From positions 213,573-277,572 of the forward strand of contig CBDFKP010000002.1 in assembly GCA_965248865.1 (NCBI GenBank): DNA of 64,000 bases. Direction: 5' to 3'. The notes beneath the pieces were generated by a model that saw only the letters and a list, made by a program, of their open reading frames with translations, made no database searches and had not been told where the DNA came from. The stretch is from Dehalococcoidia bacterium (GTDB lineage: Bacteria; Chloroflexota; Dehalococcoidia; Lucifugimonadales; JAPUKM01). Of this stretch, positions 1 to 64,000 are shown piece after piece. The stretch's first letter is position 1, and every line of letters starts with the position of its first letter. A program made the translations under genes and the position numbers.

Positions 1-394
1 CCGGCTCCAGCTCCGCCAGCGCCTCCAGGTTGACGTTGAAGGCGTCTCCAATGGAGGGGACTTCGGCTGCCTGCGGAGGGAAATCGGAATACTGATCCCG
101 GCCCACCAGCGTGTCGCCCAGGCCCACGGCGAAGAGCACCTCGGTGAAGGCGGGCGAGTAGGAGACGATGCGCCGCGGCCGCTCGCTGAAGAGGACCTCC
201 TTGCCGTTGCTGCCGGTAACCGTGACCGGCTTGTAGGGGACGGGCGTGCTGGTGGGCGTGGCCGCGGGCGTTGGCAGGGGCGTGGGCGCTGAGGTGGGCA
301 CGGGGGTGGCCGTCGGCGATTCCCCGCAACCCAGCGCTATAATGCCCAGGGCCAGCAGAGGGGATACCAGTGCTTTGGTCGCAAGCCGTTTCAT
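1..394 (-). CDS. ABC-importer periplasmic substrate-binding lipoprotein (BtuF/FhuD-like); N-terminal part only, gene continues past window start
   Basis: Not in ORF track because it runs off the edge. Reverse translation from ATG at 392-394 gives MKRLATKALVSPLLALGIIALGCGESP (lipobox LGC), a Pro/Thr-rich linker, then RIVSYSPAFTEVLFAVGLGDTLVGRDQYSDFP, typical of cobalamin/siderophore binding proteins. A B12 riboswitch lies upstream. Confidence 0.6.
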   Translation of the reverse strand, partial: MKRLATKALVSPLLALGIIALGCGESPTATPVPTSAPTPLPTPAATPTSTPVPYKPVTVTGSNGKEVLFSERPRRIVSYSPAFTEVLFAVGLGDTLVGRDQYSDFPPQAAEVPSIGDAFNVNLEALAELEP

Positions 395-492
395 CTGTAC
401 GTTCCTTTCCCGGCCCATCAAGGGAAAGGCAGCAAAGGGGCTCCCCCCACCTTCTCTCAGGGGTAGGAAAACAGGGGGTATGCTCCGGACAG

Positions 493-517
493 CAAAACAC
501 CCTGTCTCGGGACAGGG
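493..517 (-). terminator. Intrinsic terminator/attenuator of the B12 riboswitch
   Basis: Minus strand CCCUGUC-CCGA-GACAGGG followed by UGUUUUG, about 100 nt upstream of the binding-protein ATG. Confidence 0.6.
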
Positions 518-705
518 ACAGGGTGCGTGTGTGCTGAACGGCATGCCTGTGCCTTATCCTCGAAGGCCAATGACATGGACAGAGTCGGTGGTCCGGGCTC
601 GCCCCGACTAGCGTCGGGGCATACCGTTGCGGGACAGCGCCGGCCTCTCACCGGCTTCCTCCGAGCGCCCAAGGGGACGCCTCTGTCCTTGCTATTCTGT
701 TGTAA
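493..705 (-). promoter_or_regulatory. Cobalamin (B12) riboswitch, aptamer plus terminator expression platform
   Basis: Minus strand reads GGAGGAAGCCGGUGAGAGGCCGGCGCUGUCCCGCAACGGUA, matching the conserved GGGAA..GGUG.AA..CC..CCCGC.AC.GUA core. A B12-box-like GAGCCCGGACCACCGAC lies at 584-600. Position is 5' of the BtuF-like gene. Confidence 0.75.
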
Positions 706-731
706 ATGTAACCGTCCGGACGGTTTGGCAG

Positions 732-761
732 AGTTTACAGTGAAGGATCTAGGGGTGTCAA
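732..761 (-). promoter_or_regulatory. Candidate sigma70-type promoter for the riboswitch-controlled transcript
   Basis: Minus strand TTGACA (756-761), 18-nt spacer, TAAACT (732-737). Motif match only. Confidence 0.35.
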
Positions 762-818
762 GAGGGAGAACGGCGTGCATGAAGCTCTCTTTGCTGGCTT
801 CCTTCCACCCGTGGCATA

Positions 819-1976
819 ATGGGCGGCATGGTAGTCACTGATGCGGCATCACTGAAGGCGCAGGTTGCTCGGTACGCCCGCGAGCTGGGTTTCGACCAGG
901 TTCGTATCGCCTCCGCGGAGCCGTTCATCCAACAGGGGCGAATTGCCCAGGAGCGGGTCCGCCGGGGTTATATGGACGGCATGCCGTGGTACACGGAGGA
1001 GCGCGTGCGGAAGGCAAGCGACCCACTGGCGCTGCTGCCCGGCGCTCGGAGCTTCATAGCCGTGGCCTTGAGCTACCTGCCGCCGGAAGAGGAGGGCGAT
1101 GGAGCGTCCGGTATGCCTGTGGGCAAGGTGGCCCGTTACGCCCGGTGGACCGACTATCACCAGGTGATGAAGCAACGGTTGCGGGTCCTGGCTCAGGGGC
1201 TCTCCGGGTACGTGGGCCTGCCGGTGCGGACCCGTATTTTCGTGGACGACAGCCCGCTGTTGGAGCGGGCCGTGGCCGAGCGGGCCGGGCTGGGCTGGTT
1301 TGGCAAGAACACCAATATACTGACCGCCAGCCACGGCTCCTGGGTCTTCCTGGGCAGTGTGCTTACCGACCTGGAGCTAGAGCCCGACGAGCCACTGAAA
1401 AAGAGCTGCGGCGAGTGCGTGCGATGCATGCCAGCCTGTCCCACGGGAGCCATCGTCGCGCCGTATGTCATCGATGCCCGCCGGTGCATCTCCTACTTGA
1501 CCATCGAGTGTCGTGGGCCCATTCCTCGCGACCTGCGGCCGCTGGTGGGCGACTGGGTGTTCGGGTGTGACATCTGCCAGGAGGTGTGCCCGGTGAACGA
1601 AGGCGTGACCGCCACCGGCACGGCGCTGGGACGCACGGGGTTCTCCTCTCTGGAGCTGATTCCACTGCTCTCCATGAGCCAGGAAGAGTTTGCCGCCCGG
1701 TTCAGCGGCTCGCCCATCAAGAGGGCGAAGCGGGTGGGGTTGCAGCGCAACGTGTGCGTCGCTTTGGGGAACATCGGCGACCTGCGGGCGGTGCCCGCAC
1801 TGGGCCATGCGTTGCGGGAGTCGGAGCACGCGCTGGTGCGGGGCCACGCCGCCTGGGCGCTGGGTCGCCTGGGCGGTTTGGAGGCCAGGCGGTTGCTGGA
1901 GGAGACGTTGCAATGTGAGGAAGAGCCGGAGGTGCGTGAGGAGGTCCGGATGGCGCTGGTGGAATTCACGACGTGA
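819..1976 (+). CDS. queG: Epoxyqueuosine reductase (B12- and 4Fe-4S-dependent)
   Basis: 385 aa. Ferredoxin-type motifs CGECVRCMPACPTGAI and CDICQEVCP, core GLGWFGKNTNILT, C-terminal HEAT-like repeat (GNIGD..ALVRGHAAWALGRLG). Confidence 0.9.
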   Translation: MGGMVVTDAASLKAQVARYARELGFDQVRIASAEPFIQQGRIAQERVRRGYMDGMPWYTEERVRKASDPLALLPGARSFIAVALSYLPPEEEGDGASGMPVGKVARYARWTDYHQVMKQRLRVLAQGLSGYVGLPVRTRIFVDDSPLLERAVAERAGLGWFGKNTNILTASHGSWVFLGSVLTDLELEPDEPLKKSCGECVRCMPACPTGAIVAPYVIDARRCISYLTIECRGPIPRDLRPLVGDWVFGCDICQEVCPVNEGVTATGTALGRTGFSSLELIPLLSMSQEEFAARFSGSPIKRAKRVGLQRNVCVALGNIGDLRAVPALGHALRESEHALVRGHAAWALGRLGGLEARRLLEETLQCEEEPEVREEVRMALVEFTT

Positions 1977-2010
1977 GCGATGTCTGGCTTTGTAGCTACT
2001 AGGAGGGACC

Positions 2011-3204
2011 ATGCCACTGCCTCTGGAGGGTATCAAGGTTATCGACATGACCCAGATCGTCATGGGGCCCACCTGCACCAGGAACCTGGCCGACCAGAGG
2101 GCGGATGTGATCAAGGTGGAGCCGCCCCGGGGCGACGACTACCGGACCCGGTACACCACGCCGAGGCTCGCCAGCCATAACCAGAGCCGCCCCTTCCTGA
2201 CGCTGAACCGGAACAAGCGGAGCATCGTTGTTGACCTGGCGATGGAGTCTGGTCGGGGGGTGGTGCACCGGCTGTCGAAGTGGGCCGATGTAATGGTGGT
2301 CAACCTGCGGCCCAGGGCGGCAAGACGGCTCGGTGTGGACTACGCTACGTTGCGGGAGAGAAACCCTCGGCTGGTGTACGCCGTGGTCAACGGGTACGGT
2401 CAGAAGGGGCCGGACAGCGACCTGCCTGCCTACGATATGGTGCTGCAGGCCCGGTCAGGGATCGCCTCCACCACCAGGGGGCCGGACGGTGCTCCCATTC
2501 CCTCGGCGATACTCATCGCGGACACGTCCGGGGCGATGTTCCTGTGCTACGCCATCATGGTTGCGCTGTGGGAGCGTCAGAAAACGGGCCGGGGCCAGCA
2601 GGTGGAGCTTTCGCTGCTGAGCCAGGCACTGGCCATGCAGGACCTGGATATGGTCAAGATACAGGGCGAACCGGAGGAGCCGTCCGGGGGCGCACCCCGG
2701 GGGGCCACCTTCTACTACCGGTGTGCCGATGATCACTATCTGTCCGTGGTGATGGTGACGAGCCGTCAGTGGGCCGCTCTGTGCACGGTGCTGGAGCTGG
2801 AGCACCTGATCGAAGACGACAGGTTTGAGAGCTTTGATAAACGGAGGGCCGTGGCGCAGGAGGTGTTTGAGTTGCTGAGCGGCGTCTTTGGGACGCGGCC
2901 GCGGTCGGAGTGGCTACGGCTGCTGCGGGAGGCGGATGTACCGGCGGCACCGGTGGCTGAGCGGGCGGAGGTGTTCCATGACACGCAGGTGGTGGCCAAC
3001 GAGATGTTCGTCCGCCAGGCGCATCCGGATGTGGGTGACGTGACCATGGTGAACATACCGTTCACGCTATCAGCCAACGAGGGTGAGGCGCACATGCGAC
3101 GGCCGGCGCCGGGCCTGGGCCAGCACACCGACGAGGTGCTCGGTGAGCTGGGCTACACCGGAGGCGAGATTCAGGCGCTGCGGCAGGAGAAGGCGGTGGG
3201 GTAG
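2011..3204 (+). CDS. Family III (CaiB/BaiF-type) CoA-transferase, Asp-containing
   Basis: 397 aa. N-terminal LEGIKVIDMTQIVMGPTCTRNLADQRADVIKVEPP. Catalytic-Asp region ILIADTSGAMFLCYAIMVALWERQKTGRGQQVE. Confidence 0.85.
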   Translation: MPLPLEGIKVIDMTQIVMGPTCTRNLADQRADVIKVEPPRGDDYRTRYTTPRLASHNQSRPFLTLNRNKRSIVVDLAMESGRGVVHRLSKWADVMVVNLRPRAARRLGVDYATLRERNPRLVYAVVNGYGQKGPDSDLPAYDMVLQARSGIASTTRGPDGAPIPSAILIADTSGAMFLCYAIMVALWERQKTGRGQQVELSLLSQALAMQDLDMVKIQGEPEEPSGGAPRGATFYYRCADDHYLSVVMVTSRQWAALCTVLELEHLIEDDRFESFDKRRAVAQEVFELLSGVFGTRPRSEWLRLLREADVPAAPVAERAEVFHDTQVVANEMFVRQAHPDVGDVTMVNIPFTLSANEGEAHMRRPAPGLGQHTDEVLGELGYTGGEIQALRQEKAVG

Positions 3205-3285
3205 GGGGAGATGACTGTTAAAACCTGGACTCATGGTCATCAACTTAATAAACATCATGCCTTTCTAGATTCTTCGTCGTCCCGA

Positions 3286-4456
<1,171 letters not shown>

Positions 4457-4590
4457 GTCCCGATGTATCGGGACGAAGAATCTAAGGCCAAACACTCAAG
4501 AAATGGCAAGTTATTTCGTTTAAGCCCATAAGTCCAGGGTTATCATCACGGCTCCCCGGGCGGGGTTCGAACTTCGCAGTTAGCTAGCGC

Positions 4591-5586
4591 CTACTCTATG
4601 CCCAGCTCAGCTTTGACCTGGCGGACGGCGGCGATCATGTTGCGGAGCTTGGCTACCGACTCGTCCTCCAGGCGTGTCTTGAGGCCGCAGTCGGGCTTGA
4701 TGTAGAGGCGCTCCGGGGGGAGTACCTCCAAACCTCGCTTGATGCCCGCCACGATCTCCTCGACGGGCTCAACCTCATGGGTGTGAACGTCCAGCACGCC
4801 CATGGAGACGGCCATATCGTCGGGCAGGCCCTTCTGGCGGATGACGTCAAGGATGAAATAGTCGCTGTTGGCCATCTCCAGGTCCAGGTTGTTCACCGGC
4901 AGGTGTGCTATCTGACCAAAGACGGCTGCGAACTCGGCGTAGGTCTGGGAGTATTCGGCTGTGTGGGTAAAGGTGTAGGCGCTCAGACCCTGGGTGACGA
5001 TGCCCAGGGCACGGGAGGCCAATTCCACCTCCTCGGCCCGGGTGGAGATGGCGGGCTCGTCGATCTGGATGTACCTGGAGCCCGCCCGCTCCAAGTCCAC
5101 GGCCTCGTCGTGGATGGCGCTGGCCAGGTCCAGGATGAATGCTTCGCGGGAGGGGTAGTACTCGTTGAAGGACCAGTCGGCGATGGTGTAGGGGCCGGTA
5201 AGCATCCCCTTGACCGGTCTATCGGTGAGGCTCTGGGCGTACTTCCACCACTCGATGGTGATGGCGTCGGTGCGTCCCACGGGGCCGACGGCGATGGGCT
5301 TGCGGTAGTAGCGGTTGCCGTAGGAGCGCACCAGGCCGCTGATGGCGAACCCCTCCATGTGCTCAGAGAAGTAGGCGACCATATCGCCGCGGTTCATCTC
5401 GCCGTCCACCAGGATGTCCATGTCCATCTCTTCCTGGAGGCGGATCCAGTGCTCTGTAGCCTGGCGTCCCAGGCGGTCCAGCTCCTGGGCGTCGATCTCG
5501 CCCCGGGCGGCCCTGGTGCGGGCCTGGAGTAGATACTCAGGCTTGGGATAGCTGCCGACAGCGGTGGTCAGTAGGCCTTTGGTCAT
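4591..5586 (-). CDS. MetE-family (cobalamin-independent methionine synthase catalytic-domain-like) protein, core-MetE size
   Basis: 331 aa. N-terminal TTAVGSYPKPEYL, LEMANSD, C-terminal IKPDCGLKTR. The H-x-C zinc motif reads THTA (Cys replaced by Ala). Confidence 0.75.
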   Translation of the reverse strand: MTKGLLTTAVGSYPKPEYLLQARTRAARGEIDAQELDRLGRQATEHWIRLQEEMDMDILVDGEMNRGDMVAYFSEHMEGFAISGLVRSYGNRYYRKPIAVGPVGRTDAITIEWWKYAQSLTDRPVKGMLTGPYTIADWSFNEYYPSREAFILDLASAIHDEAVDLERAGSRYIQIDEPAISTRAEEVELASRALGIVTQGLSAYTFTHTAEYSQTYAEFAAVFGQIAHLPVNNLDLEMANSDYFILDVIRQKGLPDDMAVSMGVLDVHTHEVEPVEEIVAGIKRGLEVLPPERLYIKPDCGLKTRLEDESVAKLRNMIAAVRQVKAELGIE

Positions 5587-5741
5587 TGCTCTTTCTCTTT
5601 TCTCCCACTCACCTGCCCTGTAGGAACATGGAGTCCTTTATTCGCATGATCACTCCAGTCATCAACCAGCGTTCCGAAGAGATCGAAGATGGCGGCCTTG
5701 TATTTCATCGAATCATGGCCAAGGGGCGCACCCCTGCCGGT

Positions 5742-6716
5742 TCAGGCCAACGCTTCCTGGGCTGCCTTGGCCCCTTCCACCAGTCGTGCCAGCTTGTCCC
5801 GGGCGTTTGTGCGGGGGAGGAAGCCCAGTCCGCAGCTTGGGCTCAGGTGGATGCGTTCCAGGGGCACGCTGGCGGTTATACGGCGCACCGCCGCCACGAT
5901 CTCCTCCACCGGCTCCATGCGGGTGTTGCGCGCGTCCAAGAGGCCTACAGCCACCTCCTTGTCGCTGGGGAAACCGTCCAGCAGGTCATAGTTGGCAGGG
6001 CCCCAGGCGAAGTCCAGGCCGATGACCTGGAAGGGGAGTCGGTAGAAGTCCGGGGTTAGCCCCGATGCATCGCGAAAGTAGGTGGTCAGGGCCGTCTTGG
6101 CTCGGAGGCCCTGGGTGAGGACATGGGAGGCCTCCTTGAACAGCGAAAAGTCGTCCTTGTACTTCAGGATGGCCGGCTCATCGAACTGGATAACCGTGGC
6201 GCCGGCCTCCTCCAATGCTTTGGCCTCCCGGTTCAGTACGCCCGCCAGGTCCATAACCAGCGGGGCCAGGTCCGGGTAGCACCCCAACTGGGCCATTCGG
6301 CCCTGGGTGTACGGGCCGGTGATCACCGCTTTGACGGGCCGAGGGCTGTGGGCCTGGGCGAACCGGAAGTGATCTACGCTGATGGGGCCGTCCCAGGTCA
6401 GCGTGGACTCCGGGATGGGCTGACGGTAGTAGGTGTTGCTATCAAAGTAGCGGATGAGGCCGTTGATGGAGAAGCCCGGGATGCCCCGGGCGAAATAGGT
6501 CTGGCCATCGTCCCAACGGATATGGCCGTCGGTGACCAGGTCGATGCCCGCCTGAACCTGCTCGTCGATGGCCTCCTTGGTAACCTCGTCCTCTATGCGG
6601 CGGAGCTCCTCCTGGCTGATGCCTCCCTGGTCGAGTTGACGGATGGCGGCGCGCAGGCTGGGCGCCCTGGTACCGGGGCCGATTTTGGGGTAGTTGCCAA
6701 CGACCGTGGTGATCAA
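5742..6716 (-). CDS. MetE-family protein, paralog resembling the N-terminal (non-catalytic) MetE barrel
   Basis: 324 aa. MITTVVGNYPKIGPG, SPSCGLGFLPR. Lacks the HxC and Glu zinc ligands. Sits directly upstream of 4591..5586 on the same strand. Confidence 0.7.
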   Translation of the reverse strand: MITTVVGNYPKIGPGTRAPSLRAAIRQLDQGGISQEELRRIEDEVTKEAIDEQVQAGIDLVTDGHIRWDDGQTYFARGIPGFSINGLIRYFDSNTYYRQPIPESTLTWDGPISVDHFRFAQAHSPRPVKAVITGPYTQGRMAQLGCYPDLAPLVMDLAGVLNREAKALEEAGATVIQFDEPAILKYKDDFSLFKEASHVLTQGLRAKTALTTYFRDASGLTPDFYRLPFQVIGLDFAWGPANYDLLDGFPSDKEVAVGLLDARNTRMEPVEEIVAAVRRITASVPLERIHLSPSCGLGFLPRTNARDKLARLVEGAKAAQEALA

Positions 6717-6881
6717 AGAGAGCTACCTATCCTACTGGGGTGACGAGCTTCGTCGCGCAATCTCATTGTACCGATAGGGCTGGCGAGATGCAATGGAGAT
6801 TTCATTGGCTTCCCAAGAGCGGTGGCGGAGGTGCTAGAATGGGTTGGAGGGTCTACGTACTTCGTAAGGAGAGGTTGGAAC

Positions 6882-7391
6882 ATGCCACGCAACTACTGGA
6901 TGGTGGTGACCACGCTGGAGAACTACCGCATTACCCGCGGGCATGACTGCACCGTTCAGGGGTTCAAGGGGAAGCTGAGGAAGCGAGTGGAGCGGATGGA
7001 GGTAGGGGACCGTATGCTCTTCTACATAGGGAGGGAGAAGTGGTTTGCGGCAAGCGCCACGGTGACGTCCACCTTTTTTGAGGAGCACAATCAGGTGTGG
7101 GTCTCGCCGTCGGGCCGGGAGGAGTACCCGTACAGGGTGCACATAGAGCCGGAGGCGTTGCTGGAGGAGGAGGAGTTTCTGGACGCCCGCGAGATTGGGC
7201 CCAGGATGGAGTATGTGAAGAAGTGGACTCCGGAGCGGTGGCCCCTGGCGTTCATTGGTGACCTCCACCTAGTGCCCAAGAAGGACTTCTCCCTCATAGA
7301 GGATGAGATGAAGAAGGTTATCTCGTCCCGGAGGAGGAGTGCAGGCGCTTCGAACGTGGTGCAGGCAGAGGAGGCGCCGGATATTGAGTAG
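6882..7391 (+). CDS. EVE/PUA-like domain protein (start moved to MPRNYWMVV)
   Basis: MPRNYWMVVTTLENYRITRGHD..VGDRMLFYIGREKWFAASATV resembles the EVE (PUA-like beta-barrel) fold. Domain call is by eye. Confidence 0.5.
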   Translation: MPRNYWMVVTTLENYRITRGHDCTVQGFKGKLRKRVERMEVGDRMLFYIGREKWFAASATVTSTFFEEHNQVWVSPSGREEYPYRVHIEPEALLEEEEFLDAREIGPRMEYVKKWTPERWPLAFIGDLHLVPKKDFSLIEDEMKKVISSRRRSAGASNVVQAEEAPDIE

Positions 7392-7397
7392 CCGGCG

Positions 7398-7850
7398 CTA
7401 GGGACGGAAAGGCACCGAACGCTCACTCTGGCCGCCGAAGTCAGGGCTGCTCTGACCGGCCCCATCCTTGCTGTGGGAGACGCCGTCTTCGGCTTGCTGC
7501 TTGCGGTACAGCTCAAGGTACTCCGCTAGCGAGTCGAGATGTCCCACCACCGAATCCAGGGACGCGTAGAGGCAGTTGATATTGACCCTTTGGTCCATGT
7601 TCCACATGTTCTCATAGTGGCCGAAGGAGTCAACAAGGAGATTGATCTTTCGCTGACGCAGGAAGTCCGCCAGATCCTCGGCGTCCCGGGAGTCCCACTC
7701 CGGGTGGCTGATGCAGGCCGACTGGGCCATGACGAAGAGATAGAACCCGCACAGGGAGCCGGCGTATGCATGGTTAGCGCCGGAAGAGGCGAGCCCCATG
7801 AGGCGCGCCTTGAGCAGCTGCAGGTCTACGTGATCGTTCCGTTTCAGCAC
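7398..7850 (-). CDS. Hypothetical protein
   Basis: 150-aa ORF with a GTG start and no recognised motif. Kept only for length and non-overlap with neighbours. Confidence 0.3.
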   Translation of the reverse strand: MLKRNDHVDLQLLKARLMGLASSGANHAYAGSLCGFYLFVMAQSACISHPEWDSRDAEDLADFLRQRKINLLVDSFGHYENMWNMDQRVNINCLYASLDSVVGHLDSLAEYLELYRKQQAEDGVSHSKDGAGQSSPDFGGQSERSVPFRP

Positions 7851-8013
7851 GACAACCCCAGTAGAGGCATGGTCATCCGCGCTCCGGCCACGGAGGCCTC
7901 AGTAAGTACCCTCAGCCCATTATATGTACAGGCTCTGAAGCCGTCGATACCCGGTCTTTGACATGGATACATTACGGGGAGATGATAGCCCTGTGTCGAC
8001 GCCTGGCTTAGTG

Positions 8014-8535
8014 ATGGCAACGCTACGTGCACGAATGGTCCGCGCCGGGCGGCTCGACCAGGGACTGTACCGGGAGTTGCAGGGCGATGGTGCGGCGACG
8101 GTCCAGGCGGTTGTGGTAGTGGCGCTGGGGATGGTGTCCCTGTGGCTGGGCGGCATAGGCCTGGCGTTCACCCGGGGGTACGATCTGAGAGACCAGGCGC
8201 TGGCACTGGTGTGGATAGTCCCATCCGTTCTCCTGGGCTGGATTGTATGGGCGCTTCTGGCCTACGCTCTGGGCGGCGGGCTGCTCCGGGGAAAGGCGAG
8301 ACTGGGGGCTCTGCTGCGTGCCCTGGGGTTCGCCAATGCACCGGGTGTCTTCTATATACTGGTACTGCTTCCCGGTGCCGGTGCTCTGATCAACCTTGCC
8401 ATTCTCATCTGGATTTGGGTAGCGGCGTTGGTAGCTCTGCGGGCCACCTTGGGGACCTCAGCTTTCGGGGCACTGTGGCTCTCCCTTGCGGGGGGCATTG
8501 CTTCGCTCATCGTGCGTGATCTGTTGCGTCCATAG
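8014..8535 (+). CDS. Yip1-domain-like multi-pass membrane protein
   Basis: Cytoplasmic N-terminus (LYRELQGDGAATVQAVVVVALGMV) followed by about 4-5 hydrophobic helices. Start chosen at MATLRARMV. Confidence 0.5.
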   Translation: MATLRARMVRAGRLDQGLYRELQGDGAATVQAVVVVALGMVSLWLGGIGLAFTRGYDLRDQALALVWIVPSVLLGWIVWALLAYALGGGLLRGKARLGALLRALGFANAPGVFYILVLLPGAGALINLAILIWIWVAALVALRATLGTSAFGALWLSLAGGIASLIVRDLLRP

Positions 8536-8582
8536 CTGACGGCTACGATGGCCCTATCTGAAATACTAGGCTGTGTAACGCA

Positions 8583-9608
8583 ATGGTGCAGATTCTGAAG
8601 AGAACTCGGCCCTGGACCCTGATACGCATTGCGGCTGGGGTTGCACTGGGATTATTCATCGGCTGGCTGGTGGGGAGGGGAATAGATTGGGGAGAGCTTG
8701 GCAGCTTACTCTACGGTTTCCCTGTGGGGCACTCCCTCCTGGCGCTGGGGTTCTTTCTTCTCGGGATCGTGCTCCGCGCCTGGCGCTGGCATGTCCTCTT
8801 TGTGAACGAGCGGATCTCCTTCTTTCGGCTTTTCCTGATACAGAACGCTGGTATAGGGCTGAACAACGTCTCTCCTATCCGACTGCTCAGTGAGCCGGTA
8901 CAACTCCTGCTGCTGACCAGGACCAAACGCGTCAGCGCGGGGTATGCCCTAGCTACGCTGGCGACGGAGCACCTTATAGATGTCCTGGTCACCACTTCGC
9001 TGCTGGTGCTGGGGGTTGTGCTCATGCCCCAGCTTCAGGGCTTTACTATCCAGCTTGTGGGTGCGGTGGTGCTGGCTATGTTTAGCCTTCTGGTGTTCCT
9101 GGTCATCGTCCGGGGGATGGAGGCACTGCCGGGCAGTAATAAGGTGCCCATCCTGGGCGGTGCCATCGCCTCCATAAAGACGCTGAGGAGCGCACCATTG
9201 CGGTTGTTCCTTTCACTTCTCGGCACCTTGGGCCACTGGGCGGCAGTGGGGATCAGCGGCTGGATCATAGCGCAGGGCCTGGAGATCGATGTGGGCGTGG
9301 GGGTGGTGGTGGTGCTTTTCATGGGGAGCATATTCTTTGTGTCCGCGGTACCCTCACTACCGGGTGGCGCCATCACCTTTGAGGCAGCGGTGGTCTACAC
9401 CTTGAGCTTCTTTGGTGTCAACGATGAGGCGGCCCTGGCCTTTGCCGTGCTCATGCACATCATCATGTTTGCCCCTTCCACCCTCATTGCCCTGTACGTA
9501 CTTCCCAGAGAGGGGATCCGAGTGTTCAGCAGGACACGACCGATGGCAGTGGGTGATGTGGGGTCTACGATGCCGGAGCCCGATGAAGAGGGCCGCCACT
9601 TGGGCTAG
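8583..9608 (+). CDS. Flippase-like / lysyl-phosphatidylglycerol-synthase transmembrane-domain family protein (UPF0104)
   Basis: 341 aa, about 8 TM helices. RAWRWHVLF and FLIQNAGIGLNNVSPIRL motifs are typical of the family. Confidence 0.65.
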   Translation: MVQILKRTRPWTLIRIAAGVALGLFIGWLVGRGIDWGELGSLLYGFPVGHSLLALGFFLLGIVLRAWRWHVLFVNERISFFRLFLIQNAGIGLNNVSPIRLLSEPVQLLLLTRTKRVSAGYALATLATEHLIDVLVTTSLLVLGVVLMPQLQGFTIQLVGAVVLAMFSLLVFLVIVRGMEALPGSNKVPILGGAIASIKTLRSAPLRLFLSLLGTLGHWAAVGISGWIIAQGLEIDVGVGVVVVLFMGSIFFVSAVPSLPGGAITFEAAVVYTLSFFGVNDEAALAFAVLMHIIMFAPSTLIALYVLPREGIRVFSRTRPMAVGDVGSTMPEPDEEGRHLG

Positions 9609-9690
9609 CGAGACGGCGCTGTCCGTGGCCGATCTCAGCGCAGGAAAGGGGCCTGGCGGACCTGGCTCTAGGCCGAGCGGTATGCTTGGC

Positions 9691-10242
9691 TCAGACCTTT
9701 TCCCTCATCAACCATTCCTGGTCCCTGGCCGGGCCGGTTAGCCACTCGCTAACGGCCTGCGTCCTCCCTGGGGGCAGCGCCACGCCGAGGCCATCCGCCA
9801 GGCGGTTGAGGAAGCTGAACATGCAGGTGATGAGGTTCACCGAGAGTATCTGCTCGTCGCTGAGCCTCAGGTCCCGGAGCGCCTGGACATCGGTCTCCTG
9901 CATGGCCCACGGCTCGCGGGTGAGCTTGACGGCGTAGTCAAGCATGCCGCGGGTCTGGGGGTCCAGGTCTGCCGTGGTGTAGTCGTGCATCATGTGGCTG
10001 GCAAGCTCTGAGTCATCGGAATGCTGACGGAGGAACCCTCCGTGAGACATGACTCACCATTGACACCTGTTGACCATGGAGACCGTGACGGCTATGGACT
10101 CCTCCTGCACCCGAGTGAGCGTTGAGGCGCCGAAGGTGATGGCGCGGCTGGCGTTGCCGACGGCTTCCATGGCCGAGGGGATGATGGACATGACTCGTCT
10201 GATGGCGGGCGCTTGAATCTCTTCCTCCCGAATCCACGCCAT
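9691..10242 (-). CDS. AhpD/carboxymuconolactone-decarboxylase-family peroxidase-related protein, predicted selenoprotein (UGA at 10054-10056 read as Sec)
   Basis: Two track ORFs (10054..10242 and 9691..10050) share one frame and are separated only by TGA plus GTC. Read-through gives VSMVNRCQW-U-VMSHGGFL, i.e. C-x-x-U-x-x-x-H in place of the family C-x-x-C-x-x-x-H. Confidence 0.7.
10027..10043 (-). promoter_or_regulatory. SECIS-like hairpin downstream of the in-frame UGA
   Basis: mRNA ACGGAGG-GUU-CCUCCGU (7-bp stem, G/U apical loop) begins 10 nt after the UGA. Confidence 0.5.
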
Positions 10243-10360
10243 AGCGACCTCCTTACTTAGACTGGAAAAGTCTCTACGATTGCGAGCTGCGTAGCGAAGG
10301 ACCTAGACACCAGAGGGAGCAGTGCCGTGAGCGGGCGCATGGAGAAGCGGCGGGGTTCTT

Positions 10361-10819
10361 CTACGGTGTCTTTGCCAGATACTGCTCTATGCCCTCCTCC
10401 AGGGTGGTCCATGCCAGGAGGGCGCACTTGATGCGGATGGGGAACTTGCGGACTCCCTGGAGGGCCTCCAGGTCGCCGAGGGTCTCCAGGATGCTGTCCG
10501 CAACCTGCTCGCCGCTCATCAGACGCCGGAAGAGGTCGCTGAGCGCCTGCGCTTCGTCCAGGGACTTGCCCTTGATGAGCTCGGTCAGCATGGAGGCGGA
10601 GGCCTGGCTGATGGAGCATCCCTGGCCCTGGTGCCCAACCTCCTCTACAGAGCCATCGCCGTTGACCTTGATCTGGAGAGCTACCTTATCGCCGCAGAAG
10701 GGGTTGTACTCTTCGGCGTTGATCTGGGCGTCCGGAACGGAAGAGGTGTTTCTGGGGCTACGGTAGTGGTCTAGGATGAGCTCCCGGTAGAGCTCATCAA
10801 GGTCATCTTCTATTGGCAT
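10361..10819 (-). CDS. sufU: SUF-type Fe-S cluster scaffold/sulfur acceptor (NifU-like N-terminal domain)
   Basis: 152 aa. LYRELILDHYRSPRN, NPFCGD, GQGCSISQASASMLTE. Confidence 0.85.
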   Translation of the reverse strand: MPIEDDLDELYRELILDHYRSPRNTSSVPDAQINAEEYNPFCGDKVALQIKVNGDGSVEEVGHQGQGCSISQASASMLTELIKGKSLDEAQALSDLFRRLMSGEQVADSILETLGDLEALQGVRKFPIRIKCALLAWTTLEEGIEQYLAKTP

Positions 10820-12041
10820 TGCCGAAGTAGCCTATCGCCTTCTTGAGACCCAGAACCAGGGCATCCACATCTTCATCTGTATTATACACATAGAAGCTGG
10901 CCCGCGCCGATGCCGCTAGCCCCAGCTTCCGATGCATGGGCATGACGCAGTGGTGGCCGGCCCTGATCGCGATGCCCTCACTATCCAGGAGAGTCCCTAG
11001 ATCGTGGGGGTGGATGTCACCCAGGGCGAAGGCGATAAGACCGCCACGGCCTCCCGCATCCCTGGGGCCCACTATTTCAAGCTCCTCCAGCTCCTTGAAC
11101 GCCTCCAGGGCATAGGCGGTGGTCTCCACCTCATGCCGTCGCACGTTCTCCATGCCCAGGGCCTGCAGGTAGTCGATGGCCGCGCCCAGGGCGATGGTGT
11201 CGGCTATGTTGGGCGTGCCCGCCTCGAACCGGTTGGGGAGGTCGTTCCAGGTGGCGTGGTCGTACCAGACCTCCCGCACCATCTCACCGCCCCGGAGGAA
11301 CGGCTCCATGGACTCCAACACGGAGGGCCTAACGTAGAGGACGCCGATGCCGGTGGGGCCGAGCATCTTGTGCCCGGAGAAGGCCAGGAAGTCACAGTCC
11401 AGCTCCACGACGTTGGTGGGCAGGTGGGGCACGCTCTGAGCGCCGTCCAGCATGAACAGGGCCCCCACCTGCCGCGCCCGCTGACGAAGGGTCTCCACGG
11501 GGTTCAGGGTGCCCAGGAAGTTGGACATGTGGACCACGGAGACCAGGCGGGTGCGCTGGTTGATGAGGGTGTCCAGGGAGGCGATGTCAAGGGTTCCCTG
11601 GTCCGTTGTGGGGATGAAGCGGAGGTGGGCACCCGTGCGCTGGGCCACCATCTGCCAGGGGACCAGGTTGCTGTGGTGCTCCATCTCCGTCACCAGGATT
11701 TCATCCTCCGGGCCGATGTTTTCCAGTGCCCAGGAGTAGGCCACCAGGTTGATGGCCTCCGTGGTGTTCCGGGTGAAGATGACGCTCTCCACAGCGGGTG
11801 CGTGGATGAAGTCGGCCACTTTGCGGCGGGCCGCTTCATACTGGTCGGTGGCCTCTACGCTGAGTGCGTGAACGCCCCGGTGGACGTTGGAGTTGTACCG
11901 CTGGTAGTAGTCGGTAAGGGCCTGGATGACCTGGCGCGGCTTCTGGGAGGTGGCGGCGTTGTCCAGGTAGACGAGGGGTTTGCCGTAGACCTCCCGGGCC
12001 AGGATAGGGAAGTCGTTGCGAATCACTTTGGGGTCAAACAT
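10803..12041 (-). CDS. sufS: Cysteine desulfurase, SufS class
   Basis: 412 aa. FPIL..VYLDNAATSQKP, HRGVHALS, FSGHKMLGPTGIGVLY (PLP Lys), RAGHHC. Confidence 0.9.
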   Translation of the reverse strand: MFDPKVIRNDFPILAREVYGKPLVYLDNAATSQKPRQVIQALTDYYQRYNSNVHRGVHALSVEATDQYEAARRKVADFIHAPAVESVIFTRNTTEAINLVAYSWALENIGPEDEILVTEMEHHSNLVPWQMVAQRTGAHLRFIPTTDQGTLDIASLDTLINQRTRLVSVVHMSNFLGTLNPVETLRQRARQVGALFMLDGAQSVPHLPTNVVELDCDFLAFSGHKMLGPTGIGVLYVRPSVLESMEPFLRGGEMVREVWYDHATWNDLPNRFEAGTPNIADTIALGAAIDYLQALGMENVRRHEVETTAYALEAFKELEELEIVGPRDAGGRGGLIAFALGDIHPHDLGTLLDSEGIAIRAGHHCVMPMHRKLGLAASARASFYVYNTDEDVDALVLGLKKAIGYFGNANRR

Positions 12042-12061
12042 TGCTCACATGGTGCCAAGCG

Positions 12062-13417
12062 TTAGGTGATTTCGTCGCTTCCCAGCCACTGCCGCAGGGT
12101 GCTCTGGACCAGGCTGTCCACGTGGTCCCGATACGGTTTACACTGGATGCTGTCGATGACCTCACTTACGAAGGCGCGTACGAGGAATCTCCGGGCCGCC
12201 TCCTCGCTCAGGCCGCGGGTACGCAGGTAGAAGAGTGCATCTTCGTCTATTTGGCCGCAGGCGGCGCCGTGCCGGCAGATGACATCGTCGCAGTAGATCC
12301 AGAAGGCCGGTTTGGTATCGGCCTCGGCCTGGTCGGACAGCAGTAGGTTCTTGTCGGACTGGTCGGCATCCACCTTGGCGGCGCCCTCGCGCACGATGAT
12401 GCTGCCGTGGAACACGGAACGGGACTTGCCGTCCAGGATGCCCTTGTAGAGCTCTCGGGTGGTGGTATACCCCTTTGCGTGATCCACGACAACCTGGTTG
12501 TCCACGTGCTGGGAGCGGGTCACCAGGTAGAGGCCGTTGAGCATACAGCCAGCGCCCTGGGCTTCCATGAGTGCGCTGAGGTTGTTACGCACGAGTCCGC
12601 CACCCAGGTCCAGGTTTACCGATGAGAGGTGGCTGTCCTGAGAGAGCACCGCTTGTGTGTTGGTAATGTGGAACGCCTGCTCACTCTGGCGCTGGACCTT
12701 GTAGTATCTGAGGGCTGAGCCCTGTCCCAGGGAGAGCTCCGTGACGGCGTTGGTGAAGTACCTGGTGTCGGACAGGCAGCCGTAGCTTTCGATGACGGTG
12801 GCGCTGCTGTCTCTGCCGGTGATGATGAGCACCCTGGGATGCGTCACCGTGTCCTCTTCCCGGGCGGTGCTGACAAAGAGGAGATGGATGGGCTCCTCCA
12901 CCGTTGCGCCATCCGGGATGTGGACGAAGGCGCCATGGTGGACGAAGGCGGTGTTCAGCGCGACCATGACGTTGGCATCATAGGCGGCGTGGCGGGCCAG
13001 GTGCTGCTGCACCAGGTCTGCCGATGAGGCCATGGCCTCCGCCAGGTTCATCACACGAACGCCGTTGGGCAAAGAAGCGAGGGATGAGAGCTCAGGGGCG
13101 TAGGTCCCGTCGACGAAGACCAGCCGCGCCCACGCCGACTCGCCGAAGGTGAGCCGCTCCAGCTCCGCATCCGGCAGCTTTCCGGGCGCGGGCTTGGCGG
13201 GAAGACGGAATGGGATGCGGGCGATGGGGCGTATGTCTGTGTACTTCCACTCCTCGTTTCCGCGGCGGACCATGGGGAACCCCAGGTCGTTGAATGTGGA
13301 GATGGCCGTGTCTCGGAGGGTGTGCACCCACGAGGGGTCCCTGGCGTAGCCGTTCCTCTGAAGCGACTCGAACGCCTCAAGATAGGCCATCTCATGGGTA
13401 GGCGGGCGCTGGGTCAT
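12062..13417 (-). CDS. sufD: Fe-S cluster assembly protein SufD
   Basis: 451 aa. Beta-helix region with SVFHGSIIV..DADQSDKNLLLS typical of SufD. 4-nt overlap with sufC. Confidence 0.85.
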   Translation of the reverse strand: MTQRPPTHEMAYLEAFESLQRNGYARDPSWVHTLRDTAISTFNDLGFPMVRRGNEEWKYTDIRPIARIPFRLPAKPAPGKLPDAELERLTFGESAWARLVFVDGTYAPELSSLASLPNGVRVMNLAEAMASSADLVQQHLARHAAYDANVMVALNTAFVHHGAFVHIPDGATVEEPIHLLFVSTAREEDTVTHPRVLIITGRDSSATVIESYGCLSDTRYFTNAVTELSLGQGSALRYYKVQRQSEQAFHITNTQAVLSQDSHLSSVNLDLGGGLVRNNLSALMEAQGAGCMLNGLYLVTRSQHVDNQVVVDHAKGYTTTRELYKGILDGKSRSVFHGSIIVREGAAKVDADQSDKNLLLSDQAEADTKPAFWIYCDDVICRHGAACGQIDEDALFYLRTRGLSEEAARRFLVRAFVSEVIDSIQCKPYRDHVDSLVQSTLRQWLGSDEIT

Positions 13418-14199
13418 GGCGATGCACTTCCAGACTCGCTGGACTGGCCGGCTGCCACCATCGCTTCAAACTTATCGTAGCCCTCCGCCTCCACCTGCAG
13501 GGCCAGCTCTTTGCCACCGGTCTTCGCGATCCGGCCGTCGATGAACACGTGCACCACGTCCGGGACCACGTAGTTGAGGATACGCTGGTAGTGGGTGATA
13601 AGTATAGTTGCCGCGTTGGGCCGCCGTAGCTGATTGATGCCCTCCGCAACGACGCGGACGGCGTCTATGTCCAAGCCGGAGTCGGGCTCATCAAGGATGG
13701 CCAGCTTGGGTTCCATGACCGCCATCTGGAGGACTTCGTTGCGCTTCCTCTCACCGCCGGAGAAACCCTCATTGACGTAGCGCTGGACAAGGCTGCTATC
13801 CACGCCAATGAGTGCTACCTTACCTTTGAGGAGTCGATTGAACTTCAGAACGTCCAACTCCTCAGCGCCCTGACTCTTCCGCACGGAGTTGTAGCCAGCA
13901 CGCAGGAACTGGTCCAGCCGCACGCCCGGTAGCTCCACAGGGTGCTGAAAGGAGAGGAAGAGCCCTGCCCTGGCCCGAGCCTCCGGTAGCATGTCCAGAA
14001 GCTTCTTTCCCTCAAAGAGCACCTCTCCGGAGGTAACGGTGTAAGCCAGCTTGCCGGCCAGTACGTAGGCCAGGGTGCTCTTGCCTGAGCCGTTGGGGCC
14101 CATGATGGCGTGCAGCTCTCCGGCCTTGACCTGAAGGTTGACCCCTTTCAGGATCTCGGTATCGGCAACCGTGGCATGAAGCTCTCGTATCTCAAGCAT
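13414..14199 (-). CDS. sufC: Fe-S cluster assembly ATPase SufC
   Basis: 261 aa. Walker A GPNGSGKST, signature GFSGGERKR, Walker B ILDEPDSGLD. Confidence 0.95.
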   Translation of the reverse strand: MLEIRELHATVADTEILKGVNLQVKAGELHAIMGPNGSGKSTLAYVLAGKLAYTVTSGEVLFEGKKLLDMLPEARARAGLFLSFQHPVELPGVRLDQFLRAGYNSVRKSQGAEELDVLKFNRLLKGKVALIGVDSSLVQRYVNEGFSGGERKRNEVLQMAVMEPKLAILDEPDSGLDIDAVRVVAEGINQLRRPNAATILITHYQRILNYVVPDVVHVFIDGRIAKTGGKELALQVEAEGYDKFEAMVAAGQSSESGSASP

Positions 14200-14203
14200 C
14201 TAA

Positions 14204-14424
14204 GGTTGGGTCCGCCTTTTTTCATAAAACGGCAGATCATGCGTCATGGGAGTCGCTCATGGGCATCAGCCTACGGAGGTTGGGTCTGCCTTTTTTATAC
14301 ATCGGTAGGTTATGCGTCATGCGTGTCGCTCAGGGGCATCAGCCCACGGAGGTTGGGTCTACCTTTTTTATACATCGGTAGGTTATGCGTCATGCGAGTC
14401 GCTCAGGGGCATCAGCCCACGGAG
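14204..14424. repeat. Tandem triplication (73-74 nt unit, 3 copies) spanning the sufB 3' end and the sufB-sufC intergenic region
   Basis: Units start at 14204, 14278 and 14351 (GGTTGGGTC..CATCAGCC[C/T]ACGGA). Each carries the last codons and stop of sufB on the minus strand. Confidence 0.85.
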
Positions 14425-15890
14425 CCTTCGAGGTTTGCCTCAAGGAGCCTGGTGGCCTCTACGGCGAACTCGAAGGGCAACTGCTTGAACACCTCTTTGC
14501 AGAAGCCGTTGATGATGAGCGAGTGGGCGTCCTCCGTTGAGATGCCGCGCTGATTGCAGTAGAAGAGCTGCTCTTCACTTACCCGTGAGGTGAAGGCCTC
14601 ATGCTCCAGGTGGGAGCTGCTGTTGCGGACCTCCACGTACGGCGTTGTGTGGGCGCCGCACTGGTCTCCCAGGAGCAGAGAGTCGCACTGGGTGAAGTTC
14701 CAGGAGTTTGAGGCCCTGGGCATGATCTGGATAAGGCCCCGATAGGTGCCCTGGCCGTGTCCTGCGGAGATGGTCTTGGCGATAACGGTGCTGCGGGTGT
14801 TCTTTCCCAGGTGGATCATCTTGGTGCCGGTATCCGCCTGCTGGTAGCCCCTGGTGAGGGCCACGGAGTAGAACTCTCCGACGGAGTTGTCCCCCTGGAG
14901 GATGACGCCGGGGTATTTCCAGGTGATGGCCGCGCCGGTCTCCACCTGAGTCCAGGAGATCTTGGAGTTGTTGCCGATGCACTTGCCGCGCTTAGTGACG
15001 AAGTTATAGATGCCGCCCTTGCCGTTCTCATCGCCTGGGTACCAGTTTTGTATGGTGGAGTACTTGATCTCGGCGTTGTCCAGGGTGATAAGCTCCACCA
15101 CGGCGGCGTGAAGCTGGTTCTCGTCACGCATGGGGGCGCTGCACCCCTCCAGGTAGCTGACGTAGCTACCCTCCTCCGCGATGATCAGGGTGCGCTCAAA
15201 CTGTCCCGACTGAGCGGTGTTGATCCTGAAGTAGGTGGTCAGCTCCAAGGGGCAGCGTACCCCCTTGGGGATGAAGCAGAAAGAGCCGTCGGAGAAGACG
15301 GCGGAGTTGAGCGCCGCGTAGAAGTTATCGGAGTAGGGGACCACGGAGCCGAGGTACTTCCGTACCAGGTCAGGGTGGTTCCGGACCGCCTCAGAGAAGG
15401 AGCCGAAGATGATGCCGTGCTTGGCCAGCTCCTCTCGGAAGGTGGTCACCACCGAGACGCTGTCGAAGATGGCGTCCACGGCCACGCCGGCCAGCTGCTT
15501 TTGCTCCTCTAGGGGGATGCCCAGCTTTTCATAGGTCTTTAGCAGTTCCGGGTCTACCTCGTCCAGGCTGGCAAGCTGCTTCTTGGGCTTGGGCGCCGAG
15601 TAGTAGATGATGTCTTGGAAATCTATGGTCGGGTAGTGGACGTTGGCCCAATCAGGTAGCTGCTCCTTCTCCAGCAGGGAGATGAAGTGGCGGTAGGCCT
15701 TCAGGCGCCATTCCAACAGCCAATCCGGCTCCCCCTTCTTGGAGGAGATCCAGCGTATGGTGTCCTCGTTCAGGCCGGGCGGGGCGGTATCGGCTTCGAT
15801 ATCGGTGACGAAGCCGTACTTATAGTCTTGCTTGGCTGCCGCCTTGATCTCTTTGTTTCCGGTCCGGCGTAGCTCCGAGAGGTCTGGCAC
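14412..15890 (-). CDS. sufB: Fe-S cluster assembly protein SufB
   Basis: 492 aa. [14 protein letters not shown]-terminus, [13 protein letters not shown], canonical SufB C-terminus [17 protein letters not shown]. Confidence 0.95.
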
Positions 15891-15976
15891 GGCATTGCTC
15901 CTTACTCACGCTGACGACTCTGGTCTGTAGCCATGATGAATGGCCTGAACCAGGTTAGCTTGGTGTGTCTGACGCT

Positions 15977-16010
15977 ATTATCACAATAGTTGACCTAAAT
16001 AGTCAACAAT
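15977..16010 (-). promoter_or_regulatory. Candidate suf operon promoter overlapping an imperfect inverted repeat (possible operator)
   Basis: Minus strand TTGACT (16001-16006), 18-nt spacer, GATAAT (15977-15982). Inverted arms ATAGTTGAC (15986-15994) and GTCAACAAT (16002-16010). Confidence 0.4.
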
Positions 16011-16171
16011 AAGTGTAGCATCGGTGCAGGGGCGGGTCAACGCGCCGCAGATCGTGAGAAGGCCCTCTGCGCTCTCACGCTGAGAGGCGGCATTCAGACT
16101 GGTCTACAAATCGTTCCGCTCGAATGGTTCGCCTAGCTCACTACGAGCAATGTATGGGCCAGCCCCCGAAC

Positions 16172-17110
16172 CTACCTTAGGGATTTTGATCTGTCTATAT
16201 TGAGCTTCTGGGCGGCCAGCAGCGTATCCAAGAGCGAGAGGAAGCCGTCCACGTCTACCTCCACCGCGATGCGTACCGGCGGGCCGCTGCCACCGAGCCT
16301 AGTTTCACCACGGTGCGGGCCGCGCTCCGTCACCACCGATGCCGGGGTAGTCCGATAGGTGAGCAGGGAGGGACGAATAGCCCTGGCCATGGCCAGGGGG
16401 TCACACAGGTGAAGCGTATCGCCCGGATGGAGACGGAACCAGTTGACCAGCAGCCGGTGCACCAGCCGGGCCTCCGGGCCGCCCCGACCCAGGTATGCGA
16501 TCTGCGCCGGGCCACGGAGCACGACCCGGTGGCATACGTCCAGTGGCACGACGGTTGTGGGTATCCCTGCGGAGAGCACCAGCTGCGCCGCCTCCGGGTC
16601 GTTGTAGACGTTGAACTCGGCGGTCTTGAGAGGCCCGGAGTTTCCCGATGCCGTGAAGAGGCCGCCCATGACCACGAGCTCCTTGATCCATCCACTGACT
16701 GCGGGCCTTTGCTGGAGCAGGCGTGCGATGTTGGTGAGGGGCCCTAGCGTGACCAGGGTGACCTGCCCCGGCGCGTCACGGAGGGCCTTGGCCAGGAAGT
16801 CCACGGCAGAGAGTGGGCTAGAGCTGGTCCGGGGCAGCGGCAGGCGTGCGGTGAGTCCCGCCGGGCCGTGGAAGTGATAGGCATAGCTGAAGGTGCCCCG
16901 CAGCGGCCGTGCGGATCCCTTGAAGACCGGGATGTCCGGGCGGCCAGCGTACTCCAGGATGCGTAGGGTGTTGCGGGTGGTGTGGGCAAGCCGGGCGTTG
17001 CCGCCCACGGTGGTTATTCCCAGGATAGTCAGGTCCGGCGAGCGCAACGCCATCAGCAGCGCCGTAACATCGTCTATGCCGGGGTCGGTATCGATAATGA
17101 TGGAGGGCAT
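16172..17110 (-). CDS. Nucleoside hydrolase (inosine/uridine-preferring family)
   Basis: 312 aa. N-terminal IIIDTDPGIDDVTALLMAL (DxDxxxDD fingerprint). Confidence 0.85.
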   Translation of the reverse strand: MPSIIIDTDPGIDDVTALLMALRSPDLTILGITTVGGNARLAHTTRNTLRILEYAGRPDIPVFKGSARPLRGTFSYAYHFHGPAGLTARLPLPRTSSSPLSAVDFLAKALRDAPGQVTLVTLGPLTNIARLLQQRPAVSGWIKELVVMGGLFTASGNSGPLKTAEFNVYNDPEAAQLVLSAGIPTTVVPLDVCHRVVLRGPAQIAYLGRGGPEARLVHRLLVNWFRLHPGDTLHLCDPLAMARAIRPSLLTYRTTPASVVTERGPHRGETRLGGSGPPVRIAVEVDVDGFLSLLDTLLAAQKLNIDRSKSLR

Positions 17111-17225
17111 TGGCGGGCGGTCCAGGCATCGGGTCGGCGCGGCAATGCGCTCAAGCCAAGGGGGGGCACTGGAGGAAGAGGCTGCGAGATGCGGAGCCTA
17201 GATGTTGGCCGCCGGGGTGGTGGAG

Positions 17226-17669
17226 CTACTCCCCGATGACCTGCAGGACAATCTCTCTGGTGCGGGGGCGGTCCAGCTCAACCAGGAAGACGCTCTGCCA
17301 TCGACCCAGCTGGAGCTCTCCATCGATAATGGGGATGGTCTCGCTGGTACTCATGAGCAGGTGCTGGCAGTGGGCGTGGCCGTTGGGGCACTCGTCTTCG
17401 GTCATGTTGACGGTGCGGATGGAGAAGTCGTTGTGCTGGTAGTGTCCGTTGGGAGAGGCGATACCGGCCAGGAAGCGCTCCATGTCTTCATGGAGGAGGG
17501 GCTCGTTCTCGCTGATCTTGATAGCCGCAGTGGTGTGCTTGGAGTAGATGACGACGAAGCCATTCTGTACGTGGGAGCTCTGAGCAAACCCCGCTACGTC
17601 TTGGGTAATATCGATAAACTGAGGGGAGCGCTCGGTCTCCAGTATCAGCCGATTGGTGACGGCTATCAT
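17226..17669 (-). CDS. YjbQ/UPF0047 family protein (secondary thiamine-phosphate synthase-like)
   Basis: Start moved to MIAVTNRL. FIDITQDV..NGFVVIYSKHTTAAIKISENE..HAHCQHLL..LGRWQSVFLVELD matches the family. Confidence 0.8.
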   Translation of the reverse strand: MIAVTNRLILETERSPQFIDITQDVAGFAQSSHVQNGFVVIYSKHTTAAIKISENEPLLHEDMERFLAGIASPNGHYQHNDFSIRTVNMTEDECPNGHAHCQHLLMSTSETIPIIDGELQLGRWQSVFLVELDRPRTREIVLQVIGE

Positions 17670-17813
17670 ATTGACCCCCAGGTCATGAATAAATTGGGCC
17701 CCACCGCCACACAGCGTCAGCGTGAAACCGTAGCACACTTGCGCGGCATTTTCAACATTCTTATTGGGAACGGTGGGGCGATTTTCGTTGTTAGGCGTCC
17801 CTGGTGACTCCGG

Positions 17814-18887
17814 CTAGCTCTCTCTGAGCAGGAGGAAGCCTACCAATTTCTTGAAATCGGTGGTGATGGAAGGGGGTAAGGAGACTCGTTGCAGGCTTTC
17901 CAGTGCGCGTTCGCTCATTCTGGTTGCCAGGGCCTGCGCTTCGTCCCTTGCCCCTAGCTCTTCCAGGACATCGAGCGCTCGTTGAACGTCCTGTTCGGAG
18001 AGCGTCTCTTTTTGGAAGAGCTTTCTCAGGGTGGTCCTGGCCACGCTGGTGCCGCTCTGGAGGGCGTACACGATTGGATAGGTCTTCTTTTTTCGACGGA
18101 TGTCATTGCCCCGGGGCTTTCCTGTGACCGATTCCTCACCCCAGATGCCCAGGAGGTCGTCCTTGATCTGGAAGACGTAGCCCAGGTAGCGTCCCACCTC
18201 GCTCAGGGTTTCCGGGAGGTTGGTGCACGTGGGGCCAACCAGTGCTCCCAGCTCCATGGCGCAGGAGATGAGGGAGCCCGTCTTGAAAGCGATCATTTCC
18301 CTGTACTCTGCCGTTGATACGTCCAACCTGGTCTCGAAGCTGAGGTCAAGGTACTGGCCCTGGATCATCTGGAGGGAGCTCCGGGCCAGGAGGTTGGAAG
18401 CCTCCAGGAGTCGTTTGGCGGGAACACCCTTAGCGGCCAGCTTCATCAGCGTCATATCGGCGACGATACTGAGGGCGTTGCCTGCGTTGAGCGCCTCCGG
18501 CTTGCCCCATAAGGCCCAGACCGTGGCGCGATGACGCCGCTCCGTGTCCTGATCTTGAATATCGTCGTGGATGAGTGAGAAGTTGTGCATAAGCTCCACG
18601 GCGGCGGCGGCCGGAAAAGCGACCTCCGGTGTTCCTCCCGAGGCCTGGCAGGAGAGGACGCAGAGGGCCGGTCGGAAGGCTTTGCCGCCGGTGGTAGCGG
18701 TGCCGGCGGTTGGGTGGTGGTGCTCGTCCACCCAGCCGAGGTGATACATGAGGATCTGGTACAGCTCCAGGTCGCTATTGGCAAGGGCTGAGCGGAGCTC
18801 GGCCTCAAGCTGGTTGCGGTACCGGACCATGCCGTCCGGCAGAGGCGGGTCCGCAGTGGGATGGGCGCTGTGCGGCAGCGTGTGCAT
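17814..18887 (-). CDS. Polyprenyl diphosphate synthase (trans-IPPS, GGPP/long-chain type)
   Basis: 357 aa. First and second Asp-rich motifs LIHDDIQD and FQIKDDLLG. Confidence 0.85.
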   Translation of the reverse strand: MHTLPHSAHPTADPPLPDGMVRYRNQLEAELRSALANSDLELYQILMYHLGWVDEHHHPTAGTATTGGKAFRPALCVLSCQASGGTPEVAFPAAAAVELMHNFSLIHDDIQDQDTERRHRATVWALWGKPEALNAGNALSIVADMTLMKLAAKGVPAKRLLEASNLLARSSLQMIQGQYLDLSFETRLDVSTAEYREMIAFKTGSLISCAMELGALVGPTCTNLPETLSEVGRYLGYVFQIKDDLLGIWGEESVTGKPRGNDIRRKKKTYPIVYALQSGTSVARTTLRKLFQKETLSEQDVQRALDVLEELGARDEAQALATRMSERALESLQRVSLPPSITTDFKKLVGFLLLRES

Positions 18888-18981
18888 GGCCTGATCTATT
18901 CTATAAGGAGGGGCTAGGGTGTGTCATGGATTTGCGCCGGTCTTTCCAAGGTCTGTGAGGACCAGTCACCGGCTTTCACTC

Positions 18982-20337
18982 CTAGCGTTTTCCAAACTCG
19001 TCCAGTATGGCGGCGGCGTGAAGTATCCCCTTCAGGTAATTATGAATAGTAACGTTTTCATTGGGGGCGTGGATCTTGTCCTCCGGCGAGCCGACACCGG
19101 AGGAGGCGATGGGCAGGCCCAGCCCCTCAGACATGCAGTACATGGGACCGCTTCCGGCCATGGTGGGAACGATGACCGGCTCTTTTCCGTAGACATCCCG
19201 GGCCGTGGCGCTCACCAGCGCAACGAAGGGCGAGTCCATGGAGGTCCTGGAGGCGTTTTCACCGTCGGCGCTGATGATCCTGACGTCTTCAACCCCCTGG
19301 GCGTCCAGGTGAGCACGGAGCTTGGCCAGGATGTCATCGTGACGCATGTCCGGGACCAGTCGGAAGTCCACTTTGGCCATGGCGGAGGCCGGCAGGACGG
19401 TCTTTGTGCCCTCTCCGGTGTAGCCGGACTCGATTCCACAGACGTTGCAGGTGGGTTCGAAGAGGTGGCGGCTCCGTAGGGCCTGGCCCCTCTCGCCTCT
19501 GAGGAAGCCGCTGATCCCTAGCTCCTCGCTGAGGTTGTCCTCCTCTGAAGGCATCCTTGCCACCGCTTCCAGCTCCTGGGGTGTGGGCTGTCGGACATCG
19601 TCATAGAAGCCGGGGATACGGATACGCTCGTCGTGGTCCTTGAGGGTGGCGAGGGCCCAGACCAGGCGCCAGGCAGGGTTGGGGATCACGGTGGCGTAGG
19701 AGGAGTGGGAGTCCTGCGTGGCGGAGCGGACCTCCAGATCTACGTAGAGGATGCCCTTGAGTCCCAGGGTGATCTGCGGGTCGCCGTTCCAGTTGACGCC
19801 GCCGCCCTCCCAGATGCAGGCGTCGGCGCGGAGCAACTCCCGTTTCTCCTCCACGAACTGGACGAAGCCAGGGCTGCCGATCTCCTCGGCACCCTCGATG
19901 CAGAACTTGACGCCGCAGGGGAGCTCGCCACGCACCGCAAGGATGGCCTTGAGGGCGGCGAGCCGAGCGACCAGGTGGCCCTTATCGTCTGAGACGCCCC
20001 GGGCGTAGATACGTCCGTCGCGCTCGGTGGGGTTAAAAGGCTCCGAGTCCCACAGATTCAGGGGCTCCGCGGGCTGGACATCGTAGTGGTTGTACCAGAG
20101 GAGGACACGGGGAGAGCGGCCATCCCGCTCGGCGTAGACCACGGGATACCGCGGGTCACGCGTGGGGAGGATACGGGCCGCTAGGCCTGCCTCATCCAGC
20201 ATCCGTTTGGTGAGCTCCGAGCACTCCAGGACGCCATGGCTCTGGGCGGCCACGCTGGGCTGGCGACAGAGCCGCTTGAGGTCCTCGATGTACTCCGGCA
20301 GGTGGCTCTCTATGTAGGACTTCAGCTTGGCATCCAA
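18982..20337 (-). CDS. M20-family metallopeptidase (dipeptidase/ArgE-DapE-CPG2-like)
   Basis: WYNHYDVQP, ARGVSDDKG, IEGAEEIGS motifs. Start set to TTG at 20337, preceded by GAGGAGG; the longer ATG ORF adds an implausible Arg-rich leader. Confidence 0.8.
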   Translation of the reverse strand: MDAKLKSYIESHLPEYIEDLKRLCRQPSVAAQSHGVLECSELTKRMLDEAGLAARILPTRDPRYPVVYAERDGRSPRVLLWYNHYDVQPAEPLNLWDSEPFNPTERDGRIYARGVSDDKGHLVARLAALKAILAVRGELPCGVKFCIEGAEEIGSPGFVQFVEEKRELLRADACIWEGGGVNWNGDPQITLGLKGILYVDLEVRSATQDSHSSYATVIPNPAWRLVWALATLKDHDERIRIPGFYDDVRQPTPQELEAVARMPSEEDNLSEELGISGFLRGERGQALRSRHLFEPTCNVCGIESGYTGEGTKTVLPASAMAKVDFRLVPDMRHDDILAKLRAHLDAQGVEDVRIISADGENASRTSMDSPFVALVSATARDVYGKEPVIVPTMAGSGPMYCMSEGLGLPIASSGVGSPEDKIHAPNENVTIHNYLKGILHAAAILDEFGKR

Positions 20338-20451
20338 GGGCGGTGACCTCCTCTGTGAGCACCGATTATACTGAGCCGCCCTGAACCTGCGCAAGGAGCC
20401 CCGTTTTTGGCCGATGTATCCACAAGGTCGCCGCCGCATCTAACTCCAATA

Positions 20452-20961
20452 TCACTGCTTTAAAAAGGGAGCGACGATGCCAAAAAAGCGACAGCGACAC
20501 CGGAGGGGGGGCGGAGCGGAGCGACCTGGCGGCGTTGAGGCGGAGGCGGGCCAGCAGCGGAGTCGCTCCAGGAGACGGAGGTCAGCAAACCGCCGCCGGT
20601 ATGATCCCTGATGTCCCTCAATGAGCAGCAGATGCCTCCGGTCGCCAGTCACCAGGTAGTCAGCGGAAGCCTCCACCGCACACTCCAAGATGCGGTTGTC
20701 GGCGTGGTCGCCCTCTATCGTCTCCGCGAGCCGCCAGGGTTCAATGACGGTGGCAGCACCTCCCAGCGCTCTGGGAGCCTGGGCCGAGGAACGCTCGTCC
20801 CAGGCGAACTTGCGCCCAAGCACCTCGGCAACCTCTTCCAGGATGAAGGGAGACAGGAACAGCTCGAACCGTCCCCTGAGAGCAAGCTCCAGGACAAGAC
20901 GTTCGTTCCCAGGGAAGTTCAGACCGGAGACGATGGCGTTGGTATCGAGGACGACTCTCAT
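20452..20961 (-). CDS. PIN-domain putative toxin (PIN_3/TIGR00305-like)
   Basis: MRVVLDTNAIVSGL..DNRILECAVEASADYLVTGDRRHLL carries the acidic PIN residues. The C-terminal tail is unusually long. Confidence 0.7.
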   Translation of the reverse strand: MRVVLDTNAIVSGLNFPGNERLVLELALRGRFELFLSPFILEEVAEVLGRKFAWDERSSAQAPRALGGAATVIEPWRLAETIEGDHADNRILECAVEASADYLVTGDRRHLLLIEGHQGSYRRRFADLRLLERLRCWPASASTPPGRSAPPPLRCRCRFFGIVAPFLKQ

Positions 20962-21066
20962 GTACGGGAAGAGTTGACCTCGGCCCGGTACTCTTCCACC
21001 AGACCGGCCACGTCCTCAGGACCGATACCCTTCTTCCTGGCCCTCTCCTCTCCGTACTGGAGCCAC

Positions 21067-22659
21067 CTACTGCTCGCCCTGCGACTCGTGAGCGTCGGCT
21101 GAGCCTGCTGACGTGCTCCGCCGCCGGCCCTTGTACCTGCGTATCAGCCAGTAGCCTCCGCCTCCAACGACCAGCCACGCAGGACTGAGTATGGCCACCC
21201 AGATGACTCCTATCAGTGCTCCCTGACCGACTGCGGAGAGGGTCCTCACAGCGGTCTTGCCCTGGTCGCTGAAGCTCCACCCGGCAATTACCCAGCCCGG
21301 CACCTCTCTAACCCTGACGTCAAGTGAGTTGGAGTCCTCCACAGTCCCAGCCTCACTCTCGGCCGTTATCGTGAGCGTCGCCTGATACGGGAAAGGCCGG
21401 TGGTGTTCATAGACATGGGTCGCCACGGCGGTGGTGATTCCCTGTCCCAGCATTCCCTTGGCGGGCTCGGAGCCGTCGCCGAAGTCCCACCTGTACTCGA
21501 CCTCGTTCAGACCCGGCGGCCGCGTGAAGGATCCACTGAACTCGACCTCCTCGCCCTCGTCCACAGCGATACTCTCACCGGCGAAGACTACGATGTCGGG
21601 GATTCTGGTGACCTTGACCATCAGGGTCGTATCGCCTTCAGCGGCACCCGCTTCGCCGCTACCCTGGATCTCGAACTGAGCTATGTATGGCGAGTCCTCT
21701 TCGTCTCTGTATCTATGGGTAACGGTCGCCGTGACCCGGGTATCTTCTTTCTCAGTTGGCGCCGTCTGGTGGCCGCGAACGCTCTCCCCGTCACCGAAGT
21801 CCCACGTGTAGCTGAAGTCCTCGATCCCCTCAGGCGGCTTGAAAAAGGCACGGAACCTGACCCTCTCGCCGACACCGGTCGTCTTGTCTGCTATCTCCTC
21901 CACCGCCATGTCAACTGGCTCAAGCTCTAAGTTGACGCTCACCAGCGAAAACGCCGAAGTCTCCTCAAGAAGCTTGATCTTACCCTGCAGGCGCTCAACC
22001 TCTTCCTGGACTCCGGTCAAGGTCTGCTGGACCTTCAACGCGGCCTCGACGGTCTCGGCACGCCCCAATAGCTTGAGCAGCGCCTCTTCCGTGGCCTTTT
22101 GATTGTCCAACCGCGCCCTCAGGTCGAAGTACTCGTCGGTCACGTCCCGGCTGTCAGAGACCTCCGACTTGACCTCGGCGGCCATCTCCCTGAGACGCGC
22201 GGTCGTCGTATCCAGGGCTTCAGCCGGAACGCGGAAGGAGATGAACCCACGGTGCTTCTCGAATCTATTGGTGGACACGACCCAACCGCCCAGCTCTCTG
22301 GCCATAGCCGTGATCAGGTCCATGGAGCCCTGCACGTCCGTCACCACGATCGTAGCCTCGACAGTGCGGACGATGATTCGTTCCAGATTCACCAGCTGAG
22401 CGAGTGTTTCTGGCGAGCCACCAATATCGGCGGCCGCAGCTTGGTCATACGCTTCCAACAACCTAGGGGGAGCCGGAGCGGGGGCAGGGGCCGGATCCGC
22501 TGCTGCGGGGGCTGCTGGCGCCCCCGGCACACCTGGCGCCCCCGGCATACCTGGCGCACCCGGATGCCCAGCGGATTCGTCCGAGCCACCGCACGCGGTC
22601 ACAGCCAGCAGTGCGACGAGCATAATTGGGACTAGTAATCGACTCATGTTCGACAGCAT
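21067..22659 (-). CDS. Lipoprotein with a DUF4349-like coiled-coil domain, two PKD-like repeats and C-terminal TM helices
   Basis: Signal/lipobox LLAVTAC. DUF4349-like FDLRARLDNQKATEEALLKLL. Repeats YTWDFGDGES and YRWDFGDGSE. Hydrophobic C-terminus. Confidence 0.65.
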   Translation of the reverse strand: MLSNMSRLLVPIMLVALLAVTACGGSDESAGHPGAPGMPGAPGVPGAPAAPAAADPAPAPAPAPPRLLEAYDQAAAADIGGSPETLAQLVNLERIIVRTVEATIVVTDVQGSMDLITAMARELGGWVVSTNRFEKHRGFISFRVPAEALDTTTARLREMAAEVKSEVSDSRDVTDEYFDLRARLDNQKATEEALLKLLGRAETVEAALKVQQTLTGVQEEVERLQGKIKLLEETSAFSLVSVNLELEPVDMAVEEIADKTTGVGERVRFRAFFKPPEGIEDFSYTWDFGDGESVRGHQTAPTEKEDTRVTATVTHRYRDEEDSPYIAQFEIQGSGEAGAAEGDTTLMVKVTRIPDIVVFAGESIAVDEGEEVEFSGSFTRPPGLNEVEYRWDFGDGSEPAKGMLGQGITTAVATHVYEHHRPFPYQATLTITAESEAGTVEDSNSLDVRVREVPGWVIAGWSFSDQGKTAVRTLSAVGQGALIGVIWVAILSPAWLVVGGGGYWLIRRYKGRRRSTSAGSADAHESQGEQ

Positions 22660-23012
22660 AGCCCAGCGACCTCCCTCTAGTAATGACTGTTTCAGATGCG
22701 TTCCATAGTGTATGACGAAAGAATCACGCGATTTGTTCCACGGGGCTTAGCCGACTCAATCGGGATTGCCCAGATCAAACTGATTCCTCCAACCATGTGA
22801 CCCTGTGGGATGGCTCGAACTATAAAAGGGCAGCCTGAGGGCGTCAACTGCATCCGATTCACTCAACTGACCCACTCCCATAGGGTAACCACCCCCCTGA
22901 CGAGCGTAAAAGTCTAGAATTGCCTGCCCCTGCCCAAGCGTCTCCCTCGGGGTGGTCTATTTACCCCGGACGACCCCATAACTGTCCGAAATACCTGTGC
23001 TCTCAAAGCAGG

Positions 23013-24344
23013 CTAGCCAGGTGCCAGCCGAAGGCGGCTGATCCGTTCTAGTATCCCGGTCAGCATTTTCCTGGTTACCAGCACCTCGGCAAGCTGAAAC
23101 ACCAGCCTCCTTGCGTGGCGTACCAGTCGCCCACCCGTCTTGATCAGCCTGGTCTGAAGACTGGTCAGAGTCCAGTACTTCATATCCTCCGGCAACACCA
23201 GCCTTCTCATAAAGTTGCCCAGGTTGTAAGTCAGGACGAACAGCCATAGTCTCACCTGGTTGGCCACGAACTTGTGGCAGGAAAGCCGGATCCAGTTCAG
23301 GGCGTACTTGCCCTCCTTGATCCACTGCTCCGCCGTGCCACGGCCATTGTAAAAGCGGACTATTCCTTTGGGTGGATAGCTCAGGTTGGTCACGATGAAA
23401 CCAACCCTGGGAAATAGCTCCCCCTGATGCCACTCTACTTTAGCCACCACTCGCCTGGGCAAGTGCCAACTCTGGGCCTGATAGGCAAAGTCATGGTAGG
23501 AGACGATAGGCTCCCGGGATGGCCATTCGGTAGGACGCTCCAGCAAGGGTTGGATCTGCTCCTGAATTACCTGATTGGCGGGAAGCCGGATGGCGTACCC
23601 GATCTTTCCTTGTTCCAGATACTCGTATAGCTCCGGCTTGGCAAAAGCAGCGTCACCCCGGAACAGCAACCGCAGTCCTTTCTTCTGGTATCCTTTCACC
23701 ACCGGCTCAAGGAGTTCCTGCCAGCCATCGGCACTATGCACGTTTCCGGGTCGTAGCGTCGCTCCTTCGCAATCCCCAAACTGGTTGAACAGAAAGAGGG
23801 GATGATAGCAGACACACTCGAAGTGCCCGTTGTAGGCGGCTCCTTCCTGCTGACCATGCACTGGACTCTCCGAACTGTCCATGTCCAGAATCACTCGCCG
23901 GTGTGGAGTGTGAGCCATGGCCAGCTCCACCCACTGGGGATTCATCAGGGCCAGCCCCTTTAGGTTGTCCTCTTGAGTCAGAGTCTCCGTCTCAAAACGG
24001 CTCATGGTGTTGGTTCTGGCGGCGTTGCGGTCTGAGCCTTGCCAGCCCACGACAACTCTCATGGCTGGGTCTTGGGAAAGACGTTCTGCATCGTTGGTAT
24101 CATCGTAGCCGGCCAAGCGGCTGTAGATGGACTGGCGGAGCAGAGGGACCAGGTGGTGGCGGATGTTGCGGCCGGTACGGCTTTCCTGGAGATAGTCGGA
24201 GGCTATGGGGGTAAGGTCCAGGGCGTCATCCAGTTCTCGGAATGCCAGCAGTCCGGCGTCGGAGGTGATGGTGGCACCATGTAACTCCAGCCGGATTTGG
24301 GGATTGAATTGGAGCCGAAGAGAGGCCTTTTCGCGGTCACCCAT
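23013..24344 (-). CDS. IS1380-family DDE transposase
   Basis: 443 aa. LQFNPQIRLELHGATITSDAGLLAFRELDDALDLT is the characteristic N-terminus. Flanks are markedly AT-richer. Element ends not resolved. Confidence 0.9.
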   Translation of the reverse strand: MGDREKASLRLQFNPQIRLELHGATITSDAGLLAFRELDDALDLTPIASDYLQESRTGRNIRHHLVPLLRQSIYSRLAGYDDTNDAERLSQDPAMRVVVGWQGSDRNAARTNTMSRFETETLTQEDNLKGLALMNPQWVELAMAHTPHRRVILDMDSSESPVHGQQEGAAYNGHFECVCYHPLFLFNQFGDCEGATLRPGNVHSADGWQELLEPVVKGYQKKGLRLLFRGDAAFAKPELYEYLEQGKIGYAIRLPANQVIQEQIQPLLERPTEWPSREPIVSYHDFAYQAQSWHLPRRVVAKVEWHQGELFPRVGFIVTNLSYPPKGIVRFYNGRGTAEQWIKEGKYALNWIRLSCHKFVANQVRLWLFVLTYNLGNFMRRLVLPEDMKYWTLTSLQTRLIKTGGRLVRHARRLVFQLAEVLVTRKMLTGILERISRLRLAPG

Positions 24345-24519
24345 CGGGTGCCTCCAATGTCGGTACGCAAGTTATCTGAAATAGCCAACTTATTGCATGT
24401 ATTATATCTGAAATACGGCTAAGAGATTCATGTAACGACTAGAAAAGCAAGAAAGTTGCCTATTTACCGCATCACTTGTTTGAGCCAAATGGGGAATACG
24501 GGATGATAGGTACACGCTG

Positions 24520-25041
24520 ATGACGGTGGGCATAGTAGCCCTGGTGGTGGTGGGCATCGTTTCGCTGGTGTTCGGCCAGGTGAAGCAGTCGTTCAGTAAT
24601 GACTTCGAGTTTGCGGTGTATCAGGGCGGGGATATGCTGGGAGGGACGGATTCTAGCTTCTCCCAGGTGTTTGGCCAGGGGAAGCCAGTGGTGTTGAACT
24701 TCTGGGCGGGGCTCTGCCCGCCCTGCCGGGCTGAAATGCCAGGGTTTCAGGCGGTATACGATCAGTACGAGGATGATTTCATCATGCTTGGGTTGGACGT
24801 GGGCCCGTTCATGAACCTTGGTAGCAATAGGGATGCCCGGGACCTGCTTCAGGAGCTGGGCATAACCTACCCGACGGCCCGTGCGCTCAACCGCGGCCCG
24901 GTAGTACAGTACGGTGTCCTGTCCATGCCGACCACGGTGTTCTTCACCCCCGACCGGCGGGTGTTCAGGACGGAGGTAGGGCTGTTAGACCAGCAGCGCC
25001 TCTCTGTCATAGTCCAGCAGCTCATCAGCGCCTCGGCGTGA
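24520..25041 (+). CDS. TlpA/ResA-like membrane-anchored thiol-disulfide oxidoreductase
   Basis: N-terminal TM helix, thioredoxin motif FWAGLCPPCRAEMP. Confidence 0.8.
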   Translation: MTVGIVALVVVGIVSLVFGQVKQSFSNDFEFAVYQGGDMLGGTDSSFSQVFGQGKPVVLNFWAGLCPPCRAEMPGFQAVYDQYEDDFIMLGLDVGPFMNLGSNRDARDLLQELGITYPTARALNRGPVVQYGVLSMPTTVFFTPDRRVFRTEVGLLDQQRLSVIVQQLISASA

Positions 25042-25065
25042 CCCCATAGGCGAGGGATAAAGGCG

Positions 25066-25700
25066 ATGGACATTCTACTCACGGGCGTGGCGGTGTTCTG
25101 GGTAGCCTACCTTATTGGCTCCTTTCCCACCGCCTATCTTTTGGGCCGCATTGTCAAGGGAGTAGACATCAGGAGGGTTGGGAGCCGCAACGCCGGGGCT
25201 GTCAACGCTTTTCGAGAGGTGCGCCCTGGGCGGGCCTGACCGCCCTTGCCGTGGACGGCGTCAAAGGGGCGGTGGTTATCCTGGCGGTCCAGGCCCTGGG
25301 GCTGGGCGACTATGCGATGTTCGTTGGGGCGTTGGCGGTGGTGGCTGGCCATAACTGGCCGGTCTTCCTGGGCTTCAGGGGCGGCAAGGGCGTCGCGACC
25401 GTCCTGGGTTTGTCTATGGCCGTGCTCCCCGTGTGGACCCTCGTTGCCCTGGCCCTCTCCCTGGCCTCCGGTTTTGCCACCCGCAGCGTGGTGTTCGGTA
25501 TCGCGGTTGGTATCGTCGCTATCAACGCGTTCACCATCGCCACCGGCCAGGACGCGAGCCAGGTCAGCCTATGCCTTACGCTGTCGGCCCTGGTCGTTGG
25601 CACCCATTACGTTATGACCTACAGGGATGTGCTGGCATCGGTACGGAGGAAGGGGCCCTGGGGCCTGTTCGCAACGGAGTTGCCGGATTCGCGATTGTGA
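25066..25700 (+). pseudogene. plsY: Glycerol-3-phosphate acyltransferase PlsY, interrupted by an apparent 1-nt deletion (or assembly indel)
   Basis: Frame 1 reads MDILLTGVAVFWVAYLIGSFPTAYLLGRIVKGVDIRRVGSRNAGAVNAFREVRPGRA and stops at 25237-25239. The -1 frame continues WAGLTALAVDGVKGAVV..AGHNWPVFLGFRGGKGVAT. Total span is 635 nt (3n-1). Confidence 0.75.
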
Positions 25701-25718
25701 TGGCAGGGAGGAGGGGGA

Positions 25719-25952
25719 ATGAAAGAGTCAGCAGGTCCAGAGAAGGGCGGTCGGCGAGCGGGGCCGACCGGGAGAATGCGAAGCTGGGTGGTATCCTTGG
25801 CATGGGCCGCGGCCATTGTGGGCGTGGCGGTGGCCGTTAGCGCGGTGATAAACCCGGCGCTGGGGCGGAGTGTCCACTGGGACTGGATGGCCGGCCTGGC
25901 GTCGACGCTGTTCGCTGCGCTCTCCATCGCGCTTCGCCGTCGGTGGGTGTAG
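25719..25952 (+). CDS. Small hypothetical two-TM membrane protein
   Basis: 77-aa ORF with two hydrophobic segments. No motif recognised. Confidence 0.3.
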   Translation: MKESAGPEKGGRRAGPTGRMRSWVVSLAWAAAIVGVAVAVSAVINPALGRSVHWDWMAGLASTLFAALSIALRRRWV

Positions 25953-26016
25953 AGGGGTATCTGTGAAACCGGGCAATACGGCCCATATGAAAAGTACCGA
26001 GGAGGGTTTCTCTAAT

Positions 26017-27435
26017 ATGCAGATAACGAGTACCGACGCCGCATCAGGCACCGACGGTTCCATCTTCTATGCGCTGACCCGGAGCATCTGCGTCCAGTGC
26101 AAGCGTGTCATAGATGCCCAGGTCCATCTGAGAGATGGCCGCGTGTACATGCGGAAGCGGTGCCCGGATCACGGCTGGATGGAGGCCCTGCTCTACGACG
26201 ATGCCGAGGCATACGTGGACTCCCAGCGGTACAACAGGCCGGGCAGCCCTCCGCGAGAGTACAGCACGGAGGTGAAAGAGGGCTGTCCCCTGGACTGCGG
26301 GCTGTGTCCGGAGCACAAGCAGCATACCTGCCTGGCTCTGATCGAGGTGAACACGGCCTGCAACCTGGCATGTCCCACCTGCTTCGCCAATGCGGGCAAG
26401 GGGTACAACCTGACGATGGAGGAGGTGGAGGGGATGCTGGATAGGTTCGTGGAGCTGGAGGGCCAGCCGGAGGTGGTCCAGTTCAGCGGCGGCGAGCCCA
26501 CCATCCACCCTCGGATCCTGGCCATGGTGCGGGCCGCCAAGGAGCGGGGCATCCCCCATGTGATGCTCAACACCAACGGCCTGCGCATTGCCAACGACGA
26601 CCGCTTTCTGGAGGCGCTGGCGGAGCAGAGGCCGTCCATCTACCTCCAGTTCGATGGACTCGAGGACAGAACGTATCAGCTCCTCAGAGGCGAGCCGCTC
26701 ATCGATATCAAGCTGCGGGCGCTGGAGCGCCTTGCCCTGGCCGACCTGGACGTGGTGCTGGTCCCCGCCATAGAGCGGGGGGTCAACGAGCATGAGGTGG
26801 GGGCCATCGTGCGGTTTGGGCTGGAGCAGCCCGCCGTGCGTGGCATTGCCTTCCAGCCCGTGACCCACGTGGGGCGGCACCTGGAGTTCGACCCCATGGA
26901 CCGGGTGACGATTCCGGAGGTGATTCGAGGAATAGAGGCACAGACCGAGGGCACCTTCGTCAAGGATGACTTTGTTCCGGTGCCGTGCTGCTTCCCAACG
27001 TGTAGCTCGGTGACCTACGCCTATGTGGATGATGGCGTGGTCACGCCGCTGCCCAGGGTGCTGAACGTGGACGATTACCTGGACTACATTACGAACAGGA
27101 CCGTGCCCGATCTCTCCACCGGCGTTCGGCAGGCGCTGGAGGGGCTGTGGAGCGCCGCCGCGGTGCCCGGCTCGGAGTCAGCGGCAGAGCGATTCAACTG
27201 TGCGACCTGTGACTTTACGAACATGGCAGACGTGCAGGATCTGAAGAGGCACATCTTCATGATCTCGGTCAAGGCGTTCATGGATGCCTATACCCTGGAC
27301 GTGAAGCAGCTGATGAAGTGCTGTGTTGGTATCCTGGTGCCGGACGGACGCATGATCCCCTTCTGCGCCTACAACACCGTGGGGTACAGGGAGCAGGTGC
27401 GGGCGCAACTGGCCGGGCGGCGGCTCCGGCGATGA
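26017..27435 (+). CDS. Radical SAM enzyme of the MJ0619/Tes (tetraether-lipid-synthase)-like family
   Basis: GAGGAGG RBS before ATG 26017 (alternative ATG at 25987). Zn-ribbon-like CVQCK..CPDHG, auxiliary CPLDCGLCPEHKQHTC, radical SAM CNLACPTC, C-terminal KCC..PDGRMIPFCAYN. Confidence 0.8.
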   Translation: MQITSTDAASGTDGSIFYALTRSICVQCKRVIDAQVHLRDGRVYMRKRCPDHGWMEALLYDDAEAYVDSQRYNRPGSPPREYSTEVKEGCPLDCGLCPEHKQHTCLALIEVNTACNLACPTCFANAGKGYNLTMEEVEGMLDRFVELEGQPEVVQFSGGEPTIHPRILAMVRAAKERGIPHVMLNTNGLRIANDDRFLEALAEQRPSIYLQFDGLEDRTYQLLRGEPLIDIKLRALERLALADLDVVLVPAIERGVNEHEVGAIVRFGLEQPAVRGIAFQPVTHVGRHLEFDPMDRVTIPEVIRGIEAQTEGTFVKDDFVPVPCCFPTCSSVTYAYVDDGVVTPLPRVLNVDDYLDYITNRTVPDLSTGVRQALEGLWSAAAVPGSESAAERFNCATCDFTNMADVQDLKRHIFMISVKAFMDAYTLDVKQLMKCCVGILVPDGRMIPFCAYNTVGYREQVRAQLAGRRLRR

Positions 27436-28232
27436 CGCAGAATACCCTGGCGGCACAGCTTGCCAAGGTCTGCTGCGCGTCCGTGTACGAGAGCGACGCC
27501 GTGCGGCTGCTCCTGGGAGATTCCCTCCATCCGGGAGGTGCGGCTCTGACTCGTCTTGTTGCGGAGCGCTTGAACCTGAACCGGGCTGATACCGTTCTTG
27601 ACGTAGGCTGTGGCCGGGGAGCCTCTGCCGTGCTGGTGGCGCGGGGGGCGGGATGCCGGGTGGTGGGCATGGACTACGGCCAGCGGAACGCGAAGGAGGC
27701 GCGACGTGCCGCGGGCGACGCAGGCCTTGCTGAGCAGGCGGCCTTCTGCTCCGGCGATGCCGAGGCACTCCCCTTCGCCGACGGTGTTTTCGACGCCGTT
27801 GTCTGTGAGTGCGTCGTCTCCACGTTCGTTCAGAAGATAGCGTCCCTGAGCGAGATACGTCGCGTGCTGGCGCCCGGCGGCAGGCTGGGCATGAGCGATG
27901 TGACCATGCAGGGGCCGCTCTCGGAGGAGCTACGGGGCATGGTTGGGCGCGTGGCGTGCATCGGCGGGGCGTTGTCCCGGGAGGGGTACGTCCGTCTGCT
28001 CCAGGAGGCCGGGTTTGATGACGTGACGGCGGAGGACCACTCGATAGCCCTGGCCGACCTGGTCAAGGACCTTCAGCGCAAGGTGCTGCTGGCCCGCATG
28101 GCCTCCAGGGCCGGAGTGCTGGAGCTTCCGGGGGTAGACCTGACACTGGGCCAGCGGCTGCTTTCCTCGGCGGAGGCTCAGGTGAAGCTGGGCGCACTGG
28201 GGTACGCCATATTTGTGGCGACGGCTCCGTAG
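27432..28232 (+). CDS. Class I SAM-dependent methyltransferase, ArsM-like Cys pattern
   Basis: ATGA overlap with the upstream stop. VLDVGCGRGA (motif I). Cys-containing KVCCASVYE, VVCECVVS and RVACIGGAL resemble arsenite methyltransferase cysteines. Confidence 0.8.
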   Translation: MTQNTLAAQLAKVCCASVYESDAVRLLLGDSLHPGGAALTRLVAERLNLNRADTVLDVGCGRGASAVLVARGAGCRVVGMDYGQRNAKEARRAAGDAGLAEQAAFCSGDAEALPFADGVFDAVVCECVVSTFVQKIASLSEIRRVLAPGGRLGMSDVTMQGPLSEELRGMVGRVACIGGALSREGYVRLLQEAGFDDVTAEDHSIALADLVKDLQRKVLLARMASRAGVLELPGVDLTLGQRLLSSAEAQVKLGALGYAIFVATAP

Positions 28233-28597
28233 CGCTGAGCCCGCCCACCCGCCCCTTCGGCAAGCTCAGGGCAGGCTCTCGGACTGCGTCCTTACTTCCT
28301 GCTTTCCTCTCCCCTCCACTCCCAACTTGAGGATTCCTGTAAGTTAAGTAGCTCTCAGTTCGGCCTTTGGTAGACTCGGTGAGCCAGAAACTGCCAAACA
28401 GGGCTTCCGTTTATTTTGGATAGGGCTATCATCGGCTATCAGAATGACCAGCCGTGCATTTGGAGCAAGCTGGCTTCGCCTGGCTGAGTCAGCTTGTGCG
28501 GGCCGCATTCCAGGGTGGTTTCCGTGCGGAGGAAACTTGCCTCTCCCAGGCCTCCGCCGTTATGATTACGGCGCTTGGAGGTGCCGGAAACCCACCC

Positions 28598-29275
28598 ATG
28601 CTCCTCGATATGCATTGTCACTCTGTATCCTCGGATGATTCAAGGGCCACGGCGGAGCAGTACCTCAAATGGATTCAGGTCCTCAGGAAGCGGGGCTACC
28701 GGATAGATGCCATCGTCCTCACGGAGCACCGGAAATACGATACCGATCTCGATTACTCGGCGCTGTCGCGTGAGTACGGGGTGCTTGTGCTGAAGGGGTC
28801 GGAGCTGGATACACTGTACGGCCACTTCCTGCTCTACGGCGTAAGCGACCGGCTGCTCAGCGGCTTCGACTTCAACGACGTCCGCCTGGACCCGATAGCA
28901 CTGATGCGGGAGGCCAGGGAGTGCGACGCCATCGCCATTCCAGCGCATCCGGGACGGTTCGGCATCGGCCTCTGTGAATATATCGATAGCGGGCCGGACT
29001 TCAGCGATGTGACCATCGTTGAGCTGCTGAACGGGGGCAGTCGCAAAGGGGAGAATGAGCGTGCCCAGGAGCTGGCGGAGGCGCGGGGCTTTCTGGGCAC
29101 CGGGGGCAGCGACGCCCACTTCGTGAGCGCCATTGGTACCTGTCTCACCGAGTTCCCTGGGCCCATAGGAAGCGAGCGAGAGCTGGTGGAGGCGCTGCGC
29201 GGAGGGGAGTTCCGGGCGGTCCGCCTGGAGGATACTCAAAATCCGTCCGGGGGTGCTACTGGACCGTTGGCATGA
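28598..29275 (+). CDS. PHP-domain metal-dependent phosphoesterase
   Basis: Start moved to MLLDMHCHSVSSDD (PHP motif I). Later EHRKY, IPAHPGR, GGSDAHF. Confidence 0.7.
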   Translation: MLLDMHCHSVSSDDSRATAEQYLKWIQVLRKRGYRIDAIVLTEHRKYDTDLDYSALSREYGVLVLKGSELDTLYGHFLLYGVSDRLLSGFDFNDVRLDPIALMREARECDAIAIPAHPGRFGIGLCEYIDSGPDFSDVTIVELLNGGSRKGENERAQELAEARGFLGTGGSDAHFVSAIGTCLTEFPGPIGSERELVEALRGGEFRAVRLEDTQNPSGGATGPLA

Positions 29276-29342
29276 AGAAGCCACACCGCTCCTGGCGAAG
29301 GGGGTACAATCCCAAAGCGGAGCTTTATAGAGGGCCGTTGAG

Positions 29343-29813
29343 GTGAGCGATAGTTTGGAGTTCGACCGGACGCTGCTGGGGAAGGAGTCTGTCCCTCAGG
29401 CGTTGACGGTGGATAGGAAGGCCATCTTGAAGTACTGCCGCCTCGCCGGTATCACCAGTCCCATTCATACCGATGATGAGGCGGCCAGGACCGCGGGCTA
29501 TCGCGGTATGGTGGCGCCCATCTCCATGTACGCCTCCATGGTGCGGGGCGAGCGCCCGGACATAAAGCTGAGCTTTGGCCGCACGCAGCTCTTCGCCGGA
29601 GCTACTATCGAGGCTCTGGTCCCCGTGTGCGCGGGGGACGTGGTGACCGGAGTCACCTGGCTCAAGGATGTGTACGCCAAGACCGGGCGCTCCGGCACGA
29701 TGGTGTTTATAGTGTGGGAGACCTCATTCTCCAATCAGGATGGGGAGAAGGTGGCGGTGGTCAGGCAGTCGTACGTCAGGAGGAGCGACCCCGGAGGTCA
29801 ACACGCCGGGTAG
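29343..29813 (+). CDS. Hot-dog fold protein, MaoC-dehydratase N-terminal (FAS1/HadA-like) type, copy 1
   Basis: 156 aa, GTG start. AGITSPIHTDDEAARTAGYRGMVAP. C-terminal KTGRSGTMVFIVWETSFSNQDGEKV. Confidence 0.7.
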   Translation: MSDSLEFDRTLLGKESVPQALTVDRKAILKYCRLAGITSPIHTDDEAARTAGYRGMVAPISMYASMVRGERPDIKLSFGRTQLFAGATIEALVPVCAGDVVTGVTWLKDVYAKTGRSGTMVFIVWETSFSNQDGEKVAVVRQSYVRRSDPGGQHAG

Positions 29814-29821
29814 AGGCGACC

Positions 29822-30268
29822 ATGGTGGTGCAAGACGTTCAGTTCAACCGTAGCCTGCTGGGGGTGAAGCGTCCGGCGGGAAGGTTTTCCGTTACGCGGG
29901 AGGCAATCCTGAGGTACGCGGCGGTCACCGGCTATGGCGACCATATCCATGCGGGCGATGGGTCCGGCCCCAGGGGGGTTGTGGCTCCGCCCGCCTTCTG
30001 CGCTGTGCTCTCCTGGGCCATTCGGCCACTGGATATAGACCTGAAGGGGGTCGGCGCCGGGCTGCTGGCCGGGGAGACCATCCACCGGGCGGCTCCCGTC
30101 TACGCCGGGGATACCCTGGAGGCCACCATCCACCTTCAGAGGGTGTACACCAAGACCGGGCGATCGGGGACCATGACGTTCGTGGTCTGGACCATCTCCT
30201 TTACCAACCAGGATGGCCACCTGGTGGAGACAGAGGAGAAGTCGTTCGTGTACAAGGAGAGGGAGTAG
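29822..30268 (+). CDS. Hot-dog fold protein, MaoC-dehydratase N-terminal type, copy 2
   Basis: Start MVVQDVQFNRS. Paralogous to copy 1 (KTGRSGTMTFVVWTISFTNQDGHLV). Confidence 0.7.
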   Translation: MVVQDVQFNRSLLGVKRPAGRFSVTREAILRYAAVTGYGDHIHAGDGSGPRGVVAPPAFCAVLSWAIRPLDIDLKGVGAGLLAGETIHRAAPVYAGDTLEATIHLQRVYTKTGRSGTMTFVVWTISFTNQDGHLVETEEKSFVYKERE

Positions 30269-30271
30269 GCG

Positions 30272-30706
30272 GTGCCGCTCTACTACGGGGATGTGGAGGT
30301 AGGCGACGAGCTTGGGCCGCTGGAGAAGGTGGTGGACAGGGCCGCGGTCCAGGAGTTCAGCGGCATCTGGGGAAGCAATAGATCCAACCCAACCATCTTC
30401 ACGGACCCTGAGCAGGCGCGGCGGGAGATGCTTCCGGACGTCATCGTTCCAGGGCCTATGAGTATGGCTTTCTTGGCCCAGCTGCTCACCACCTGGGCGG
30501 ACGGCGGCTGGATAAGCAAGCTGGACGTGGTATTTCGCCAGACGGTGCCCCACGAGACGCCGCTGCGGGTGGTGGGCGTGGTCACGGACAAGTATCAGGC
30601 AGAGGGCGGGGGCCATATAGAGTGCGACGTGTACCTTGAGACCGCAGAGGGAGAGCGTCTGGTTGGAGGGCAGGCTATAGTGATACTGCCATTAGGCCCA
30701 CCCTGA
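30272..30706 (+). CDS. Hot-dog fold protein, MaoC-like C-terminal type
   Basis: 144 aa. VGDELGPLEKVVDRAAVQEFSG, PGPMSMAFLAQLLT. The hydratase-2 motif is degenerate (see findings). Confidence 0.65.
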   Translation: MPLYYGDVEVGDELGPLEKVVDRAAVQEFSGIWGSNRSNPTIFTDPEQARREMLPDVIVPGPMSMAFLAQLLTTWADGGWISKLDVVFRQTVPHETPLRVVGVVTDKYQAEGGGHIECDVYLETAEGERLVGGQAIVILPLGPP

Positions 30707-30761
30707 TGGGGGCTAGACTCAGCGATACGGCGTAGCGACACTTCAAACAGGAGGAGGGAGC

Positions 30762-31682
30762 ATGGTCACTCGTATACGGCAGATCGTATCCCTGGCGGAG
30801 GAGATGGAGGAGGCGGCGGCCCTGTACAACAGGGTGCTGGGAATGGAGGTGGGCTGGCGCACGGAGATGCCGCAGTTTGGGCTGACCAAGCTGGTCATGC
30901 CCGCCGGAAACGAGACCTTCTTCGAGATATTGCAGCCGGTGGACCCCAAGAGCCGTGCCTGGCAATTCTTCCACGTGGACCGTGCCGGCGGTGGGAAGTA
31001 CTTCTCCTTGATTGTTGAGACGGATGACCTGGATGCCCTTCTGGCTCGTGCCGACGATGCCAACGCTCGCATCAGCACGAGGTCGGAGGGGGCCGGCGCC
31101 AACAGCAAGAGCGCCTTCATGCACCCGCTGGGGATGAACGGGGTGCTCATAGAGATTCTGCAGCCGCCGCCGGGCACCTGGCCCAACGCCGGGCCGGAGG
31201 AAACCCAGAGCGTGGCGTTAGGGGCCCTGGTGACGCGGTTGCGCCAGGTGGTGGTACTGGTGCGTGACCTGGAGGAGGCCGTTCACCGGTGGGCCACGCT
31301 GTTTGGACTGAAGGTCACCAACAGGTTTCACGTAGCCCACGGCGACCTGAACGCGGCTATTCTGCCGTTTGGCAAGAGCGGGACGTTCCTGGAGCTGGCC
31401 ACGCCCGCCGGCTCCGACTCCTCCGCGGCACGCTACCTGGAGCGGTTCGACGAGGGGCTGTACCTGGCGATCTTCGAGACGCCGGACCTGGCGGCAGCGG
31501 AGGCGAGGATACGGGCACAGGGGGAGGCGCGTATCTCCCAGGTTGCTCGGGAGGACTCCGGGCTGGCCGGGTTCAGGAGCCTGTGGCTGCACCCTCGCTC
31601 CATGAAGGACGCGTTCATCCAACTCTCGGAGGCCTCCGGCGACAATCCCTGGCCGCCGGGCGGCGACGACTGGTACAAGTAG
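30762..31682 (+). CDS. Two-domain VOC (glyoxalase/dioxygenase/epimerase-fold) protein
   Basis: 306 aa. Two repeated modules starting IRQIVSLAEEMEEAAALYNRVLG and LRQVVVLVRDLEEAVHRWATLFG. Confidence 0.7.
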   Translation: MVTRIRQIVSLAEEMEEAAALYNRVLGMEVGWRTEMPQFGLTKLVMPAGNETFFEILQPVDPKSRAWQFFHVDRAGGGKYFSLIVETDDLDALLARADDANARISTRSEGAGANSKSAFMHPLGMNGVLIEILQPPPGTWPNAGPEETQSVALGALVTRLRQVVVLVRDLEEAVHRWATLFGLKVTNRFHVAHGDLNAAILPFGKSGTFLELATPAGSDSSAARYLERFDEGLYLAIFETPDLAAAEARIRAQGEARISQVAREDSGLAGFRSLWLHPRSMKDAFIQLSEASGDNPWPPGGDDWYK

Positions 31683-31910
31683 GCCATTTCGGAGCGGATA
31701 CCGTCGCCACGCTCAGCCCCGGGCACGGGTGCGCCCCACGTGGCTGGCTCGCCGTCCCCTGCGGTGTGGCTGCCTCTATGCGTCAAGCCTCTACGCCGCG
31801 GCGTGGGCCGCTTTTCTGTGGCAGCTCCCGCTGGATACGGCGTTGTAACGTCTCCACTCTAGGTATAAACTGGGACTGCCTGCCGTATGGGCGGCGGAAG
31901 AGGAGCGCTT

Positions 31911-33116
31911 ATGTCTACTGAGCTGATCGCTGGCATAACCGTGGGACATGCCATCTATACGATGAGCGTGCTGATAGTAGCCCTGGTGGCCTCTTGGATT
32001 GGTCGGTTCGCGGCAAACCGTGCGAAGACTCGGCTCCACAAGGCCGATAGCACGAGCCTGATGGCCCAGATCGTGGACGATGTGGAGGAGCCCGGCTTCC
32101 TGCTGGTCATCCTGGCGGGTGTATATCTAGCTCTCATAGGGCTGCCCCCGGTGGCCGACCACGAGCTAGTGGTGCGCCGCGGCTTCACGGTCCTTGCGGT
32201 GGTCCTGGTAGTCTATTCCATTATGCGAGTCCAGGCCCATACCGTCACCTGGTACATCTCCAGGATAGAGCGGAGGAGCATACAGGCTAAGGCGCTGAAC
32301 ACCATGCTGCCCATGGTCAAGCGGACTATCGGCATTTTCGTGCTGGTCATGGGAGCCCTGATCATCATGGACCAGCTGGGGATCGCCATCGCTCCCCTGG
32401 TAGCGGGTCTCGGTATCGCCGGCCTGGCGGTGGCATTGGCCCTGCAGGGGACGTTGACCAATTTCTTCGCCGGAATCAACCTCCTCACCGATGGCTCGGT
32501 CCGGGTCGGCGACTACATAGAGCTGGAGGGAGGGTTGGCCGGTTACATCGATCAGATAGGCTGGAGGACCACCAGGATTCGGATGCTGGCCAACAACATG
32601 ATCATCATCCCCAACTCGAAGATGGCGGACAGCATCACCACCAACTACAACTTTCCGGAGGAGCAGATGTCGGTCTATATCACCGTGGGGGTGGCCTACT
32701 CCAGCGACCTGGATCTTGTGGAGCGGGTGACGGTGGAGGTGGCCAAGCAGATCATGGGAGAGACGACCGGCTCGGTGGAGGGATATGAGCCCTCCATCTG
32801 GTATACGGACTTCGCCGACTCCAATATCAACTTCTGGGTGGTGATGCGCTCCCATGGGTATATGGATATGTGGCTGTTGAAACACAACTTCATCAAGACT
32901 CTGTTGCGTCGCTACAATGAAGAGGGCATTGAGATCTCCTTCCCCGCACGGAACCTCTACTTCAAAAGCGAGATGCCCCGCTTGGAAGGGCAGGGGGTGA
33001 CCGGACGGAGAGGGGAGAGCCGTCCTCCGGCAGCCAGCACCGCAAAGGGCGTAGCTCTACACCAGGACATGGCATCCGCCGAGGGTGAAGGGGACGGTGG
33101 AGAGGGGGGCCCGTAG
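31911..33116 (+). CDS. MscS-family mechanosensitive channel
   Basis: Start MSTELIAG after a GGAAGAGGAG RBS. TM helices, then GTLTNFFAGINLLTDGSVRVGDYIEL (pore/beta-domain signature). Confidence 0.8.
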   Translation: MSTELIAGITVGHAIYTMSVLIVALVASWIGRFAANRAKTRLHKADSTSLMAQIVDDVEEPGFLLVILAGVYLALIGLPPVADHELVVRRGFTVLAVVLVVYSIMRVQAHTVTWYISRIERRSIQAKALNTMLPMVKRTIGIFVLVMGALIIMDQLGIAIAPLVAGLGIAGLAVALALQGTLTNFFAGINLLTDGSVRVGDYIELEGGLAGYIDQIGWRTTRIRMLANNMIIIPNSKMADSITTNYNFPEEQMSVYITVGVAYSSDLDLVERVTVEVAKQIMGETTGSVEGYEPSIWYTDFADSNINFWVVMRSHGYMDMWLLKHNFIKTLLRRYNEEGIEISFPARNLYFKSEMPRLEGQGVTGRRGESRPPAASTAKGVALHQDMASAEGEGDGGEGGP

Positions 33117-33296
33117 GGTGCGTGTCGTCCGGGGTATGCGTCTGCAAGAGGGGGACGTGATGGCTGCGCTGAAGCTGACGCTGGCGATAGAGCACTCGCT
33201 ACGAGGTGGAGCGGGGCCTGATACCGCACGCCCTTGAGGTGGAGGAAAGGTGGAGGGGCTTTTCGCCGATACGGGCCTGGAGAGTTGAGCCGCTCG

Positions 33297-35042
33297 TTAC
33301 TCCTCTGGCGGCTGTCCCCGGCGCGCGGAGAACTGTCGAATGATGGTCAGCTCCTCCAGGGTGGGCGGCGGCTGCGCGTGGATGTCCGGGGCCACCTTGA
33401 GGTCCCAGCCGCACTGCTCCTTGATGGCGGCAATGGCCTCCTCCTGGGACGTACCCTCCTTGGCGTAGTAGCTGGTGAGCACCAGTTCATTGCTCTCCCC
33501 GGGCTTCTCCAGTATTCCAAGGTCGGTGACCACCGTGCGTATCCGGTCTCCGGGCGTGGTGATGAACCCCAGCTCGCTTCGGAACCGGCGAGGGGAGATG
33601 CGTCCGGTTACCAGTATTTCGCCGGCGCCCATGGCGCAGTCGTTGTGGCCACCGGAGCCCGCCATCATGGTGCCGTCCGCCAGGCGGGTGATGTTGATGT
33701 TGGCGTGTCTATCGATCTCGGCGATGCCCAGGATGCCCAGGCTGGGGCTCTCCGGGCCTCTAAGGAGTGACCCGTACATATCCGCCATGCTGCCGAACAT
33801 CTTGGGTGTGGAGAGGTGGGGGATTCCTGCCAGGGAGGCGTTATGAGGTCGGAAGCCGTAGTTCCCGAACCCGACCATCACCTCGACGTCGTAGTCCTGA
33901 GCGCGCAGAGAGGCGAAGGCCTGGAAGGTGGCGGGCAGGGCGATGCCGGGTCCGGCCTGGATAAAGCGGTAGTTGCCGCGACGGACGACCTCCTCTATTT
34001 TGCGGGCCGCGGCCACCGCCATCATCTCCACGTCGGTATACTCCTCCGACTGCTCCGAGGAGAAGGCGAGGGCCTGCTCCCCCACCTGGGACTGGCCGGT
34101 GCTCCAGAGCTTCTTCACCCGTTCCTCGCCCAGCTTTTCAAGGAAGGCTTCGTGGGTCGGCAGATCCAGGACCCACTCCTTGAGCCACGCGTTCACACCG
34201 TCTTGACCCTCCTGCGAGGCCTGCTGGAAGCCCCTGGTGAACTCGAAGTCGTTGATGTAAGGCTCGACCTCAGATACCCAGCCGTTGTAGAGCTCCCTTG
34301 GGTGAGCGCCCAGGGGAGCCTCGCAGACGGCATCCACCATGAAGGCTGGGATGGTGACTAGGGGCGAGTACCTACGGATAGTCTCGGTGGACACAACCTT
34401 CTCCACCGTCACGATGGTGCTCCGCGCGCTGGCTCTGGCTCCCCAGCAGTCCACGATCCAGTCGGGCTCCAGGATGGTGTTTCCGGCGGGATCGGCGGCA
34501 ATACCATGGATGATGGCGACGTCCGGGCGCAAGGCGCTCACCAGGCCAACCCTACCGCCATCGCCAAAGGGGGCATCCATCTCCGAGTAGACCTCAGGGG
34601 CAAGCTCCGAGCCGATGGAGCTTCCGAGGATGGAGCGCGTGGGTAGGAAGGGGACGCCGGTGCCGCCGGCCATGTACCTGAGGATGATGGTATAGATGGT
34701 CCACCGCTCCACCTCAAGGGGGGTGTCCCCGGCTATGTCCTGGATCCTTGGGGTGCGTCCGAAGGGCATAAGAGAGGAGATGACCTTGGTGGCCAGGCCG
34801 GTGTACGCTAGGAGGAAGTGGAGATCGCTGACCATGATGGAGGAGATGGTGAAACCGGGCCTGGTGCTCCAGAACTGCCGTATAACCTCATACAGGCCTG
34901 CGCTGCCACGCTGGCCCAGGAAGATGTGGTCACCGGGCGTAACGTGCCTGGATACCGCCTCTTGCAATGTGCAAAGCTTGGAGGGACCCTCATACTCCTG
35001 GGGCTGGAATGCGGCCACCATACGGTCAAGCTTGTCGCTCAT
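33297..35042 (-). CDS. Fused alpha+beta family-I-type CoA-transferase (glutaconate/3-oxoacid CoA-transferase-like)
   Basis: 581 aa. N-terminal half KLCTLQEAVSRHVTPGDHIFLGQ (subunit A-like). C-terminal half with GSGGHNDCAMGA (subunit B-like). Confidence 0.75.
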   Translation of the reverse strand: MSDKLDRMVAAFQPQEYEGPSKLCTLQEAVSRHVTPGDHIFLGQRGSAGLYEVIRQFWSTRPGFTISSIMVSDLHFLLAYTGLATKVISSLMPFGRTPRIQDIAGDTPLEVERWTIYTIILRYMAGGTGVPFLPTRSILGSSIGSELAPEVYSEMDAPFGDGGRVGLVSALRPDVAIIHGIAADPAGNTILEPDWIVDCWGARASARSTIVTVEKVVSTETIRRYSPLVTIPAFMVDAVCEAPLGAHPRELYNGWVSEVEPYINDFEFTRGFQQASQEGQDGVNAWLKEWVLDLPTHEAFLEKLGEERVKKLWSTGQSQVGEQALAFSSEQSEEYTDVEMMAVAAARKIEEVVRRGNYRFIQAGPGIALPATFQAFASLRAQDYDVEVMVGFGNYGFRPHNASLAGIPHLSTPKMFGSMADMYGSLLRGPESPSLGILGIAEIDRHANINITRLADGTMMAGSGGHNDCAMGAGEILVTGRISPRRFRSELGFITTPGDRIRTVVTDLGILEKPGESNELVLTSYYAKEGTSQEEAIAAIKEQCGWDLKVAPDIHAQPPPTLEELTIIRQFSARRGQPPEE

Positions 35043-35447
35043 CTGACGCTCCTCCCGATACCTTGGCTACTCGGTCGAGGGGATTATAGTCAAGGCGCTA
35101 CGGCGGTACAACCGTGCCTCTTCCGGAGAAGTTCGACAGCACCGAGCCATGCAGTCTTTGTACTGCATGGCCTCATCCAGAGGACTCTGCGACTCGTCCA
35201 GGGGGCCTACGTGGCAGGCTTGCCGTGATTTGTCGCCTGTGATAGAGTGCGGCTGCCGTCGGAGGCGGTAGGGGGATAGTTGTCCGCGCTGGTTCCCCGT
35301 TCGCCGTTTCCGTCACAAACGCGCGCCGGTCCGGCGCGAAGTCGGTGTACTAGTCTGTGTTCCACTGGGGGGGCGGGACTGCTTTCATGCCTGGGGGCAT
35401 GTCATGCGAGACCATTCTCCCTGTTCAGCTAGAGAGGAGACATCTCA

Positions 35448-36500
35448 GTGGCGCTAGTTATAGACAACCATATCCATCTCATCTCCGGGAGAGGCGATAA
35501 GCACTATCTGCCAACCAACTATCGGTGGACGCTGTGCATGAACTGGGCCTACCGCGGCGGTCCTCCCTACGAGCGTGACCCGATGGACCTCTACCCTCGC
35601 CAGGAGGAGCGGGTGGCCGACCCGGATGGCTCCGCCACCGTCGCCGCCATGGAGAGGGCGGGGGTTGACGCGGGCGTCCTTATTCACGCCGATTTCGGCC
35701 CAGGCCATGGCGAGACTCAGGAGCTCTCCATGGAGGAGATGCACAAGGACTACGCCGATCTCCAGAAAAAGTACCCCGGTAAGCTGTATGCCTTCGCGGG
35801 ACCGGACGTCCGGCGCCCCGGCTCCCTGGAGCTGGTGGAGAAGGCCTTTCGTGACTGGGACACCAAGGGGCTGAAGGTGTTTCCAGAGGTGGGCTACTTT
35901 GTCAACGACCCGATGCTCTACCCCTTCTACCAGAAGTGCTTGGAGTACGAGCGGCCGATAGCCATCTGCACCAACTTCGAGCCACCCTTCTCTCGCGGGC
36001 GGTTCAACGACCCCATCTACATCACGGATGTGGTGGCGGACTTCCCCGACCTGAACGTGATCATCTTTCACTGCGGCAACCCCTTTGAGCACTGGTTCGA
36101 TATCTCCCTGGCCATTGGGGGAGCGGCGCTGAACACCTACCTGGAGTTCGATGCGTGGATCCATCCGGGCCGGAGGTCGGAGGAGGAGATGGTGCGGAGG
36201 CTGGCCAAGACGCGTGACAGGGTAGGGGCCCACCGCATCACCTTCGGGACGGACTTCCAGTGCTCGCCGAGCAACTGGGGAGACCGCCGGGCTGATGATT
36301 ACGTTCGGCACGTAGATTTCTGGAAGGAGCTGCCGAAGACGGCGCTGAAGTATGGTGTGAACTTCAGCCAGGAGGAGGTGGACCTGATGATGGGGCTGAA
36401 CCTGGGCCGGCTGCTGGGTGTGGTGGATATGCCGGAGTACACCAAGAAGCGCAAGTATGGCTGGAGCATCCTGATGCCGCGGCCCATGCCGACGCCGTAG
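35448..36500 (+). CDS. Amidohydrolase-2 (PF04909-type TIM-barrel metal hydrolase/decarboxylase) paralog 1 of 6
   Basis: GTG start. IDNHIHL (HxH), IIFHCG, FGTDFQ metal-site motifs. Conserved tail VDMPEYTKKRKYGWSILMPRPMPTP. Confidence 0.85.
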   Translation: MALVIDNHIHLISGRGDKHYLPTNYRWTLCMNWAYRGGPPYERDPMDLYPRQEERVADPDGSATVAAMERAGVDAGVLIHADFGPGHGETQELSMEEMHKDYADLQKKYPGKLYAFAGPDVRRPGSLELVEKAFRDWDTKGLKVFPEVGYFVNDPMLYPFYQKCLEYERPIAICTNFEPPFSRGRFNDPIYITDVVADFPDLNVIIFHCGNPFEHWFDISLAIGGAALNTYLEFDAWIHPGRRSEEEMVRRLAKTRDRVGAHRITFGTDFQCSPSNWGDRRADDYVRHVDFWKELPKTALKYGVNFSQEEVDLMMGLNLGRLLGVVDMPEYTKKRKYGWSILMPRPMPTP

Positions 36501-36571
36501 TCTGTGAAGAGCAGGCGGCATCCGTTGGAAACTCGTATGGTCCTTGTATGGTCATAGAGGGAGGAACTGAT

Positions 36572-37642
36572 ATGGCGACGGTTATAGACAACCATGTCCA
36601 CCTCATATCCGGAACGCCCGGCAATGAGTATATGTCGCCCAACTACCGTTGGTACCACTGCTACAACTGGGCCTACGGTGGTGCACACAGGCCTCCCTAC
36701 GAGCGCGACCCCATGGATATGTACCCCCGCCAGGAGCAGCGGGTGGCGGACCCGGACGGCTCGGCCACGGTGAAGGCGATGGATGCCGCCGGTGTGGACG
36801 CCTGCGTGCTGATCCACGCCGACTTCGGTCACGGCTTTGGGGAGCTGGGGGCCAAGAGCATGGAGGAGATGCACCAGGACTACACGGACATCGCCAACCG
36901 GTACCCGGGCCGCTTCTATCCCTTCGCGGGGCCGGATGTCCGTCGTCCGGGGTCGCTGGAGATGGTCCGCAAGGGGCTGGCGGACGGTCGATTCAAGGGG
37001 CAGAAGGTGTTTCCGGAGGTGGGGTACTTCGCCAACGACCCGATGCTGTACCCCTTCTATAGCGCCCTGCTGGAGGCGGAAGCGCCGGTGGCTATCTGCA
37101 CCAACTTCGAGTCGCCCATGGCTCGCGGTCGGTACAATGACCCCATCTATATTACGGATGTGGTGGCGGACTTCCCTGACCTGAACGTCATCATCTTCCA
37201 CTGCGGCTACCCGTACCAGCACTGGTTTGAGATCTGCCTGGCCATTGCTCGGGCGGCCCTCAACGTGCACGTGACCGTGGAGCCGTGGCTGTGGGGATAC
37301 AGCGAGGCCGGTCCGGGGCGCGAGGAGGAGGGCATTCGGAAGCTGGCGAGGATCAGAGACTCCATCGGTGCCCACCGCATCCACTTCGGTACCGATGGCC
37401 AGTTCGCCAACACCAACTGGGGCGAGGGGTGTACGCAGACCTACATCAACCATGTCAACATTTGGAGAGAGCTGCCGGAACGGGCCAAGCGGTACGGGAT
37501 CACCTTCAGCCAGGAGGAGGTGGACCTGATGATGGGGCTGAACCTGGGCCGGCTGCTGGGTGTGGTGGATATGCCGGAGTACACCAAGAAGCGCAAGTAC
37601 GGCTGGAGTATCCTGATGCCGCGGCCCATGCCAACGCCGTAG
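36572..37642 (+). CDS. Amidohydrolase-2 paralog 2 of 6
   Basis: Start MATVIDNHVHL after GAGGGAGG. IIFHCG, FGTDGQ. Same tail. Confidence 0.85.
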   Translation: MATVIDNHVHLISGTPGNEYMSPNYRWYHCYNWAYGGAHRPPYERDPMDMYPRQEQRVADPDGSATVKAMDAAGVDACVLIHADFGHGFGELGAKSMEEMHQDYTDIANRYPGRFYPFAGPDVRRPGSLEMVRKGLADGRFKGQKVFPEVGYFANDPMLYPFYSALLEAEAPVAICTNFESPMARGRYNDPIYITDVVADFPDLNVIIFHCGYPYQHWFEICLAIARAALNVHVTVEPWLWGYSEAGPGREEEGIRKLARIRDSIGAHRIHFGTDGQFANTNWGEGCTQTYINHVNIWRELPERAKRYGITFSQEEVDLMMGLNLGRLLGVVDMPEYTKKRKYGWSILMPRPMPTP

Positions 37643-37704
37643 TCTGTGAAGAGGCGGCGTCCGTTGGAAATTCGTACGGTTTCAGATAGAGGGAGGGAAC
37701 TGAT

Positions 37705-38775
37705 ATGGCGATGGTCATAGACAACCATGTCCACCTTATATCCGGTACACCCGGCAATGAGTACCTGCCGCCCAAGTACCGATGGTGGACCTGCTACAAC
37801 TGGGCTTATGCCCACCCTCATATGCCCCCGTATGACAGAGACCCTATGGATATATACGAACGCCAGGAGCAGCGGGTGGCGGACCCGGATGGGTCGGCAA
37901 CGGTGAAGGCGATGGACGCCGCCGGTGTGGATGCCTGCGTGCTGATCCACGCCGACTTCGGCCTTTGCTACGGCGAGATAGGGCCAAAGAGCATGGAGGA
38001 GATGCACCAGGACTACACGGACATCGCCAAGCGGTACCCGGGCCGCTTCTATCCCTTCGCCGGGCCGGATGTCCGTCGTCCGGGGTCGCTGGAAATGGTG
38101 CGCAAGGGTCTACAGGACGATTCCTTCAAAGGGCAGAAGATATTTCCTGAGGTGGGCTACTTTGTCAACGATCCGATGCTGTACCCCTTCTACAGCGCCA
38201 ATTTGGAGGCCGAGAGGCCCGTTGCCATCTGCACCAACTTCGAGCCGCCCATGGCCCGGCCCAGGATGAACGATCCCATCTATATCACGGATGTAGTGGC
38301 TGACTTCCCTGACCTGAACGTTATTATTTTCCACGCCGGCTATCCCCTTGACCACTGGTTTGAGATTACCCTGGCCATCGCCAGAGCCGCCCTCAACGTC
38401 TACATAACGGTGGAGCCGTGGCTGTGGGGGTACCCGGGATGGGAAAAGGGTGGGGAAGAGGACGGCATCAGGAGACTGGCGAGGATCAGGGACTCCATTG
38501 GTGCCCACCGCATCAGCTTCGGGACCGATGGTCAGTTCGCGAACACCAACTGGGGCGAGAGGAGCATCGAGAACTACAAGGAGCATGTCAATATCTGGAA
38601 AGAGCTGCCGGAGCGAGCGAAGAGGTACGGGATCTCCTTCAGCCAGGAGGAGGTGGACCTGATGATGGGGATGAACCTGGGCCGGCTGGTTGGTGCCGTG
38701 GATATGCCGGAGTACAAGAAGAAGCGCAAGTACGGGTGGAGCATCTTGATGCCGAGGCCCATGCCGACGCCGTAA
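37705..38775 (+). CDS. Amidohydrolase-2 paralog 3 of 6
   Basis: MAMVIDNHVHL, IIFHAG, FGTDGQ. Tail VDMPEYKKKRKYGWSILMPRPMPTP. Confidence 0.85.
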   Translation: MAMVIDNHVHLISGTPGNEYLPPKYRWWTCYNWAYAHPHMPPYDRDPMDIYERQEQRVADPDGSATVKAMDAAGVDACVLIHADFGLCYGEIGPKSMEEMHQDYTDIAKRYPGRFYPFAGPDVRRPGSLEMVRKGLQDDSFKGQKIFPEVGYFVNDPMLYPFYSANLEAERPVAICTNFEPPMARPRMNDPIYITDVVADFPDLNVIIFHAGYPLDHWFEITLAIARAALNVYITVEPWLWGYPGWEKGGEEDGIRRLARIRDSIGAHRISFGTDGQFANTNWGERSIENYKEHVNIWKELPERAKRYGISFSQEEVDLMMGMNLGRLVGAVDMPEYKKKRKYGWSILMPRPMPTP

Positions 38776-38817
38776 GAGGCACCGAGGTTGGTGCGAGCAC
38801 AGAAGGAGGGAGCTGGA

Positions 38818-39876
38818 ATGGCACAGATCATAGATAACCACGTTCACCTGCTTTCCGGGAGACCGGGCAAAGAGTACGAGCCGCCCATCTACAGGTGGCG
38901 ACAGTCCTACAGTTGGGCCTACGGTGGTGCACACAAGCCTCCCTACGAGCGTGACCCCATGGACCTGTACCCGCGGCAGGAAGAGCGGGTGTCCGACCCG
39001 GACGGCACGGCCACCATCGCCGCCATGGACAAGGCGGGCGTGGACTCCGCGGTGCTGATCCATGCCGATTTCGGCCCCAGCCACGGCGGTGGCGAGGGTA
39101 TGACCATGGAGGAGATGGCAAAGAGCTACGCGGACCTCCAGAAGAAGTACCCGGGTCGGTTTTACGCCTTTGCCGGGCCGGACGTTCGGCGCCCCGGCTC
39201 CCTGCAACTAGTGGAGAAGGCCTTTACCGAATGGGATACTAAGGGGCTGAAGGTGTTTCCAGAGTTGGGCTATTTTGTCAACGACCCGATGCTCTACCCC
39301 TTCTACAGCCTGTGCTTAGAGGCTGAGAAGCCCATTGCCATCTGCACCAACTTCGAGTCTCCCTTTGCGCGAGGACGGTACAACGACCCCCTCTATATCA
39401 CGGACGTGGTGGCGGACTTCCCCGACCTGGACGTGATCATCTTCCACTGCGGCAACCCGTTTGAGCACTGGTTTGAGATCACCCTGGCCATTGGGGGCGC
39501 GGCGTTGAACACCTACCTGGAGTTCGATGCGTGGATCCATCCAGGCCGGAGGTCGGAGGAGGAGATGGTGCGGCGGCTGGCCAAGACGCGTGACAGGGTA
39601 GGGGCCCACCGCATCACCTTCGGGACGGACTTCCAGTGCTCGCCGAGCAACTGGGGAGACCGCCGGGCTGATGATTACGTTCGGCACGTAGATTTCTGGA
39701 AGGAGCTGCCGAAGACGGCGCTGAAGTATGGTGTGAACTTCAGCCAGGAGGAGGTGGACCTGATGATGGGGCTGAACCTGGGCCGGCTGCTGGGTGTGGT
39801 GGATATGCCGGAGTACACCAAGAAGCGTAAGTATGGCTGGAGCATCCTGATGCCGCGGCCCATGCCCACGCCGTGA
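38818..39876 (+). CDS. Amidohydrolase-2 paralog 4 of 6
   Basis: Start MAQIIDNHVHL after GGAGGGAG. The 3' half is near-identical to paralog 1. Confidence 0.85.
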   Translation: MAQIIDNHVHLLSGRPGKEYEPPIYRWRQSYSWAYGGAHKPPYERDPMDLYPRQEERVSDPDGTATIAAMDKAGVDSAVLIHADFGPSHGGGEGMTMEEMAKSYADLQKKYPGRFYAFAGPDVRRPGSLQLVEKAFTEWDTKGLKVFPELGYFVNDPMLYPFYSLCLEAEKPIAICTNFESPFARGRYNDPLYITDVVADFPDLDVIIFHCGNPFEHWFEITLAIGGAALNTYLEFDAWIHPGRRSEEEMVRRLAKTRDRVGAHRITFGTDFQCSPSNWGDRRADDYVRHVDFWKELPKTALKYGVNFSQEEVDLMMGLNLGRLLGVVDMPEYTKKRKYGWSILMPRPMPTP

Positions 39877-40041
39877 GCCACGGCCAAGAGGAGAGCGGTA
39901 GGAAGGTTGTGGTGTTTCCCGCTGGGCAGACCCCTGCCTACACCTCAAAGCCGCTTGTGGTACTATAGCGGGCGGCTGCCGGAGCACTGGCGGATGCGCC
40001 CAATGCTCGACGCCAATGCGTAGATTGTGGAAGGAGTGACT

Positions 40042-41187
40042 ATGGCTAATAAGAAAGCTCTTGTTATCGGTGGGACAGGCCCCACGGGCCCGTTCGTTGT
40101 GGAGGGGCTGGTGGAGCGTGGTTACGATGTGACCATTCTGCACCGAGGTTTCCATGAGGTGGAGTTCAAGTACCCGGTGGAGCATATCCACGGGGAGCCG
40201 CACTTCGCCGAGGAGTTCCGGGAGGCCTTGGGGGATAATAGCTACGATGTCATCGTTGCCATGTACGGGCGACTGCGGGTTGTGGCCGATGCGTGCGTCG
40301 GTAAGACGGAGCGGTTCATTGCGGTGGGCGCCGGCGCTCCCCAGGACCAGCTACTCTCCATCTATGATTTGGGGATGAGAAGGTCGGGCGAGTCACTGGA
40401 GGGCACCGGCTCCATCCAGAAGCGCGTCAGCCAGGCCCGGGAGGAGGTTATGGAGTACCACCGGTCGGGCAAGTACGTCATGACCTACATCGGGTACCCC
40501 AGCGTGTATGGGCCGCGGCAGCCGGGTCCCCTGGAGTGGAGCATTCTTCGCAGGGTCCTGGACGGACGCAGGAAGTTTATGGTCCTGGATGGCGGCCTTC
40601 ACATGCGGCACTTCCCCTATGTGGAGAACTGCGCCCAGCCCGTGCTCCTGTCGGTGGACAGGCCCAAGGAGTCCGGGGGGAATTTCTACGGCGCCGCGGA
40701 GGAGGCGATGATCACGGACCGGTTCCGGCTTCAGACCATCGCCGATATCATGGAGGTGGAGATTGAGATGTACAGCTTCCCCCATGATATGGGGGTGCCG
40801 GGATGGTGGTGGGGCAACGGCGATTTCACCTTTGCGCAGGAGGGTCGGGCTCCCCGCATGGCGCACAACAACGTAGGCGTGGAGAAGCTCAAGCGGGAAC
40901 TGGGCTATAAAGACGTGGTGGACCCCGTTGAGGCCCATAGACGTAGCGTGGAGTGGCTGCTGGCCAACAAGCCGGTGCCCGGCGGTGAAGATGAGCAGAT
41001 CCTGGGTGACCCGTTCGATTACGCGGCTGAAGACGCCTATTTCGAAGCCCACGATAAGTTTGCTGAGGCGCTGGACAGGATTCCCTTTGGCGGGTACTCC
41101 ACCGTACACCGCTACCAGCATCCCAAGGAGCCGTGGCAGAAGGGTGTCACCGCACATGTCGATCGGAGCAAGACAGCGAGAGGTTAA
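40042..41187 (+). CDS. NAD(P)-dependent epimerase/dehydratase-type (extended SDR) protein embedded in the amidohydrolase array
   Basis: MANKKALVIGGTGPTGPFVVEGL (Rossmann GxxGxxG). About 380 aa. Confidence 0.75.
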   Translation: MANKKALVIGGTGPTGPFVVEGLVERGYDVTILHRGFHEVEFKYPVEHIHGEPHFAEEFREALGDNSYDVIVAMYGRLRVVADACVGKTERFIAVGAGAPQDQLLSIYDLGMRRSGESLEGTGSIQKRVSQAREEVMEYHRSGKYVMTYIGYPSVYGPRQPGPLEWSILRRVLDGRRKFMVLDGGLHMRHFPYVENCAQPVLLSVDRPKESGGNFYGAAEEAMITDRFRLQTIADIMEVEIEMYSFPHDMGVPGWWWGNGDFTFAQEGRAPRMAHNNVGVEKLKRELGYKDVVDPVEAHRRSVEWLLANKPVPGGEDEQILGDPFDYAAEDAYFEAHDKFAEALDRIPFGGYSTVHRYQHPKEPWQKGVTAHVDRSKTARG

Positions 41188-41200
41188 AGGAGCGAACGCT

Positions 41201-42274
41201 ATGGCGATGATCATCGACAACCACATTCATCTGCTCTCAGGACACGACGGCAAGACCTATATGCCCCCGAACTACCGTTGGGCCATAGCTGTGAACTGGG
41301 CCTACGGGACTCGCCAGGAAGTCCCGTACACCCGTGATCCCGCGGACTTTTACCCCCGGCAAGAGGAACGGGTATCCGACCCGGACGGCACGGCGACGAT
41401 TGAGGGCATGGATGCCGCCGGAGTGGATGCGGGGGTGCTGATCCATGCCGATTTCGGTCCCAGCCACGGCGGCGGGGAGACGATGACCATGGAGGAGATG
41501 GCCAAGAGCTACACCGATCTCCAGAACAAGTATCCGGGCAGGCTGTATGCCTTTGCGGCACCGGACGTTCGGCGCGCCGGTTCGCTTCAACTGGTGGAGA
41601 AGACCTTCCGGGACTGGGACACCAAGGGGTTCAAAGTGTTCCCGGAGGTGGGCTACTTTGTCAACGACCCGATGCTCTACCCCTTCTACCAGAAGTGCCT
41701 GGAGTACAACAAGCCGGTGGCCATCTGCACCAATTTCGAGCGCCCCTTTGCCCGGGCCCGGTTCAACGATCCCATCTACATCACGGACGTGGTGGCCGAC
41801 TTCCCGGACATGAATCTGATCATGTTCCACGTGGGTTCGCCCATGGAGCACTGGTACGACATCTGCATGGCCATAGGCCGGTCCGCCCTGAACACCTACG
41901 CTGAGGTGGACTCGTTCATGCTGGGCTTCAACGGAGCCCCCCAGTCCATCAGCGACGAGGACTCCATCAAACGGCTGGGGCAAATCCGGGACACGTTTGG
42001 CGCGCACCGCGTGATCTTTGGCTCAGATGTCCAGTTCGCGCACAGCAGCTTCGGCGAAAGGAACAAGCAGAACTACATCAAGCGGGTGCAGTTCTGGAAG
42101 GAGTTGCCCAAGAACGCTCCCAAGTACGGCGTCAACTTCAGCCAGGAGGAGGTGGACCTGATGATGGGCCTCAACCTGGCACGGCTGATGGGTCTGGTGG
42201 ATATGCCGGAGTACGAGAAGAAGCGGAAGTATGGCTGGAGCATCCTGATGCCGAGGCCCATGCCGACGCCGTAG
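41201..42274 (+). CDS. Amidohydrolase-2 paralog 5 of 6
   Basis: Start MAMIIDNHIHL at 41201; the track ORF from 40928 overlaps the SDR and is rejected. IMFHVG, FGSDVQ. Same tail. Confidence 0.85.
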   Translation: MAMIIDNHIHLLSGHDGKTYMPPNYRWAIAVNWAYGTRQEVPYTRDPADFYPRQEERVSDPDGTATIEGMDAAGVDAGVLIHADFGPSHGGGETMTMEEMAKSYTDLQNKYPGRLYAFAAPDVRRAGSLQLVEKTFRDWDTKGFKVFPEVGYFVNDPMLYPFYQKCLEYNKPVAICTNFERPFARARFNDPIYITDVVADFPDMNLIMFHVGSPMEHWYDICMAIGRSALNTYAEVDSFMLGFNGAPQSISDEDSIKRLGQIRDTFGAHRVIFGSDVQFAHSSFGERNKQNYIKRVQFWKELPKNAPKYGVNFSQEEVDLMMGLNLARLMGLVDMPEYEKKRKYGWSILMPRPMPTP

Positions 42275-42370
42275 TCTGTGAAGAGCAGGCTGCATACGTT
42301 GAAGCATTCCTATGCCCCGTTCCGGGCCGACTACGTTGGCTGACGCACGAGGCGAACGCAAGGGGAGGGT

Positions 42371-43447
42371 ATGGCGCAAGTAATTGATGCCCACGTGCAT
42401 CTCTTGACGGGGTCCCGCGGCAACGAGTATCTGCCGCCCAAGCTTCGGTGGGCAATGTGTATGGGCTGGGCCTATACGCGACAGCCTCCATGGGACCGTG
42501 ATCCCGTGGACTTCTATCCCCGGCAGGAGGAGCGCGTCTCCGACCCGGACGGATCGGCTACCGTGGCTGCACTGAGTGAGGCCGGCGTGGATGGGGCCGT
42601 GCTGATTCCGGCGGACTTCGGTGAGGCATACGGGGAGCTCCAGGCGAAGAGCATGGAGGAGATGCACTCTGACTACGCGGAGCTACAGAAAAAGTACCCC
42701 GGCAAGCTGTATGCCTTCGCGGGGCCGGACATCCGTCGCGCCGGCTCCCTGCAGCTTGTGGAGAGGAGCTTTCGTGATTGGGGGCTCAAGGGGCTGAAGG
42801 TTATGCCGCACCTGGGATACTTCGTCTCAGACCCGGCGCTCTATCCCTTCTACAAGATGTGCCTGGACTACCAGCGTCCGGTGGCCCTGTGCACCAACTT
42901 TGAGCCCGCCTTCAATCCCTTCTCCCGCGGCAGGATGAACGATCCGATCTACGTTTCCGACGTGGTGGCGGACTTCCCGGACCTGGATGTCATCATCTTC
43001 CATGCCGGCTACCCCTTTGAGCACTGGTTTGAGATCAGTCTGGCCATTGGGCGTGCTGCGCTGAACACCTACATGGAAATAGATGCGTGGATGCTGGGCT
43101 TCAGCCACTGGCCGGAGTCCATCGGCGAGGAGGATTCGATACGCCGGCTGGCCTGGGTGCGGGATGTCATGGGCGCCCACCGCATCATATACGGCTCGGA
43201 TGCTCAGTTCGCGGCCAGCAGCTTCGGCGAGGCGAACAAGGAGCGGTACATCAAGCGGGTGCAGCTCTGGAAGGAGCTGCCGGAGCGGGCGAAAAGGTAC
43301 GGAATCAGCTTCAGCCAGGAGGAGGTGGACCTGATGATGGGTCTCAACCTGGCACGGCTGATGGGCCTGGTGGATATGCCGGAGTACACCAAGAAGCGCA
43401 AGTATGGTTGGACTATCCTGATGCCAAGGCCCATGCCGACACCCTAG
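42371..43447 (+). CDS. Amidohydrolase-2 paralog 6 of 6
   Basis: MAQVIDAHVHL, IIFHAG, YGSDAQ. Tail VDMPEYTKKRKYGWTILMPRPMPTP. Confidence 0.85.
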   Translation: MAQVIDAHVHLLTGSRGNEYLPPKLRWAMCMGWAYTRQPPWDRDPVDFYPRQEERVSDPDGSATVAALSEAGVDGAVLIPADFGEAYGELQAKSMEEMHSDYAELQKKYPGKLYAFAGPDIRRAGSLQLVERSFRDWGLKGLKVMPHLGYFVSDPALYPFYKMCLDYQRPVALCTNFEPAFNPFSRGRMNDPIYVSDVVADFPDLDVIIFHAGYPFEHWFEISLAIGRAALNTYMEIDAWMLGFSHWPESIGEEDSIRRLAWVRDVMGAHRIIYGSDAQFAASSFGEANKERYIKRVQLWKELPERAKRYGISFSQEEVDLMMGLNLARLMGLVDMPEYTKKRKYGWTILMPRPMPTP

Positions 43448-43531
43448 GGTAGCAAACTGCCCGGCCCGCATTGAGCTGGAGCCGAAGGCGGCGCTGGTTA
43501 TGCCGGCACAACCGATGTGAGAGAGGGCACC

Positions 43532-44842
43532 ATGGCAACATCCAAGACCAGTGCTGGGGCCTCAGCGAAGGGTATGCTTGCGCCCTACCGGGTCCTGGAC
43601 CTCACCGAGAGCGGGTGCATGTACGGTGGTAGACTTCTGGCCGACCTGGGGGCGGATGTGATCAGGATAGAGCGGCCTGGTGGCTCCCCCAGCAGAAGCA
43701 TCGGCCCCTTCTGGCACGACCAGGTCCACCCTGAGCGGAGCCTCTTCTGGTGGGCCTACAACGTCAATAAGCGTAGCATCACCCTGGACCTGGAATCCGA
43801 GGACGGGGCCGCGATATTCAAGGGGCTGGCTCAGACGGCCGATTTCGTCCTGGAGTCGAACGCGCCGGGGTACATGGATGGGCTGGGATTGGGCTACGAC
43901 GACCTGAGCAGCATTAACCCGGGGATCATCGTCTGCTCCATCACACCATTCGGACAGACGGGCCCCAAGGCCCACAACGCCTGGAGCGACCTATCAGTGT
44001 GGGCTAGTGGTGGGCCGGCCTATCTGACGGGGCACCCGGACCGCCAGCCCATTGGGATCAGCTTCATGTACCAGGCTACGCTGCACGGCGGCGCTGAGGC
44101 GGCGCCGGCCTGCATGATCGCCCTCCACCACCGTGAGCGGACGGGTGAGGGGCAGTTCATAGACGTCTCCATCCAGGAGTGTGCCTACTGGGTACTCACC
44201 TCCTGGCAGGAGTTCTGGGATACCGCGGGAACCATCCCCAGGCGTCAGGCGGGGTTCTCCGGCGTGGGGCGAGGACATACGCCTATGGCGGCGGGGGCGA
44301 CTCGGGAGCGGCGGCAGCTCTATTCCGCGAAGGACGGGTTCATTATGTACACGGTCCAGGGAGGCGTCTGGGGTGGAGCCCAGTCCAGCAGCGCGGTGGT
44401 TGAGTGGATGAAGGAGGAGGGGATGGCTCCCGATTGGCTGCTGGAGTTCGACTGGGTCCGTGGGTTTGACCTTTCGACTATGGGAGGGGATACCCTGGAT
44501 GCGCTGGAGGAGTGCTTTATACAGTTCTTCCTGACCAAGACCAAGCTGGAGATTACGGAGCGGAGCGTCCAGGGCCACTTCATGGTTGGTCCGGTGAATA
44601 CTCTGGAGGATGTGGGGACGTATCCACACCTACAGGCCAGGGAGTTCTTCCAGGAGCTGTGGCACGAAGAGCTGGGGGCCAACGTCACCTACTGTGGCCC
44701 TGCCGTTAAGGCATCAGAGACGCCGCTGAGTATCCGACGCCGTGCGCCGCTCATCGGTGAGCATAACGACGAGGTGTACCGCCAGGAGCTTGGGATGGCT
44801 GGGGAGGAGCTGGTGGCACTCAGATACGCCGGCGTCATCTAG
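43532..44842 (+). CDS. Family III CoA-transferase, alpha-type (Asp-less), pair 1
   Basis: YRVLDLTESGCMYGGRLLADLGADVIRIERPGG. Nucleophile region reads ISFMYQATLHGGAEAAPACMIALHHRERTGEGQFIDV, with no Asp. Confidence 0.85.
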   Translation: MATSKTSAGASAKGMLAPYRVLDLTESGCMYGGRLLADLGADVIRIERPGGSPSRSIGPFWHDQVHPERSLFWWAYNVNKRSITLDLESEDGAAIFKGLAQTADFVLESNAPGYMDGLGLGYDDLSSINPGIIVCSITPFGQTGPKAHNAWSDLSVWASGGPAYLTGHPDRQPIGISFMYQATLHGGAEAAPACMIALHHRERTGEGQFIDVSIQECAYWVLTSWQEFWDTAGTIPRRQAGFSGVGRGHTPMAAGATRERRQLYSAKDGFIMYTVQGGVWGGAQSSSAVVEWMKEEGMAPDWLLEFDWVRGFDLSTMGGDTLDALEECFIQFFLTKTKLEITERSVQGHFMVGPVNTLEDVGTYPHLQAREFFQELWHEELGANVTYCGPAVKASETPLSIRRRAPLIGEHNDEVYRQELGMAGEELVALRYAGVI

Positions 44843-44871
44843 ACACCGGGGCCGTAGTCCAGGAGGGAGCG

Positions 44872-46113
44872 ATGTCAGAGACGCCGCGGGCACTTGAGGG
44901 AATAAAGGTCGTGGTCATCGGCGCTGCGGTGACCGCCCCGACCACGGGACGCTACCTGGCGATGCACGGAGCCACGGTGGTGCGGGTGGACAGCCACACC
45001 CGCATGGACGGGCTGCGGACTCAGCGACCCTTCCCGCCCGACGAGGCGCCCACCGCCGATACCGGCGTTTGGTGGGCCAACGTCAACTCCAGCACCCAGT
45101 GCGTGGCGGTGGACTGGAAGGTGCCCACCGGCAAGGGCATTATCGATAAACTGCTCCGTTGGGCCGATGTGGTGATCGAGAACTTCTCAGCCGGGACTCT
45201 GACGGCTATGGGGTTCGGGTACAAGACGGTATCCAAAGACAACCCGGGCGTTATCTACCTGAGCTCTTGCCTCATGGGGCAGACGGGGCCGTTGTCCGGC
45301 GTGGTAGGTCTGGGGACGGCGGGTATGGCCTTCGGCGGATTCGTCCACATGACCGGCTGGCCTGACCTGGAGCCGACACCGATCATGACCCAGTACACCG
45401 ACTTCATCAATCCCAGGATGGGCGCAGCGGTTATCCTGGCCGCCCTGGACCACAGGAGACGGACGGGCAAGGGGCAATACCTTGACCAGGCCCAAGTGGA
45501 GGGTGGCCTCCAGTTCCTTGCTCCCCTGGCGATGGACTGGCTCAGCAACGGGCGCTCGGCCAACCGCTCCGGAAACACGATACCGGAGGCCGCTCCCCAT
45601 AACATCTACCCGTGCCAGGGCGAAGACCGGTGGTGCTTCATCGGCGCGTTCAATGATGAGGAGTGGGACGGCCTCTGCCGGGCCATGGGCCAGCCCTCTT
45701 GGACGAGGGACGACAAGTTCAACACGGTGGCGGGGAGAAAGGGGAATGAGGATGAGCTGGATGAGCTGATAGGCCGGTGGACCAGGGACAAGACCGCCGA
45801 GGAGGTAGAGGCGGCTCTTCAGGCGGAGGGTGTGCCCTCATCCGTGGTGGAGAACGCCAGGGACGCGCGGGAGGATGAGCAACTGGGCCACCGGGGGTTC
45901 TTCCGGCAGATAGAGCACAGCGTTATCGGCACGCACACCTATCGGGGGCCGTGCTTCCGGCTTTCGAAGACGCCGGACAACCAGTTTGCGGGCCCGACGC
46001 TGGGGCAGCACAACTTCGAGGTGTGCACCATGATTGGCATGGACGATGAGGAGATTGCCGAGGCCATTATCGAGGGAGGGCTGGGCACCGAGCCTGTTGC
46101 GGTTGAGACATAG
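44872..46113 (+). CDS. Family III CoA-transferase, beta-type (Asp-containing), pair 1
   Basis: LEGIKVVVIGAAVTAPTTGRYLAMHGATVVRVD. TQYTDFINPRMGAAVILAALDHRRRTGKGQYLD. Confidence 0.85.
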   Translation: MSETPRALEGIKVVVIGAAVTAPTTGRYLAMHGATVVRVDSHTRMDGLRTQRPFPPDEAPTADTGVWWANVNSSTQCVAVDWKVPTGKGIIDKLLRWADVVIENFSAGTLTAMGFGYKTVSKDNPGVIYLSSCLMGQTGPLSGVVGLGTAGMAFGGFVHMTGWPDLEPTPIMTQYTDFINPRMGAAVILAALDHRRRTGKGQYLDQAQVEGGLQFLAPLAMDWLSNGRSANRSGNTIPEAAPHNIYPCQGEDRWCFIGAFNDEEWDGLCRAMGQPSWTRDDKFNTVAGRKGNEDELDELIGRWTRDKTAEEVEAALQAEGVPSSVVENARDAREDEQLGHRGFFRQIEHSVIGTHTYRGPCFRLSKTPDNQFAGPTLGQHNFEVCTMIGMDDEEIAEAIIEGGLGTEPVAVET

Positions 46114-46164
46114 CCCCATCGAGTATATCCACAGCTCCTCCCGTTCCATCCTGATTGAGGGAAG

Positions 46165-47496
46165 GTGATGGCGGTAGCCGATACAGTGAGCCCCGTTCCA
46201 GCCGAAGGTATGCTTACGCCGTTCCGGGCCTTGGACCTCACCGAGGGCGGGTGCGCTGTGGGCGGCAAGACGCTGGGAGACCTGGGAGCGGACGTCATCC
46301 AGATTGAGCCGCCCGGAGGGTCTTCCTCCCGCGGGATCGGCCCCTTCCTGCACGGCGACGTCCATCCGGAGAAGAGCCTCTTCTGGATGGCGTATAACTG
46401 CAACAAAAGAGGCATTACCCTGGAGATCGCCACGGCAGATGGTGCTGCGATCTTTCGCAGGCTGGTTGAGACCGCGGATTTCGTTCTGGAGTCGTATCCC
46501 CCCGGATACATGGATGGGCTGGGATTGGGCTACGGCGCGCTAAGCCAGACCAACCCGCGGCTTATCGTCGCCTCCATAACGCCGTTTGGGCAGAGCGGCC
46601 CCAAGGCCCACAACGCCTGGAGCGACCTGACGGTCTGGGCCAGCGGTGGAACGGTGTTTCTGACGGGAGACCAGGAGCATCCGCCCCTGGGGGTGAGCTT
46701 CATGCATCAGGCGACCCTGAACGGTGGAGCCGAGGCCGCAGCCGCCTGTATGATCGCCCATCACTACCGGCAGAGGAGTGGGCTGGGACAGCATATAGAC
46801 CTCTCCATGCAGGCGGTGGCCTATGGGGTCAACACCTCCACCATGGAGTTCTGGGAGACGGAGGGTGCGATACCCCAGCGATCCGACCACGGCAACGCAC
46901 CCGGCGGTGCAACCGCGCCGCCCCAGGCAGGGGGAAGTTCCGGGGGGCGGCCCGGTGTGCGCGGGAGGCAGCGGTTTTACGGTAAGGACGGCATCATCCT
47001 CTGGTCGGTGAATGCCGGCCCCAGGGGCGCTGGGAGGTCCAGCGCGCCGGTGGTCGACTGGATGCGGGAGGAGGGAGCCGCTCCTGACTGGCTGTCGGAG
47101 CACGACTGGGATGGCGGGTTCGACCTGACGGCGTTGCCGGAGGAGCGGTTCCGTGCAATGGAAGAGGCCTTTGCCGACTTCATCGGAAGCAAGACCGGGC
47201 GGGAGATCATGGAACGGGGCATCTCCCACGACTTCGTGGTGGGCGTGGTGAACAGCCCCAAGGACATCGGCACCCATCCACAGTTGCAGGCGCGGGATTT
47301 CTTTCACCGGGTTGCGAATGAGGGCCTGGGTGAGGAGGTGGTCCACTGCGGGCCACCCGTCAAGGCTTCAGAGACTCCCCTGGCCCTGAGGCGGCCGGCA
47401 CCCCGGATTGGAGAGCATAACGCAGAGGTGTACGGCGATGAGTTGGGACTGACCACCGAGAATCTGGTGGCGCTCATGTACGCCGGCGTAATCTAA
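46165..47496 (+). CDS. Family III CoA-transferase, alpha-type (Asp-less), pair 2
   Basis: FRALDLTEGGCAVGGKTLGDLGADVIQIEPPGG. VSFMHQATLNGGAEAAAACMIAHHYRQRSGLGQHIDL. Confidence 0.85.
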   Translation: MMAVADTVSPVPAEGMLTPFRALDLTEGGCAVGGKTLGDLGADVIQIEPPGGSSSRGIGPFLHGDVHPEKSLFWMAYNCNKRGITLEIATADGAAIFRRLVETADFVLESYPPGYMDGLGLGYGALSQTNPRLIVASITPFGQSGPKAHNAWSDLTVWASGGTVFLTGDQEHPPLGVSFMHQATLNGGAEAAAACMIAHHYRQRSGLGQHIDLSMQAVAYGVNTSTMEFWETEGAIPQRSDHGNAPGGATAPPQAGGSSGGRPGVRGRQRFYGKDGIILWSVNAGPRGAGRSSAPVVDWMREEGAAPDWLSEHDWDGGFDLTALPEERFRAMEEAFADFIGSKTGREIMERGISHDFVVGVVNSPKDIGTHPQLQARDFFHRVANEGLGEEVVHCGPPVKASETPLALRRPAPRIGEHNAEVYGDELGLTTENLVALMYAGVI

Positions 47497-47502
47497 ATAA
47501 CA

Positions 47503-48798
47503 GTGAGTAGTGAAAAAGCAGTGGCAGAGAAGCAGGCGTTGAAGGGAGTCAAGGTCGTCATCATAGGTGGCGTGGTCACCGCGCCCACCATGGGTCGCTA
47601 CCTTGCCCTGCACGGAGCCACGGTGGTGCGGGTGGACGGCCACACCCGTATGGACAGCATGCGCTACCAGCGACCCATTCCCCCTGAGATGGTGGGAGAC
47701 CCCAACGGCGGTGTCTGGTGGGCCAGCATCAACTCCAGTGCCCTGTGCATAGGCCTGGACCTGACCAAGCCCACGGGCAAGGCAATCGTGAACCGGCTGG
47801 TGCGCTGGACCGACGTGGTGGTGGAAAACTTCTCCGCCGGCACCCTGGCCAAATGGGGCGTGGACTACCACACCGTGGCCAGGGAGCGACCGGAGGTGAT
47901 CTACCTGAGCTCCTGCCTCTTCGGTCAGACCGGGCCCTGGTCCCGCGTGTCCGGATACGGGACGGCCGGAGCGGCCATGGCGGGGTACGACTTTATCACC
48001 GGGTGGCCGGACCAGGAGCCGACGCCGCTCCTTACCCAGTACACCGACTACATCAACCCGAAGTTTGGCGTGGCCACCATCCTGGCTGCCCTGGAGTACC
48101 GGGACCGGACGGGCCGCGGGCAGTACCTGGACCAGGCCCAGGTAGAGGGTGGTCTCCAGCTCATCGCCCCCGTTCACATGGACTGGCTCAACAACGGCCA
48201 CACCATGGAGCGTTCCGGCAACAGGGTGACATGGGCGGCGCCCCATGGGACGTTCCCTTGCCAGGGAGACGACCGATGGTGCGCCATCGCCGTAACCAAC
48301 GACCAGCAGTGGCAGGGGTTCTGCCGTGCCCTGGAGGAGTGTGCGTGGCCCCGGGAGGAGCGGTTCGCGACGCTGCTGGGGCGGAAACGCCACGAGGAGG
48401 AGCTGGAGGAGTTGCTGGGGCAGTGGACCGGCGAGCGGTCTGCGGAAGAGGCGGAGGCCGGTCTGCAGCGTGAGGGCGTCCCAGCCTCCGTGGTGGAGAA
48501 CACGAAGGACACCTATGAGGACCCACAGCTGCGACATCGCGGTTTTTTCCGCAAGATCCGCCACGCCTTTATCGGCGAACATAGCTACCGGGGGCCATCC
48601 TTTATACTTGGACGGACGCCGGATAGCCAGTCCGCGGGCCCAGCCCTTGGCGAACACAGCATTCAGGTGTGTAGAATGGTGGGCATGACGGATGATGAGA
48701 TAACGGAGGCTCTTCAGGAGGGCGGACTGGGTGCGGTGCCCGCAAACCTGGCCCCAGCACCGGAGTCCGGTAGCACGGCTATGGATACGTCACCATAG
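47503..48798 (+). CDS. Family III CoA-transferase, beta-type, pair 2
   Basis: GTG start 6 nt after the pair-2 alpha stop. TQYTDYINPKFGVATILAALEYRDRTGRGQYLD. Confidence 0.85.
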   Translation: MSSEKAVAEKQALKGVKVVIIGGVVTAPTMGRYLALHGATVVRVDGHTRMDSMRYQRPIPPEMVGDPNGGVWWASINSSALCIGLDLTKPTGKAIVNRLVRWTDVVVENFSAGTLAKWGVDYHTVARERPEVIYLSSCLFGQTGPWSRVSGYGTAGAAMAGYDFITGWPDQEPTPLLTQYTDYINPKFGVATILAALEYRDRTGRGQYLDQAQVEGGLQLIAPVHMDWLNNGHTMERSGNRVTWAAPHGTFPCQGDDRWCAIAVTNDQQWQGFCRALEECAWPREERFATLLGRKRHEEELEELLGQWTGERSAEEAEAGLQREGVPASVVENTKDTYEDPQLRHRGFFRKIRHAFIGEHSYRGPSFILGRTPDSQSAGPALGEHSIQVCRMVGMTDDEITEALQEGGLGAVPANLAPAPESGSTAMDTSP

Positions 48799-48844
48799 AG
48801 ATCAGCGTCCTGATCAACCCGGGGAGCATTGCAAGAGGAGAGAG

Positions 48845-50137
48845 ATGTCGACAGCACAGAGCGATACATCGGCAACGGCGGAGGGGATGCTTTCTCCATT
48901 CCGTGTCCTGGACCTCACGGAGGGTGGATGTCTCCTGGGGGGGAAGGTGCTGGGCGAGCTTGGGGCTGACGTTATCAAGATAGAGCCACCGGGCGGCTCA
49001 CCCACCCGCCGGACCGGCCCATTCTGGCATAATCAGGTCCATCCAGAGTACAGCCTTTTCTGGTGGGCCTACAACGTCAACAAGAGGAGCATCACTCTCA
49101 ACATAGAGGCCTCGGATGGAGCCGAGATATTCAAGAGCCTGGTGGGGACCGCTGACTTCGTTTTGGAGTCGTTCCCGCCGGGGTACATGGGTGGCATAGG
49201 ACTTGGCTACGAGGTACTGAGTAAAATAAACCCTCGGGTGATCATGGCGTCGATAACCCCTTTTGGCCCCACAGGGCCCAAGGCGAACAACGCGTGGTGC
49301 GACCTGACCATCTGGTCCAGCGGAGGGCCGGTCTATATGACGGGAGACCCCGATACTACGCCCGTAGCCATAAGCTACATGCACCAGGCCACACTCAATG
49401 CAGGTGCGGAGGCGGCGGCTGCGTCCATGATGGCGCACTACCACCGGGAGAACACAGGCCAGGGGCAGCTCATAGACGTCTCCATGCAGGAGGTCGCCTA
49501 CTGGATCATGACCTCCTGGCAGGAGTTTTGGGAGACCGAGGGTACCATACCGAAGCGTTTCGGCGGGCCACCCAGAGCCGCCGAGGAGGCCCATCTCCGT
49601 GAGCGCCGCCAGATGTTCTCTGCGAAGGACGGGTACGTGGTCTTCTGGGTCCAGGGTGGCTGGGGGGGTGGAACTCACTCCACCGAGGCCGTGCTCAAGT
49701 GGATGGAGGAGGAGGGAGAGACCAATGAGTGGATTCTCAACTTCGACTGGGAGCATGACTACGACCTCTCCAAGATGACCAACGAGACCCTGGATGCGCT
49801 GGAGCAGCCCTTCGTGGACTTCTTTGCGACGAAGACCAAGGCGGAGATCTCCGAGCGGGCCATCCTGGACCACATCATGATCGGCGCCATCAACAACAGC
49901 GAGGACCTGGCAAACCACCCACAGCTACAGGCCCGGAGCTTCTTTGAGGAGGCGTGGCATGAGGAGCTGGGGGAGAAGGTGACCTACTGCGGCCCGGTTT
50001 TGAAGGCCTCTGAAGCACCCCTGACGCTCCGGAGGCGTCCGCCCTTGATAGGTGAGCACAATGAGGAGGTCTACCGGCAGGAGCTGGGGCTATCCGTGGA
50101 GGAGCTCACGGCACTGAGACATGCGGGTGTCATCTAA
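48845..50137 (+). CDS. Family III CoA-transferase, alpha-type (Asp-less), pair 3
   Basis: Start MSTAQSDTS. FRVLDLTEGGCLLGGKVLGELGADVIKIEPPGG. ISYMHQATLNAGAEAAAASMMAHYHRENTGQGQLIDV. Confidence 0.85.
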   Translation: MSTAQSDTSATAEGMLSPFRVLDLTEGGCLLGGKVLGELGADVIKIEPPGGSPTRRTGPFWHNQVHPEYSLFWWAYNVNKRSITLNIEASDGAEIFKSLVGTADFVLESFPPGYMGGIGLGYEVLSKINPRVIMASITPFGPTGPKANNAWCDLTIWSSGGPVYMTGDPDTTPVAISYMHQATLNAGAEAAAASMMAHYHRENTGQGQLIDVSMQEVAYWIMTSWQEFWETEGTIPKRFGGPPRAAEEAHLRERRQMFSAKDGYVVFWVQGGWGGGTHSTEAVLKWMEEEGETNEWILNFDWEHDYDLSKMTNETLDALEQPFVDFFATKTKAEISERAILDHIMIGAINNSEDLANHPQLQARSFFEEAWHEELGEKVTYCGPVLKASEAPLTLRRRPPLIGEHNEEVYRQELGLSVEELTALRHAGVI

Positions 50138-50193
50138 CCGCGTTCTTGACCGAGAGAATGCAAGCTTGAAACCAACGGGAAAGGAAGAGCGAG

Positions 50194-51423
50194 ATGGCTG
50201 ATACACCCAGGGCCCTGGAGGGATTGAAGGTCGTGGTGATCGGCGGCGTTGTGACCGCTCCGCTGACGGCACGATACCTGGCACTCCATGGAGCCACGGT
50301 CGTTCGAGTTGACAGCCACGTTCGTAGAGACGGCGTTCGGATGCAACGGCCCTTCTCCCCGGAGATGGTGGGCAATCACAGTGGAGGAGTCTGGTACGCC
50401 ACCATCAACAGCAGTGTCCAGGGCATAGCGGTGGACTGGTCCAAGCCGATGGCCATGGTCATTATGAACAAGCTGGTTCGCTGGGCGGACGTGGTGATCG
50501 AGAACTTCGGCGCCGGCACCCTGGAAAAATGGGGCATAGACTACTACACCATCTCCAAGGACAACCCCGGCGTCATCTATCTGAGCTCCTGCCTCATGGG
50601 CCAAACAGGCCCTTGGGCTCCGCTCACGGGGCTGGGGACTGCGGGAGGAGCGATAGCCGGCGTGTTTGACCTGTGCGGCTGGCCTGAGGGCGAGCCCACG
50701 CCCATCCAGACCCAGTACACCGATTTTGTAAACCCGAAGTTCGGCGTTGCCGCAATCATGGCTGCCCTGGAGTATCGCCGGCGCACAGGCCGGGGCCAGT
50801 ACCTGGACCAGGCCCAGGTGGAGGGCGGTATTCAGGTGATCGCCCCACTGGTGATGGACTGGATGAGCAACGGCCGTCTGGCGACTCGCACGGGAAACAA
50901 GATCGCCGAGGCGGCGCCCCACGGGGTGTTCCGGTGCGCCGGCGACGACAGGTGGGTTGCCATTGGGGTGTTCACTGATGACCAGTGGGTGGGGCTCCGC
51001 CGCGTGAAGGGCGTGCCGTCGGTGCTTGGGGAGGGCAAGTTCAAGACCATAGCAGGTCGGAAGGAGCGGGAGGAGGAGCTGGCCGCCCTGATAGAGGGGT
51101 GGACTATGCAGCATACCCCGGAGGAGGTGGAGGCGTGGCTCCAGGCCGAGCAGGTGCCCTCAGCCGTGGTGGCGAACTCCAAGGATACCAGGGAGGACGT
51201 TCAGCTAGACCACCGGGGGTTCTTCCGTAGGATAGAGCACACCGTTATTGGGGAGCATACCTACCGTGGGCCGGCCTTTCGGCTTACGAAGACGCCGGAC
51301 AACCAGTTTGAGGGACCTGCCATGGGTCAGCACAACTTCGAGGTGTGCGCCATGCTGGGCATGAGCGACGACGAGATCTCCGAGGCGATTGCCGAGGAGG
51401 CCCTGGGCTTTGAGCCTGTGTAG
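50194..51423 (+). CDS. Family III CoA-transferase, beta-type, pair 3
   Basis: LEGLKVVVIGGVVTAPLTARYLALHGATVVRVD. TQYTDFVNPKFGVAAIMAALEYRRRTGRGQYLD. Confidence 0.85.
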   Translation: MADTPRALEGLKVVVIGGVVTAPLTARYLALHGATVVRVDSHVRRDGVRMQRPFSPEMVGNHSGGVWYATINSSVQGIAVDWSKPMAMVIMNKLVRWADVVIENFGAGTLEKWGIDYYTISKDNPGVIYLSSCLMGQTGPWAPLTGLGTAGGAIAGVFDLCGWPEGEPTPIQTQYTDFVNPKFGVAAIMAALEYRRRTGRGQYLDQAQVEGGIQVIAPLVMDWMSNGRLATRTGNKIAEAAPHGVFRCAGDDRWVAIGVFTDDQWVGLRRVKGVPSVLGEGKFKTIAGRKEREEELAALIEGWTMQHTPEEVEAWLQAEQVPSAVVANSKDTREDVQLDHRGFFRRIEHTVIGEHTYRGPAFRLTKTPDNQFEGPAMGQHNFEVCAMLGMSDDEISEAIAEEALGFEPV

Positions 51424-51450
51424 TGGACTAGACCGTTTCCCACCACCAGC

Positions 51451-51684
51451 TTATCTGGCGACCACGCTCACTCCGCTCACAGGGCTGGCGGTCTGCAGAG
51501 ACCCCAGCAGCATTTTCGACGCCGAGGCGATCTGGTCTACCACGACCCCGAACGCCTCCGCATTGACCCGCGAGGGTTTCCTGTAGCCGCTGATCTTGCG
51601 CACGAATTGGAGGGCGGCCGCCCGGACCTCTTCGTCGGTCGCTGGTATATCGGCGTTTCGTAGGGTTTTGATGCTCCGGCACAT
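51451..51684 (-). CDS. DUF2277-family small protein
   Basis: Start moved to MCRSIKTLRNADIPATDEEVRAAALQFVRKISGYRKPSRVNAEAF, the family-typical N-terminus. The longer track ORF overlaps the tRNA. Confidence 0.7.
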   Translation of the reverse strand: MCRSIKTLRNADIPATDEEVRAAALQFVRKISGYRKPSRVNAEAFGVVVDQIASASKMLLGSLQTASPVSGVSVVAR

Positions 51685-51723
51685 AGATACGTCTCCTTGG
51701 AGGTTGGCAGGGGATACGCTCGT

Positions 51724-51798
51724 TGGAGCGGGGGACGGGATTCGAACCCGCGACCATCTGCTTGGAAGGCAGAGACTCTTCCGCTGAGTTACCCCCGC
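51724..51798 (-). tRNA. tRNA-Gly (anticodon UCC), CCA encoded
   Basis: Minus strand GCGGGGG-UA-ACUC-AGCGGAA-GAGU-C-UCUGC-CUUCCAA-GCAGA-UGGUC-GCGGG-UUCGAAU-CCCGU-CCCCCGC-U-CCA. Full cloverleaf, 75 nt. Confidence 0.9.
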
Positions 51799-51898
51799 TC
51801 GGCTAAGCGGCACGTTCTATTTAACGTGCCGGAGGAACCGCTGTCAACGCCTGCCCTGATACCGAGTAGGTCTCACGGGTGGGCTGAGGCTCTCTGTT

Positions 51899-52897
51899 TT
51901 AGAGCCCGGCCATGACCTCCTCGGCGAAGGTGCGCACCAGCGAGAGTCGGTCGCGAGGGTCAGCGGTGTGGGGAATGATGGCTACCTGATGCAGTCCAAC
52001 CTCCGCAAGCCGGCGCACCTGCTCACGGCACTCCTCCACGGTGCCCGCAATGGCGAACTTGCTCACCAGACGGTCCGGCACCAGGTCGCCGTGGCCTGCG
52101 CCTACTACCATATGCTTGTAGTAGTCGTAGCCCTGGTATATCTGGTCCGCTGCGGCCTGGTCTTCCTTGCTTAGTGAAAAGGGGAGGCGGCGCTTGAGGA
52201 CGCGGGCAACGTGGGACTTGACGGAGGCACGGGCGGCATTGCCGTCACTGTCGATGGAGCAGGGTGCCCAGCATACGTACCTGAAGCCGTCGGCCTCCAG
52301 GTCACGTCCCGCATCCTGGGCTCCCCGGCGGATGCACTCCATAGCCTGCCTCAGGTAGTCGGGATCGGTGCCCACCAGGACGATGGCGCCATCGGCTACC
52401 TTGCCCGCCAGGCGGAGGATACGCGGCCCGCTGGCTCCGATGAACACGGGGATAGGAGGCACGTTGACCCAGTCCATGTGCACCTCGCCCCCGTCCATGG
52501 CAACCCGCTCCCCCGCCACCAACCTGCGCACTACTCTGATCGATTCTTCCAGCCGGGCCAGGGTGGCGGGTCGCTGGCCCAGGGTCTCCACGGAGCTATC
52601 CCCGGCGCCGATGCCCAGGGCTACGCGGCCACTGGTGAGCTCGCTCAGGGTGGCCAGGGCGCTGGCGGTGACCGTGAGGTGGCGGGTCTGAGGGTTGGTG
52701 ACGCCCGCCGCCAGGGTGATGCGCTGAGTGGCCAGGGCGGCGGCCCCCATGTTGACGTACGCCTCTCGCCAGATGACCTGGGAGTCTCCTATCCAGACGT
52801 GGGAGTAGCCTAGCTCCTCCGCCAGCCGAACCATCTCCAGTATCCGCTGGGGCGGCTCAATGGGAAACAGACCGAGCCCCATATCCAGACGAGCCAT
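51899..52897 (-). CDS. LLM-class (luciferase-like) F420-dependent oxidoreductase
   Basis: 332 aa. GLGLFPIEPPQRILEMVRLAEELGYSHVWIGDSQ, GVTNPQTRH. Confidence 0.8.
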   Translation of the reverse strand: MARLDMGLGLFPIEPPQRILEMVRLAEELGYSHVWIGDSQVIWREAYVNMGAAALATQRITLAAGVTNPQTRHLTVTASALATLSELTSGRVALGIGAGDSSVETLGQRPATLARLEESIRVVRRLVAGERVAMDGGEVHMDWVNVPPIPVFIGASGPRILRLAGKVADGAIVLVGTDPDYLRQAMECIRRGAQDAGRDLEADGFRYVCWAPCSIDSDGNAARASVKSHVARVLKRRLPFSLSKEDQAAADQIYQGYDYYKHMVVGAGHGDLVPDRLVSKFAIAGTVEECREQVRRLAEVGLHQVAIIPHTADPRDRLSLVRTFAEEVMAGL

Positions 52898-52900
52898 GGC

Positions 52901-54073
52901 TTATACTCCCTTTTCGATCACGGCGAGGGTCTCAGGAGGAGGCGTCTGCTCGCTGCGGCCCCGCACGGCAATCTCGCCTCCCACGATGACGAAGGAGATA
53001 CCCGGCATGTCACCGTTGCTCACTGCCTCCAGCACATCCCGTCCCACGGAGCCGGTGATCTTGCCGATGAGCAGCAGGTCCGCGGGCTTGCCCTCCTGGA
53101 TAAGGCCTTGCTCCAGGCGATGGGCTTTGGCGGCGTTGCCGGTAGCCATGCAGAAGGCCACCTCTGCGGGAATGCCCCCCATTGATGCCAGCAGGGCCAC
53201 GGTCCGCAGCATGGCCCGGGGGGTGACGCCGGTGCCGGAGGGCGTATCCGTGCCCAGGATCACACGTTCCTGAGCGCCCTCCTGAACCACCATTTTTATC
53301 ACCTCCACTGTCCGCCGGACGTTTCCGGCGGCAGCTATCTCCAGATAGCAATCGGTCTCCTTGATCACGGCCTCCGTCTCGTCCAGGGGCATGGGAATAG
53401 GCCCGCCACTGACGTGTCCAATCACGTCCGGCCCAAGCTCCTTGATAACCCTGGCGCCCGCCGGGCGGCTGACGCCGGACCGGGAGACGCCGCCCGAGTG
53501 GATCTTCACGACGATACCCCTCTCACGACACCAGCGCACATAGCGGTGGGCCTCGTCCCCGTTCTCGCCGTAGGGGTAGAAGATGAACTTGGCGCAACGG
53601 ATGCCCTCTGCGGCCACCTCGTCGAAGTCGGACTCGGTGAGGCCCGGCGCCAGTAGCAGGGTGCCGGCGAAGAGCCTCGGCGCTCTCTGGGGTAGGTTGT
53701 CGGCGCATCGCTTCGCCAGGACTGCCAGATACTTGAACAGGCGGCCGTCCGGAGGGTCCAAGGGAAGGCCGGGCACGTGGAGCTCGCCCGCGGAGACCAG
53801 GCCGGTGACGCCACCGTGGAGATAGGAGCTCATCCAGCCGACGCTGTTCTGGGTGGGGGTGAAGTCCCCGAAGGTGGGGTGCACATGGGTATCTATGAGC
53901 CCCGGAACCGCCAGAAGGCCGCGAGCGTCGATGACGGTATCGGCGGCGGTCCGGGACGAGTCGATATCGTGGAAGAGGCCGTCCTGGATATAGATGGTGG
54001 CCGCCTGGCGCAGGGGGTGTCGCCAGTCCCCGGTGATCTGGCCGCCGAGGTTGGTGATCAGCAGTGACGACAC
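52901..54073 (-). CDS. Amidohydrolase-1 superfamily protein (enamidase/dihydroorotase-like)
   Basis: 390 aa. GLIDTHVHPTFGDF (HxH), KIHSGG, GTDTPSG. Confidence 0.75.
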   Translation of the reverse strand: MSSLLITNLGGQITGDWRHPLRQAATIYIQDGLFHDIDSSRTAADTVIDARGLLAVPGLIDTHVHPTFGDFTPTQNSVGWMSSYLHGGVTGLVSAGELHVPGLPLDPPDGRLFKYLAVLAKRCADNLPQRAPRLFAGTLLLAPGLTESDFDEVAAEGIRCAKFIFYPYGENGDEAHRYVRWCRERGIVVKIHSGGVSRSGVSRPAGARVIKELGPDVIGHVSGGPIPMPLDETEAVIKETDCYLEIAAAGNVRRTVEVIKMVVQEGAQERVILGTDTPSGTGVTPRAMLRTVALLASMGGIPAEVAFCMATGNAAKAHRLEQGLIQEGKPADLLLIGKITGSVGRDVLEAVSNGDMPGISFVIVGGEIAVRGRSEQTPPPETLAVIEKGV

Positions 54074-54137
54074 GTTACGAAGGTCCTTTCGCCGGTTTGG
54101 CTATGCTGGGGCCAGGTTGCCTTAGCCGGCACGTGAC

Positions 54138-55160
54138 CTAGCCTGGGAAGGGTGCGCCGAAGATGCGCTGGGCGTTCTTGTAGGCGATATTGTCCTTGGC
54201 CTCCTGGGAGATGTCCAGGGACTCTATGGCAGCCGCGATCTCGCTCATGATGCGGGTGCGAATAGGGTAGTCGCTGCCGAAGACGATATGCTCCGATCCG
54301 AGGGATTCCACGGCATATTGGATGGCCCGCGGCTCCCAGAACGTGGTGGTGAAATAGAAGTTCTTGATGCGCTCCCGGAGCGCCTCACGGCTGAGCTCCG
54401 GCTTTCCTTGCTCGATGGTGCGTGACTCGATGCCCCCCTCCTCACGCCCATACCGGAATGTTGACATGAAGAAGGTGCCCCCAAGGTGCCCATGCACAAA
54501 GGTGAGGTTGGGGAACCTGTCCAGCACCTGGCTCCTGAAGAGGCGCACCACGGCCAACGTGTGATCCACCTCGCGGCCTACGGTGCGGCTCAGGTCGTAC
54601 TCGCGCATGGAGAAGTCGTCTGCCGGGCTGGCGGCGCAGTGGACAATGACCGGCACGTTGTATGCCTCCGCCACCTCATAGAGCGGGTAGTAGGCCTCGT
54701 TGTCGGGGAACACACCGTTGACGTTGGTCACGATGCCCATGGCCCGGAACCCCAGCTCCTTTATAGCCCGCTCAAGCTCATTGGCAGACTCCCTGGCCGG
54801 ACTGAGCGGCAGGTGGGCGGCCCCGACGAGCTGCTTGGGGTGGTCCTGGATGGCCTTGGCCATCTCATCGTTGACGAACTGGCAGGTAGGGAGGTCTACC
54901 ATGAAGCTCTGCCAGGTGGCCATGGTGAAGATGGCCGCCGAGACGTTGGCCTCCTCCATGTCCTTTAGCCGCTGGTCGATGAAGTAACGGCGCTCCTCCA
55001 CGGTGATGAGGGCCATGCCTTCCCAGACGATCCGCTTCGACCTCTGACCGTCGCTGAGCACGACCTCCCGAATCGTCTCACCGGGCCGCAGCAGCGGCTC
55101 CGGGTGATCCACATGCTCCCTGGGCATCCAGTGATGATGAAAGTCGATGATGTTGCGCAT
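54138..55160 (-). CDS. Amidohydrolase-2 family protein (ACMSD-like), distinct from the six-copy array
   Basis: 340 aa. IIDFHHHWMP, HCAASP, HLGG, FGSDYP. Lacks the KKRKYGW tail. Confidence 0.8.
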   Translation of the reverse strand: MRNIIDFHHHWMPREHVDHPEPLLRPGETIREVVLSDGQRSKRIVWEGMALITVEERRYFIDQRLKDMEEANVSAAIFTMATWQSFMVDLPTCQFVNDEMAKAIQDHPKQLVGAAHLPLSPARESANELERAIKELGFRAMGIVTNVNGVFPDNEAYYPLYEVAEAYNVPVIVHCAASPADDFSMREYDLSRTVGREVDHTLAVVRLFRSQVLDRFPNLTFVHGHLGGTFFMSTFRYGREEGGIESRTIEQGKPELSREALRERIKNFYFTTTFWEPRAIQYAVESLGSEHIVFGSDYPIRTRIMSEIAAAIESLDISQEAKDNIAYKNAQRIFGAPFPG

Positions 55161-55186
55161 GGTGCTCTCTCGTCCTAGAGGTCTCT

Positions 55187-56695
55187 TTAGGCTAGCAGGC
55201 CGATGGTGTGTCGGAGGCGATGCAGCACCCGCTGCCTGCCCAGCACCGCTAGGGTATCGAAGAGCGGCGGCGCTGCGGTGCGGCCGGTGACGGCGACACG
55301 GATGGCCCCGAACAGCTCGCCGGTCTTGAGGCTCAGCTCCTCCGCCAGGGGTCGCAGGGTATCCTCCAGGCTACCAACATCGAAAGGCTCCAGCGGTTCA
55401 AGGGCCGTTGCCGTGGCCTCCAGGGCCGTGTGGGCGGTCTCGCTTTCCATAGTCTTCGGCAGCGGAAGCTTCTCTGGGTAGATAGGCGTTTCCAGGAAGA
55501 AGAAGGCGCACAGGTCCCACACCTCCTCGCCATTGAGGGTCTTCAGCCGGTCTTGGACCAGCGGTACGATTGTCTTGAGGTACTCTGTGTCTATACTCTC
55601 CGGCGGGGTATCCGGCTCTTTACGTCTACCCCGTAGCTCATCAAGGGCGGTCTTCAGTCGTACCGCCAGGTCTTCCTGTGGGAGCTGGCGGATGTACATG
55701 CCGTTCATCCAGGTGAGCTTCTCCTGGTTGAAGATTGCCGGAGACGAAATGATGCGCTCCGGTGAGAAGTGGCGCACCAGATCCTCCATGGAGAGGAGCT
55801 CCGTCTTGTCATCCAGGGACCAGCCCAGCAGGGCGAGGAAATTGACCAGCGCTTCAGGAAGATACCCCTGCGCCTGGTAGTCCAGGAGGGCGGTGGCGCC
55901 GTGACGCTTGCCCAGCTTTGCCCTGTCCGGCCCCAGGATTATGGGTAGATGGGCGAACTGAGGTGGCTGGTAGTCCATCGCCTGGTAAAGCAGGAGATGC
56001 CGGGGCGTGCTGGAGAGCCACTCCTCGCCCCGCAGGACGTGGGTTATCGCCATATCGTGGTCGTCAACGATGTTGGCCAGATGATAGGTGGGGAAGCCGT
56101 CCGATTTCAGGATGACGAAGTCGTCCAGTGTGGAGAGATCCACGGTGACATCGCCATGAACCATGTCGTGGACGGTGATAGGAGGGCCCTCCAGCGGTGT
56201 CTTGAACCTTACAACGCGCTGGAGTCCGGCGGACTCCCTGGCTTGCCGCTCCTCCTGCGTCAGGTCGCGGCAGCGTCGGTCGTAGCGAGGGGGCTCGCCC
56301 CGCTGCTGCTGGGCCTTGCGCATCTCGGCCAGCTCTTCGGTGGTGCAGTAGCAGGAGTAGGCCTGATCCCGTTGGAGGAGGACCTGAGCAGTGTCCTGGT
56401 AGAGGACCAGACGTTGCGACTGGACGTAGGGCATGTGGGGGCCACCGACCCTGGGGCCCTCGTCCCAGTCCAGGCCCAGCCACTCCAGGGAGGCGAAGAT
56501 GGTGTCCAGCGCGCCCTCCACCGTTCTGGCCTGGTCGGTGTCCTCTATACGGAGGATGAAGGTGCCGCCGGCGTGCCGCGCGAAGAGCCAGTTGAAAAGA
56601 GCGGTGCGGATATTGCCCACGTGAGGGGCACCGGTGGGACTGGGGGCGTAGCGGACTCGGACGCGTTCGGCCATGAGCGGAGTCGATTCTAGCAC
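55187..56695 (-). CDS. gltX: Glutamate--tRNA ligase
   Basis: RVRYAPSPTGAPHVGNIRTALFNW (HIGH-type), KLGKRHG (KMSKS-type). Start may be the internal MAERVRV at 56674. Confidence 0.95.
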   Translation of the reverse strand: MLESTPLMAERVRVRYAPSPTGAPHVGNIRTALFNWLFARHAGGTFILRIEDTDQARTVEGALDTIFASLEWLGLDWDEGPRVGGPHMPYVQSQRLVLYQDTAQVLLQRDQAYSCYCTTEELAEMRKAQQQRGEPPRYDRRCRDLTQEERQARESAGLQRVVRFKTPLEGPPITVHDMVHGDVTVDLSTLDDFVILKSDGFPTYHLANIVDDHDMAITHVLRGEEWLSSTPRHLLLYQAMDYQPPQFAHLPIILGPDRAKLGKRHGATALLDYQAQGYLPEALVNFLALLGWSLDDKTELLSMEDLVRHFSPERIISSPAIFNQEKLTWMNGMYIRQLPQEDLAVRLKTALDELRGRRKEPDTPPESIDTEYLKTIVPLVQDRLKTLNGEEVWDLCAFFFLETPIYPEKLPLPKTMESETAHTALEATATALEPLEPFDVGSLEDTLRPLAEELSLKTGELFGAIRVAVTGRTAAPPLFDTLAVLGRQRVLHRLRHTIGLLA

Positions 56696-56888
56696 CTACC
56701 GCCGGATATAGCGACCGCTGCCGCCGCCCCTGCGATAAGCCCGGTGAAAGCAGGTGGGCGCAGAGCAGGGCTATGTAGCGTGGGCGAGGGCTGTGTATTC
56801 CCCTTGCGCTGTGTGTGTATAATGGGCGCTGTCCGGGAATCCATCGGTGGGTTTGCCCAGGGCCACTGGTTCAAACAGGAGGTGTCCT

Positions 56889-57245
56889 ATGATAAAACGG
56901 CGAAACGTTGTCATGGTTCCGATTTTGGTCGTCATAACCTTTGGGATATATGGCCTCTACTGGTTGTATTCCACCGCGGATGAGGTGATCCGTTACAATA
57001 AATCGAACGACAATCCTCTCTTGTGGCTTATCCTCGCTTTGATCCCGCCCTTGAACATCATCGCCATCTGGTTCCACTCCCACGCGATTGCGCAAATGTC
57101 AGCCAGTGGAAACGGGAAAGGCATCAATGGGGTATTGCTGTTCTTTTTGTGGCTCTTGCCCTTTGTAGGGATAGTCGTATCGCAGCTTAAGCTGAACAAG
57201 CGAGCGGGACAGGCTCCTCCAGCGGAAGAAGAGGCCGCCTCGTAG
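56889..57245 (+). CDS. DUF4234-like small membrane protein
   Basis: Start MIKRRNVVMVPILVVITFGIYGLYWLY after AGGAGG. Two to three TM helices. Confidence 0.55.
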   Translation: MIKRRNVVMVPILVVITFGIYGLYWLYSTADEVIRYNKSNDNPLLWLILALIPPLNIIAIWFHSHAIAQMSASGNGKGINGVLLFFLWLLPFVGIVVSQLKLNKRAGQAPPAEEEAAS

Positions 57246-57248
57246 ATT

Positions 57249-58820
57249 TCAAGGCGGCGGAGCTAGACCCGCCAGCGCCTCCTCCAGGTCAGGCGGAAGG
57301 TCCGAAGTGAACTCGGCGTACTCTCCGCTAGAGGGCAGACGGAACCCCAGCCTTGTGGCGTGCAGGAATTGCCGCCGGAGGAAAGGCACCCCTCCGCCGT
57401 ACAGTCGGTCACCCGCCACGGGATGGCCGATGGAGGAGAGGTGGACGCGTATCTGGTGGGTCCGCCCGGTGTGTGGCGTAATCTCCAGGAGTGCGTAGGC
57501 GTCAAAGAGCCGCGTAATGTGGTACCGGGTGGTGGCCTGCCTGCCACCTTCGACCACGGCCATGCGCTTGCGATTCCGTGGGTCGCGTCCTATGGGCGCC
57601 TCGATAACTGCCTCGGATGGCTCCGGGTGGCCCAGGACCAGCGCCAGGTAGACCTTGGTCACGGCGCGCGCCTTGATCTGCCGGGAGAGGTCGTTGTAGG
57701 CGGCCTCTGTCCTGGCGACCACCATCAGCCCGGAGGTATCGGCGTCCAGGCGGTGGACGATTCCAGGACGCAGGCGTTCGCCAGCCTCCGCCAGGTCCGG
57801 GTAGGAAGCCAGGAGCGCGTTCACCAGAGTGCCGGAGGGGCGACCCGGCGCGGGGTGAACGGTCATTCCCGGCGGCTTCTCTATGACCAGCACGTCGTCG
57901 TCCCTGTAGCGAACGTCGATAGGCATCTCCTCCGGGCCCGGCCAGGTAGGTGGCGGTGGAGGCAGGCGCACCTCGATGTGATCGCCGGGGCGCAGTCCAA
58001 GGGAGGCCTTGGCGTCCATGCCGTTGACCAGGACGCTGCCCTCTCGGATAAGGCGCTGGGCCTGGGAGCGGGTGAGGTCCGACCGGACCCGGGGTATGTA
58101 GCTGTCCAGCCGCTCCTCCGCGGCTTCAGGCGTCGGGGGATAGTACACCAGGGATAGGAGCTTGTTTTCGGTGTCCAGAGGCGGCTTCTGGTCATCTTCA
58201 ATGCGCGGCAGGACGGCCGGGTCGTTAGTGGGAGGCCGCTTGGGGTTGGAGAGGAGCATCCACGCAAGAATGGCGATGCCTACCACGATGGCGGAGTCCG
58301 CCAGGTTGAAAACCGGCCACGCTCCTATATCGATGAAATCGGTGACGCCGCCCAGGGTGATGCGGTCCGCCAGGTTTCCCGCTGCGCCGCCTAGCTGAAG
58401 GCCCAGGCTGGTGCGAAGCCACATGCTCGGTAGGGGCTGGTGTCGGTAGAAGAGGATGAGGATGGCGATGCCCGCCAGGGATGCCACGGCAAGCAGGATG
58501 GCCTGGTTGGGGAAGAGGCCGAAGGCGCTACCGGTATTCGAGATGTGAGTGAGGCGGAAGAATCCCTCCGAGGGAATGGAGCCACCCATGATGATATTGT
58601 CCCGGACCAGCTCCTTGGAGACCTGGTCCAGCACGAAGGTGGCGATGAGGACGGCGACCAGGTAGATGTCGTGGACCCAGGGCTGTGGAGCGTCGTGTGC
58701 CTTGGGCTTGGACCGGGGGGTCTCGGGTAGCTCCATGGCAGGGGCTGGGGGCTGGTCCGTCTGAAGGCGCTCTTCTGTATCTAATGGCTGTGGGGAGCCC
58801 ACGGACACCTCGGAGTTCAA
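57249..58820 (-). CDS. Fusion protein: lipoprotein signal peptidase II (LspA) N-terminal domain + S4/RluA-family 23S rRNA pseudouridine synthase (RluD-like) C-terminal domain
   Basis: LspA part: LDQVSKELV..NTGSAFGLF..FNLADSAIVVG. RluD part: S4 (LIREGSVLVNG), HRLDADTSGLMVVA, GRTHQIRVH. Confidence 0.8.
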   Translation of the reverse strand: MNSEVSVGSPQPLDTEERLQTDQPPAPAMELPETPRSKPKAHDAPQPWVHDIYLVAVLIATFVLDQVSKELVRDNIIMGGSIPSEGFFRLTHISNTGSAFGLFPNQAILLAVASLAGIAILILFYRHQPLPSMWLRTSLGLQLGGAAGNLADRITLGGVTDFIDIGAWPVFNLADSAIVVGIAILAWMLLSNPKRPPTNDPAVLPRIEDDQKPPLDTENKLLSLVYYPPTPEAAEERLDSYIPRVRSDLTRSQAQRLIREGSVLVNGMDAKASLGLRPGDHIEVRLPPPPPTWPGPEEMPIDVRYRDDDVLVIEKPPGMTVHPAPGRPSGTLVNALLASYPDLAEAGERLRPGIVHRLDADTSGLMVVARTEAAYNDLSRQIKARAVTKVYLALVLGHPEPSEAVIEAPIGRDPRNRKRMAVVEGGRQATTRYHITRLFDAYALLEITPHTGRTHQIRVHLSSIGHPVAGDRLYGGGVPFLRRQFLHATRLGFRLPSSGEYAEFTSDLPPDLEEALAGLAPPP

Positions 58821-58868
58821 TCAGGCTATCACATTCAGTCTAGCACAGGGTGGTGGCCAGGTTCCAAC

Positions 58869-59507
58869 TCACAGGGCCTCTCCCAGGAAGTGAGCGATCC
58901 CTTGTGCCGCCTCCTGTTCGTGGTCGTTCCAGGAGTGGTCGGCCTTGGGGACCACCCGGAACTCCACTGGTGAAGCGAGATTCGCCACCGCTTGCTCAAG
59001 ACGGGCCGGATCGGCAAGCCGGTCGCTATCGCCCACCATGAACAGCTTGGACTGGCTGCTTTTGCCGACGGGCGAGCCATCGAAAGATGGCAGGGGAGGA
59101 GAGAGAAGGGCCAGGGCCTTGGCCTTTTTATAGTTGCCCAGGCCCTGGAGTATCACCTGGGCGCCGAAGGAGTAGCCAACCAACGCCAGTCGCTTGGCGT
59201 CTATGCCCGGCCACTGGCGGAGTAGCTCCAGGGCGGAGCGGAGGTCCTGCTGCTCCTTGGCGCCCTTGGAGAAGGTGCCTTCACTATTGCCTACACCCCG
59301 GAAGTTGAAGCGAAGGGTGGCTATGCCCGCGGCATCCAGTGCCCGCGCGATAGCCATGACGACGGCGTTGTCCATGCTGCCGCCGAAGAGTGGGTGGGGG
59401 TGGCAGAGCACGGCGGCTGGGAAGGGGCCCGGCTGCTCCTGGGGGACGGTCAGGACGCCCTCCAGTGTCAGCCTCTTGCTCTTGAAGTTGATGGAGGTCT
59501 GGCGCAT
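58869..59507 (-). CDS. Alpha/beta hydrolase (dienelactone-hydrolase-like)
   Basis: 212 aa. HPHPLFGGSMDN, nucleophile elbow GYSFGA. Confidence 0.7.
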   Translation of the reverse strand: MRQTSINFKSKRLTLEGVLTVPQEQPGPFPAAVLCHPHPLFGGSMDNAVVMAIARALDAAGIATLRFNFRGVGNSEGTFSKGAKEQQDLRSALELLRQWPGIDAKRLALVGYSFGAQVILQGLGNYKKAKALALLSPPLPSFDGSPVGKSSQSKLFMVGDSDRLADPARLEQAVANLASPVEFRVVPKADHSWNDHEQEAAQGIAHFLGEAL

Positions 59508-59628
59508 ATTTTCATGTTTGCACCATTCCGTGAAATCGGCAACGGGTGCCGGCGTAACCCCATGTGACTGGGCTATGTTCTGTTAGAATGGTGTTTCTAT
59601 CCCTATCCTGACCCAGCGGAGACTACGT

Positions 59629-60684
59629 ATGCCAATGATAGATTTGCGCAGCGATACGGTGACCCACCCGACGCCGGAGATGCGGCGGGCCATGGCGGAG
59701 GCGGAGGTGGGGGACGACGTCTACGGGGAAGACCCTACGGTCAACAAGCTGGAGGCCGCCGCCGCGGCGCGTCTGGGCAAGGAGGCCGCCGTCTACGTGG
59801 CCAGCGGCACCATGGCCAACCTGGCCTCTGTGCTTACCCACTGCCAGCGGGGCGATGAGATGATTGTGGGGAACGAAGCCCATATTTTTCATAACGAGGT
59901 GGGCAACGCAAGTGCCCTGGGTGGCGTGCACGTGAGGACGATCCCCAACGACGGCCGGGGCATGATGGACCCCGAGGAGATGGAGGCCGCCGTGCGCTCC
60001 CCCGACAATATGCACCACCCGCGGACGGCGCTGGTATGCCTGGAGAACACCCATAACCGGTGCGGCGGTGGCGTGCTGGACGCCGAGGAGGCCGCAACGC
60101 TAGCCGGGGTGGCCCATCGCCACGATGCGGCCGTCCACATAGACGGAGCCCGTATATTCAACGCCGCCGTGTACCTGGGCGTTTCACCCGCGGAGCTGGC
60201 GCGCCAGGCAGATACCGTGAGCTTCTGCCTCTCCAAGGGGCTGAGCTGCCCCGTGGGGTCACTGGTGTGCGGCAGCAGGGAGCTCATAGCCCGGGTGCGG
60301 AAGAACCGGAAGCTGCTGGGCGGCGGCATGCGCCAGGCAGGGATCATTGCGGCGGCGGGATTGGTGGCCCTGGACAGCATGGTTGAGCGGCTGAAGGAGG
60401 ACCACGCCAACGCCCTGGCCCTGGCGCGGGGGCTGGCGGGTATGCCCGGCATCGCGCTGGACCCTGAGGGCGTCCAGACCAATATCGTTATGGTGGAGGT
60501 AACGGACCGACCCGTCCCGGAGTTTGTCGCTGCGCTGAAGGCGGAGGGAGTCCTGGTCTCCACCCCTGGGGGCCGGCGGGTCCGGATGGTGACCCACTAT
60601 GGCATTGAGGCCAAAGGTATCGAGGAGGCGCTGAGCGTGGTGGAGACGGTAGTCGGAAGGCGCAGCGGTGCACTCAGCCGGTAG
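59629..60684 (+). CDS. ltaE: Low-specificity L-threonine aldolase
   Basis: [38 protein letters not shown]-Lys region FCLSKGL. Confidence 0.85.
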
Positions 60685-61945
60685 CTCACCTGACCCTGCC
60701 CACAAGCAAGAACAGGCGGGATTCTCCCGCCTGTTTCTTGCGTTGAGCAACACCCGGTACCGGTGGCTATGGGCCAACAGCATCGTGGCATCCCTGGGAC
60801 GGACCTCTGAGATGCTGGCCCAGGGCTGGCTGGTGCTTCTGCTCACCGATTCACCCTTCTGGGTGGGGGTGGTGTCTGGACTGCGTGGCTTGGGGACGGT
60901 GGGTTTTGGGCTTTTCGGTGGTGTCATGGTGGACCGGATGGACCGACGGAAGGTGATGATGGCTGGCCAGCTGATGAGCGCGGGGATGGCCCTGACTATC
61001 GCCCTACTGATCCTGACCGACCACATTCATATCTGGCACCTTCTTGTCATTGCGGTGGTACAGGGAATGGTGATGGCGGTCCAGATGCCGGCGCGTAACG
61101 CCCTCACCTACGATGTCGCGGGCAGGCATGGCCTGCTCAACGCCCTGGCATTGAACATGATGGCGTTCAATCTGACCAGGATCGGGGGCTCCGTGATTGC
61201 GGGGATACTGATCGACACCGCTGGGGTGGAGGGGGTGTACCTGCTGATTGCGGGGAGCCTGGCTGCCGGATCACTGGTGCTGGCGCTCATGGGGGGAAGC
61301 TACCGGCCCACGGGAACTCGGGAGCCGGTGTGGCGCAACGCCAGGGAGGGACTAGCTTACGCGTGGGGCAGCAAACCGGTGCGCTCGTTGCTCATATTGA
61401 GCTTGCTCATGGAGGCCTTTGCCTTCTCTCATCATGTAATGCTTCCGGTGATGGCCAGGGATGTACTTAGGGTTGGAGGCACGGGATATGGGCTGCTGGC
61501 CTCCGTGAGTGGCGTTGGTGCGTTGGTAAGTACCTTGGTGGTGGCCTACCTGGGGGACTTCCGGTCCAAGGCCAAGATGGTGGTGACGGCCGGAGGAGGG
61601 TTCGGGCTGTTCCTGGTGCTGTTCGCATTCTCGCCGCTTCTGCCGTTCTCCTACGTCGTGGCGCTGGTGGTCCTTGGGCTGGTGGGGGTCATGTCCTTGG
61701 CCTACGACACGACCATGGGAGCGCTCTTGCAGCTCCTGGTGCCGGATGCCATGCGTGGCCGGGTCATGGGGCTATACGTGCTTACCTTTGGGTTCACGCC
61801 TCTGGGCGGGTTCCTGGCCGGGGCAATCGCCACCTTCCTGGGGGCCGCTTTCGCCATAGGTCTGGGCGGTGGCATTGTGCTGACGTATATCCTGAACCAC
61901 CTGAGGCCCATGAGTCGTATCCGGGAGGCGGAGGAGCCAGGGTAG
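60668..61945 (+). CDS. MFS transporter
   Basis: About 12 TM helices. NTRYRWLWANSIVASLG, GVMVDRMDRRKVM. The true start is probably downstream of 60668 (overlap with ltaE). Confidence 0.7.
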   Translation: MHSAGSSPDPAHKQEQAGFSRLFLALSNTRYRWLWANSIVASLGRTSEMLAQGWLVLLLTDSPFWVGVVSGLRGLGTVGFGLFGGVMVDRMDRRKVMMAGQLMSAGMALTIALLILTDHIHIWHLLVIAVVQGMVMAVQMPARNALTYDVAGRHGLLNALALNMMAFNLTRIGGSVIAGILIDTAGVEGVYLLIAGSLAAGSLVLALMGGSYRPTGTREPVWRNAREGLAYAWGSKPVRSLLILSLLMEAFAFSHHVMLPVMARDVLRVGGTGYGLLASVSGVGALVSTLVVAYLGDFRSKAKMVVTAGGGFGLFLVLFAFSPLLPFSYVVALVVLGLVGVMSLAYDTTMGALLQLLVPDAMRGRVMGLYVLTFGFTPLGGFLAGAIATFLGAAFAIGLGGGIVLTYILNHLRPMSRIREAEEPG

Positions 61946-62088
61946 CTTATTGGAAGTAATCAGGCCCGGACTATTGCCTTGGCCTTCTGCCGGTACACAG
62001 GCAATAGCCAGGAGAACCACGGCTCTACCCCTCATGATGTGACGTGGCAGACAAATTGAGGGACACTCAGGGGAATTTCAGGGAAAAT

Positions 62089-63450
62089 TCAGTGAGGTTG
62101 CTCCTCCGTGTCGGGAGGAGGTCCCTCCTTGCGCTCTCCCCACCAGCGGCGGATGCGCTCAGCTACGTCTACTTCGTACCCCTGGTTTGATGGTTCGTAG
62201 TAGACGCGGTCCTTCAGATTGTCCGGGAGGTTGCGCTGGCCGGCGAAGTGCTCCGAGTAGCTGTGGGCGTACTTATAGTCACGGCCGTAGCCAATCTGCT
62301 TCATCAGGGGCGTTACCGGGTTGCGCAGGTGCAGGGGCACTGGCTGGTTGCGGCTCCTTTTCACATCCTCCATGGCCTTGTTGAGGGCCATGGAGGCGGA
62401 GTTGCTCTTGGGAGCGGTGGCCAGATAGACCGTGGCCTGCGCCATGGGGATGGCCCCCTCCGGCATGCCGATGAAGTGGACGGCCTGCTGGGCGGCCACG
62501 GCGATGGGCAATGCGTTGGGGTCGGCCATGCCGATGTCCTCGGCGGCCAGGATGACCATGCGGCGGACGATGAAGAGCGGGTCCTCGCCCGCTTCGATCA
62601 TGCGGCCCAGCCAGTAGATGGCGGCGTCCGGGTCCGAGGCGCGGACGGACTTGATGTAGGCGGAGATGGTGTCGTAGTGCTGATCGCCGGCCTTGTCGTA
62701 CATGAGAGCGCGGTGCTGCAAGGCGTCCTCGATGGTGGCGAGGGTGATGACCCTGCGGCCATCGTTGTCGGGAGCGGTGGCCCCGGCGGCGAGCTCGATG
62801 GTGTTGAGAGCCACGCGGGCATCGCCGTTGGCGGCGGTGAGGAGAAAGCCGCGGGCGTCTTCGTCCAGGGTTACGCTCATGGCACCCAGGCCTCGTTCGC
62901 CGTCGGCCAGGGTGCGGTCGACGATGAGGCCGACCTGCTCGTCGGTGAGGGGGTTCAGGGTGTAGACGCGGCAGCGGGAGAGGAGCGGAGCGATGACCTC
63001 AAAGGAGGGGTTCTCCGTGGTGGCGCCTATGAGGGTGACGGTGCCGTCCTCCACATGGGGCAGGGCTACGTCCTGCTGTGCCTTGTTGAACCGGTGGATC
63101 TCGTCCACGAAGAGGATGGTGCGCTGGCCATGCATCCCCAGGCGGTCCGAGGCCTCCTGGAAGATGGCGCGGAGATCGGCGACGCCGGCGGTCACGGCGG
63201 AGACCTGGGCGAAGTGGGACCGGGTGACGGAGGCGATGAGCAATGCCAGGGTGGTTTTGCCGGAGCCGGGCGGTCCCCAGAGGACCATGGAGGGCACCTT
63301 GTCGGCCTCTATGCTGCGGCGGAGCACCTTGTCAGGGCCGACGATATGCTCCTGGCCAACCAGGTCGTCGAAGGTGCGGGGGCGCATACGTGCCGCCAGG
63401 GGCGCATCCCGGCTCAGCTGCCTGCGACGCTGCTCATCGAAGAGGGTCAC
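62089..63450 (-). CDS. rarA: Replication-associated recombination protein A (AAA+ ATPase)
   Basis: GTG start at 63450 (VTLFDEQRR..RMRPRTFDDLVGQEHIVG). Walker A GPPGSGKTT, Walker B FVDEIHRFNK, MgsA C-terminal domain. Confidence 0.85.
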   Translation of the reverse strand: MTLFDEQRRRQLSRDAPLAARMRPRTFDDLVGQEHIVGPDKVLRRSIEADKVPSMVLWGPPGSGKTTLALLIASVTRSHFAQVSAVTAGVADLRAIFQEASDRLGMHGQRTILFVDEIHRFNKAQQDVALPHVEDGTVTLIGATTENPSFEVIAPLLSRCRVYTLNPLTDEQVGLIVDRTLADGERGLGAMSVTLDEDARGFLLTAANGDARVALNTIELAAGATAPDNDGRRVITLATIEDALQHRALMYDKAGDQHYDTISAYIKSVRASDPDAAIYWLGRMIEAGEDPLFIVRRMVILAAEDIGMADPNALPIAVAAQQAVHFIGMPEGAIPMAQATVYLATAPKSNSASMALNKAMEDVKRSRNQPVPLHLRNPVTPLMKQIGYGRDYKYAHSYSEHFAGQRNLPDNLKDRVYYEPSNQGYEVDVAERIRRWWGERKEGPPPDTEEQPH

Positions 63451-64000
63451 AAGGGCAATTATACACGCGGCCGGTGCGGAGGGGAGTTGTTTCCATCTTA
63501 TGTCAACTCCGTAGCTGTTATGAAGGCCCGCAGGGGAAACGAATCCTGTCCCGAAGCTGGGTGCCCGAGGGTTTGAGGAACGCGGAGCCCCGGCCTGCGA
63601 TGGGTGGAGGGCGATTCGTGAATCGCCCCTACGGGGAGAGGTGTGGGTTGTTTCCACGTTATGTCAATTTATTGAAGCTGGGTTCTAGCTGGGAGAAAAA
63701 CTTTTTCGGGGAAACAACCCCGGTTTAGCCCTGGCCTCTCCTGGCCGATTCCGGTGCGGTTGGTGTGCACGGGAGAAGCATACGGGCAGGGGAGCAGATG
63801 GGGAAGAGGCCGGTGGCGGGGGTGCTCACCCCCATCCTAACCCTTCGGCTGCGCTCAGGGCAGGCTCTTCCCCGTCGAGGGGGAAGGGATCAGCGAGGCA
63901 CCCTTAGACAGGATCGGGGGTGCGCAAGCGTTGGTGAGAGAGAACACTTTATCGCTGTGCTAGCTCTACGATGGTGACTCCGGCGTCGCCCTCACCGTGG

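Follow-up and report, generated by a model that had tools for sequence, protein, structure and literature searches.

The locus lies on the minus strand of the window, by which we mean the whole stretch of 64,000 nucleotides that was analysed. A 62-codon open reading frame (ORF) runs from 10242 to 10057 and meets a TGA stop at 10056-10054. It is followed by a GTC (Val) codon at 10053-10051 and an ATG at 10050, which starts a 119-codon ORF with a TGA end at 9693-9691. The two ORFs are in the same frame, and just the TGA and one Val codon stand between them. Read-through of the TGA would give the peptide ...TRVQEESIAVTVSMVNRCQW-[UGA]-VMSHGGFLRQH.... This layout and this peptide had been described in an earlier note on the same DNA, and both agreed with the sequence exactly. 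The joined protein, when used in tblastn, produced one 183-residue match.

The features of the joined gene, in the order of transcription, were as follows.

10248..10254, minus strand: Shine-Dalgarno sequence AAGGAGG, 5 nt upstream of the ATG at 10242-10240, read from the sequence.
9691..10242, minus strand: complete coding sequence of the predicted AhpD-like selenoprotein, with 183 codons ahead of its stop (TGA at 9693-9691), in a single frame, with a TIGR01926 match across the junction.
10099..10101, minus strand: codon 48, Glu, 12 residues ahead of the first Cys, invariant in the alignments and opposite a Glu in the PDB homologues and the database representatives.
10063..10065, minus strand: codon 60, Cys (TGT), which opens the CxxU motif; Cys in 81/81 orthologues; in the PDB homologues this column has the first Cys of the CxxC motif.
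10054..10056, minus strand: codon 63, in-frame UGA, predicted selenocysteine (Sec); TGA in 80/80 other species fetched, Cys in the five PDB homologues.
10042..10044, minus strand: codon 67, His (CAC), the putative proton-relay His at Sec+4; CAC in 81/81 orthologues, His in all homologues.
10027..10043, minus strand: SECIS-like hairpin, with the 5' arm ACGGAGG at 10043-10037, the loop GUU at 10036-10034 and the 3' arm CCUCCGU at 10033-10027.

The active-site string in the predicted product is Glu48 ... Cys60-Gln-Trp-Sec63-Val-Met-Ser-His67. The last two bases of the His67 codon form the opening of the hairpin.

The joined product was scored against family models with Cys placed at the UGA. It matched TIGR01926 ('peroxidase-related enzyme') from residue 6 to residue 154, across the junction, with a score of 110.2 bits (cutoff 81.8). 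It also passed TIGR00778 (AhpD core domain; 33.6 bits, cutoff 27.8) and PF02627 (carboxymuconolactone decarboxylase superfamily; 31.8 bits, gathering score 23). The N-terminal half by itself reached 17.1 bits on PF02627, under the threshold, and the C-terminal half by itself matched no family model. This upheld the view of the earlier note that neither half alone is a plausible domain: no model was passed by either half, and the joined product passed. The alignment with PF02627 and TIGR00778 that had been suggested there as a check gave matches extending across the junction, as did TIGR01926. The joined product is not a member of TIGR00777 (AhpD proper; 15.1 bits against a cutoff of 191.95) or of NF041238 (score 50.8 bits, cutoff 175; length 183 aa, family about 357 aa).

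Five homologues in PDB, 3c1l (Mlr4105), 2pfx, 6k40, 2oyo and 2prr, were found with E values of 3e-21 to 1e-18. The alignments were gapless through N-x-C-x-[YW]-C-x-x-[AS]-H-G and put the second Cys opposite the UGA; the Glu before the motif and the His after it were conserved as well. The entry 6k40 was deposited as 'alkyl hydroperoxide reductase AhpD'. Judged by sequence similarity, the solved homologues (E about 1e-21) already fix the fold.

A profile search over 1.84 billion cluster representatives gave 4197 relatives, and the motif columns could be read in 121 of the best 150. The residues at columns 60 and 63 among these representatives were distributed as follows.

CxxC: 55/121 representatives, with 29-46% identity to the window protein.
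CxxG: 20/121 representatives, with 36-54% identity.
NxxC: 15/121 representatives, which are long two-domain proteins.
Other motifs, scattered: the remainder of the 121.

A Cys, not a gap, therefore stood opposite the UGA in the five PDB homologues and in 55/121 representatives, in agreement with what the earlier note had expected of Cys-containing orthologues.

To follow the UGA itself, genomes were scanned with one genome per GTDB species. The scan gave 505 loci encoding a relative, and the best 80 of the 505 were fetched, all of which came from Dehalococcoidia, SAR202 or Chloroflexota MAGs. TGA was present at the identical column in 80/80 of these relatives from other species, which put the split far beyond chance. 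Taken together with the window gene, the 81 genes had one internal stop each, at the same column, always TGA and never TAA or TAG. Their genuine 3' stops were mixed (TAG 40, TGA 28, TAA 13). The earlier note had named a genuine stop or two separate genes in the orthologues as evidence against its reading; the UGA was kept in all 80.

In 29/81 genes no ATG, GTG or TTG occurred within 5 codons past the TGA (for example, CRY-UGA-ASSHGG), which makes an independent start of the downstream part impossible in those genes. A Shine-Dalgarno-like motif was present ahead of the conserved M-x-W-I start in 78/81 orthologues. The mean pairwise amino-acid identity among the 81 genes was 0.655 upstream of the TGA and 0.674 downstream. 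Divergence at codon positions 1/2/3 was 0.27/0.20/0.53 upstream versus 0.26/0.19/0.51 downstream. This equality indicated that both halves are translated in frame and are under equal purifying selection. TGA was also the ordinary stop of 19/56 long ORFs in the window, so the code is not reassigned.

The best 120 matches in a public protein collection were almost all 'C-terminal halves' of 115-130 residues from Chloroflexota MAGs. The collection contained a 100-aa product identical to the window locus, and more than 100 'C-terminal half' products of 119 aa from relatives. Gene callers thus mis-annotate the locus, as the earlier note had foreseen.

The hairpin, ACGGAGG-GUU-CCUCCGU, is 17 nt long and starts at the 11th nucleotide after the UGA, with 10 nt between them. 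It is a short element, of 7 bp and a 3-nt loop. The 31-nt stretch that holds it folded with -12.9 kcal/mol, against an average of -5.4 for shuffled sequences (z = -3.5), and 0/200 shuffles were as stable. The 61-nt context folded by itself gave z = -1.2, which is not significant. A long lower stem between the UGA region and downstream sequence, seen in this 61-nt fold, was dropped for that reason, and the 7-bp core was kept. A search of Rfam at the locus at E<=10 gave neither a SECIS nor a tRNA-Sec match; this is expected, and uninformative, for a 17-nt hairpin.

The hairpin was aligned in 84 sequences without gaps, and the pairs were counted over the 83 distinct sequences. The spacing from the UGA to the hairpin was fixed across the alignment. 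All seven stem pairs were retained in 77 to 83 of the 83 sequences, with the following composition (numbered by alignment column).

Pair 20-36: AU 77/83.
Pair 21-35: CG 83.
Pair 22-34: GC 83.
Pair 23-33: GC 78, GU 5.
Pair 24-32: AU 53, GU 30.
Pair 25-31: GC 83.
Pair 26-30, the closing pair: GC 54, AU 21, CG 5, unpaired 3.

The closing pair (10037/10033 in the window) couples the second position of a codon that reads GGG, GAG or GCG, and so encodes Gly, Glu or Ala, with a third position two codons on at which changes are synonymous or nearly so. GGG occurred with TTC (54/54), GAG with TTT (21/23), and GCG with TTG or GCG. The first loop base was G in every UGA-containing sequence. Paired cells, both-side changes and the covariation score each exceeded all 500 shuffles, a control that is inflated by shared ancestry.

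Synonymous variation collapsed in the hairpin codons only. The His67 codon was CAC in 81/81 genes, against 6-22 CAT at other conserved His codons. The Gly68 codon was exclusively GGA or GGG, while other conserved Gly codons were mostly GGC. Leu71 was CTC in 76/81, where other conserved Leu codons were mostly CTG. Arg72 was CGT in 75/81, and at most of the other Arg codons T was the least common third base. The hairpin also encodes the conserved peptide H-G-G-F-L-R, so its conservation is partly driven by the protein.

By these comparisons of sequences, the hairpin is evidently under selection as RNA. The SECIS-like hairpin 10 nt past the UGA, which the earlier note had proposed, was supported by the fold (z = -3.5), the conservation, the covarying closing pair and the frozen synonymous sites. 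Its extension by two pairs past a C.C mismatch fared less well: the pairs form in the window but in only 24 and 19 of the 83 relatives. The geometry of the hairpin agrees with that of the minimal E. coli SECIS, a 17-nt upper stem-loop at 11 nt from the UGA. SECIS-like hairpins of AhpD-like selenoproteins have a guanosine in a small apical loop (PMC1088965). By analogy, the spacing, size and loop G of the window hairpin look typical of the bacterial SECIS elements in the literature (PMC1088965).

No selA, selB, selD or tRNA-Sec was found within the 64-kb window. Rfam at gathering thresholds gave no SECIS or tRNA-Sec match over the whole window, and ARAGORN found no tRNA-Sec in any of the fetched relative loci. 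Two screens of the window for in-frame TGA gave no further selenoprotein candidate, just antisense or out-of-frame artefacts. A nearby thioredoxin-like ORF (24520-25041) was considered as a selenoprotein and rejected, as it carries an ordinary CPPC.

Support for Sec decoding came at the level of relatives. BSepDB catalogues selenoproteins solely in species with at least 2 Sec-pathway genes (PMC13326102). Of the bacterial selenoprotein genes catalogued, about 13% have no canonical SECIS (PMC13326102). Its top ten selenoprotein-rich bacteria include Dehalococcoidia bacterium UBA1141 (49 genes) and Dehalococcoidia bacterium 10f4566d-... (46 genes) (PMC13326102). TGA orthologues from both were in the fetched set (L034 from UBA1141; L032 and L051 from 10f4566d). 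The lineage is thus known to decode Sec.

Three other readings of the TGA were weighed. If it were a true stop, the locus would contain a broken gene, or two small genes with a restart at ATG 10050. Gene callers treat it so, with the 100-aa product here and the more than 100 products of 119 aa in relatives, and in the window the ATG lies 3 nt past the TGA with a weak GGTGA just ahead. Against this, the internal stop is at one column in 81/81 genes and always TGA, unlike the real stops; the 29/81 genes described above offer no possible start codon within 5 codons downstream; and purifying selection acts equally on the two halves, which show no frameshifts. Moreover, neither half forms a domain, the stop falls inside the catalytic CxxC, and a decaying pseudogene would not stay intact across 80 species. 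We considered a true stop highly improbable. An assembly or sequencing error for TGC or TGT (Cys) would need just one base, in a source that is apparently metagenome-assembled. However, the same TGA is present in 80 independent assemblies of different species and from different studies, including finished long-read chromosomes, and the chance of such an error is negligible.

The UGA might also be read through as Trp or Cys by a near-cognate tRNA, with the hairpin slowing the ribosome or serving some other role. One metagenomic variant does have TGG (Trp) at codon 63 and retains the hairpin, and the Sec machinery was not found within the 64-kb window. On the other hand, the UGA sits precisely on the catalytic Cys column of a redox CxxC, and in its spacing, its size and its loop G the hairpin is typical of a bacterial SECIS (PMC1088965). 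Proteins of this family with this motif are on record as selenoproteins (PMC13188914), the gene occurs in relatives whose genomes have the Sec pathway and 46-49 selenoproteins (PMC13326102), and other ORFs of the window end normally at TGA. Read-through without Sec was therefore judged very improbable.

We conclude that the minus-strand stretch from 10242 to 9691 is one gene, which very probably encodes a 183-residue AhpD-like selenoprotein with UGA as the Sec codon. Translation would start at the AUG at 10242, behind the strong Shine-Dalgarno sequence, and the ribosome would reach the UGA at codon 63. The 17-nt hairpin, 11 nt downstream, would act as a bacterial SECIS and recruit SelB.GTP.Sec-tRNA(Sec). 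Sec would then be inserted at codon 63, and translation would go on to the real stop at 9693-9691. What the sequences themselves show is that the gene is continuous and belongs to the family, that Sec aligns with Cys, that the UGA is conserved and that the hairpin is under selection. Both Sec insertion and the interaction of SelB with the hairpin are what we infer from these features, as are the peroxide or disulfide-reductase activity of the product and its partners.

The attacking position is the usual site of Sec in redox enzymes. Aligned with M. tuberculosis AhpD, Cys60 is equivalent to Cys130 and codon 63 to Cys133. Cys133 of that protein is at the base of the active-site cleft, is exposed, and is the attacking residue that forms the disulfide with AhpC, while Cys130 is partly buried (PMC6626918). 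This would place Sec63 at the nucleophile and not at the resolving position. The earlier note had assigned the UGA to the second, resolving Cys; it is indeed the second Cys of the CxxC motif, but the resolving role does not hold, as Cys133 is the attacking residue (PMC6626918). Glu48 corresponds to Glu118, the proton-relay residue of M. tuberculosis AhpD, and its role is taken from that protein (PMC3141380).

By homology with M. tuberculosis AhpD, Sec63 would stand in place of the exposed attacking Cys133 and be activated by a Glu/His relay. It would attack an oxidised partner, for example the disulfide or sulfenate of a peroxiredoxin, and a direct attack on a hydroperoxide is also possible. 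The buried Cys60 would then form a selenenylsulfide and so resolve the intermediate, and an upstream reductant would reduce the selenenylsulfide again.

The nearest full-length non-Sec relatives had Trp (TGG), Thr (ACC), Leu (TTA) or Gly (GGG) at column 63, and not Cys. The residue is therefore not indispensable in every lineage. The Gly clade comprised about 20 representative clusters among the best 150 of 4197, some fused to long C-terminal extensions. That the Gly forms are a code-25 translation of TGA was rejected, since the GGG codon of L087 is genuine and lies in a genuine ORF of 442 codons. We regard the pattern as a minor oddity that takes nothing away from the Sec reading.

The same pattern admits a further proposal, that the SAR202/Dehalococcoidia clade is a distinct subfamily in which Sec is not exchangeable for Cys. 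It rests on the UGA in all 80 species, the nearest non-Sec relatives never having Cys, and CxxC appearing only at about 37% identity or less. We regard it as rather unlikely. If true, it would mean a chemistry that needs selenium specifically, and the non-Sec relatives would be one-Cys proteins of different function.

Upstream of the selenoprotein gene lie the suf genes, as listed below.

14412-15890, minus strand: sufB, upstream of the selenoprotein gene.
13414-14199, minus strand: sufC, upstream of the selenoprotein gene.
12062-13417, minus strand: sufD, upstream of the selenoprotein gene.
10803-12041, minus strand: sufS, upstream of the selenoprotein gene.
10361-10819, minus strand: sufU, the nearest upstream gene.

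The position directly downstream of sufBCDSU (15890..10361) on the same strand was as the earlier note had given it. No promoter-like or terminator-like site was seen in the 118-nt gap between sufU and the selenoprotein gene, so that co-transcription with the suf genes appears plausible in the window. SufS-type enzymes can act as selenocysteine lyases. The sufS-sufU neighbourhood was shared by 1/83 related loci (L074), with the other relatives in unrelated contexts, and suf linkage as a general functional feature was rejected on that ground. The linkage is incidental or very local. No ahpC was adjacent to the selenoprotein gene. The window also contains many family III CoA-transferases, amidohydrolases and a luciferase-like monooxygenase, a gene content typical of SAR202.

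The value of the locus is mainly an annotation fix. Standard gene callers split or truncate the gene, both at this locus and in hundreds of genomes of Dehalococcoidia/SAR202. As a result, counts come out too low for an antioxidant or redox enzyme and for the selenium dependence of a lineage that is abundant in the deep ocean. Nothing new is added on recoding or on the AhpD family. The locus does provide a clean, well-sampled case of a compact SECIS-like hairpin in a coding region, under protein and RNA constraints together.

Like the SECIS of E. coli fdhF, the window hairpin is a stem-loop within a coding sequence, directly follows the UGA on its 3' side and has a G in its apical loop. It differs in size and detail: the full fdhF element is 40 nt, whereas the window hairpin is much shorter, lacks the bulged U and has a 3-nt loop.

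Among related proteins, M. tuberculosis AhpD (TIGR00777) has Glu118, Cys130, Cys133 and His137 spaced as Glu48, Cys60, Sec63 and His67 are here, by 12, 3 and 4 residues (PMC3141380). The window protein differs in failing TIGR00777 and in having no adjacent ahpC. The family of NF041238 (AhpD_rel_CFYUT; 'hypothetical protein 1' of the Sargasso Sea) shares a CMD-type domain and C-x-x-U (PMC13188914), but its members are of about 357 residues, and the window protein, of 183 aa, scores below the cutoff.

Closer are Deinococcus radiodurans DR1765, which is probably PDB 6k40, and the structural-genomics proteins 3c1l (Mlr4105), 2pfx, 2oyo and 2prr. Their subfamily fold is the same, and the gapless alignments cover about 120 residues, Glu...CxxC...His among them. 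At the Sec site of the window protein they have Cys, and the identities are about 35-40%. A passage in PMC8945050 that cites Zhao et al. 2020 describes a CxxC-dependent protection against H2O2 by DR1765. By analogy, this supports a possible antioxidant role of the window protein.

The closest counterpart is the AhpD-like selenoprotein family (COG2128/YciW, TIGR01926), which, as the earlier note had already acknowledged, is published (PMC1088965, PMC2398784, PMC13188914). The 2005 Sargasso Sea study reported an 'AhpD-like protein' (COG2128) in 27 sequences, with the motif CXXU and downstream stem-loops (PMC1088965). An analysis of GOS found 299 'AhpD-like 1' (COG2128, CxxU) selenoproteins, the fourth most abundant family (PMC2398784), and a 2026 review has the entry 'AhpD-like protein, TIGR01926, CxxU' (PMC13188914). 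The window protein belongs to the same HMM family and has CxxU with Sec at the second Cys; its gene has a hairpin with G in a small apical loop just 3', and comes from a marine-type uncultured bacterium. There is no difference in kind: the window copy is of the SAR202-type Dehalococcoidia and follows sufBCDSU. The family has been known since 2005, and the locus is an unremarkable member of it.

At the selenocysteine (Sec) column of the AhpD-like gene (codon 63), the nearest full-length relatives that lack Sec carried Trp (TGG), Thr (ACC), Leu (TTA) or Gly (GGG), and not Cys. Three loci were single-residue variants, and the SECIS-like hairpin sequence was retained in all of them. The variant codons at the Sec column were located as follows:

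L001, 767-769
L002, 381-383
L003, 339-341

The Gly form constituted a clade of approximately 20 representative clusters, in which the loop G of the hairpin was gone. Several members possessed long C-terminal extensions, as in locus L087 (63-1391; 442 aa), whose tail was acidic and of low complexity.

A single MAG (CAXXFI010000001.1) had two distinct copies of the gene, L032 and L051, each with the TGA. The called protein P0033 (208 aa) joined pieces of two AhpD-like copies in a single frame: a C-terminal fragment from the first was followed by an N-terminal fragment from the second, and the latter terminated with ...CRF immediately before its stop. This fused layout suggested that selenoprotein paralogues lie in tandem in some genomes.

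Elsewhere in the window, the following features were found:

566-700 (-), complete cobalamin riboswitch (RF00174, 45.9 bits)
23013-24344 (-), intact DDE transposase (DDE_Tnp_1_4, 435 bits)
24520-25041 (+), membrane-anchored thioredoxin/AhpC-TSA-like protein
36299-40203 (-), four consecutive ORFs (384, 188, 365 and 295 aa) without a Pfam match
57249-58820 (-), single 523-aa ORF with signal peptidase II (LspA), S4 and pseudouridine synthase domains

The intact transposase indicated an insertion sequence inside the window. The thioredoxin-like protein has an ordinary CPPC motif and was ruled out as a second selenoprotein. The third-position GC of the four consecutive ORFs was lower (0.58-0.70) than that elsewhere (approximately 0.8), and this block may be a foreign island. 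The 523-aa ORF reflects either the fusion of two genes or an overlooked stop or start between them.

The metabolic genes were as follows:

2011-3204 (+), sixth family III CoA-transferase paralogue
4591-5586 (-) and 5742-6716 (-), two adjoining half-size MetE-like genes
43517-51423 (+), five family III CoA-transferase paralogues
40928-43447 (+) and 51899-55160 (-), further stretches grouped with the CoA-transferase set

Both MetE-like genes matched the catalytic domain of cobalamin-independent methionine synthase. The CoA-transferase paralogues were accompanied by several amidohydrolases and a luciferase-like monooxygenase. Such an expansion of CoA-transferase paralogues is typical of SAR202.

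Follow-up and report, generated by a model that had tools for sequence, protein, structure and literature searches.

A conserved amidohydrolase and CoA-transferase gene cluster with a probable role in carboxylic-acid breakdown in a SAR202-like Chloroflexota lineage

Positions 29343-51423 of the window (the whole stretch of 64,000 nucleotides analysed, from a Dehalococcoidia bacterium) form a real gene cluster that is maintained across related genomes. We consider it reasonably probable that the whole block constitutes a single conserved cluster for CoA-dependent catabolism, not described before, that belongs to a SAR202-like Chloroflexota lineage. As judged from its predicted chemistry, the cluster probably serves carboxylic-acid breakdown, and the acids concerned are probably dicarboxylic.

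Gene content of the block

The block starts with three hot-dog genes, followed by a tandem VOC gene, an MscS gene and, on the minus strand, a Gct-like fusion gene. Next come six Amidohydro_2 genes, among which an extended-SDR-like gene lies, and then three alpha/beta pairs of family-III CoA-transferases (CT3). Pfam recovered every family named in the original prediction, with its coordinates:

29343-29813, +: HD1, hot-dog, FAS1_DH_region/HadA-like (Pfam; NCBIfam HadA, 8e-8; PDB alignment)
29822-30268, +: HD2, hot-dog, FAS1_DH_region type (Pfam, alignment)
30272-30706, +: HD3, MaoC-type hot-dog half (weak Pfam match below cut-off, alignment to 5i7n)
30762-31682, +: VOC, two tandem methylmalonyl-CoA-epimerase-like, glyoxalase-type domains (Pfam, NCBIfam)
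31887-33116, +: MscS-type channel (Pfam)
33297-35042, -: fused GctA+GctB-like family-I CoA-transferase homolog (Pfam CoA_trans/CitF-like, PDB matches)
35448-36500, +: AH1, Amidohydro_2, rare subfamily (Pfam, alignment A2)
36548-37642, +: AH2, Amidohydro_2 (Pfam, tree)
37705-38775, +: AH3, Amidohydro_2 (Pfam), ortholog of L108_AH2 (tree)
38788-39876, +: AH4, Amidohydro_2, likely start 38818 (Pfam, tree)
40027-41187, +: atypical extended-SDR-like protein, GGTGPTGP Rossmann motif, GalE-like fold (Pfam Epimerase-like, model, Foldseek, alignment A4)
41201-42274, +: AH5, Amidohydro_2 (Pfam), ortholog of L108_AH4 (tree)
42371-43447, +: AH6, Amidohydro_2 (Pfam, structure model), ortholog of L108_AH5 (tree)
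43517-44842, +: CT3 alpha-1, BbsE-like, without the catalytic Asp, likely start 43532 (Pfam, alignment A6)
44872-46113, +: CT3 beta-1, BbsF-like, catalytic Asp present (QYTDF) (Pfam, alignment)
46165-47496, +: CT3 alpha-2, Asp-less (Pfam, alignment)
47503-48798, +: CT3 beta-2, Asp present (Pfam, alignment)
48845-50137, +: CT3 alpha-3, Asp-less (Pfam, alignment)
50194-51423, +: CT3 beta-3, Asp present (Pfam, alignment)

The core spans 16 kb, with all genes in the same direction and little space between them; AH1-4, the SDR-like gene and AH5-6 are followed by the three CoA-transferase pairs. Its tandem repeats are genuine: the amidohydrolase gene occurs six times, at a period of ~1130 nt, and an alpha+beta unit of 2.64-2.68 kb occurs three times; the last 300 nt (3') of AH1 and AH4 are 98-100% identical. 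Within 29343-51423, Pfam searches of most of the larger ORFs of the window detected MscS as the only transporter, and neither a regulator nor an acyl-CoA synthetase, a thiolase or an acyl-CoA dehydrogenase; they showed no thiolase, crotonase or classical SDR in the window either, and the block also lacks a lyase that could cleave C-C bonds.

All six CT3 genes match PF02515 over their full length (225-312 bits, cut-off 23.3). The best PDB match of the alpha subunits is 9fn0_A (1.1e-56 for alpha-1, versus only 8e-20 for 9fn0_B) and that of the beta subunits is 9fn0_B (1.5e-62 for beta-1, versus 5.6e-25 for 9fn0_A). Each of the block's three beta subunits has the Asp that forms the acyl-aspartyl anhydride (QYTDF/Y), and none of its three alpha subunits does (M[YH]QATL), a rule that holds for all eight adjacent or fused CT3 pairs of this genome.

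The amidohydrolases score 59-80 bits against PF04909 (cut-off 26.4). Their subfamily is rare, with only 55 cluster representatives at E<=1e-30 among 1.84 billion, and has no NCBIfam model; the sole PDB sequence match is 3irs (9e-7). The metal ligands are retained, i.e., HxH on strand 1, a later His and an Asp on strand 8, with H8/H10, H208(211) and D269(277) invariant or nearly so (alignments A2 and A3). AH6 is modelled as a confident TIM barrel (pLDDT 92), which compares best with BB4693 (Z 24.0), LigW and the BmulJ_04915 lactonase (both 22.9), ACMSD (21) and LigI (20). Lactonases, decarboxylases and an uncharacterised protein all tie at Z 20-24, and neither sequence nor fold favours one of the reaction classes (lactonase, decarboxylase or hydratase).

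Conservation and co-occurrence in other genomes

The whole gene order is found again in four other Chloroflexota contigs, with 65-85% protein identity, in line with the original description of the block as a single unit. With AH, HD and ACAD standing for amidohydrolase, hot-dog and acyl-CoA dehydrogenase genes, and LLM for luciferase-like ones, the order is AHx4-SDR-AH-CT3 in L023, MscS-SBP-CoAT1(-)-AHx3-SDR-AHx2-CT3x6-LLM-CT3x2 in L108 and L109, and PHP-HD-HD(-HD)-VOC-ACADs-(MscS)-CoAT1(-)-AH... in L111 and a 1.77-Mb contig. One-to-one matches between genomes exist for the transferase pairs and for at least four amidohydrolase lineages: every CT3 subunit shares 73-85% identity with its counterpart at the same position in L109, versus 49-66% with other paralogs, and the amidohydrolase tree has starred pairs across genomes that involve AH5, AH6 and AH2/3. 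As these one-to-one matches show, the paralogs are old and separately maintained, which is compatible with the earlier idea that their parallel multiplicity reflects several related substrates.

A comparison of synteny among relatives had been advised, and it extends to distant genomes, where the core trio of amidohydrolase, paired or fused CoA-transferase and SDR-like protein co-occurs in rearranged form. This pattern bears on another explanation, according to which the block is a paralog-rich neighbourhood and not one pathway, with Amidohydro_2 and CaiB-type families amplified side by side, flanking genes that are independent, and a shared order that reflects collinearity. With 21 CT3, 17 Amidohydro_2 and 22 LLM genes in this genome, members of such families would often lie close together, and several amidohydrolase homologs, including copies on C1 and C4 of this genome, have no CT3 gene nearby. 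The block also contains an MscS gene in its middle and comprises at least three transcription units, separated by gaps of 204, 180 and 405 nt, with a terminator-like hairpin at 31790-31811, 3' of the VOC gene; the promoter/terminator scan itself gave results at chance level. Synteny among the closest relatives moreover extends over genes further upstream that clearly have no relation to the block (thioredoxin, PlsY, radical SAM, methyltransferase, PHP), so that the hot-dog/VOC synteny may be mere genome collinearity. However, amidohydrolases and CT3 pairs interleave in another family of the class (LLM-AH-AH-CT3-CT3-AH-CT3-CT3-AH), and the trio reappears with different partners, as in L110 (AH-acyl-CoA mutase-fused CT3-crotonase-B12 subunit-ABC transporter-SDR-like-crotonase). 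In G012, the order is CT3a-CT3b-SDR-like. Across several phyla, 17 of 80 loci have a CT3 gene directly next to the SDR-like gene, and every paralog of the block is individually conserved. A paralogous locus of the genome studied here combines isochorismatase, SDR and a fused CT3 next to a dienelactone hydrolase. We therefore hold a mere neighbourhood of paralogs to be rather unlikely and favour a single catabolic cluster.

Single-copy partners and extent of the cluster

The upstream end of this catabolic cluster is where a second alternative applies. The hot-dog trio, perhaps with VOC, could be a HadABC-like dehydratase set of the lipid-related genes that lie upstream (PlsY, a Tes/HMPTM-like radical SAM protein, a CMAS-like methyltransferase and PHP), the true cluster then beginning at 33297. 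HD1 and HD2 do match HadA and fused HadA/HadB models, but the HadA scores are far under the cut-off (32.6 versus 180 bits). Likewise, the order PlsY-rSAM-MT-PHP-HD-HD-VOC is preserved among relatives and the hairpin mentioned above follows VOC, but the relatives' acyl-CoA dehydrogenases sit directly after VOC and ahead of the Gct-like gene. In addition, this genome has another hot-dog trio, facing an operon of AH, SDR and crotonase genes, and in Burkholderiales loci a double hot dog occurs joined with CT3 and the SDR-like gene. Assignment of the trio to the lipid-related genes thus appears improbable, and we retain it in the catabolic cluster.

The catalytic residues of these partners are atypical. 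HD1 keeps the His of the hydratase motif (GITSPIH) and lacks its Asp, while in HD3 both catalytic positions are changed (Asp to Ser, His to Phe; alignment to 5i7n), so the hydration proposed for the hot-dog proteins is not backed by canonical residues in the PDB and sequence alignments. VOC scores 108.7 bits against TIGR03081 in two stretches, just under the cut-off of 114.95. For the protein initially labelled SDR, the invariant GGTGPTGP motif and a two-domain extended-SDR fold, matched to many epimerases and dehydratases with a Foldseek probability of 1.0, agree with the label. The Ser/Thr-Tyr-x-x-x-Lys triad was not found, the helix after strand 5 showing no conserved Tyr or Lys in 33 sequences and H145 as its only invariant residue; the protein is hence an atypical extended SDR, and the redox or epimerisation step assigned to it loses its expected basis. 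In the Gct-like protein, the A half matches 1poi_A (1.6e-24) and the B half 1poi_B (2.8e-7). By a motif-only alignment, as HMMER left this segment unaligned to GctB, the motif at the position of the expected Glu is MVGFG in this protein and its orthologs, and MTGTG in one distant homolog, which weakens the case for the CoA transfer attributed to this family-I protein. Canonical catalytic residues are thus missing from three enzymes of the last step proposed below (hot-dog, SDR-like and, as read by motif only, Gct-like).

The MscS gene is present in the L108 and L111 blocks and, since it is absent from the orthologous block of the 1.77-Mb contig, is probably a passenger. The lack of acyl-CoA dehydrogenases had been presented as a trait of the block but is peculiar to this genome, because the orthologous blocks of relatives carry two or three of them inside. 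Orthologs of the ACAD-ACAD-YHS cassette (71-74% identity) lie here on contig C3, at 476-479 kb; the cassette is relocated to another contig in this genome. Downstream, the cluster plausibly reaches on to 55160, adding three possible members:

51899-52897, -: luciferase-like oxidoreductase (LLM; Pfam, best NCBIfam models F420-dependent)
52901-54073, -: Amidohydro_1/3 (Pfam)
54138-55160, -: Amidohydro_2 of another subfamily (Pfam)

The LLM gene is included since such genes also flank the arrays of relatives (L109, G129/G231).

Proposed working and comparison with known systems

The scheme that we infer, i.e., its reactions, their order, the CoA donor and the substrates, would run in three steps. 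Cytoplasmic, metal-dependent Amidohydro_2 enzymes would first convert several related carboxylated substrates, whether by opening a ring or an amide, by hydration or by decarboxylation, into free acids, probably dicarboxylic. BbsEF-like heteromeric family-III CoA-transferases, with beta as the putative catalytic subunit and an Asp-less alpha, would then put these acids on CoA without ATP, the donor being most likely succinyl-CoA by analogy with BbsEF and PhtSa/Sb. Finally, the CoA esters may be processed by the single-copy partners, namely the SDR-like, VOC, hot-dog and Gct-like proteins and the acyl-CoA dehydrogenase pair.

Several of these components resemble known systems. HadABC and ChsH1-ChsH2 share with the hot-dog trio a set of three small, tightly spaced genes, of which two belong to the non-catalytic FAS1_DH type and one to the MaoC type, but the MaoC-type HD3 is without the hydratase Asp and His and the scores are far under the family cut-offs. 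The AibA/AibB 3-methylglutaconyl-CoA decarboxylase resembles a glutaconate CoA-transferase but lacks the catalytic Glu (PMC7756340). It shares the fold family of the Gct-like protein, whose PDB matches include 5mzw and whose B half also shows no Glu at the expected position; in the block, however, a single 581-aa chain combines both halves, A and B, and that position is, in the same motif-only alignment, Gly and not Cys. The amidohydrolases resemble the ACMSD/LigW/LigJ/LigI branch (PF04909) in their Pfam match, HxH/His/Asp ligand set and TIM-barrel model (Z 20-24 to LigW, the BmulJ_04915 lactonase, DHBA decarboxylases, ACMSD and LigI), but are just 13-19% identical to any solved member and carry a conserved basic, Pro-rich C-terminal tail (KKRKYGW...PRPMPTP).

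The CT3 pairs resemble BbsEF in being two adjacent family-III genes of ~410-440 aa, with alpha closest to BbsE and beta to BbsF among solved structures (the alignments are strong) and the catalytic Asp in just one subunit. They differ from it in forming three tandem pairs next to amidohydrolases, in a Chloroflexota host with no sign of anaerobic aromatic degradation; none of the bbs operon partners (BbsG, BbsH, BbsCD, BbsAB), nor a UbiD decarboxylase, lies nearby.

A full-text literature search for SAR202 and amidohydrolase returned nothing relevant, and the portion of PMC5395668 covered here makes no mention of catalytic/non-catalytic pairs, a co-amplified amidohydrolase subfamily or an SDR-like partner; the transferases are handled there as one paralog family. 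That work nonetheless describes how CaiB/BaiF-type CoA-transferases and luciferase-like monooxygenases have undergone paralog expansions in SAR202 (Landry et al., 2017), and the best named homolog comes from 'SAR202 cluster bacterium Io17-Chloro-G3', so that the link to marine Chloroflexota drawn at the outset finds agreement from both sides. The cluster and these expansions have in common the lineage and the idea of an ATP-free CoA loading of many acids.

Organisation of the block and of its surroundings

All gene families and coordinates of the original prediction were recovered by ORF listing and Pfam scans, which give the following arrangement (families according to Pfam):

29343-30706, plus strand: two FAS1_DH-type and one weak MaoC-type hot-dog genes
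30762-31682, plus strand: two-domain VOC protein, seen in NCBIfam as two methylmalonyl-CoA-epimerase-like halves
31887-33116, plus strand: MscS
33297-35042, minus strand: fused family-I CoA-transferase homolog of 581 aa (Gct-like), with a GctA match in its N half (1.6e-24)
35448-43447, plus strand: six Amidohydro_2 (AH) genes around one Epimerase-like (SDR-like) gene
43517-51423, plus strand: six CoA_transf_3 (family-III CoA-transferase, CT3) genes

Both arrays are true tandem repeats, with a period of about 1130 nt for the AH genes and a unit of 2.64-2.68 kb, made of an alpha and a beta gene, for the CT3 genes. Upstream of the block lie an IS, thioredoxin, PlsY, a radical-SAM/methyltransferase pair and a PHP protein, and downstream, on the minus strand, a luciferase-like (LLM) oxidoreductase, two further amidohydrolases and then gltX. 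Pfam scans, which outside the block took in most of the larger ORFs of the window, revealed no regulator or dedicated transporter adjoining it, and no C-C-cleaving enzyme is encoded within it. A genomic island was considered and rejected, GC content being even at 0.61-0.64 and the flanks consisting of syntenic housekeeping genes.

Other features of the window are reported here in their own right. A complete DDE_Tnp_1_4 transposase gene (435 bits; 23013-24344, minus strand) precedes the block by about 5 kb. The PlsY ORF (25251-25700, plus strand), of 149 aa as called, covers only positions 51-157 of the 164 of the profile; PlsY has 196 aa in a relative, and the window gene either starts farther upstream or is shortened. 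Adjacent to it, at 25870-28232 (plus strand), two overlapping genes encode a radical-SAM protein that has a zinc ribbon of the HMPTM type and a methyltransferase; this trio, syntenic in one relative, is a possible lipid-modification module. A single ORF (57249-58820, minus strand) is an LspA-RluD fusion, with Pfam matches to signal peptidase II, S4 and RluA-type pseudouridine synthase, and at 4591-6716 (minus strand) two neighbouring genes (331 and 324 aa) each resemble a half-size cobalamin-independent methionine synthase.

Conservation in relatives and a displaced dehydrogenase cassette

The same order is found on four contigs of other Chloroflexota, with proteins 52-85% identical to those of the window:

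Locus L023: four AH genes, SDR-like gene, AH gene, CT3
Loci L108 and L109: MscS, NMT1-type binding protein, Gct-like gene (minus strand), three AH genes, SDR-like gene, two AH genes, three CT3 pairs, LLM gene, fourth CT3 pair, epimerase-like gene, FAA hydrolase
Locus L111 and a 1.77-Mb contig: PHP, two or three hot-dog genes, VOC, two or three acyl-CoA dehydrogenase (ACAD) genes, YHS-like gene, (MscS), Gct-like gene (minus strand), then AH genes

Synteny with the closest relatives also extends over unrelated upstream genes, so that synteny alone is weak evidence, above all for the hot-dog/VOC part. Each CT3 subunit is 73-85% identical to its positional partner in L109, versus 49-66% to the other paralogs, and in the AH tree AH5, AH6 and AH2/3 each pair, with starred support, with single L108 genes. 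Because these pairings are one-to-one, the paralogs are older than the split of these genomes and have been kept apart since, which fits distinct specificities. Two copies depart from this pattern: the last 300 nt of AH1 (36199-36500) and AH4 (39575-39876) are 98-100% identical in DNA, versus 60-80% for their 5' parts, a difference that indicates recent gene conversion.

The original prediction had also stated that the block is devoid of ACADs. This holds for the window, but not for relatives, where the VOC gene is followed by two or three of them before the Gct-like gene. An orthologous ACAD-ACAD-YHS cassette (71-74% identity) is present in the same genome on another contig (C3:476277-479132; L112:8277-11123), where it adjoins an LLM gene and a large serine recombinase. 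Judging from this orthology, the cassette has moved out of the block in this genome, and the predicted pathway thus has its dehydrogenases. The recombinase, of 790 aa, is fused to SCO4226-like and cyclase domains.

Predicted properties of the encoded proteins

In a PDB search, the solved structures closest to the alpha and beta CT3 subunits were different subunits of benzylsuccinate CoA-transferase (9fn0_A, 1.1e-56, and 9fn0_B, 1.5e-62, respectively). The catalytic Asp is retained in the beta subunits (QYTDF), and the alpha subunits display at this position the Asp-less M[YH]QATL, as does the aligned BbsE chain. Genome-wide, one Asp-bearing and one Asp-less member make up each adjacent or fused CT3 pair (8/8), and all seven single CT3 genes carry the Asp; heteromers of a catalytic and a non-catalytic subunit thus seem to be general in this genome. 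A bbs-type benzylsuccinate pathway was rejected, as the other bbs genes are absent; a search for the published BbsEF structure paper gave no usable match. Characterised two-subunit CT3 relatives use 1,2-dicarboxylates as substrates and succinyl-CoA as donor, and, by analogy, we infer that the CT3 pairs of the block would act on dicarboxylic acids. PhtSa/PhtSb, which activates phthalate, has been described as a homologous transferase that has two subunits and depends on succinyl-CoA (bioRxiv 10.1101/2022.07.29.502009). Elsewhere in the genome (C3:627119-629734; L001:9119-11734), an 871-aa chain of DddD-like architecture fuses an Asp-less and a second CT3 domain, and a comparable fusion of 822 aa occurs in the more distant locus L110.

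The nine genomic copies of the AH subfamily are 59-86% identical to one another and, in their alignment, retain the HxH motif, the later His and the strand-8 Asp, and share a conserved basic, Pro-rich C-terminal tail. The AlphaFold model is a TIM barrel (pLDDT 92), whose structural neighbours (among them LigW, LigI, ACMSD, DHBA decarboxylases, a fuconolactonase and a Bordetella protein that is uncharacterised) are tied at Z 20-24; as these ties run across all subgroups, the reaction class is not assignable by fold comparison. The subfamily, which no NCBIfam model matches, is rare: it was found in 13 of 301 genomes of the class (E<=1e-40), in 51 clusters by word-index search, and in only 55 representatives among 1.84 billion (E<=1e-30). 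A lone copy elsewhere in the genome (C4:379541-385622; L005) is flanked by an NMT1/phosphonate-type binding protein on one side and by ABC permeases and an SBP_bac_5 protein on the other. NMT1-type binding proteins near this family are also present in L108 and L110, a recurrence that makes them a candidate uptake system.

The SDR-like protein has an extended-SDR, GalE-like fold (predicted model and Foldseek) and an invariant GGTGPTGP motif. Across an alignment of 33 sequences, no conserved Ser, Tyr or Lys was found at the triad site; invariant residues are instead the His-rich set H39, H43, E44, H53, H55 and H145, together with Y80-G-R82. No NCBIfam model matches the protein, and its only labels in the protein atlas are "NAD-dependent epimerase/dehydratase family". 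The family is widespread, with 402 confirmed loci in the species-genome collection, in hosts that include Burkholderiales, Binatia, Solirubrobacteraceae, Porticoccaceae and Dehalococcoidia. Of 80 loci examined, 17 have a CT3 gene immediately next to the SDR-like gene and in the same orientation, and 22 have one within the flanks; frequent neighbours also include a double hot-dog protein and TctC-type binding proteins.

Among the remaining proteins, the hydratase Asp and His are replaced by Ser and Phe in the MaoC-type hot-dog protein, and the first hot-dog protein retains the His alone. The VOC protein scores 108.7 bits against the NCBIfam methylmalonyl-CoA epimerase model, below the 114.95 cut-off. 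In the B half of the Gct-like protein, MVGFG occupies the position of the family-I catalytic Glu, and Glu is likewise absent from its orthologs and one distant homolog; since this segment was aligned by motif only, the loss of the catalytic Glu is proposed tentatively. There is a precedent in AibA/AibB, a Gct look-alike that also lacks this Glu and decarboxylates 3-methylglutaconyl-CoA (PMC7756340).

Functional association, possible role and relation to SAR202

Comparison with other genomes bears out the co-occurrence of AH, CT3 and SDR-like genes, which recur also in rearranged contexts. AH genes are interleaved with CT3 pairs, behind an LLM gene, in another family of the class, and L110 (AH 48% identical) combines AH, an acyl-CoA mutase, a fused double CT3, a crotonase, a B12 subunit, an ABC transporter with NMT1-type binding protein, the SDR-like gene and a crotonase; NCBIfam returned only generic names for the genes of this operon. 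The order CT3a-CT3b-SDR-like is found in a more distant genome (G012), and an SDR-like gene followed by AH on a Propionibacteriales contig. Two paralogous loci of the same genome consist of a hot-dog trio facing AH-SDR-crotonase and of isochorismatase-SDR-fused CT3 with an adjoining dienelactone hydrolase. Such contexts provide independent support for a functional association. Counter-evidence comes from the block itself, which comprises at least three transcription units and lacks an enzyme for C-C cleavage, and from several AH homologs that occur without any transferase. A promoter and terminator scan of 28000-47900 was uninformative on operon structure, its counts being at chance level (6 promoters versus 4.7 by chance, 8 terminators versus 9.3). 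As the hydrolase neighbouring the SDR-like/transferase pair varies in family between rearranged loci, an order of steps is favoured in which a hydrolase would make an acid that the transferase then loads.

The original interpretation is supported in part. The block is probably a coherent, conserved, CoA-centred catabolic cluster. The individual chemical roles are proposals, and three of them are weakened by missing canonical catalytic residues. A more novel but unlikely reading is that the cluster carries out a CoA-dependent stepwise decarboxylation of polycarboxylated (carboxyl-rich alicyclic or branched) acids. Here, an alpha/beta transferase would convert one carboxyl group of a 1,2-dicarboxylate to its thioester, and the adjacent carboxyl group would, at the stage of the CoA ester, be removed or rearranged. 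Candidates for this second step are the amidohydrolases, which resemble LigW/ACMSD, the AibAB-like Gct homolog that has no Glu, and the tandem VOC protein with its likeness to methylmalonyl-CoA epimerase; the SDR-like and hot-dog proteins, catalytically "dead", would act as partners that bind CoA esters. Recalcitrant marine organic matter would then be accessible by a new route that needs neither O2 nor ATP, and these would be the first enzymes of the Amidohydro_2 family to work on CoA esters.

SAR202 bacteria are thought to oxidise the ocean's most persistent dissolved organic carbon, and we know of no expanded SAR202 enzyme family with a known substrate. The cluster, not described in the literature searched (a search on SAR202 and amidohydrolases found nothing usable), is a compact, conserved and testable unit that joins a rare AH subfamily to three two-subunit CoA-transferases, each of them conserved individually, and to an SDR-like partner that is widespread and uncharacterised. 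Its substrates, once found, would give a chemical basis to the "paralog expansion" hypothesis and assign a function to the SDR-like family, whose genes adjoin those of CoA-transferases in Burkholderiales, Binatia, Actinomycetota and Chloroflexota. The window covers positions 213573-277572 of contig C2 in a 3.1-Mb, four-contig genome, which totals 21 family-III transferase, 17 Amidohydro_2 and 22 LLM genes. Among named homologs, the best are those of "SAR202 cluster bacterium Io17-Chloro-G3" and of Chloroflexi MAGs from groundwater. The large gene numbers resemble the expansions of paralogous enzyme families that PMC5395668 describes for SAR202, and the block is probably a CoA-transferase-dependent catabolic cluster within these known expansions.

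Follow-up and report, generated by a model that had tools for sequence, protein, structure and literature searches.

The closest described counterpart of the genes considered here is BbsEF, the succinyl-CoA:(R)-benzylsuccinate CoA-transferase (PDB 9fn0, 9fol, and 9fun), which is built from two adjacent paralogous family III subunits. The homodimeric enzymes of the family (Frc, YfdW, SUGCT, CaiB, and Mct) consist instead of two identical catalytic subunits. SptAB is mentioned in PMC11659651 as a two-gene family III transferase. According to its title, the report on BbsCD deals with a heterotetrameric dehydrogenase with inactive pseudoenzyme subunits, i.e., with the same design of active and inactive paralogs; unlike the transferases studied here, BbsCD belongs to the SDR family, and the parallel is one of analogy only. 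Landry et al. 2017 (PMC5395668) interpreted an expansion of CaiB/BaiF paralogs in SAR202 as a means to activate diverse acids without ATP; in the available text of that article the paralogs are treated as individual enzymes, with no mention of catalytic/non-catalytic pairs or of an amidohydrolase operon.

We analyzed a window of 64,000 nucleotides from a Dehalococcoidia bacterium (GCA_965248865.1, CBDFKP010000002.1:213573-277572), in which three consecutive pairs of family III genes are found, each with an alpha (BbsE-type) followed by a beta (BbsF-type) member. The array resembles BbsEF in the adjacency of its paralogous subunits and the homodimeric enzymes in Pfam family and fold; its betas share with the latter the nucleophile Asp and the Asn of the "ENF" motif, whereas one gene product of each pair has neither residue. 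The array is a well-preserved case of the known and widespread BbsEF architecture and represents neither a novel type of enzyme nor a novel mechanism; the JGI annotation already calls homologs of these proteins BbsE and BbsF. It differs from BbsEF in that three diverged tandem pairs stand in place of one, and in that the alphas are only 35 to 39% identical to BbsE and the betas 31 to 34% identical to BbsF, so that details need not carry over. The genomic context also differs, consisting of amidohydrolases and an SDR-like gene with no bbs or bss genes nearby: neither the bbs beta-oxidation families nor glycyl-radical benzylsuccinate synthase were detected among the about 40 flanking genes scanned in the window. 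Benzylsuccinate is almost certainly not the substrate of the array.

The gene string and its two subtypes

The six ORFs of the array were found where the initial annotation had placed them, all on the plus strand (Table 1). Mechanical ORF calling begins A1 and A3 farther 5', at 43517 and 48731, but the ATG starts of the initial annotation fit the homolog alignments better. The pairs form the end of a co-directional string of 13 genes (35448-51423) with intergenic gaps of 6 to 150 nt. Within the pairs, alpha and beta are separated by 6 to 56 nt, and the stop codon of A2 lies 6 nt from the start of B2 with the reading frame unchanged. A scan for promoters and terminators returned counts at the level of chance and thus gives the operon call no support above chance.

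All six proteins match PF02515 (CoA_transf_3) over nearly the whole model, with E values of 1e-66 to 1e-93 and scores of 225 to 312 bits against a cut-off of 23.3. The alternation of two CaiB/Frc-type subtypes noticed at the outset is strict: identity is 58 to 64% among alphas and 60 to 66% among betas, versus 26 to 32% between alphas and betas. In the monomer model of A1 built with AF2, the family fold of a large Rossmann-like and a small domain is recovered, all 50 Foldseek matches listed being family III structures (TM 0.62 to 0.80). None of the array proteins reaches the NCBIfam equivalog cut-offs, and exact-sequence look-ups of B1, P0012, and P0016 returned no match. The closest named homologs belong to genomes of the SAR202 cluster and of other Chloroflexota.

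The string opens with four paralogous amidohydrolase genes (35448-39876), which are 62 to 85% identical to each other and separated by 12 to 62 nt, and the further paralogs AH5 and AH6 lie directly upstream of A1. They belong to the Amidohydro_2 family, which we take to correspond to COG3618. COG3618 paralogs are expanded in SAR202, where they were placed in lactone catabolism (PMC10444878). Searches of the amidohydrolases and the SDR-like protein against PDB and NCBIfam gave weak matches or none, with no close characterized relative of the amidohydrolases. The SDR-like gene accompanies the pairs in every related locus (L081, L083, L085, and L086), and amidohydrolases followed by pairs is the gene order common to L081, L085, and L086. 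Elsewhere in the window, a DDE transposase is found at 23013-24344.

Table 1. Genes of the string and residues at the nucleophile column, in window coordinates
Feature	Position	Strand	Description
AH1	35448-36500	+	Amidohydro_2, PF04909 (E 1e-19 to 1e-22 for AH1 to AH4)
AH2	36548-37642	+	Amidohydro_2, PF04909
AH3	37705-38775	+	Amidohydro_2, PF04909
AH4	38788-39876	+	Amidohydro_2, PF04909
SDR-like	40027-41187	+	386 aa; PF01370 (NAD-dependent epimerase/dehydratase), E 9e-9 (weak)
AH5	about 41201-42274	+	PF04909
AH6	42371-43447	+	PF04909
A1	43532-44842	+	alpha (BbsE-type), 436 aa; PF02515, E 7e-72
A1 Thr183	44078-44080	+	nucleophile position; Ser109 replaces "ENF" Asn
B1	44872-46113	+	beta (BbsF-type, predicted catalytic), 413 aa; PF02515, E 6e-93
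B1 Asp177	45400-45402	+	nucleophile; Asn104 kept
A2	46165-47496	+	alpha, 443 aa; PF02515
A2 Thr184	46714-46716	+	nucleophile position; Ser110 replaces "ENF" Asn
B2	47503-48798	+	beta, 431 aa; PF02515
B2 Asp182	48046-48048	+	nucleophile
A3	48845-50137	+	alpha, 430 aa; PF02515
A3 Thr183	49391-49393	+	nucleophile position; Ser109 replaces "ENF" Asn
B3	50194-51423	+	beta, 409 aa; PF02515
B3 Asp177	50722-50724	+	nucleophile

The nucleophile column and the likeness to BbsEF

The column of the nucleophile Asp, which in family III opens the last Rossmann helix, was located by phmmer against solved family III enzymes, by MAFFT, by profile-profile alignment (hhalign) of the alphas against ordinary family III enzymes, and by helix register in AF2 monomer models of A1 and B1, which are of moderate quality (pLDDT about 70) and served for this register only. 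The motifs quoted in the initial annotation, TQYTD[FY][IV]NP in the betas and M[YH]QATL[HN][GA]G in the alphas, are present. Phmmer, hhalign, and helix register assign the Asp position to the Thr of QATL, with T183 of A1 opposite the Asp of SUGCT in hhalign, whereas MAFFT on twelve sequences and hmmalign put the neighboring Ala in the column and treat Thr as an insert. An acidic residue at or beside the column was found in the alphas by none of these alignments nor by helix register, which upholds the claim that all three lack one in this segment. A continuous 22-residue helix joins the column to the invariant TGxGQ motif in the A1 and B1 models alike, and in each of them the loop immediately preceding the column is poorly modeled (pLDDT below 50). 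The homolog at 2011-3204 is, as had been stated, an ordinary family III enzyme with its Asp (AILIAD).

Among the family members counted, the nucleophile Asp is kept by all ordinary members (39/39) and all betas (34/34) and by no alpha (0/70). The missing Asp had been presented as an oddity of the three copies in the array; it is instead a trait of BbsE-type proteins in general, the solved BbsE included. The "ENF" Asn, which corresponds to Mct Asn100 and contacts CoA (PMC9813914), is found in 36/39 ordinary members, 23/34 betas, and 0/70 alphas. The Asp of the GYD motif has another distribution, being kept by the ordinary members (39/39) and 66 of the 70 alphas and absent from the beta-type proteins (0/34). 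The NxNKR motif, the Rossmann motif of the N terminus, and a conserved Glu six residues past the Asp column (98/120) are likewise kept by the alphas, which may still bind CoA or carry a function of their own. The Lys of NxNKR is gone from B1, B2, and B3, as opposed to BbsF and 27 of 34 other betas. A "reciprocal complementation" of these losses between the subunits was considered and set aside: the losses are real, and complementation could be inferred from atomic coordinates only. Judged from their sequences, the alphas are family III members by descent and fold that are predicted to lack catalytic competence by the Asp criterion.

Each subunit finds its own counterpart in the solved heteromer. 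The best solved match of A1 is 9fn0_A (E 1.6e-56, versus 7.6e-20 for chain B) and that of B1 is 9fn0_B (E 1.5e-62, versus 5.6e-25 for chain A), the cross-matches being weaker by about 35 orders of magnitude. Foldseek with the A1 model likewise ranks 9fn0_A (E 3e-34), 9fol_A, and 9fol_C as top neighbors, with the F-type chains at ranks 26 to 32. The PDB title of 9fol reports a D178-CoA adduct. Counted along the phmmer alignment, D178 belongs to chain B, where it stands in TNYTD opposite the TQYTD of B1, while the E-type chain A carries Ala as residue 178 and aligns its Tyr171 with the Asp column, which is occupied by Thr in the array alphas. The covalent Asp is thus found in the F-type subunit only, both in BbsEF and in all three array pairs; for BbsE itself, the Asp-less status is as read from the PDB titles and the alignment made here.

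Arrangement and age of the pairs

Of the 38 unfused alpha-type ORFs examined in public genomes, 33 are adjoined by a beta on the same strand, and two of the remaining five stand at the end of a contig. At 12 or more loci alpha and beta are fused in a single protein. The 12 full-length two-domain ORFs comprise 10 that are clearly alpha-then-beta, one that is beta-then-alpha (L021), and one (L007, 2926-5442) in which the match of the N-terminal half to alpha is weak; truncated metagenome proteins span the alpha/beta junction as well. The alpha and beta trees are congruent. From adjacency, the 12 fused ORFs, and the congruent trees we infer that alpha and beta pair physically in the source organism. 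The interpretation given in the initial annotation is borne out in part; its core, that a catalytic beta and an alpha without the Asp form heteromers which were duplicated and then diversified, is well supported by the BbsEF chain matches, adjacency, fusions, and tree congruence.

The usual form of a family III enzyme is a homodimer of interlocked chains (PMC9813914). In 9fn0 each chain occurs twice, which is compatible with either arrangement, and L081, where a single alpha precedes two betas sharing 92% identity, suggests that stoichiometry and pairing are not strictly one to one. It would agree with these observations that an alpha-alpha dimer and a beta-beta dimer make up an alpha2beta2 complex, with two complete active sites in beta-beta and with alpha-alpha as a scaffold, regulatory, or binding module outside the catalytic pocket. 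We deem this arrangement unlikely, since fusions with short linkers in both orders and tight co-phylogeny argue for intimate one-to-one contact, and since conservation of the alphas is high across the whole fold.

It is more doubtful still that the alphas are independent enzymes, whether acyl-CoA isomerases, racemases, or lyases, or enzymes that use another nucleophile such as a conserved Glu. Family III does include racemases, and these (MCR) also use, as acid/base, an Asp equivalent to the transferase nucleophile. This Asp is absent from the alphas, and a racemase-like role was rejected on that basis; MCR structures are only distant matches to A1 (E about 1e-18). DddD-type lyases are suggested for SAR202 paralogs in PMC5395668, and the alphas conserve a Gln at -2 of the Asp column (116/120), a Glu at +6 (98/120), the GYD-column Asp, and CoA-binding-type motifs. 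However, no alpha keeps either the nucleophile Asp or the pantetheine-binding Asn, the Glu at +6 is nearly two helical turns off in the AF2 model, and near-obligatory adjacency to or fusion with a beta is unexpected for an independent enzyme.

The history of the array was read from its relatives. In the genome-contig search all matches listed were 44% identical or less, and the close relatives came by way of metagenome proteins. In L086, a SAR202-type Chloroflexota contig, four pairs follow the same amidohydrolase and epimerase-like genes; contrary to the emphasis of the initial annotation, a multi-pair series in this setting is not unique to the window. Pairs 1 to 3 of the array are orthologous to pairs 1 to 3 of L086 in both subunits, with identities of 72 to 75% for alpha and 77 to 85% for beta, which indicates that the alphas are under purifying selection similar to that of the betas. 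Other relatives have one alpha and two betas, or a single pair. By these comparisons the triplet is old, and the pair appears to have been duplicated as a unit. That the repeats arose by recent amplification or through faulty assembly, with the alphas in decay, as tandem similar genes and the DDE transposase in the window could suggest, is refuted as far as sequence data allow, since the paralogs are only 58 to 66% identical, all six are full length against the Pfam model, the independent assembly L085 shows the same gene order, and L086 holds a separate ortholog of each pair.

Proposed activity and its meaning

We consider it probable that the six genes encode three cognate two-subunit CoA-transferases of family III, similar to BbsEF, in which beta is catalytic and alpha is its Asp-less partner. 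According to the standard family III mechanism, the Asp of beta (D177, D182, and D177) would attack the donor acyl-CoA to form an acyl-aspartyl anhydride and then an aspartyl-CoA thioester, from which CoA would be handed to the acceptor carboxylate. Alpha would be incapable of this chemistry at its own site because the nucleophile Asp is replaced by Thr and the pantetheine-binding Asn by Ser; it would be retained as an obligatory partner in the structure, with a probable part in shaping the substrate pocket. The pair would have been copied early as a unit, and the resulting three pairs would then have diverged, most likely so that each acts on a different carboxylic acid. The amidohydrolases, hydrolyzing lactones or other rings or acting as decarboxylases, might yield a set of related acids, which the transferases would prepare for further oxidation by ATP-independent activation, the CoA donor probably being succinyl-CoA. 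The substrate proposal is a weak one, since the amidohydrolases have no close characterized relative. The role of the operon is most likely the multi-paralog catabolism typical of SAR202-type Chloroflexota.

If the pairs are read in this way, about half of such "CoA-transferase" genes in Chloroflexota and several other phyla would not be catalytic by the family mechanism, and counting alpha and beta separately would inflate metabolic breadth and obscure the pair as the functional unit. The natural alpha-beta fusions, together with the separation of A2 and B2 by a single stop codon, offer ready-made expression constructs. The conserved operon, with four to six amidohydrolase paralogs, the SDR-like gene, and one to four alpha/beta pairs, would be a compact system for asking what the SAR202-type expansions target. 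More speculatively, much of the SAR202-type "CaiB/BaiF paralog expansion" may consist of catalytic/non-catalytic pairs with the alphas as exchangeable, specificity-setting pseudoenzymes. Arrays of pairs and arrays of lactonase-like amidohydrolases may then belong to a single conserved operon, whose products would open the rings of a family of related compounds in refractory dissolved organic matter and activate them with CoA.

The six genes and their nucleophile position

According to our analysis, the six plus-strand ORFs at 43532-51423, with intergenic gaps of 6 to 56 nt, all match CoA-transferase family III (PF02515) over nearly the full model (E values of 1e-66 to 1e-93), and none of the six reaches an NCBIfam equivalog cut-off. 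They alternate strictly between an alpha (A1 to A3) and a beta (B1 to B3) subtype, as the initial annotation had proposed: identity is 58-64% among the alphas and 60-66% among the betas but only 26-32% between the two, and the motifs quoted for each subtype were found in the six proteins. A2 and B2 share one reading frame, in which only the codons ATA and ACA lie between the TAA of A2 and the GTG start of B2, so that this pair is one stop codon away from the alpha-beta fusion seen as a single ORF elsewhere.

The alphas had also been described as lacking the catalytic Asp, and alignment to solved enzymes bears this out, with no acidic residue at their nucleophile column. In phmmer comparisons with solved family III enzymes, the Thr of the alpha QATL motif stands opposite the nucleophile Asp in both 4ed9 and Brucella Frc, and the Asp of beta TQYTD opposite TNYTD of 9fn0_B, the F-type chain of benzylsuccinate CoA-transferase BbsEF. 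MAFFT alignment with references likewise leaves the alpha Asp column free of acidic residues, one of these alignments and hmmalign placing the neighboring Ala in the column and the Thr as an insert. A comparison of two profiles, one built from 70 alpha-type and the other from 39 ordinary family III sequences, pairs T183 of A1 with the Asp of human SUGCT, and the consensus of the alpha profile is not acidic there. In the AF2 models, the column falls at the N terminus of a long helix (residues 182-204 in A1 and 179-198 in B1, with D177 just before it), in agreement with PMC9813914, where the Asp of Mct is assigned to the last Rossmann helix. The distance from the column to the invariant TGxGQ motif is exactly 22 residues in each model, which leaves no room for an indel; the weakest point of this structural check is the poorly modeled loop preceding the column.

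Coordinates of features in the window and in comparison loci (L-numbers) from other genomes or metagenomes
Feature	Location	Strand	Description
A1, A2, A3	43532-44842, 46165-47496, 48845-50137	+	alpha (BbsE-type) genes
B1, B2, B3	44872-46113, 47503-48798, 50194-51423	+	beta (BbsF-type) genes
A2/B2 junction	47494-47505	+	stop of A2 to start of B2
NxNKR region of B1, B2, B3 (approximate)	45070-45090, 47716-47736, 50392-50412	+	NSSTQC, NSSALC, NSSVQG
AH1-AH4; AH5 and AH6	35448-39876; 41201-43447		Amidohydro_2 paralogs
SDR-like gene	40027-41187		about 385 aa, faint epimerase/SDR match
Family I CoA-transferase	33297-35042	-	581 aa, CoA_trans domain and weak CitF-like C-terminal region
Transposase	23013-24344	-	DDE_Tnp_1_4
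Radical SAM protein and methyltransferase ORF	25870-28232		HMPTM-type N-terminal zinc ribbon; overlapping class I SAM methyltransferase ORF next
Meth_synt_2 genes	4591-6716	-	two adjacent short (about 325-330 aa) cobalamin-independent methionine synthase-like genes, not one long MetE
Apparent LspA-RluD fusion	57249-58820	-	523 aa; signal peptidase II (Peptidase_A8), S4 and pseudouridine synthase (RluD-like)
L007 two-domain ORF	2926-5442		N-terminal half matches alpha weakly
L081 transposase	1936-3672		same Pfam family as window transposase
L083 SDR-like gene	8790-9959		beside a single pair
L086 oxidoreductase	12562-13518		luciferase-like, between pairs 3 and 4
L086 genes after the pairs	16176-21220		SDR, FAA-hydrolase family, class II aldolase, thiolase

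Residue losses and pairing across the family

Among the best 120 alpha homologs, the residue in the Asp column is Ser, Gly, Thr, Tyr or Ala, or in four sequences Glu, and never Asp, while Gln at -2 (116/120) and Glu at +6 (98/120) are conserved. Asp or Glu is retained at the column in a few distant alpha-like ORFs (L030, L058, L034, L035, and L011). Column counts over curated sets show that the alphas have lost the nucleophile Asp and the Asn of the "ENF" motif, and the betas the Asp of the GYD motif, whose column we take to be that of Frc Glu140 (own numbering); both subunit types are therefore remodeled. The "ENF" Asn corresponds to Mct Asn100, which contacts CoA (PMC9813914).

Conservation of three columns in curated sequence sets
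Column	Alpha-type (70)	Beta-type (34)	Ordinary family III (39)
Nucleophile Asp	0	34	39
Asn of ENF	0 (Ser in 58)	23 (Asn in B1-B3)	36
Asp of GYD	66	0 (Gly in 33)	39

The near-universal motif NxNKR[SG] has lost both Lys and Arg in B1 to B3; its Lys is present in 27 of 34 other beta-type sequences, 68 of 70 alphas and 38 of 39 ordinary members.

The best solved match of the alphas is 9fn0_A, the E-type chain of BbsEF (E value of 1.6e-56, with chain B far weaker at 7.6e-20), and that of the betas is chain B of the same entry (1.5e-62, against 5.6e-25 for chain A). The predicted A1 model finds 9fn0_A, 9fol_A, and 9fol_C as its closest structural neighbors (E values of about 3e-34), with F-type chains ranking 26th to 32nd. 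Entry 9fol is entitled "BbsEF, D178-CoA adduct"; counted along the phmmer alignment, D178 is assigned to chain B, in TNYTD, whereas residue 178 of chain A in 9fn0 is Ala and the aligned column holds Tyr171, so that solved BbsEF already combines one catalytic and one Asp-less subunit. The JGI annotation names alpha homologs "BbsE subunit" and beta homologs "BbsF subunit." The six genes thus belong to the BbsEF architecture in structural kind and, judging from sequence, would work in the same way, but they are not deemed functional orthologs, since identity to the six proteins is 31-39% and a bbs or bss context is absent.

The pairing recurs elsewhere. We called and classified ORFs in 80 loci from species-representative genomes, among the matches listed, and 33 of the 38 unfused alpha-type ORFs have a same-strand beta-type neighbor, with alpha leading in 26 and beta in 7; of the remaining five, two lie at contig ends. 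In at least 12 ORFs, two complete family III domains are joined in a single protein of about 800-900 aa: 10 are clearly alpha-then-beta, one is beta-then-alpha (L021), and one, in L007, has an N-terminal half with only a weak match to alpha. The fusion contigs are labeled Dehalococcoidia, SAR202, other Chloroflexota, Actinomycetota (including Ca. Poriferisodalis), Myxococcales, and Pseudomonadota, and the alpha/beta junction is also present in several truncated metagenome proteins. Clusters with more than one pair occur in L007, L011, L028, and L035 as well.

Operon context and age of the triplet

The pairs close a string of co-directional genes (35448-51423, gaps of 6 to 150 nt) that also comprises six Amidohydro_2 paralogs and an SDR/epimerase-like protein, and in which no promoter or terminator signals above chance were found. 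The paralogs are 62-85% identical; AH1 is nearest AH4 (85%) and AH2 nearest AH3 (84%), a pattern that simple tandem duplication of a block of two genes would not produce (35448-43447). Divergent from the string and upstream of it lies the family I CoA-transferase, conserved in L085; downstream, the opposite strand encodes an F420-type luciferase-like oxidoreductase and two further amidohydrolases, and elsewhere the window contains housekeeping genes (Suf, GltX, QueG, and MgsA). Amidohydrolase and SDR genes beside the pairs were not found in the 80 representative loci, among the matches listed, and, as far as these matches go, the association is confined to this sub-lineage.

Close relatives were reached through metagenome proteins, with corresponding subunits 67-85% identical. 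L085, a low-coverage assembly, is nearly identical with unchanged gene order. L081 carries two amidohydrolases, the SDR-like gene, two amidohydrolases, one alpha, and two betas that are 92% identical to each other. L086 shares identical proteins with SAR202 cluster bacterium Io17-Chloro-G3; there the upstream genes of the window recur and are followed by four pairs. L081 and L086 have only four amidohydrolase genes each, and the SDR-like protein accompanies the pairs in every related locus. In L081 and L082, a transposase from the Pfam family of the window transposase (DDE_Tnp_1_4) lies directly upstream of the related cluster of amidohydrolase and transferase genes. L083 retains the SDR-like gene and one pair only, beside transposase, T4SS-pilin, and TraG-like (conjugation-type) genes, a minimal set that hints at mobility of the cassette.

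In a neighbor-joining tree, each of window pairs 1 to 3 groups with the L086 pair of the same number, in the alpha half as well as in the beta half. Between these orthologs, the alphas are 72-75% and the betas 77-85% identical; the alphas are therefore conserved almost as strongly as the betas and are not decaying. On these comparisons the triplet is ancient and was duplicated as an alpha/beta unit.

Proposed function and place in the family

Each beta would run the standard cycle of Asp-anhydride and Asp-thioester intermediates (PMC9813914), each alpha would be an obligatory partner without catalysis, and the three pairs would serve three related substrates. A hydrolyze-then-activate module is plausible because SAR202 CaiB/BaiF paralogs are read, in PMC5395668, as a means of ATP-free activation of many acids; its substrate class we infer weakly. 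The luciferase-like, SDR, FAA-hydrolase-family, aldolase, and thiolase genes of L086 may represent further steps of the same pathway. We found no characterized relative of the window amidohydrolases.

The initial reading of the pairs as heteromers of a catalytic and an Asp-less subunit is largely right, but such pairing is a known, family-wide, structurally documented, and already automatically annotated architecture. The available portions of SAR202 papers, PMC5395668 and PMC10444878 among them, give no account of the pair structure of the paralogs or of this conserved operon. As far as those portions go, the modest new element is the pair structure within the SAR202 paralog expansion, together with the conserved amidohydrolase/SDR/pair operon.
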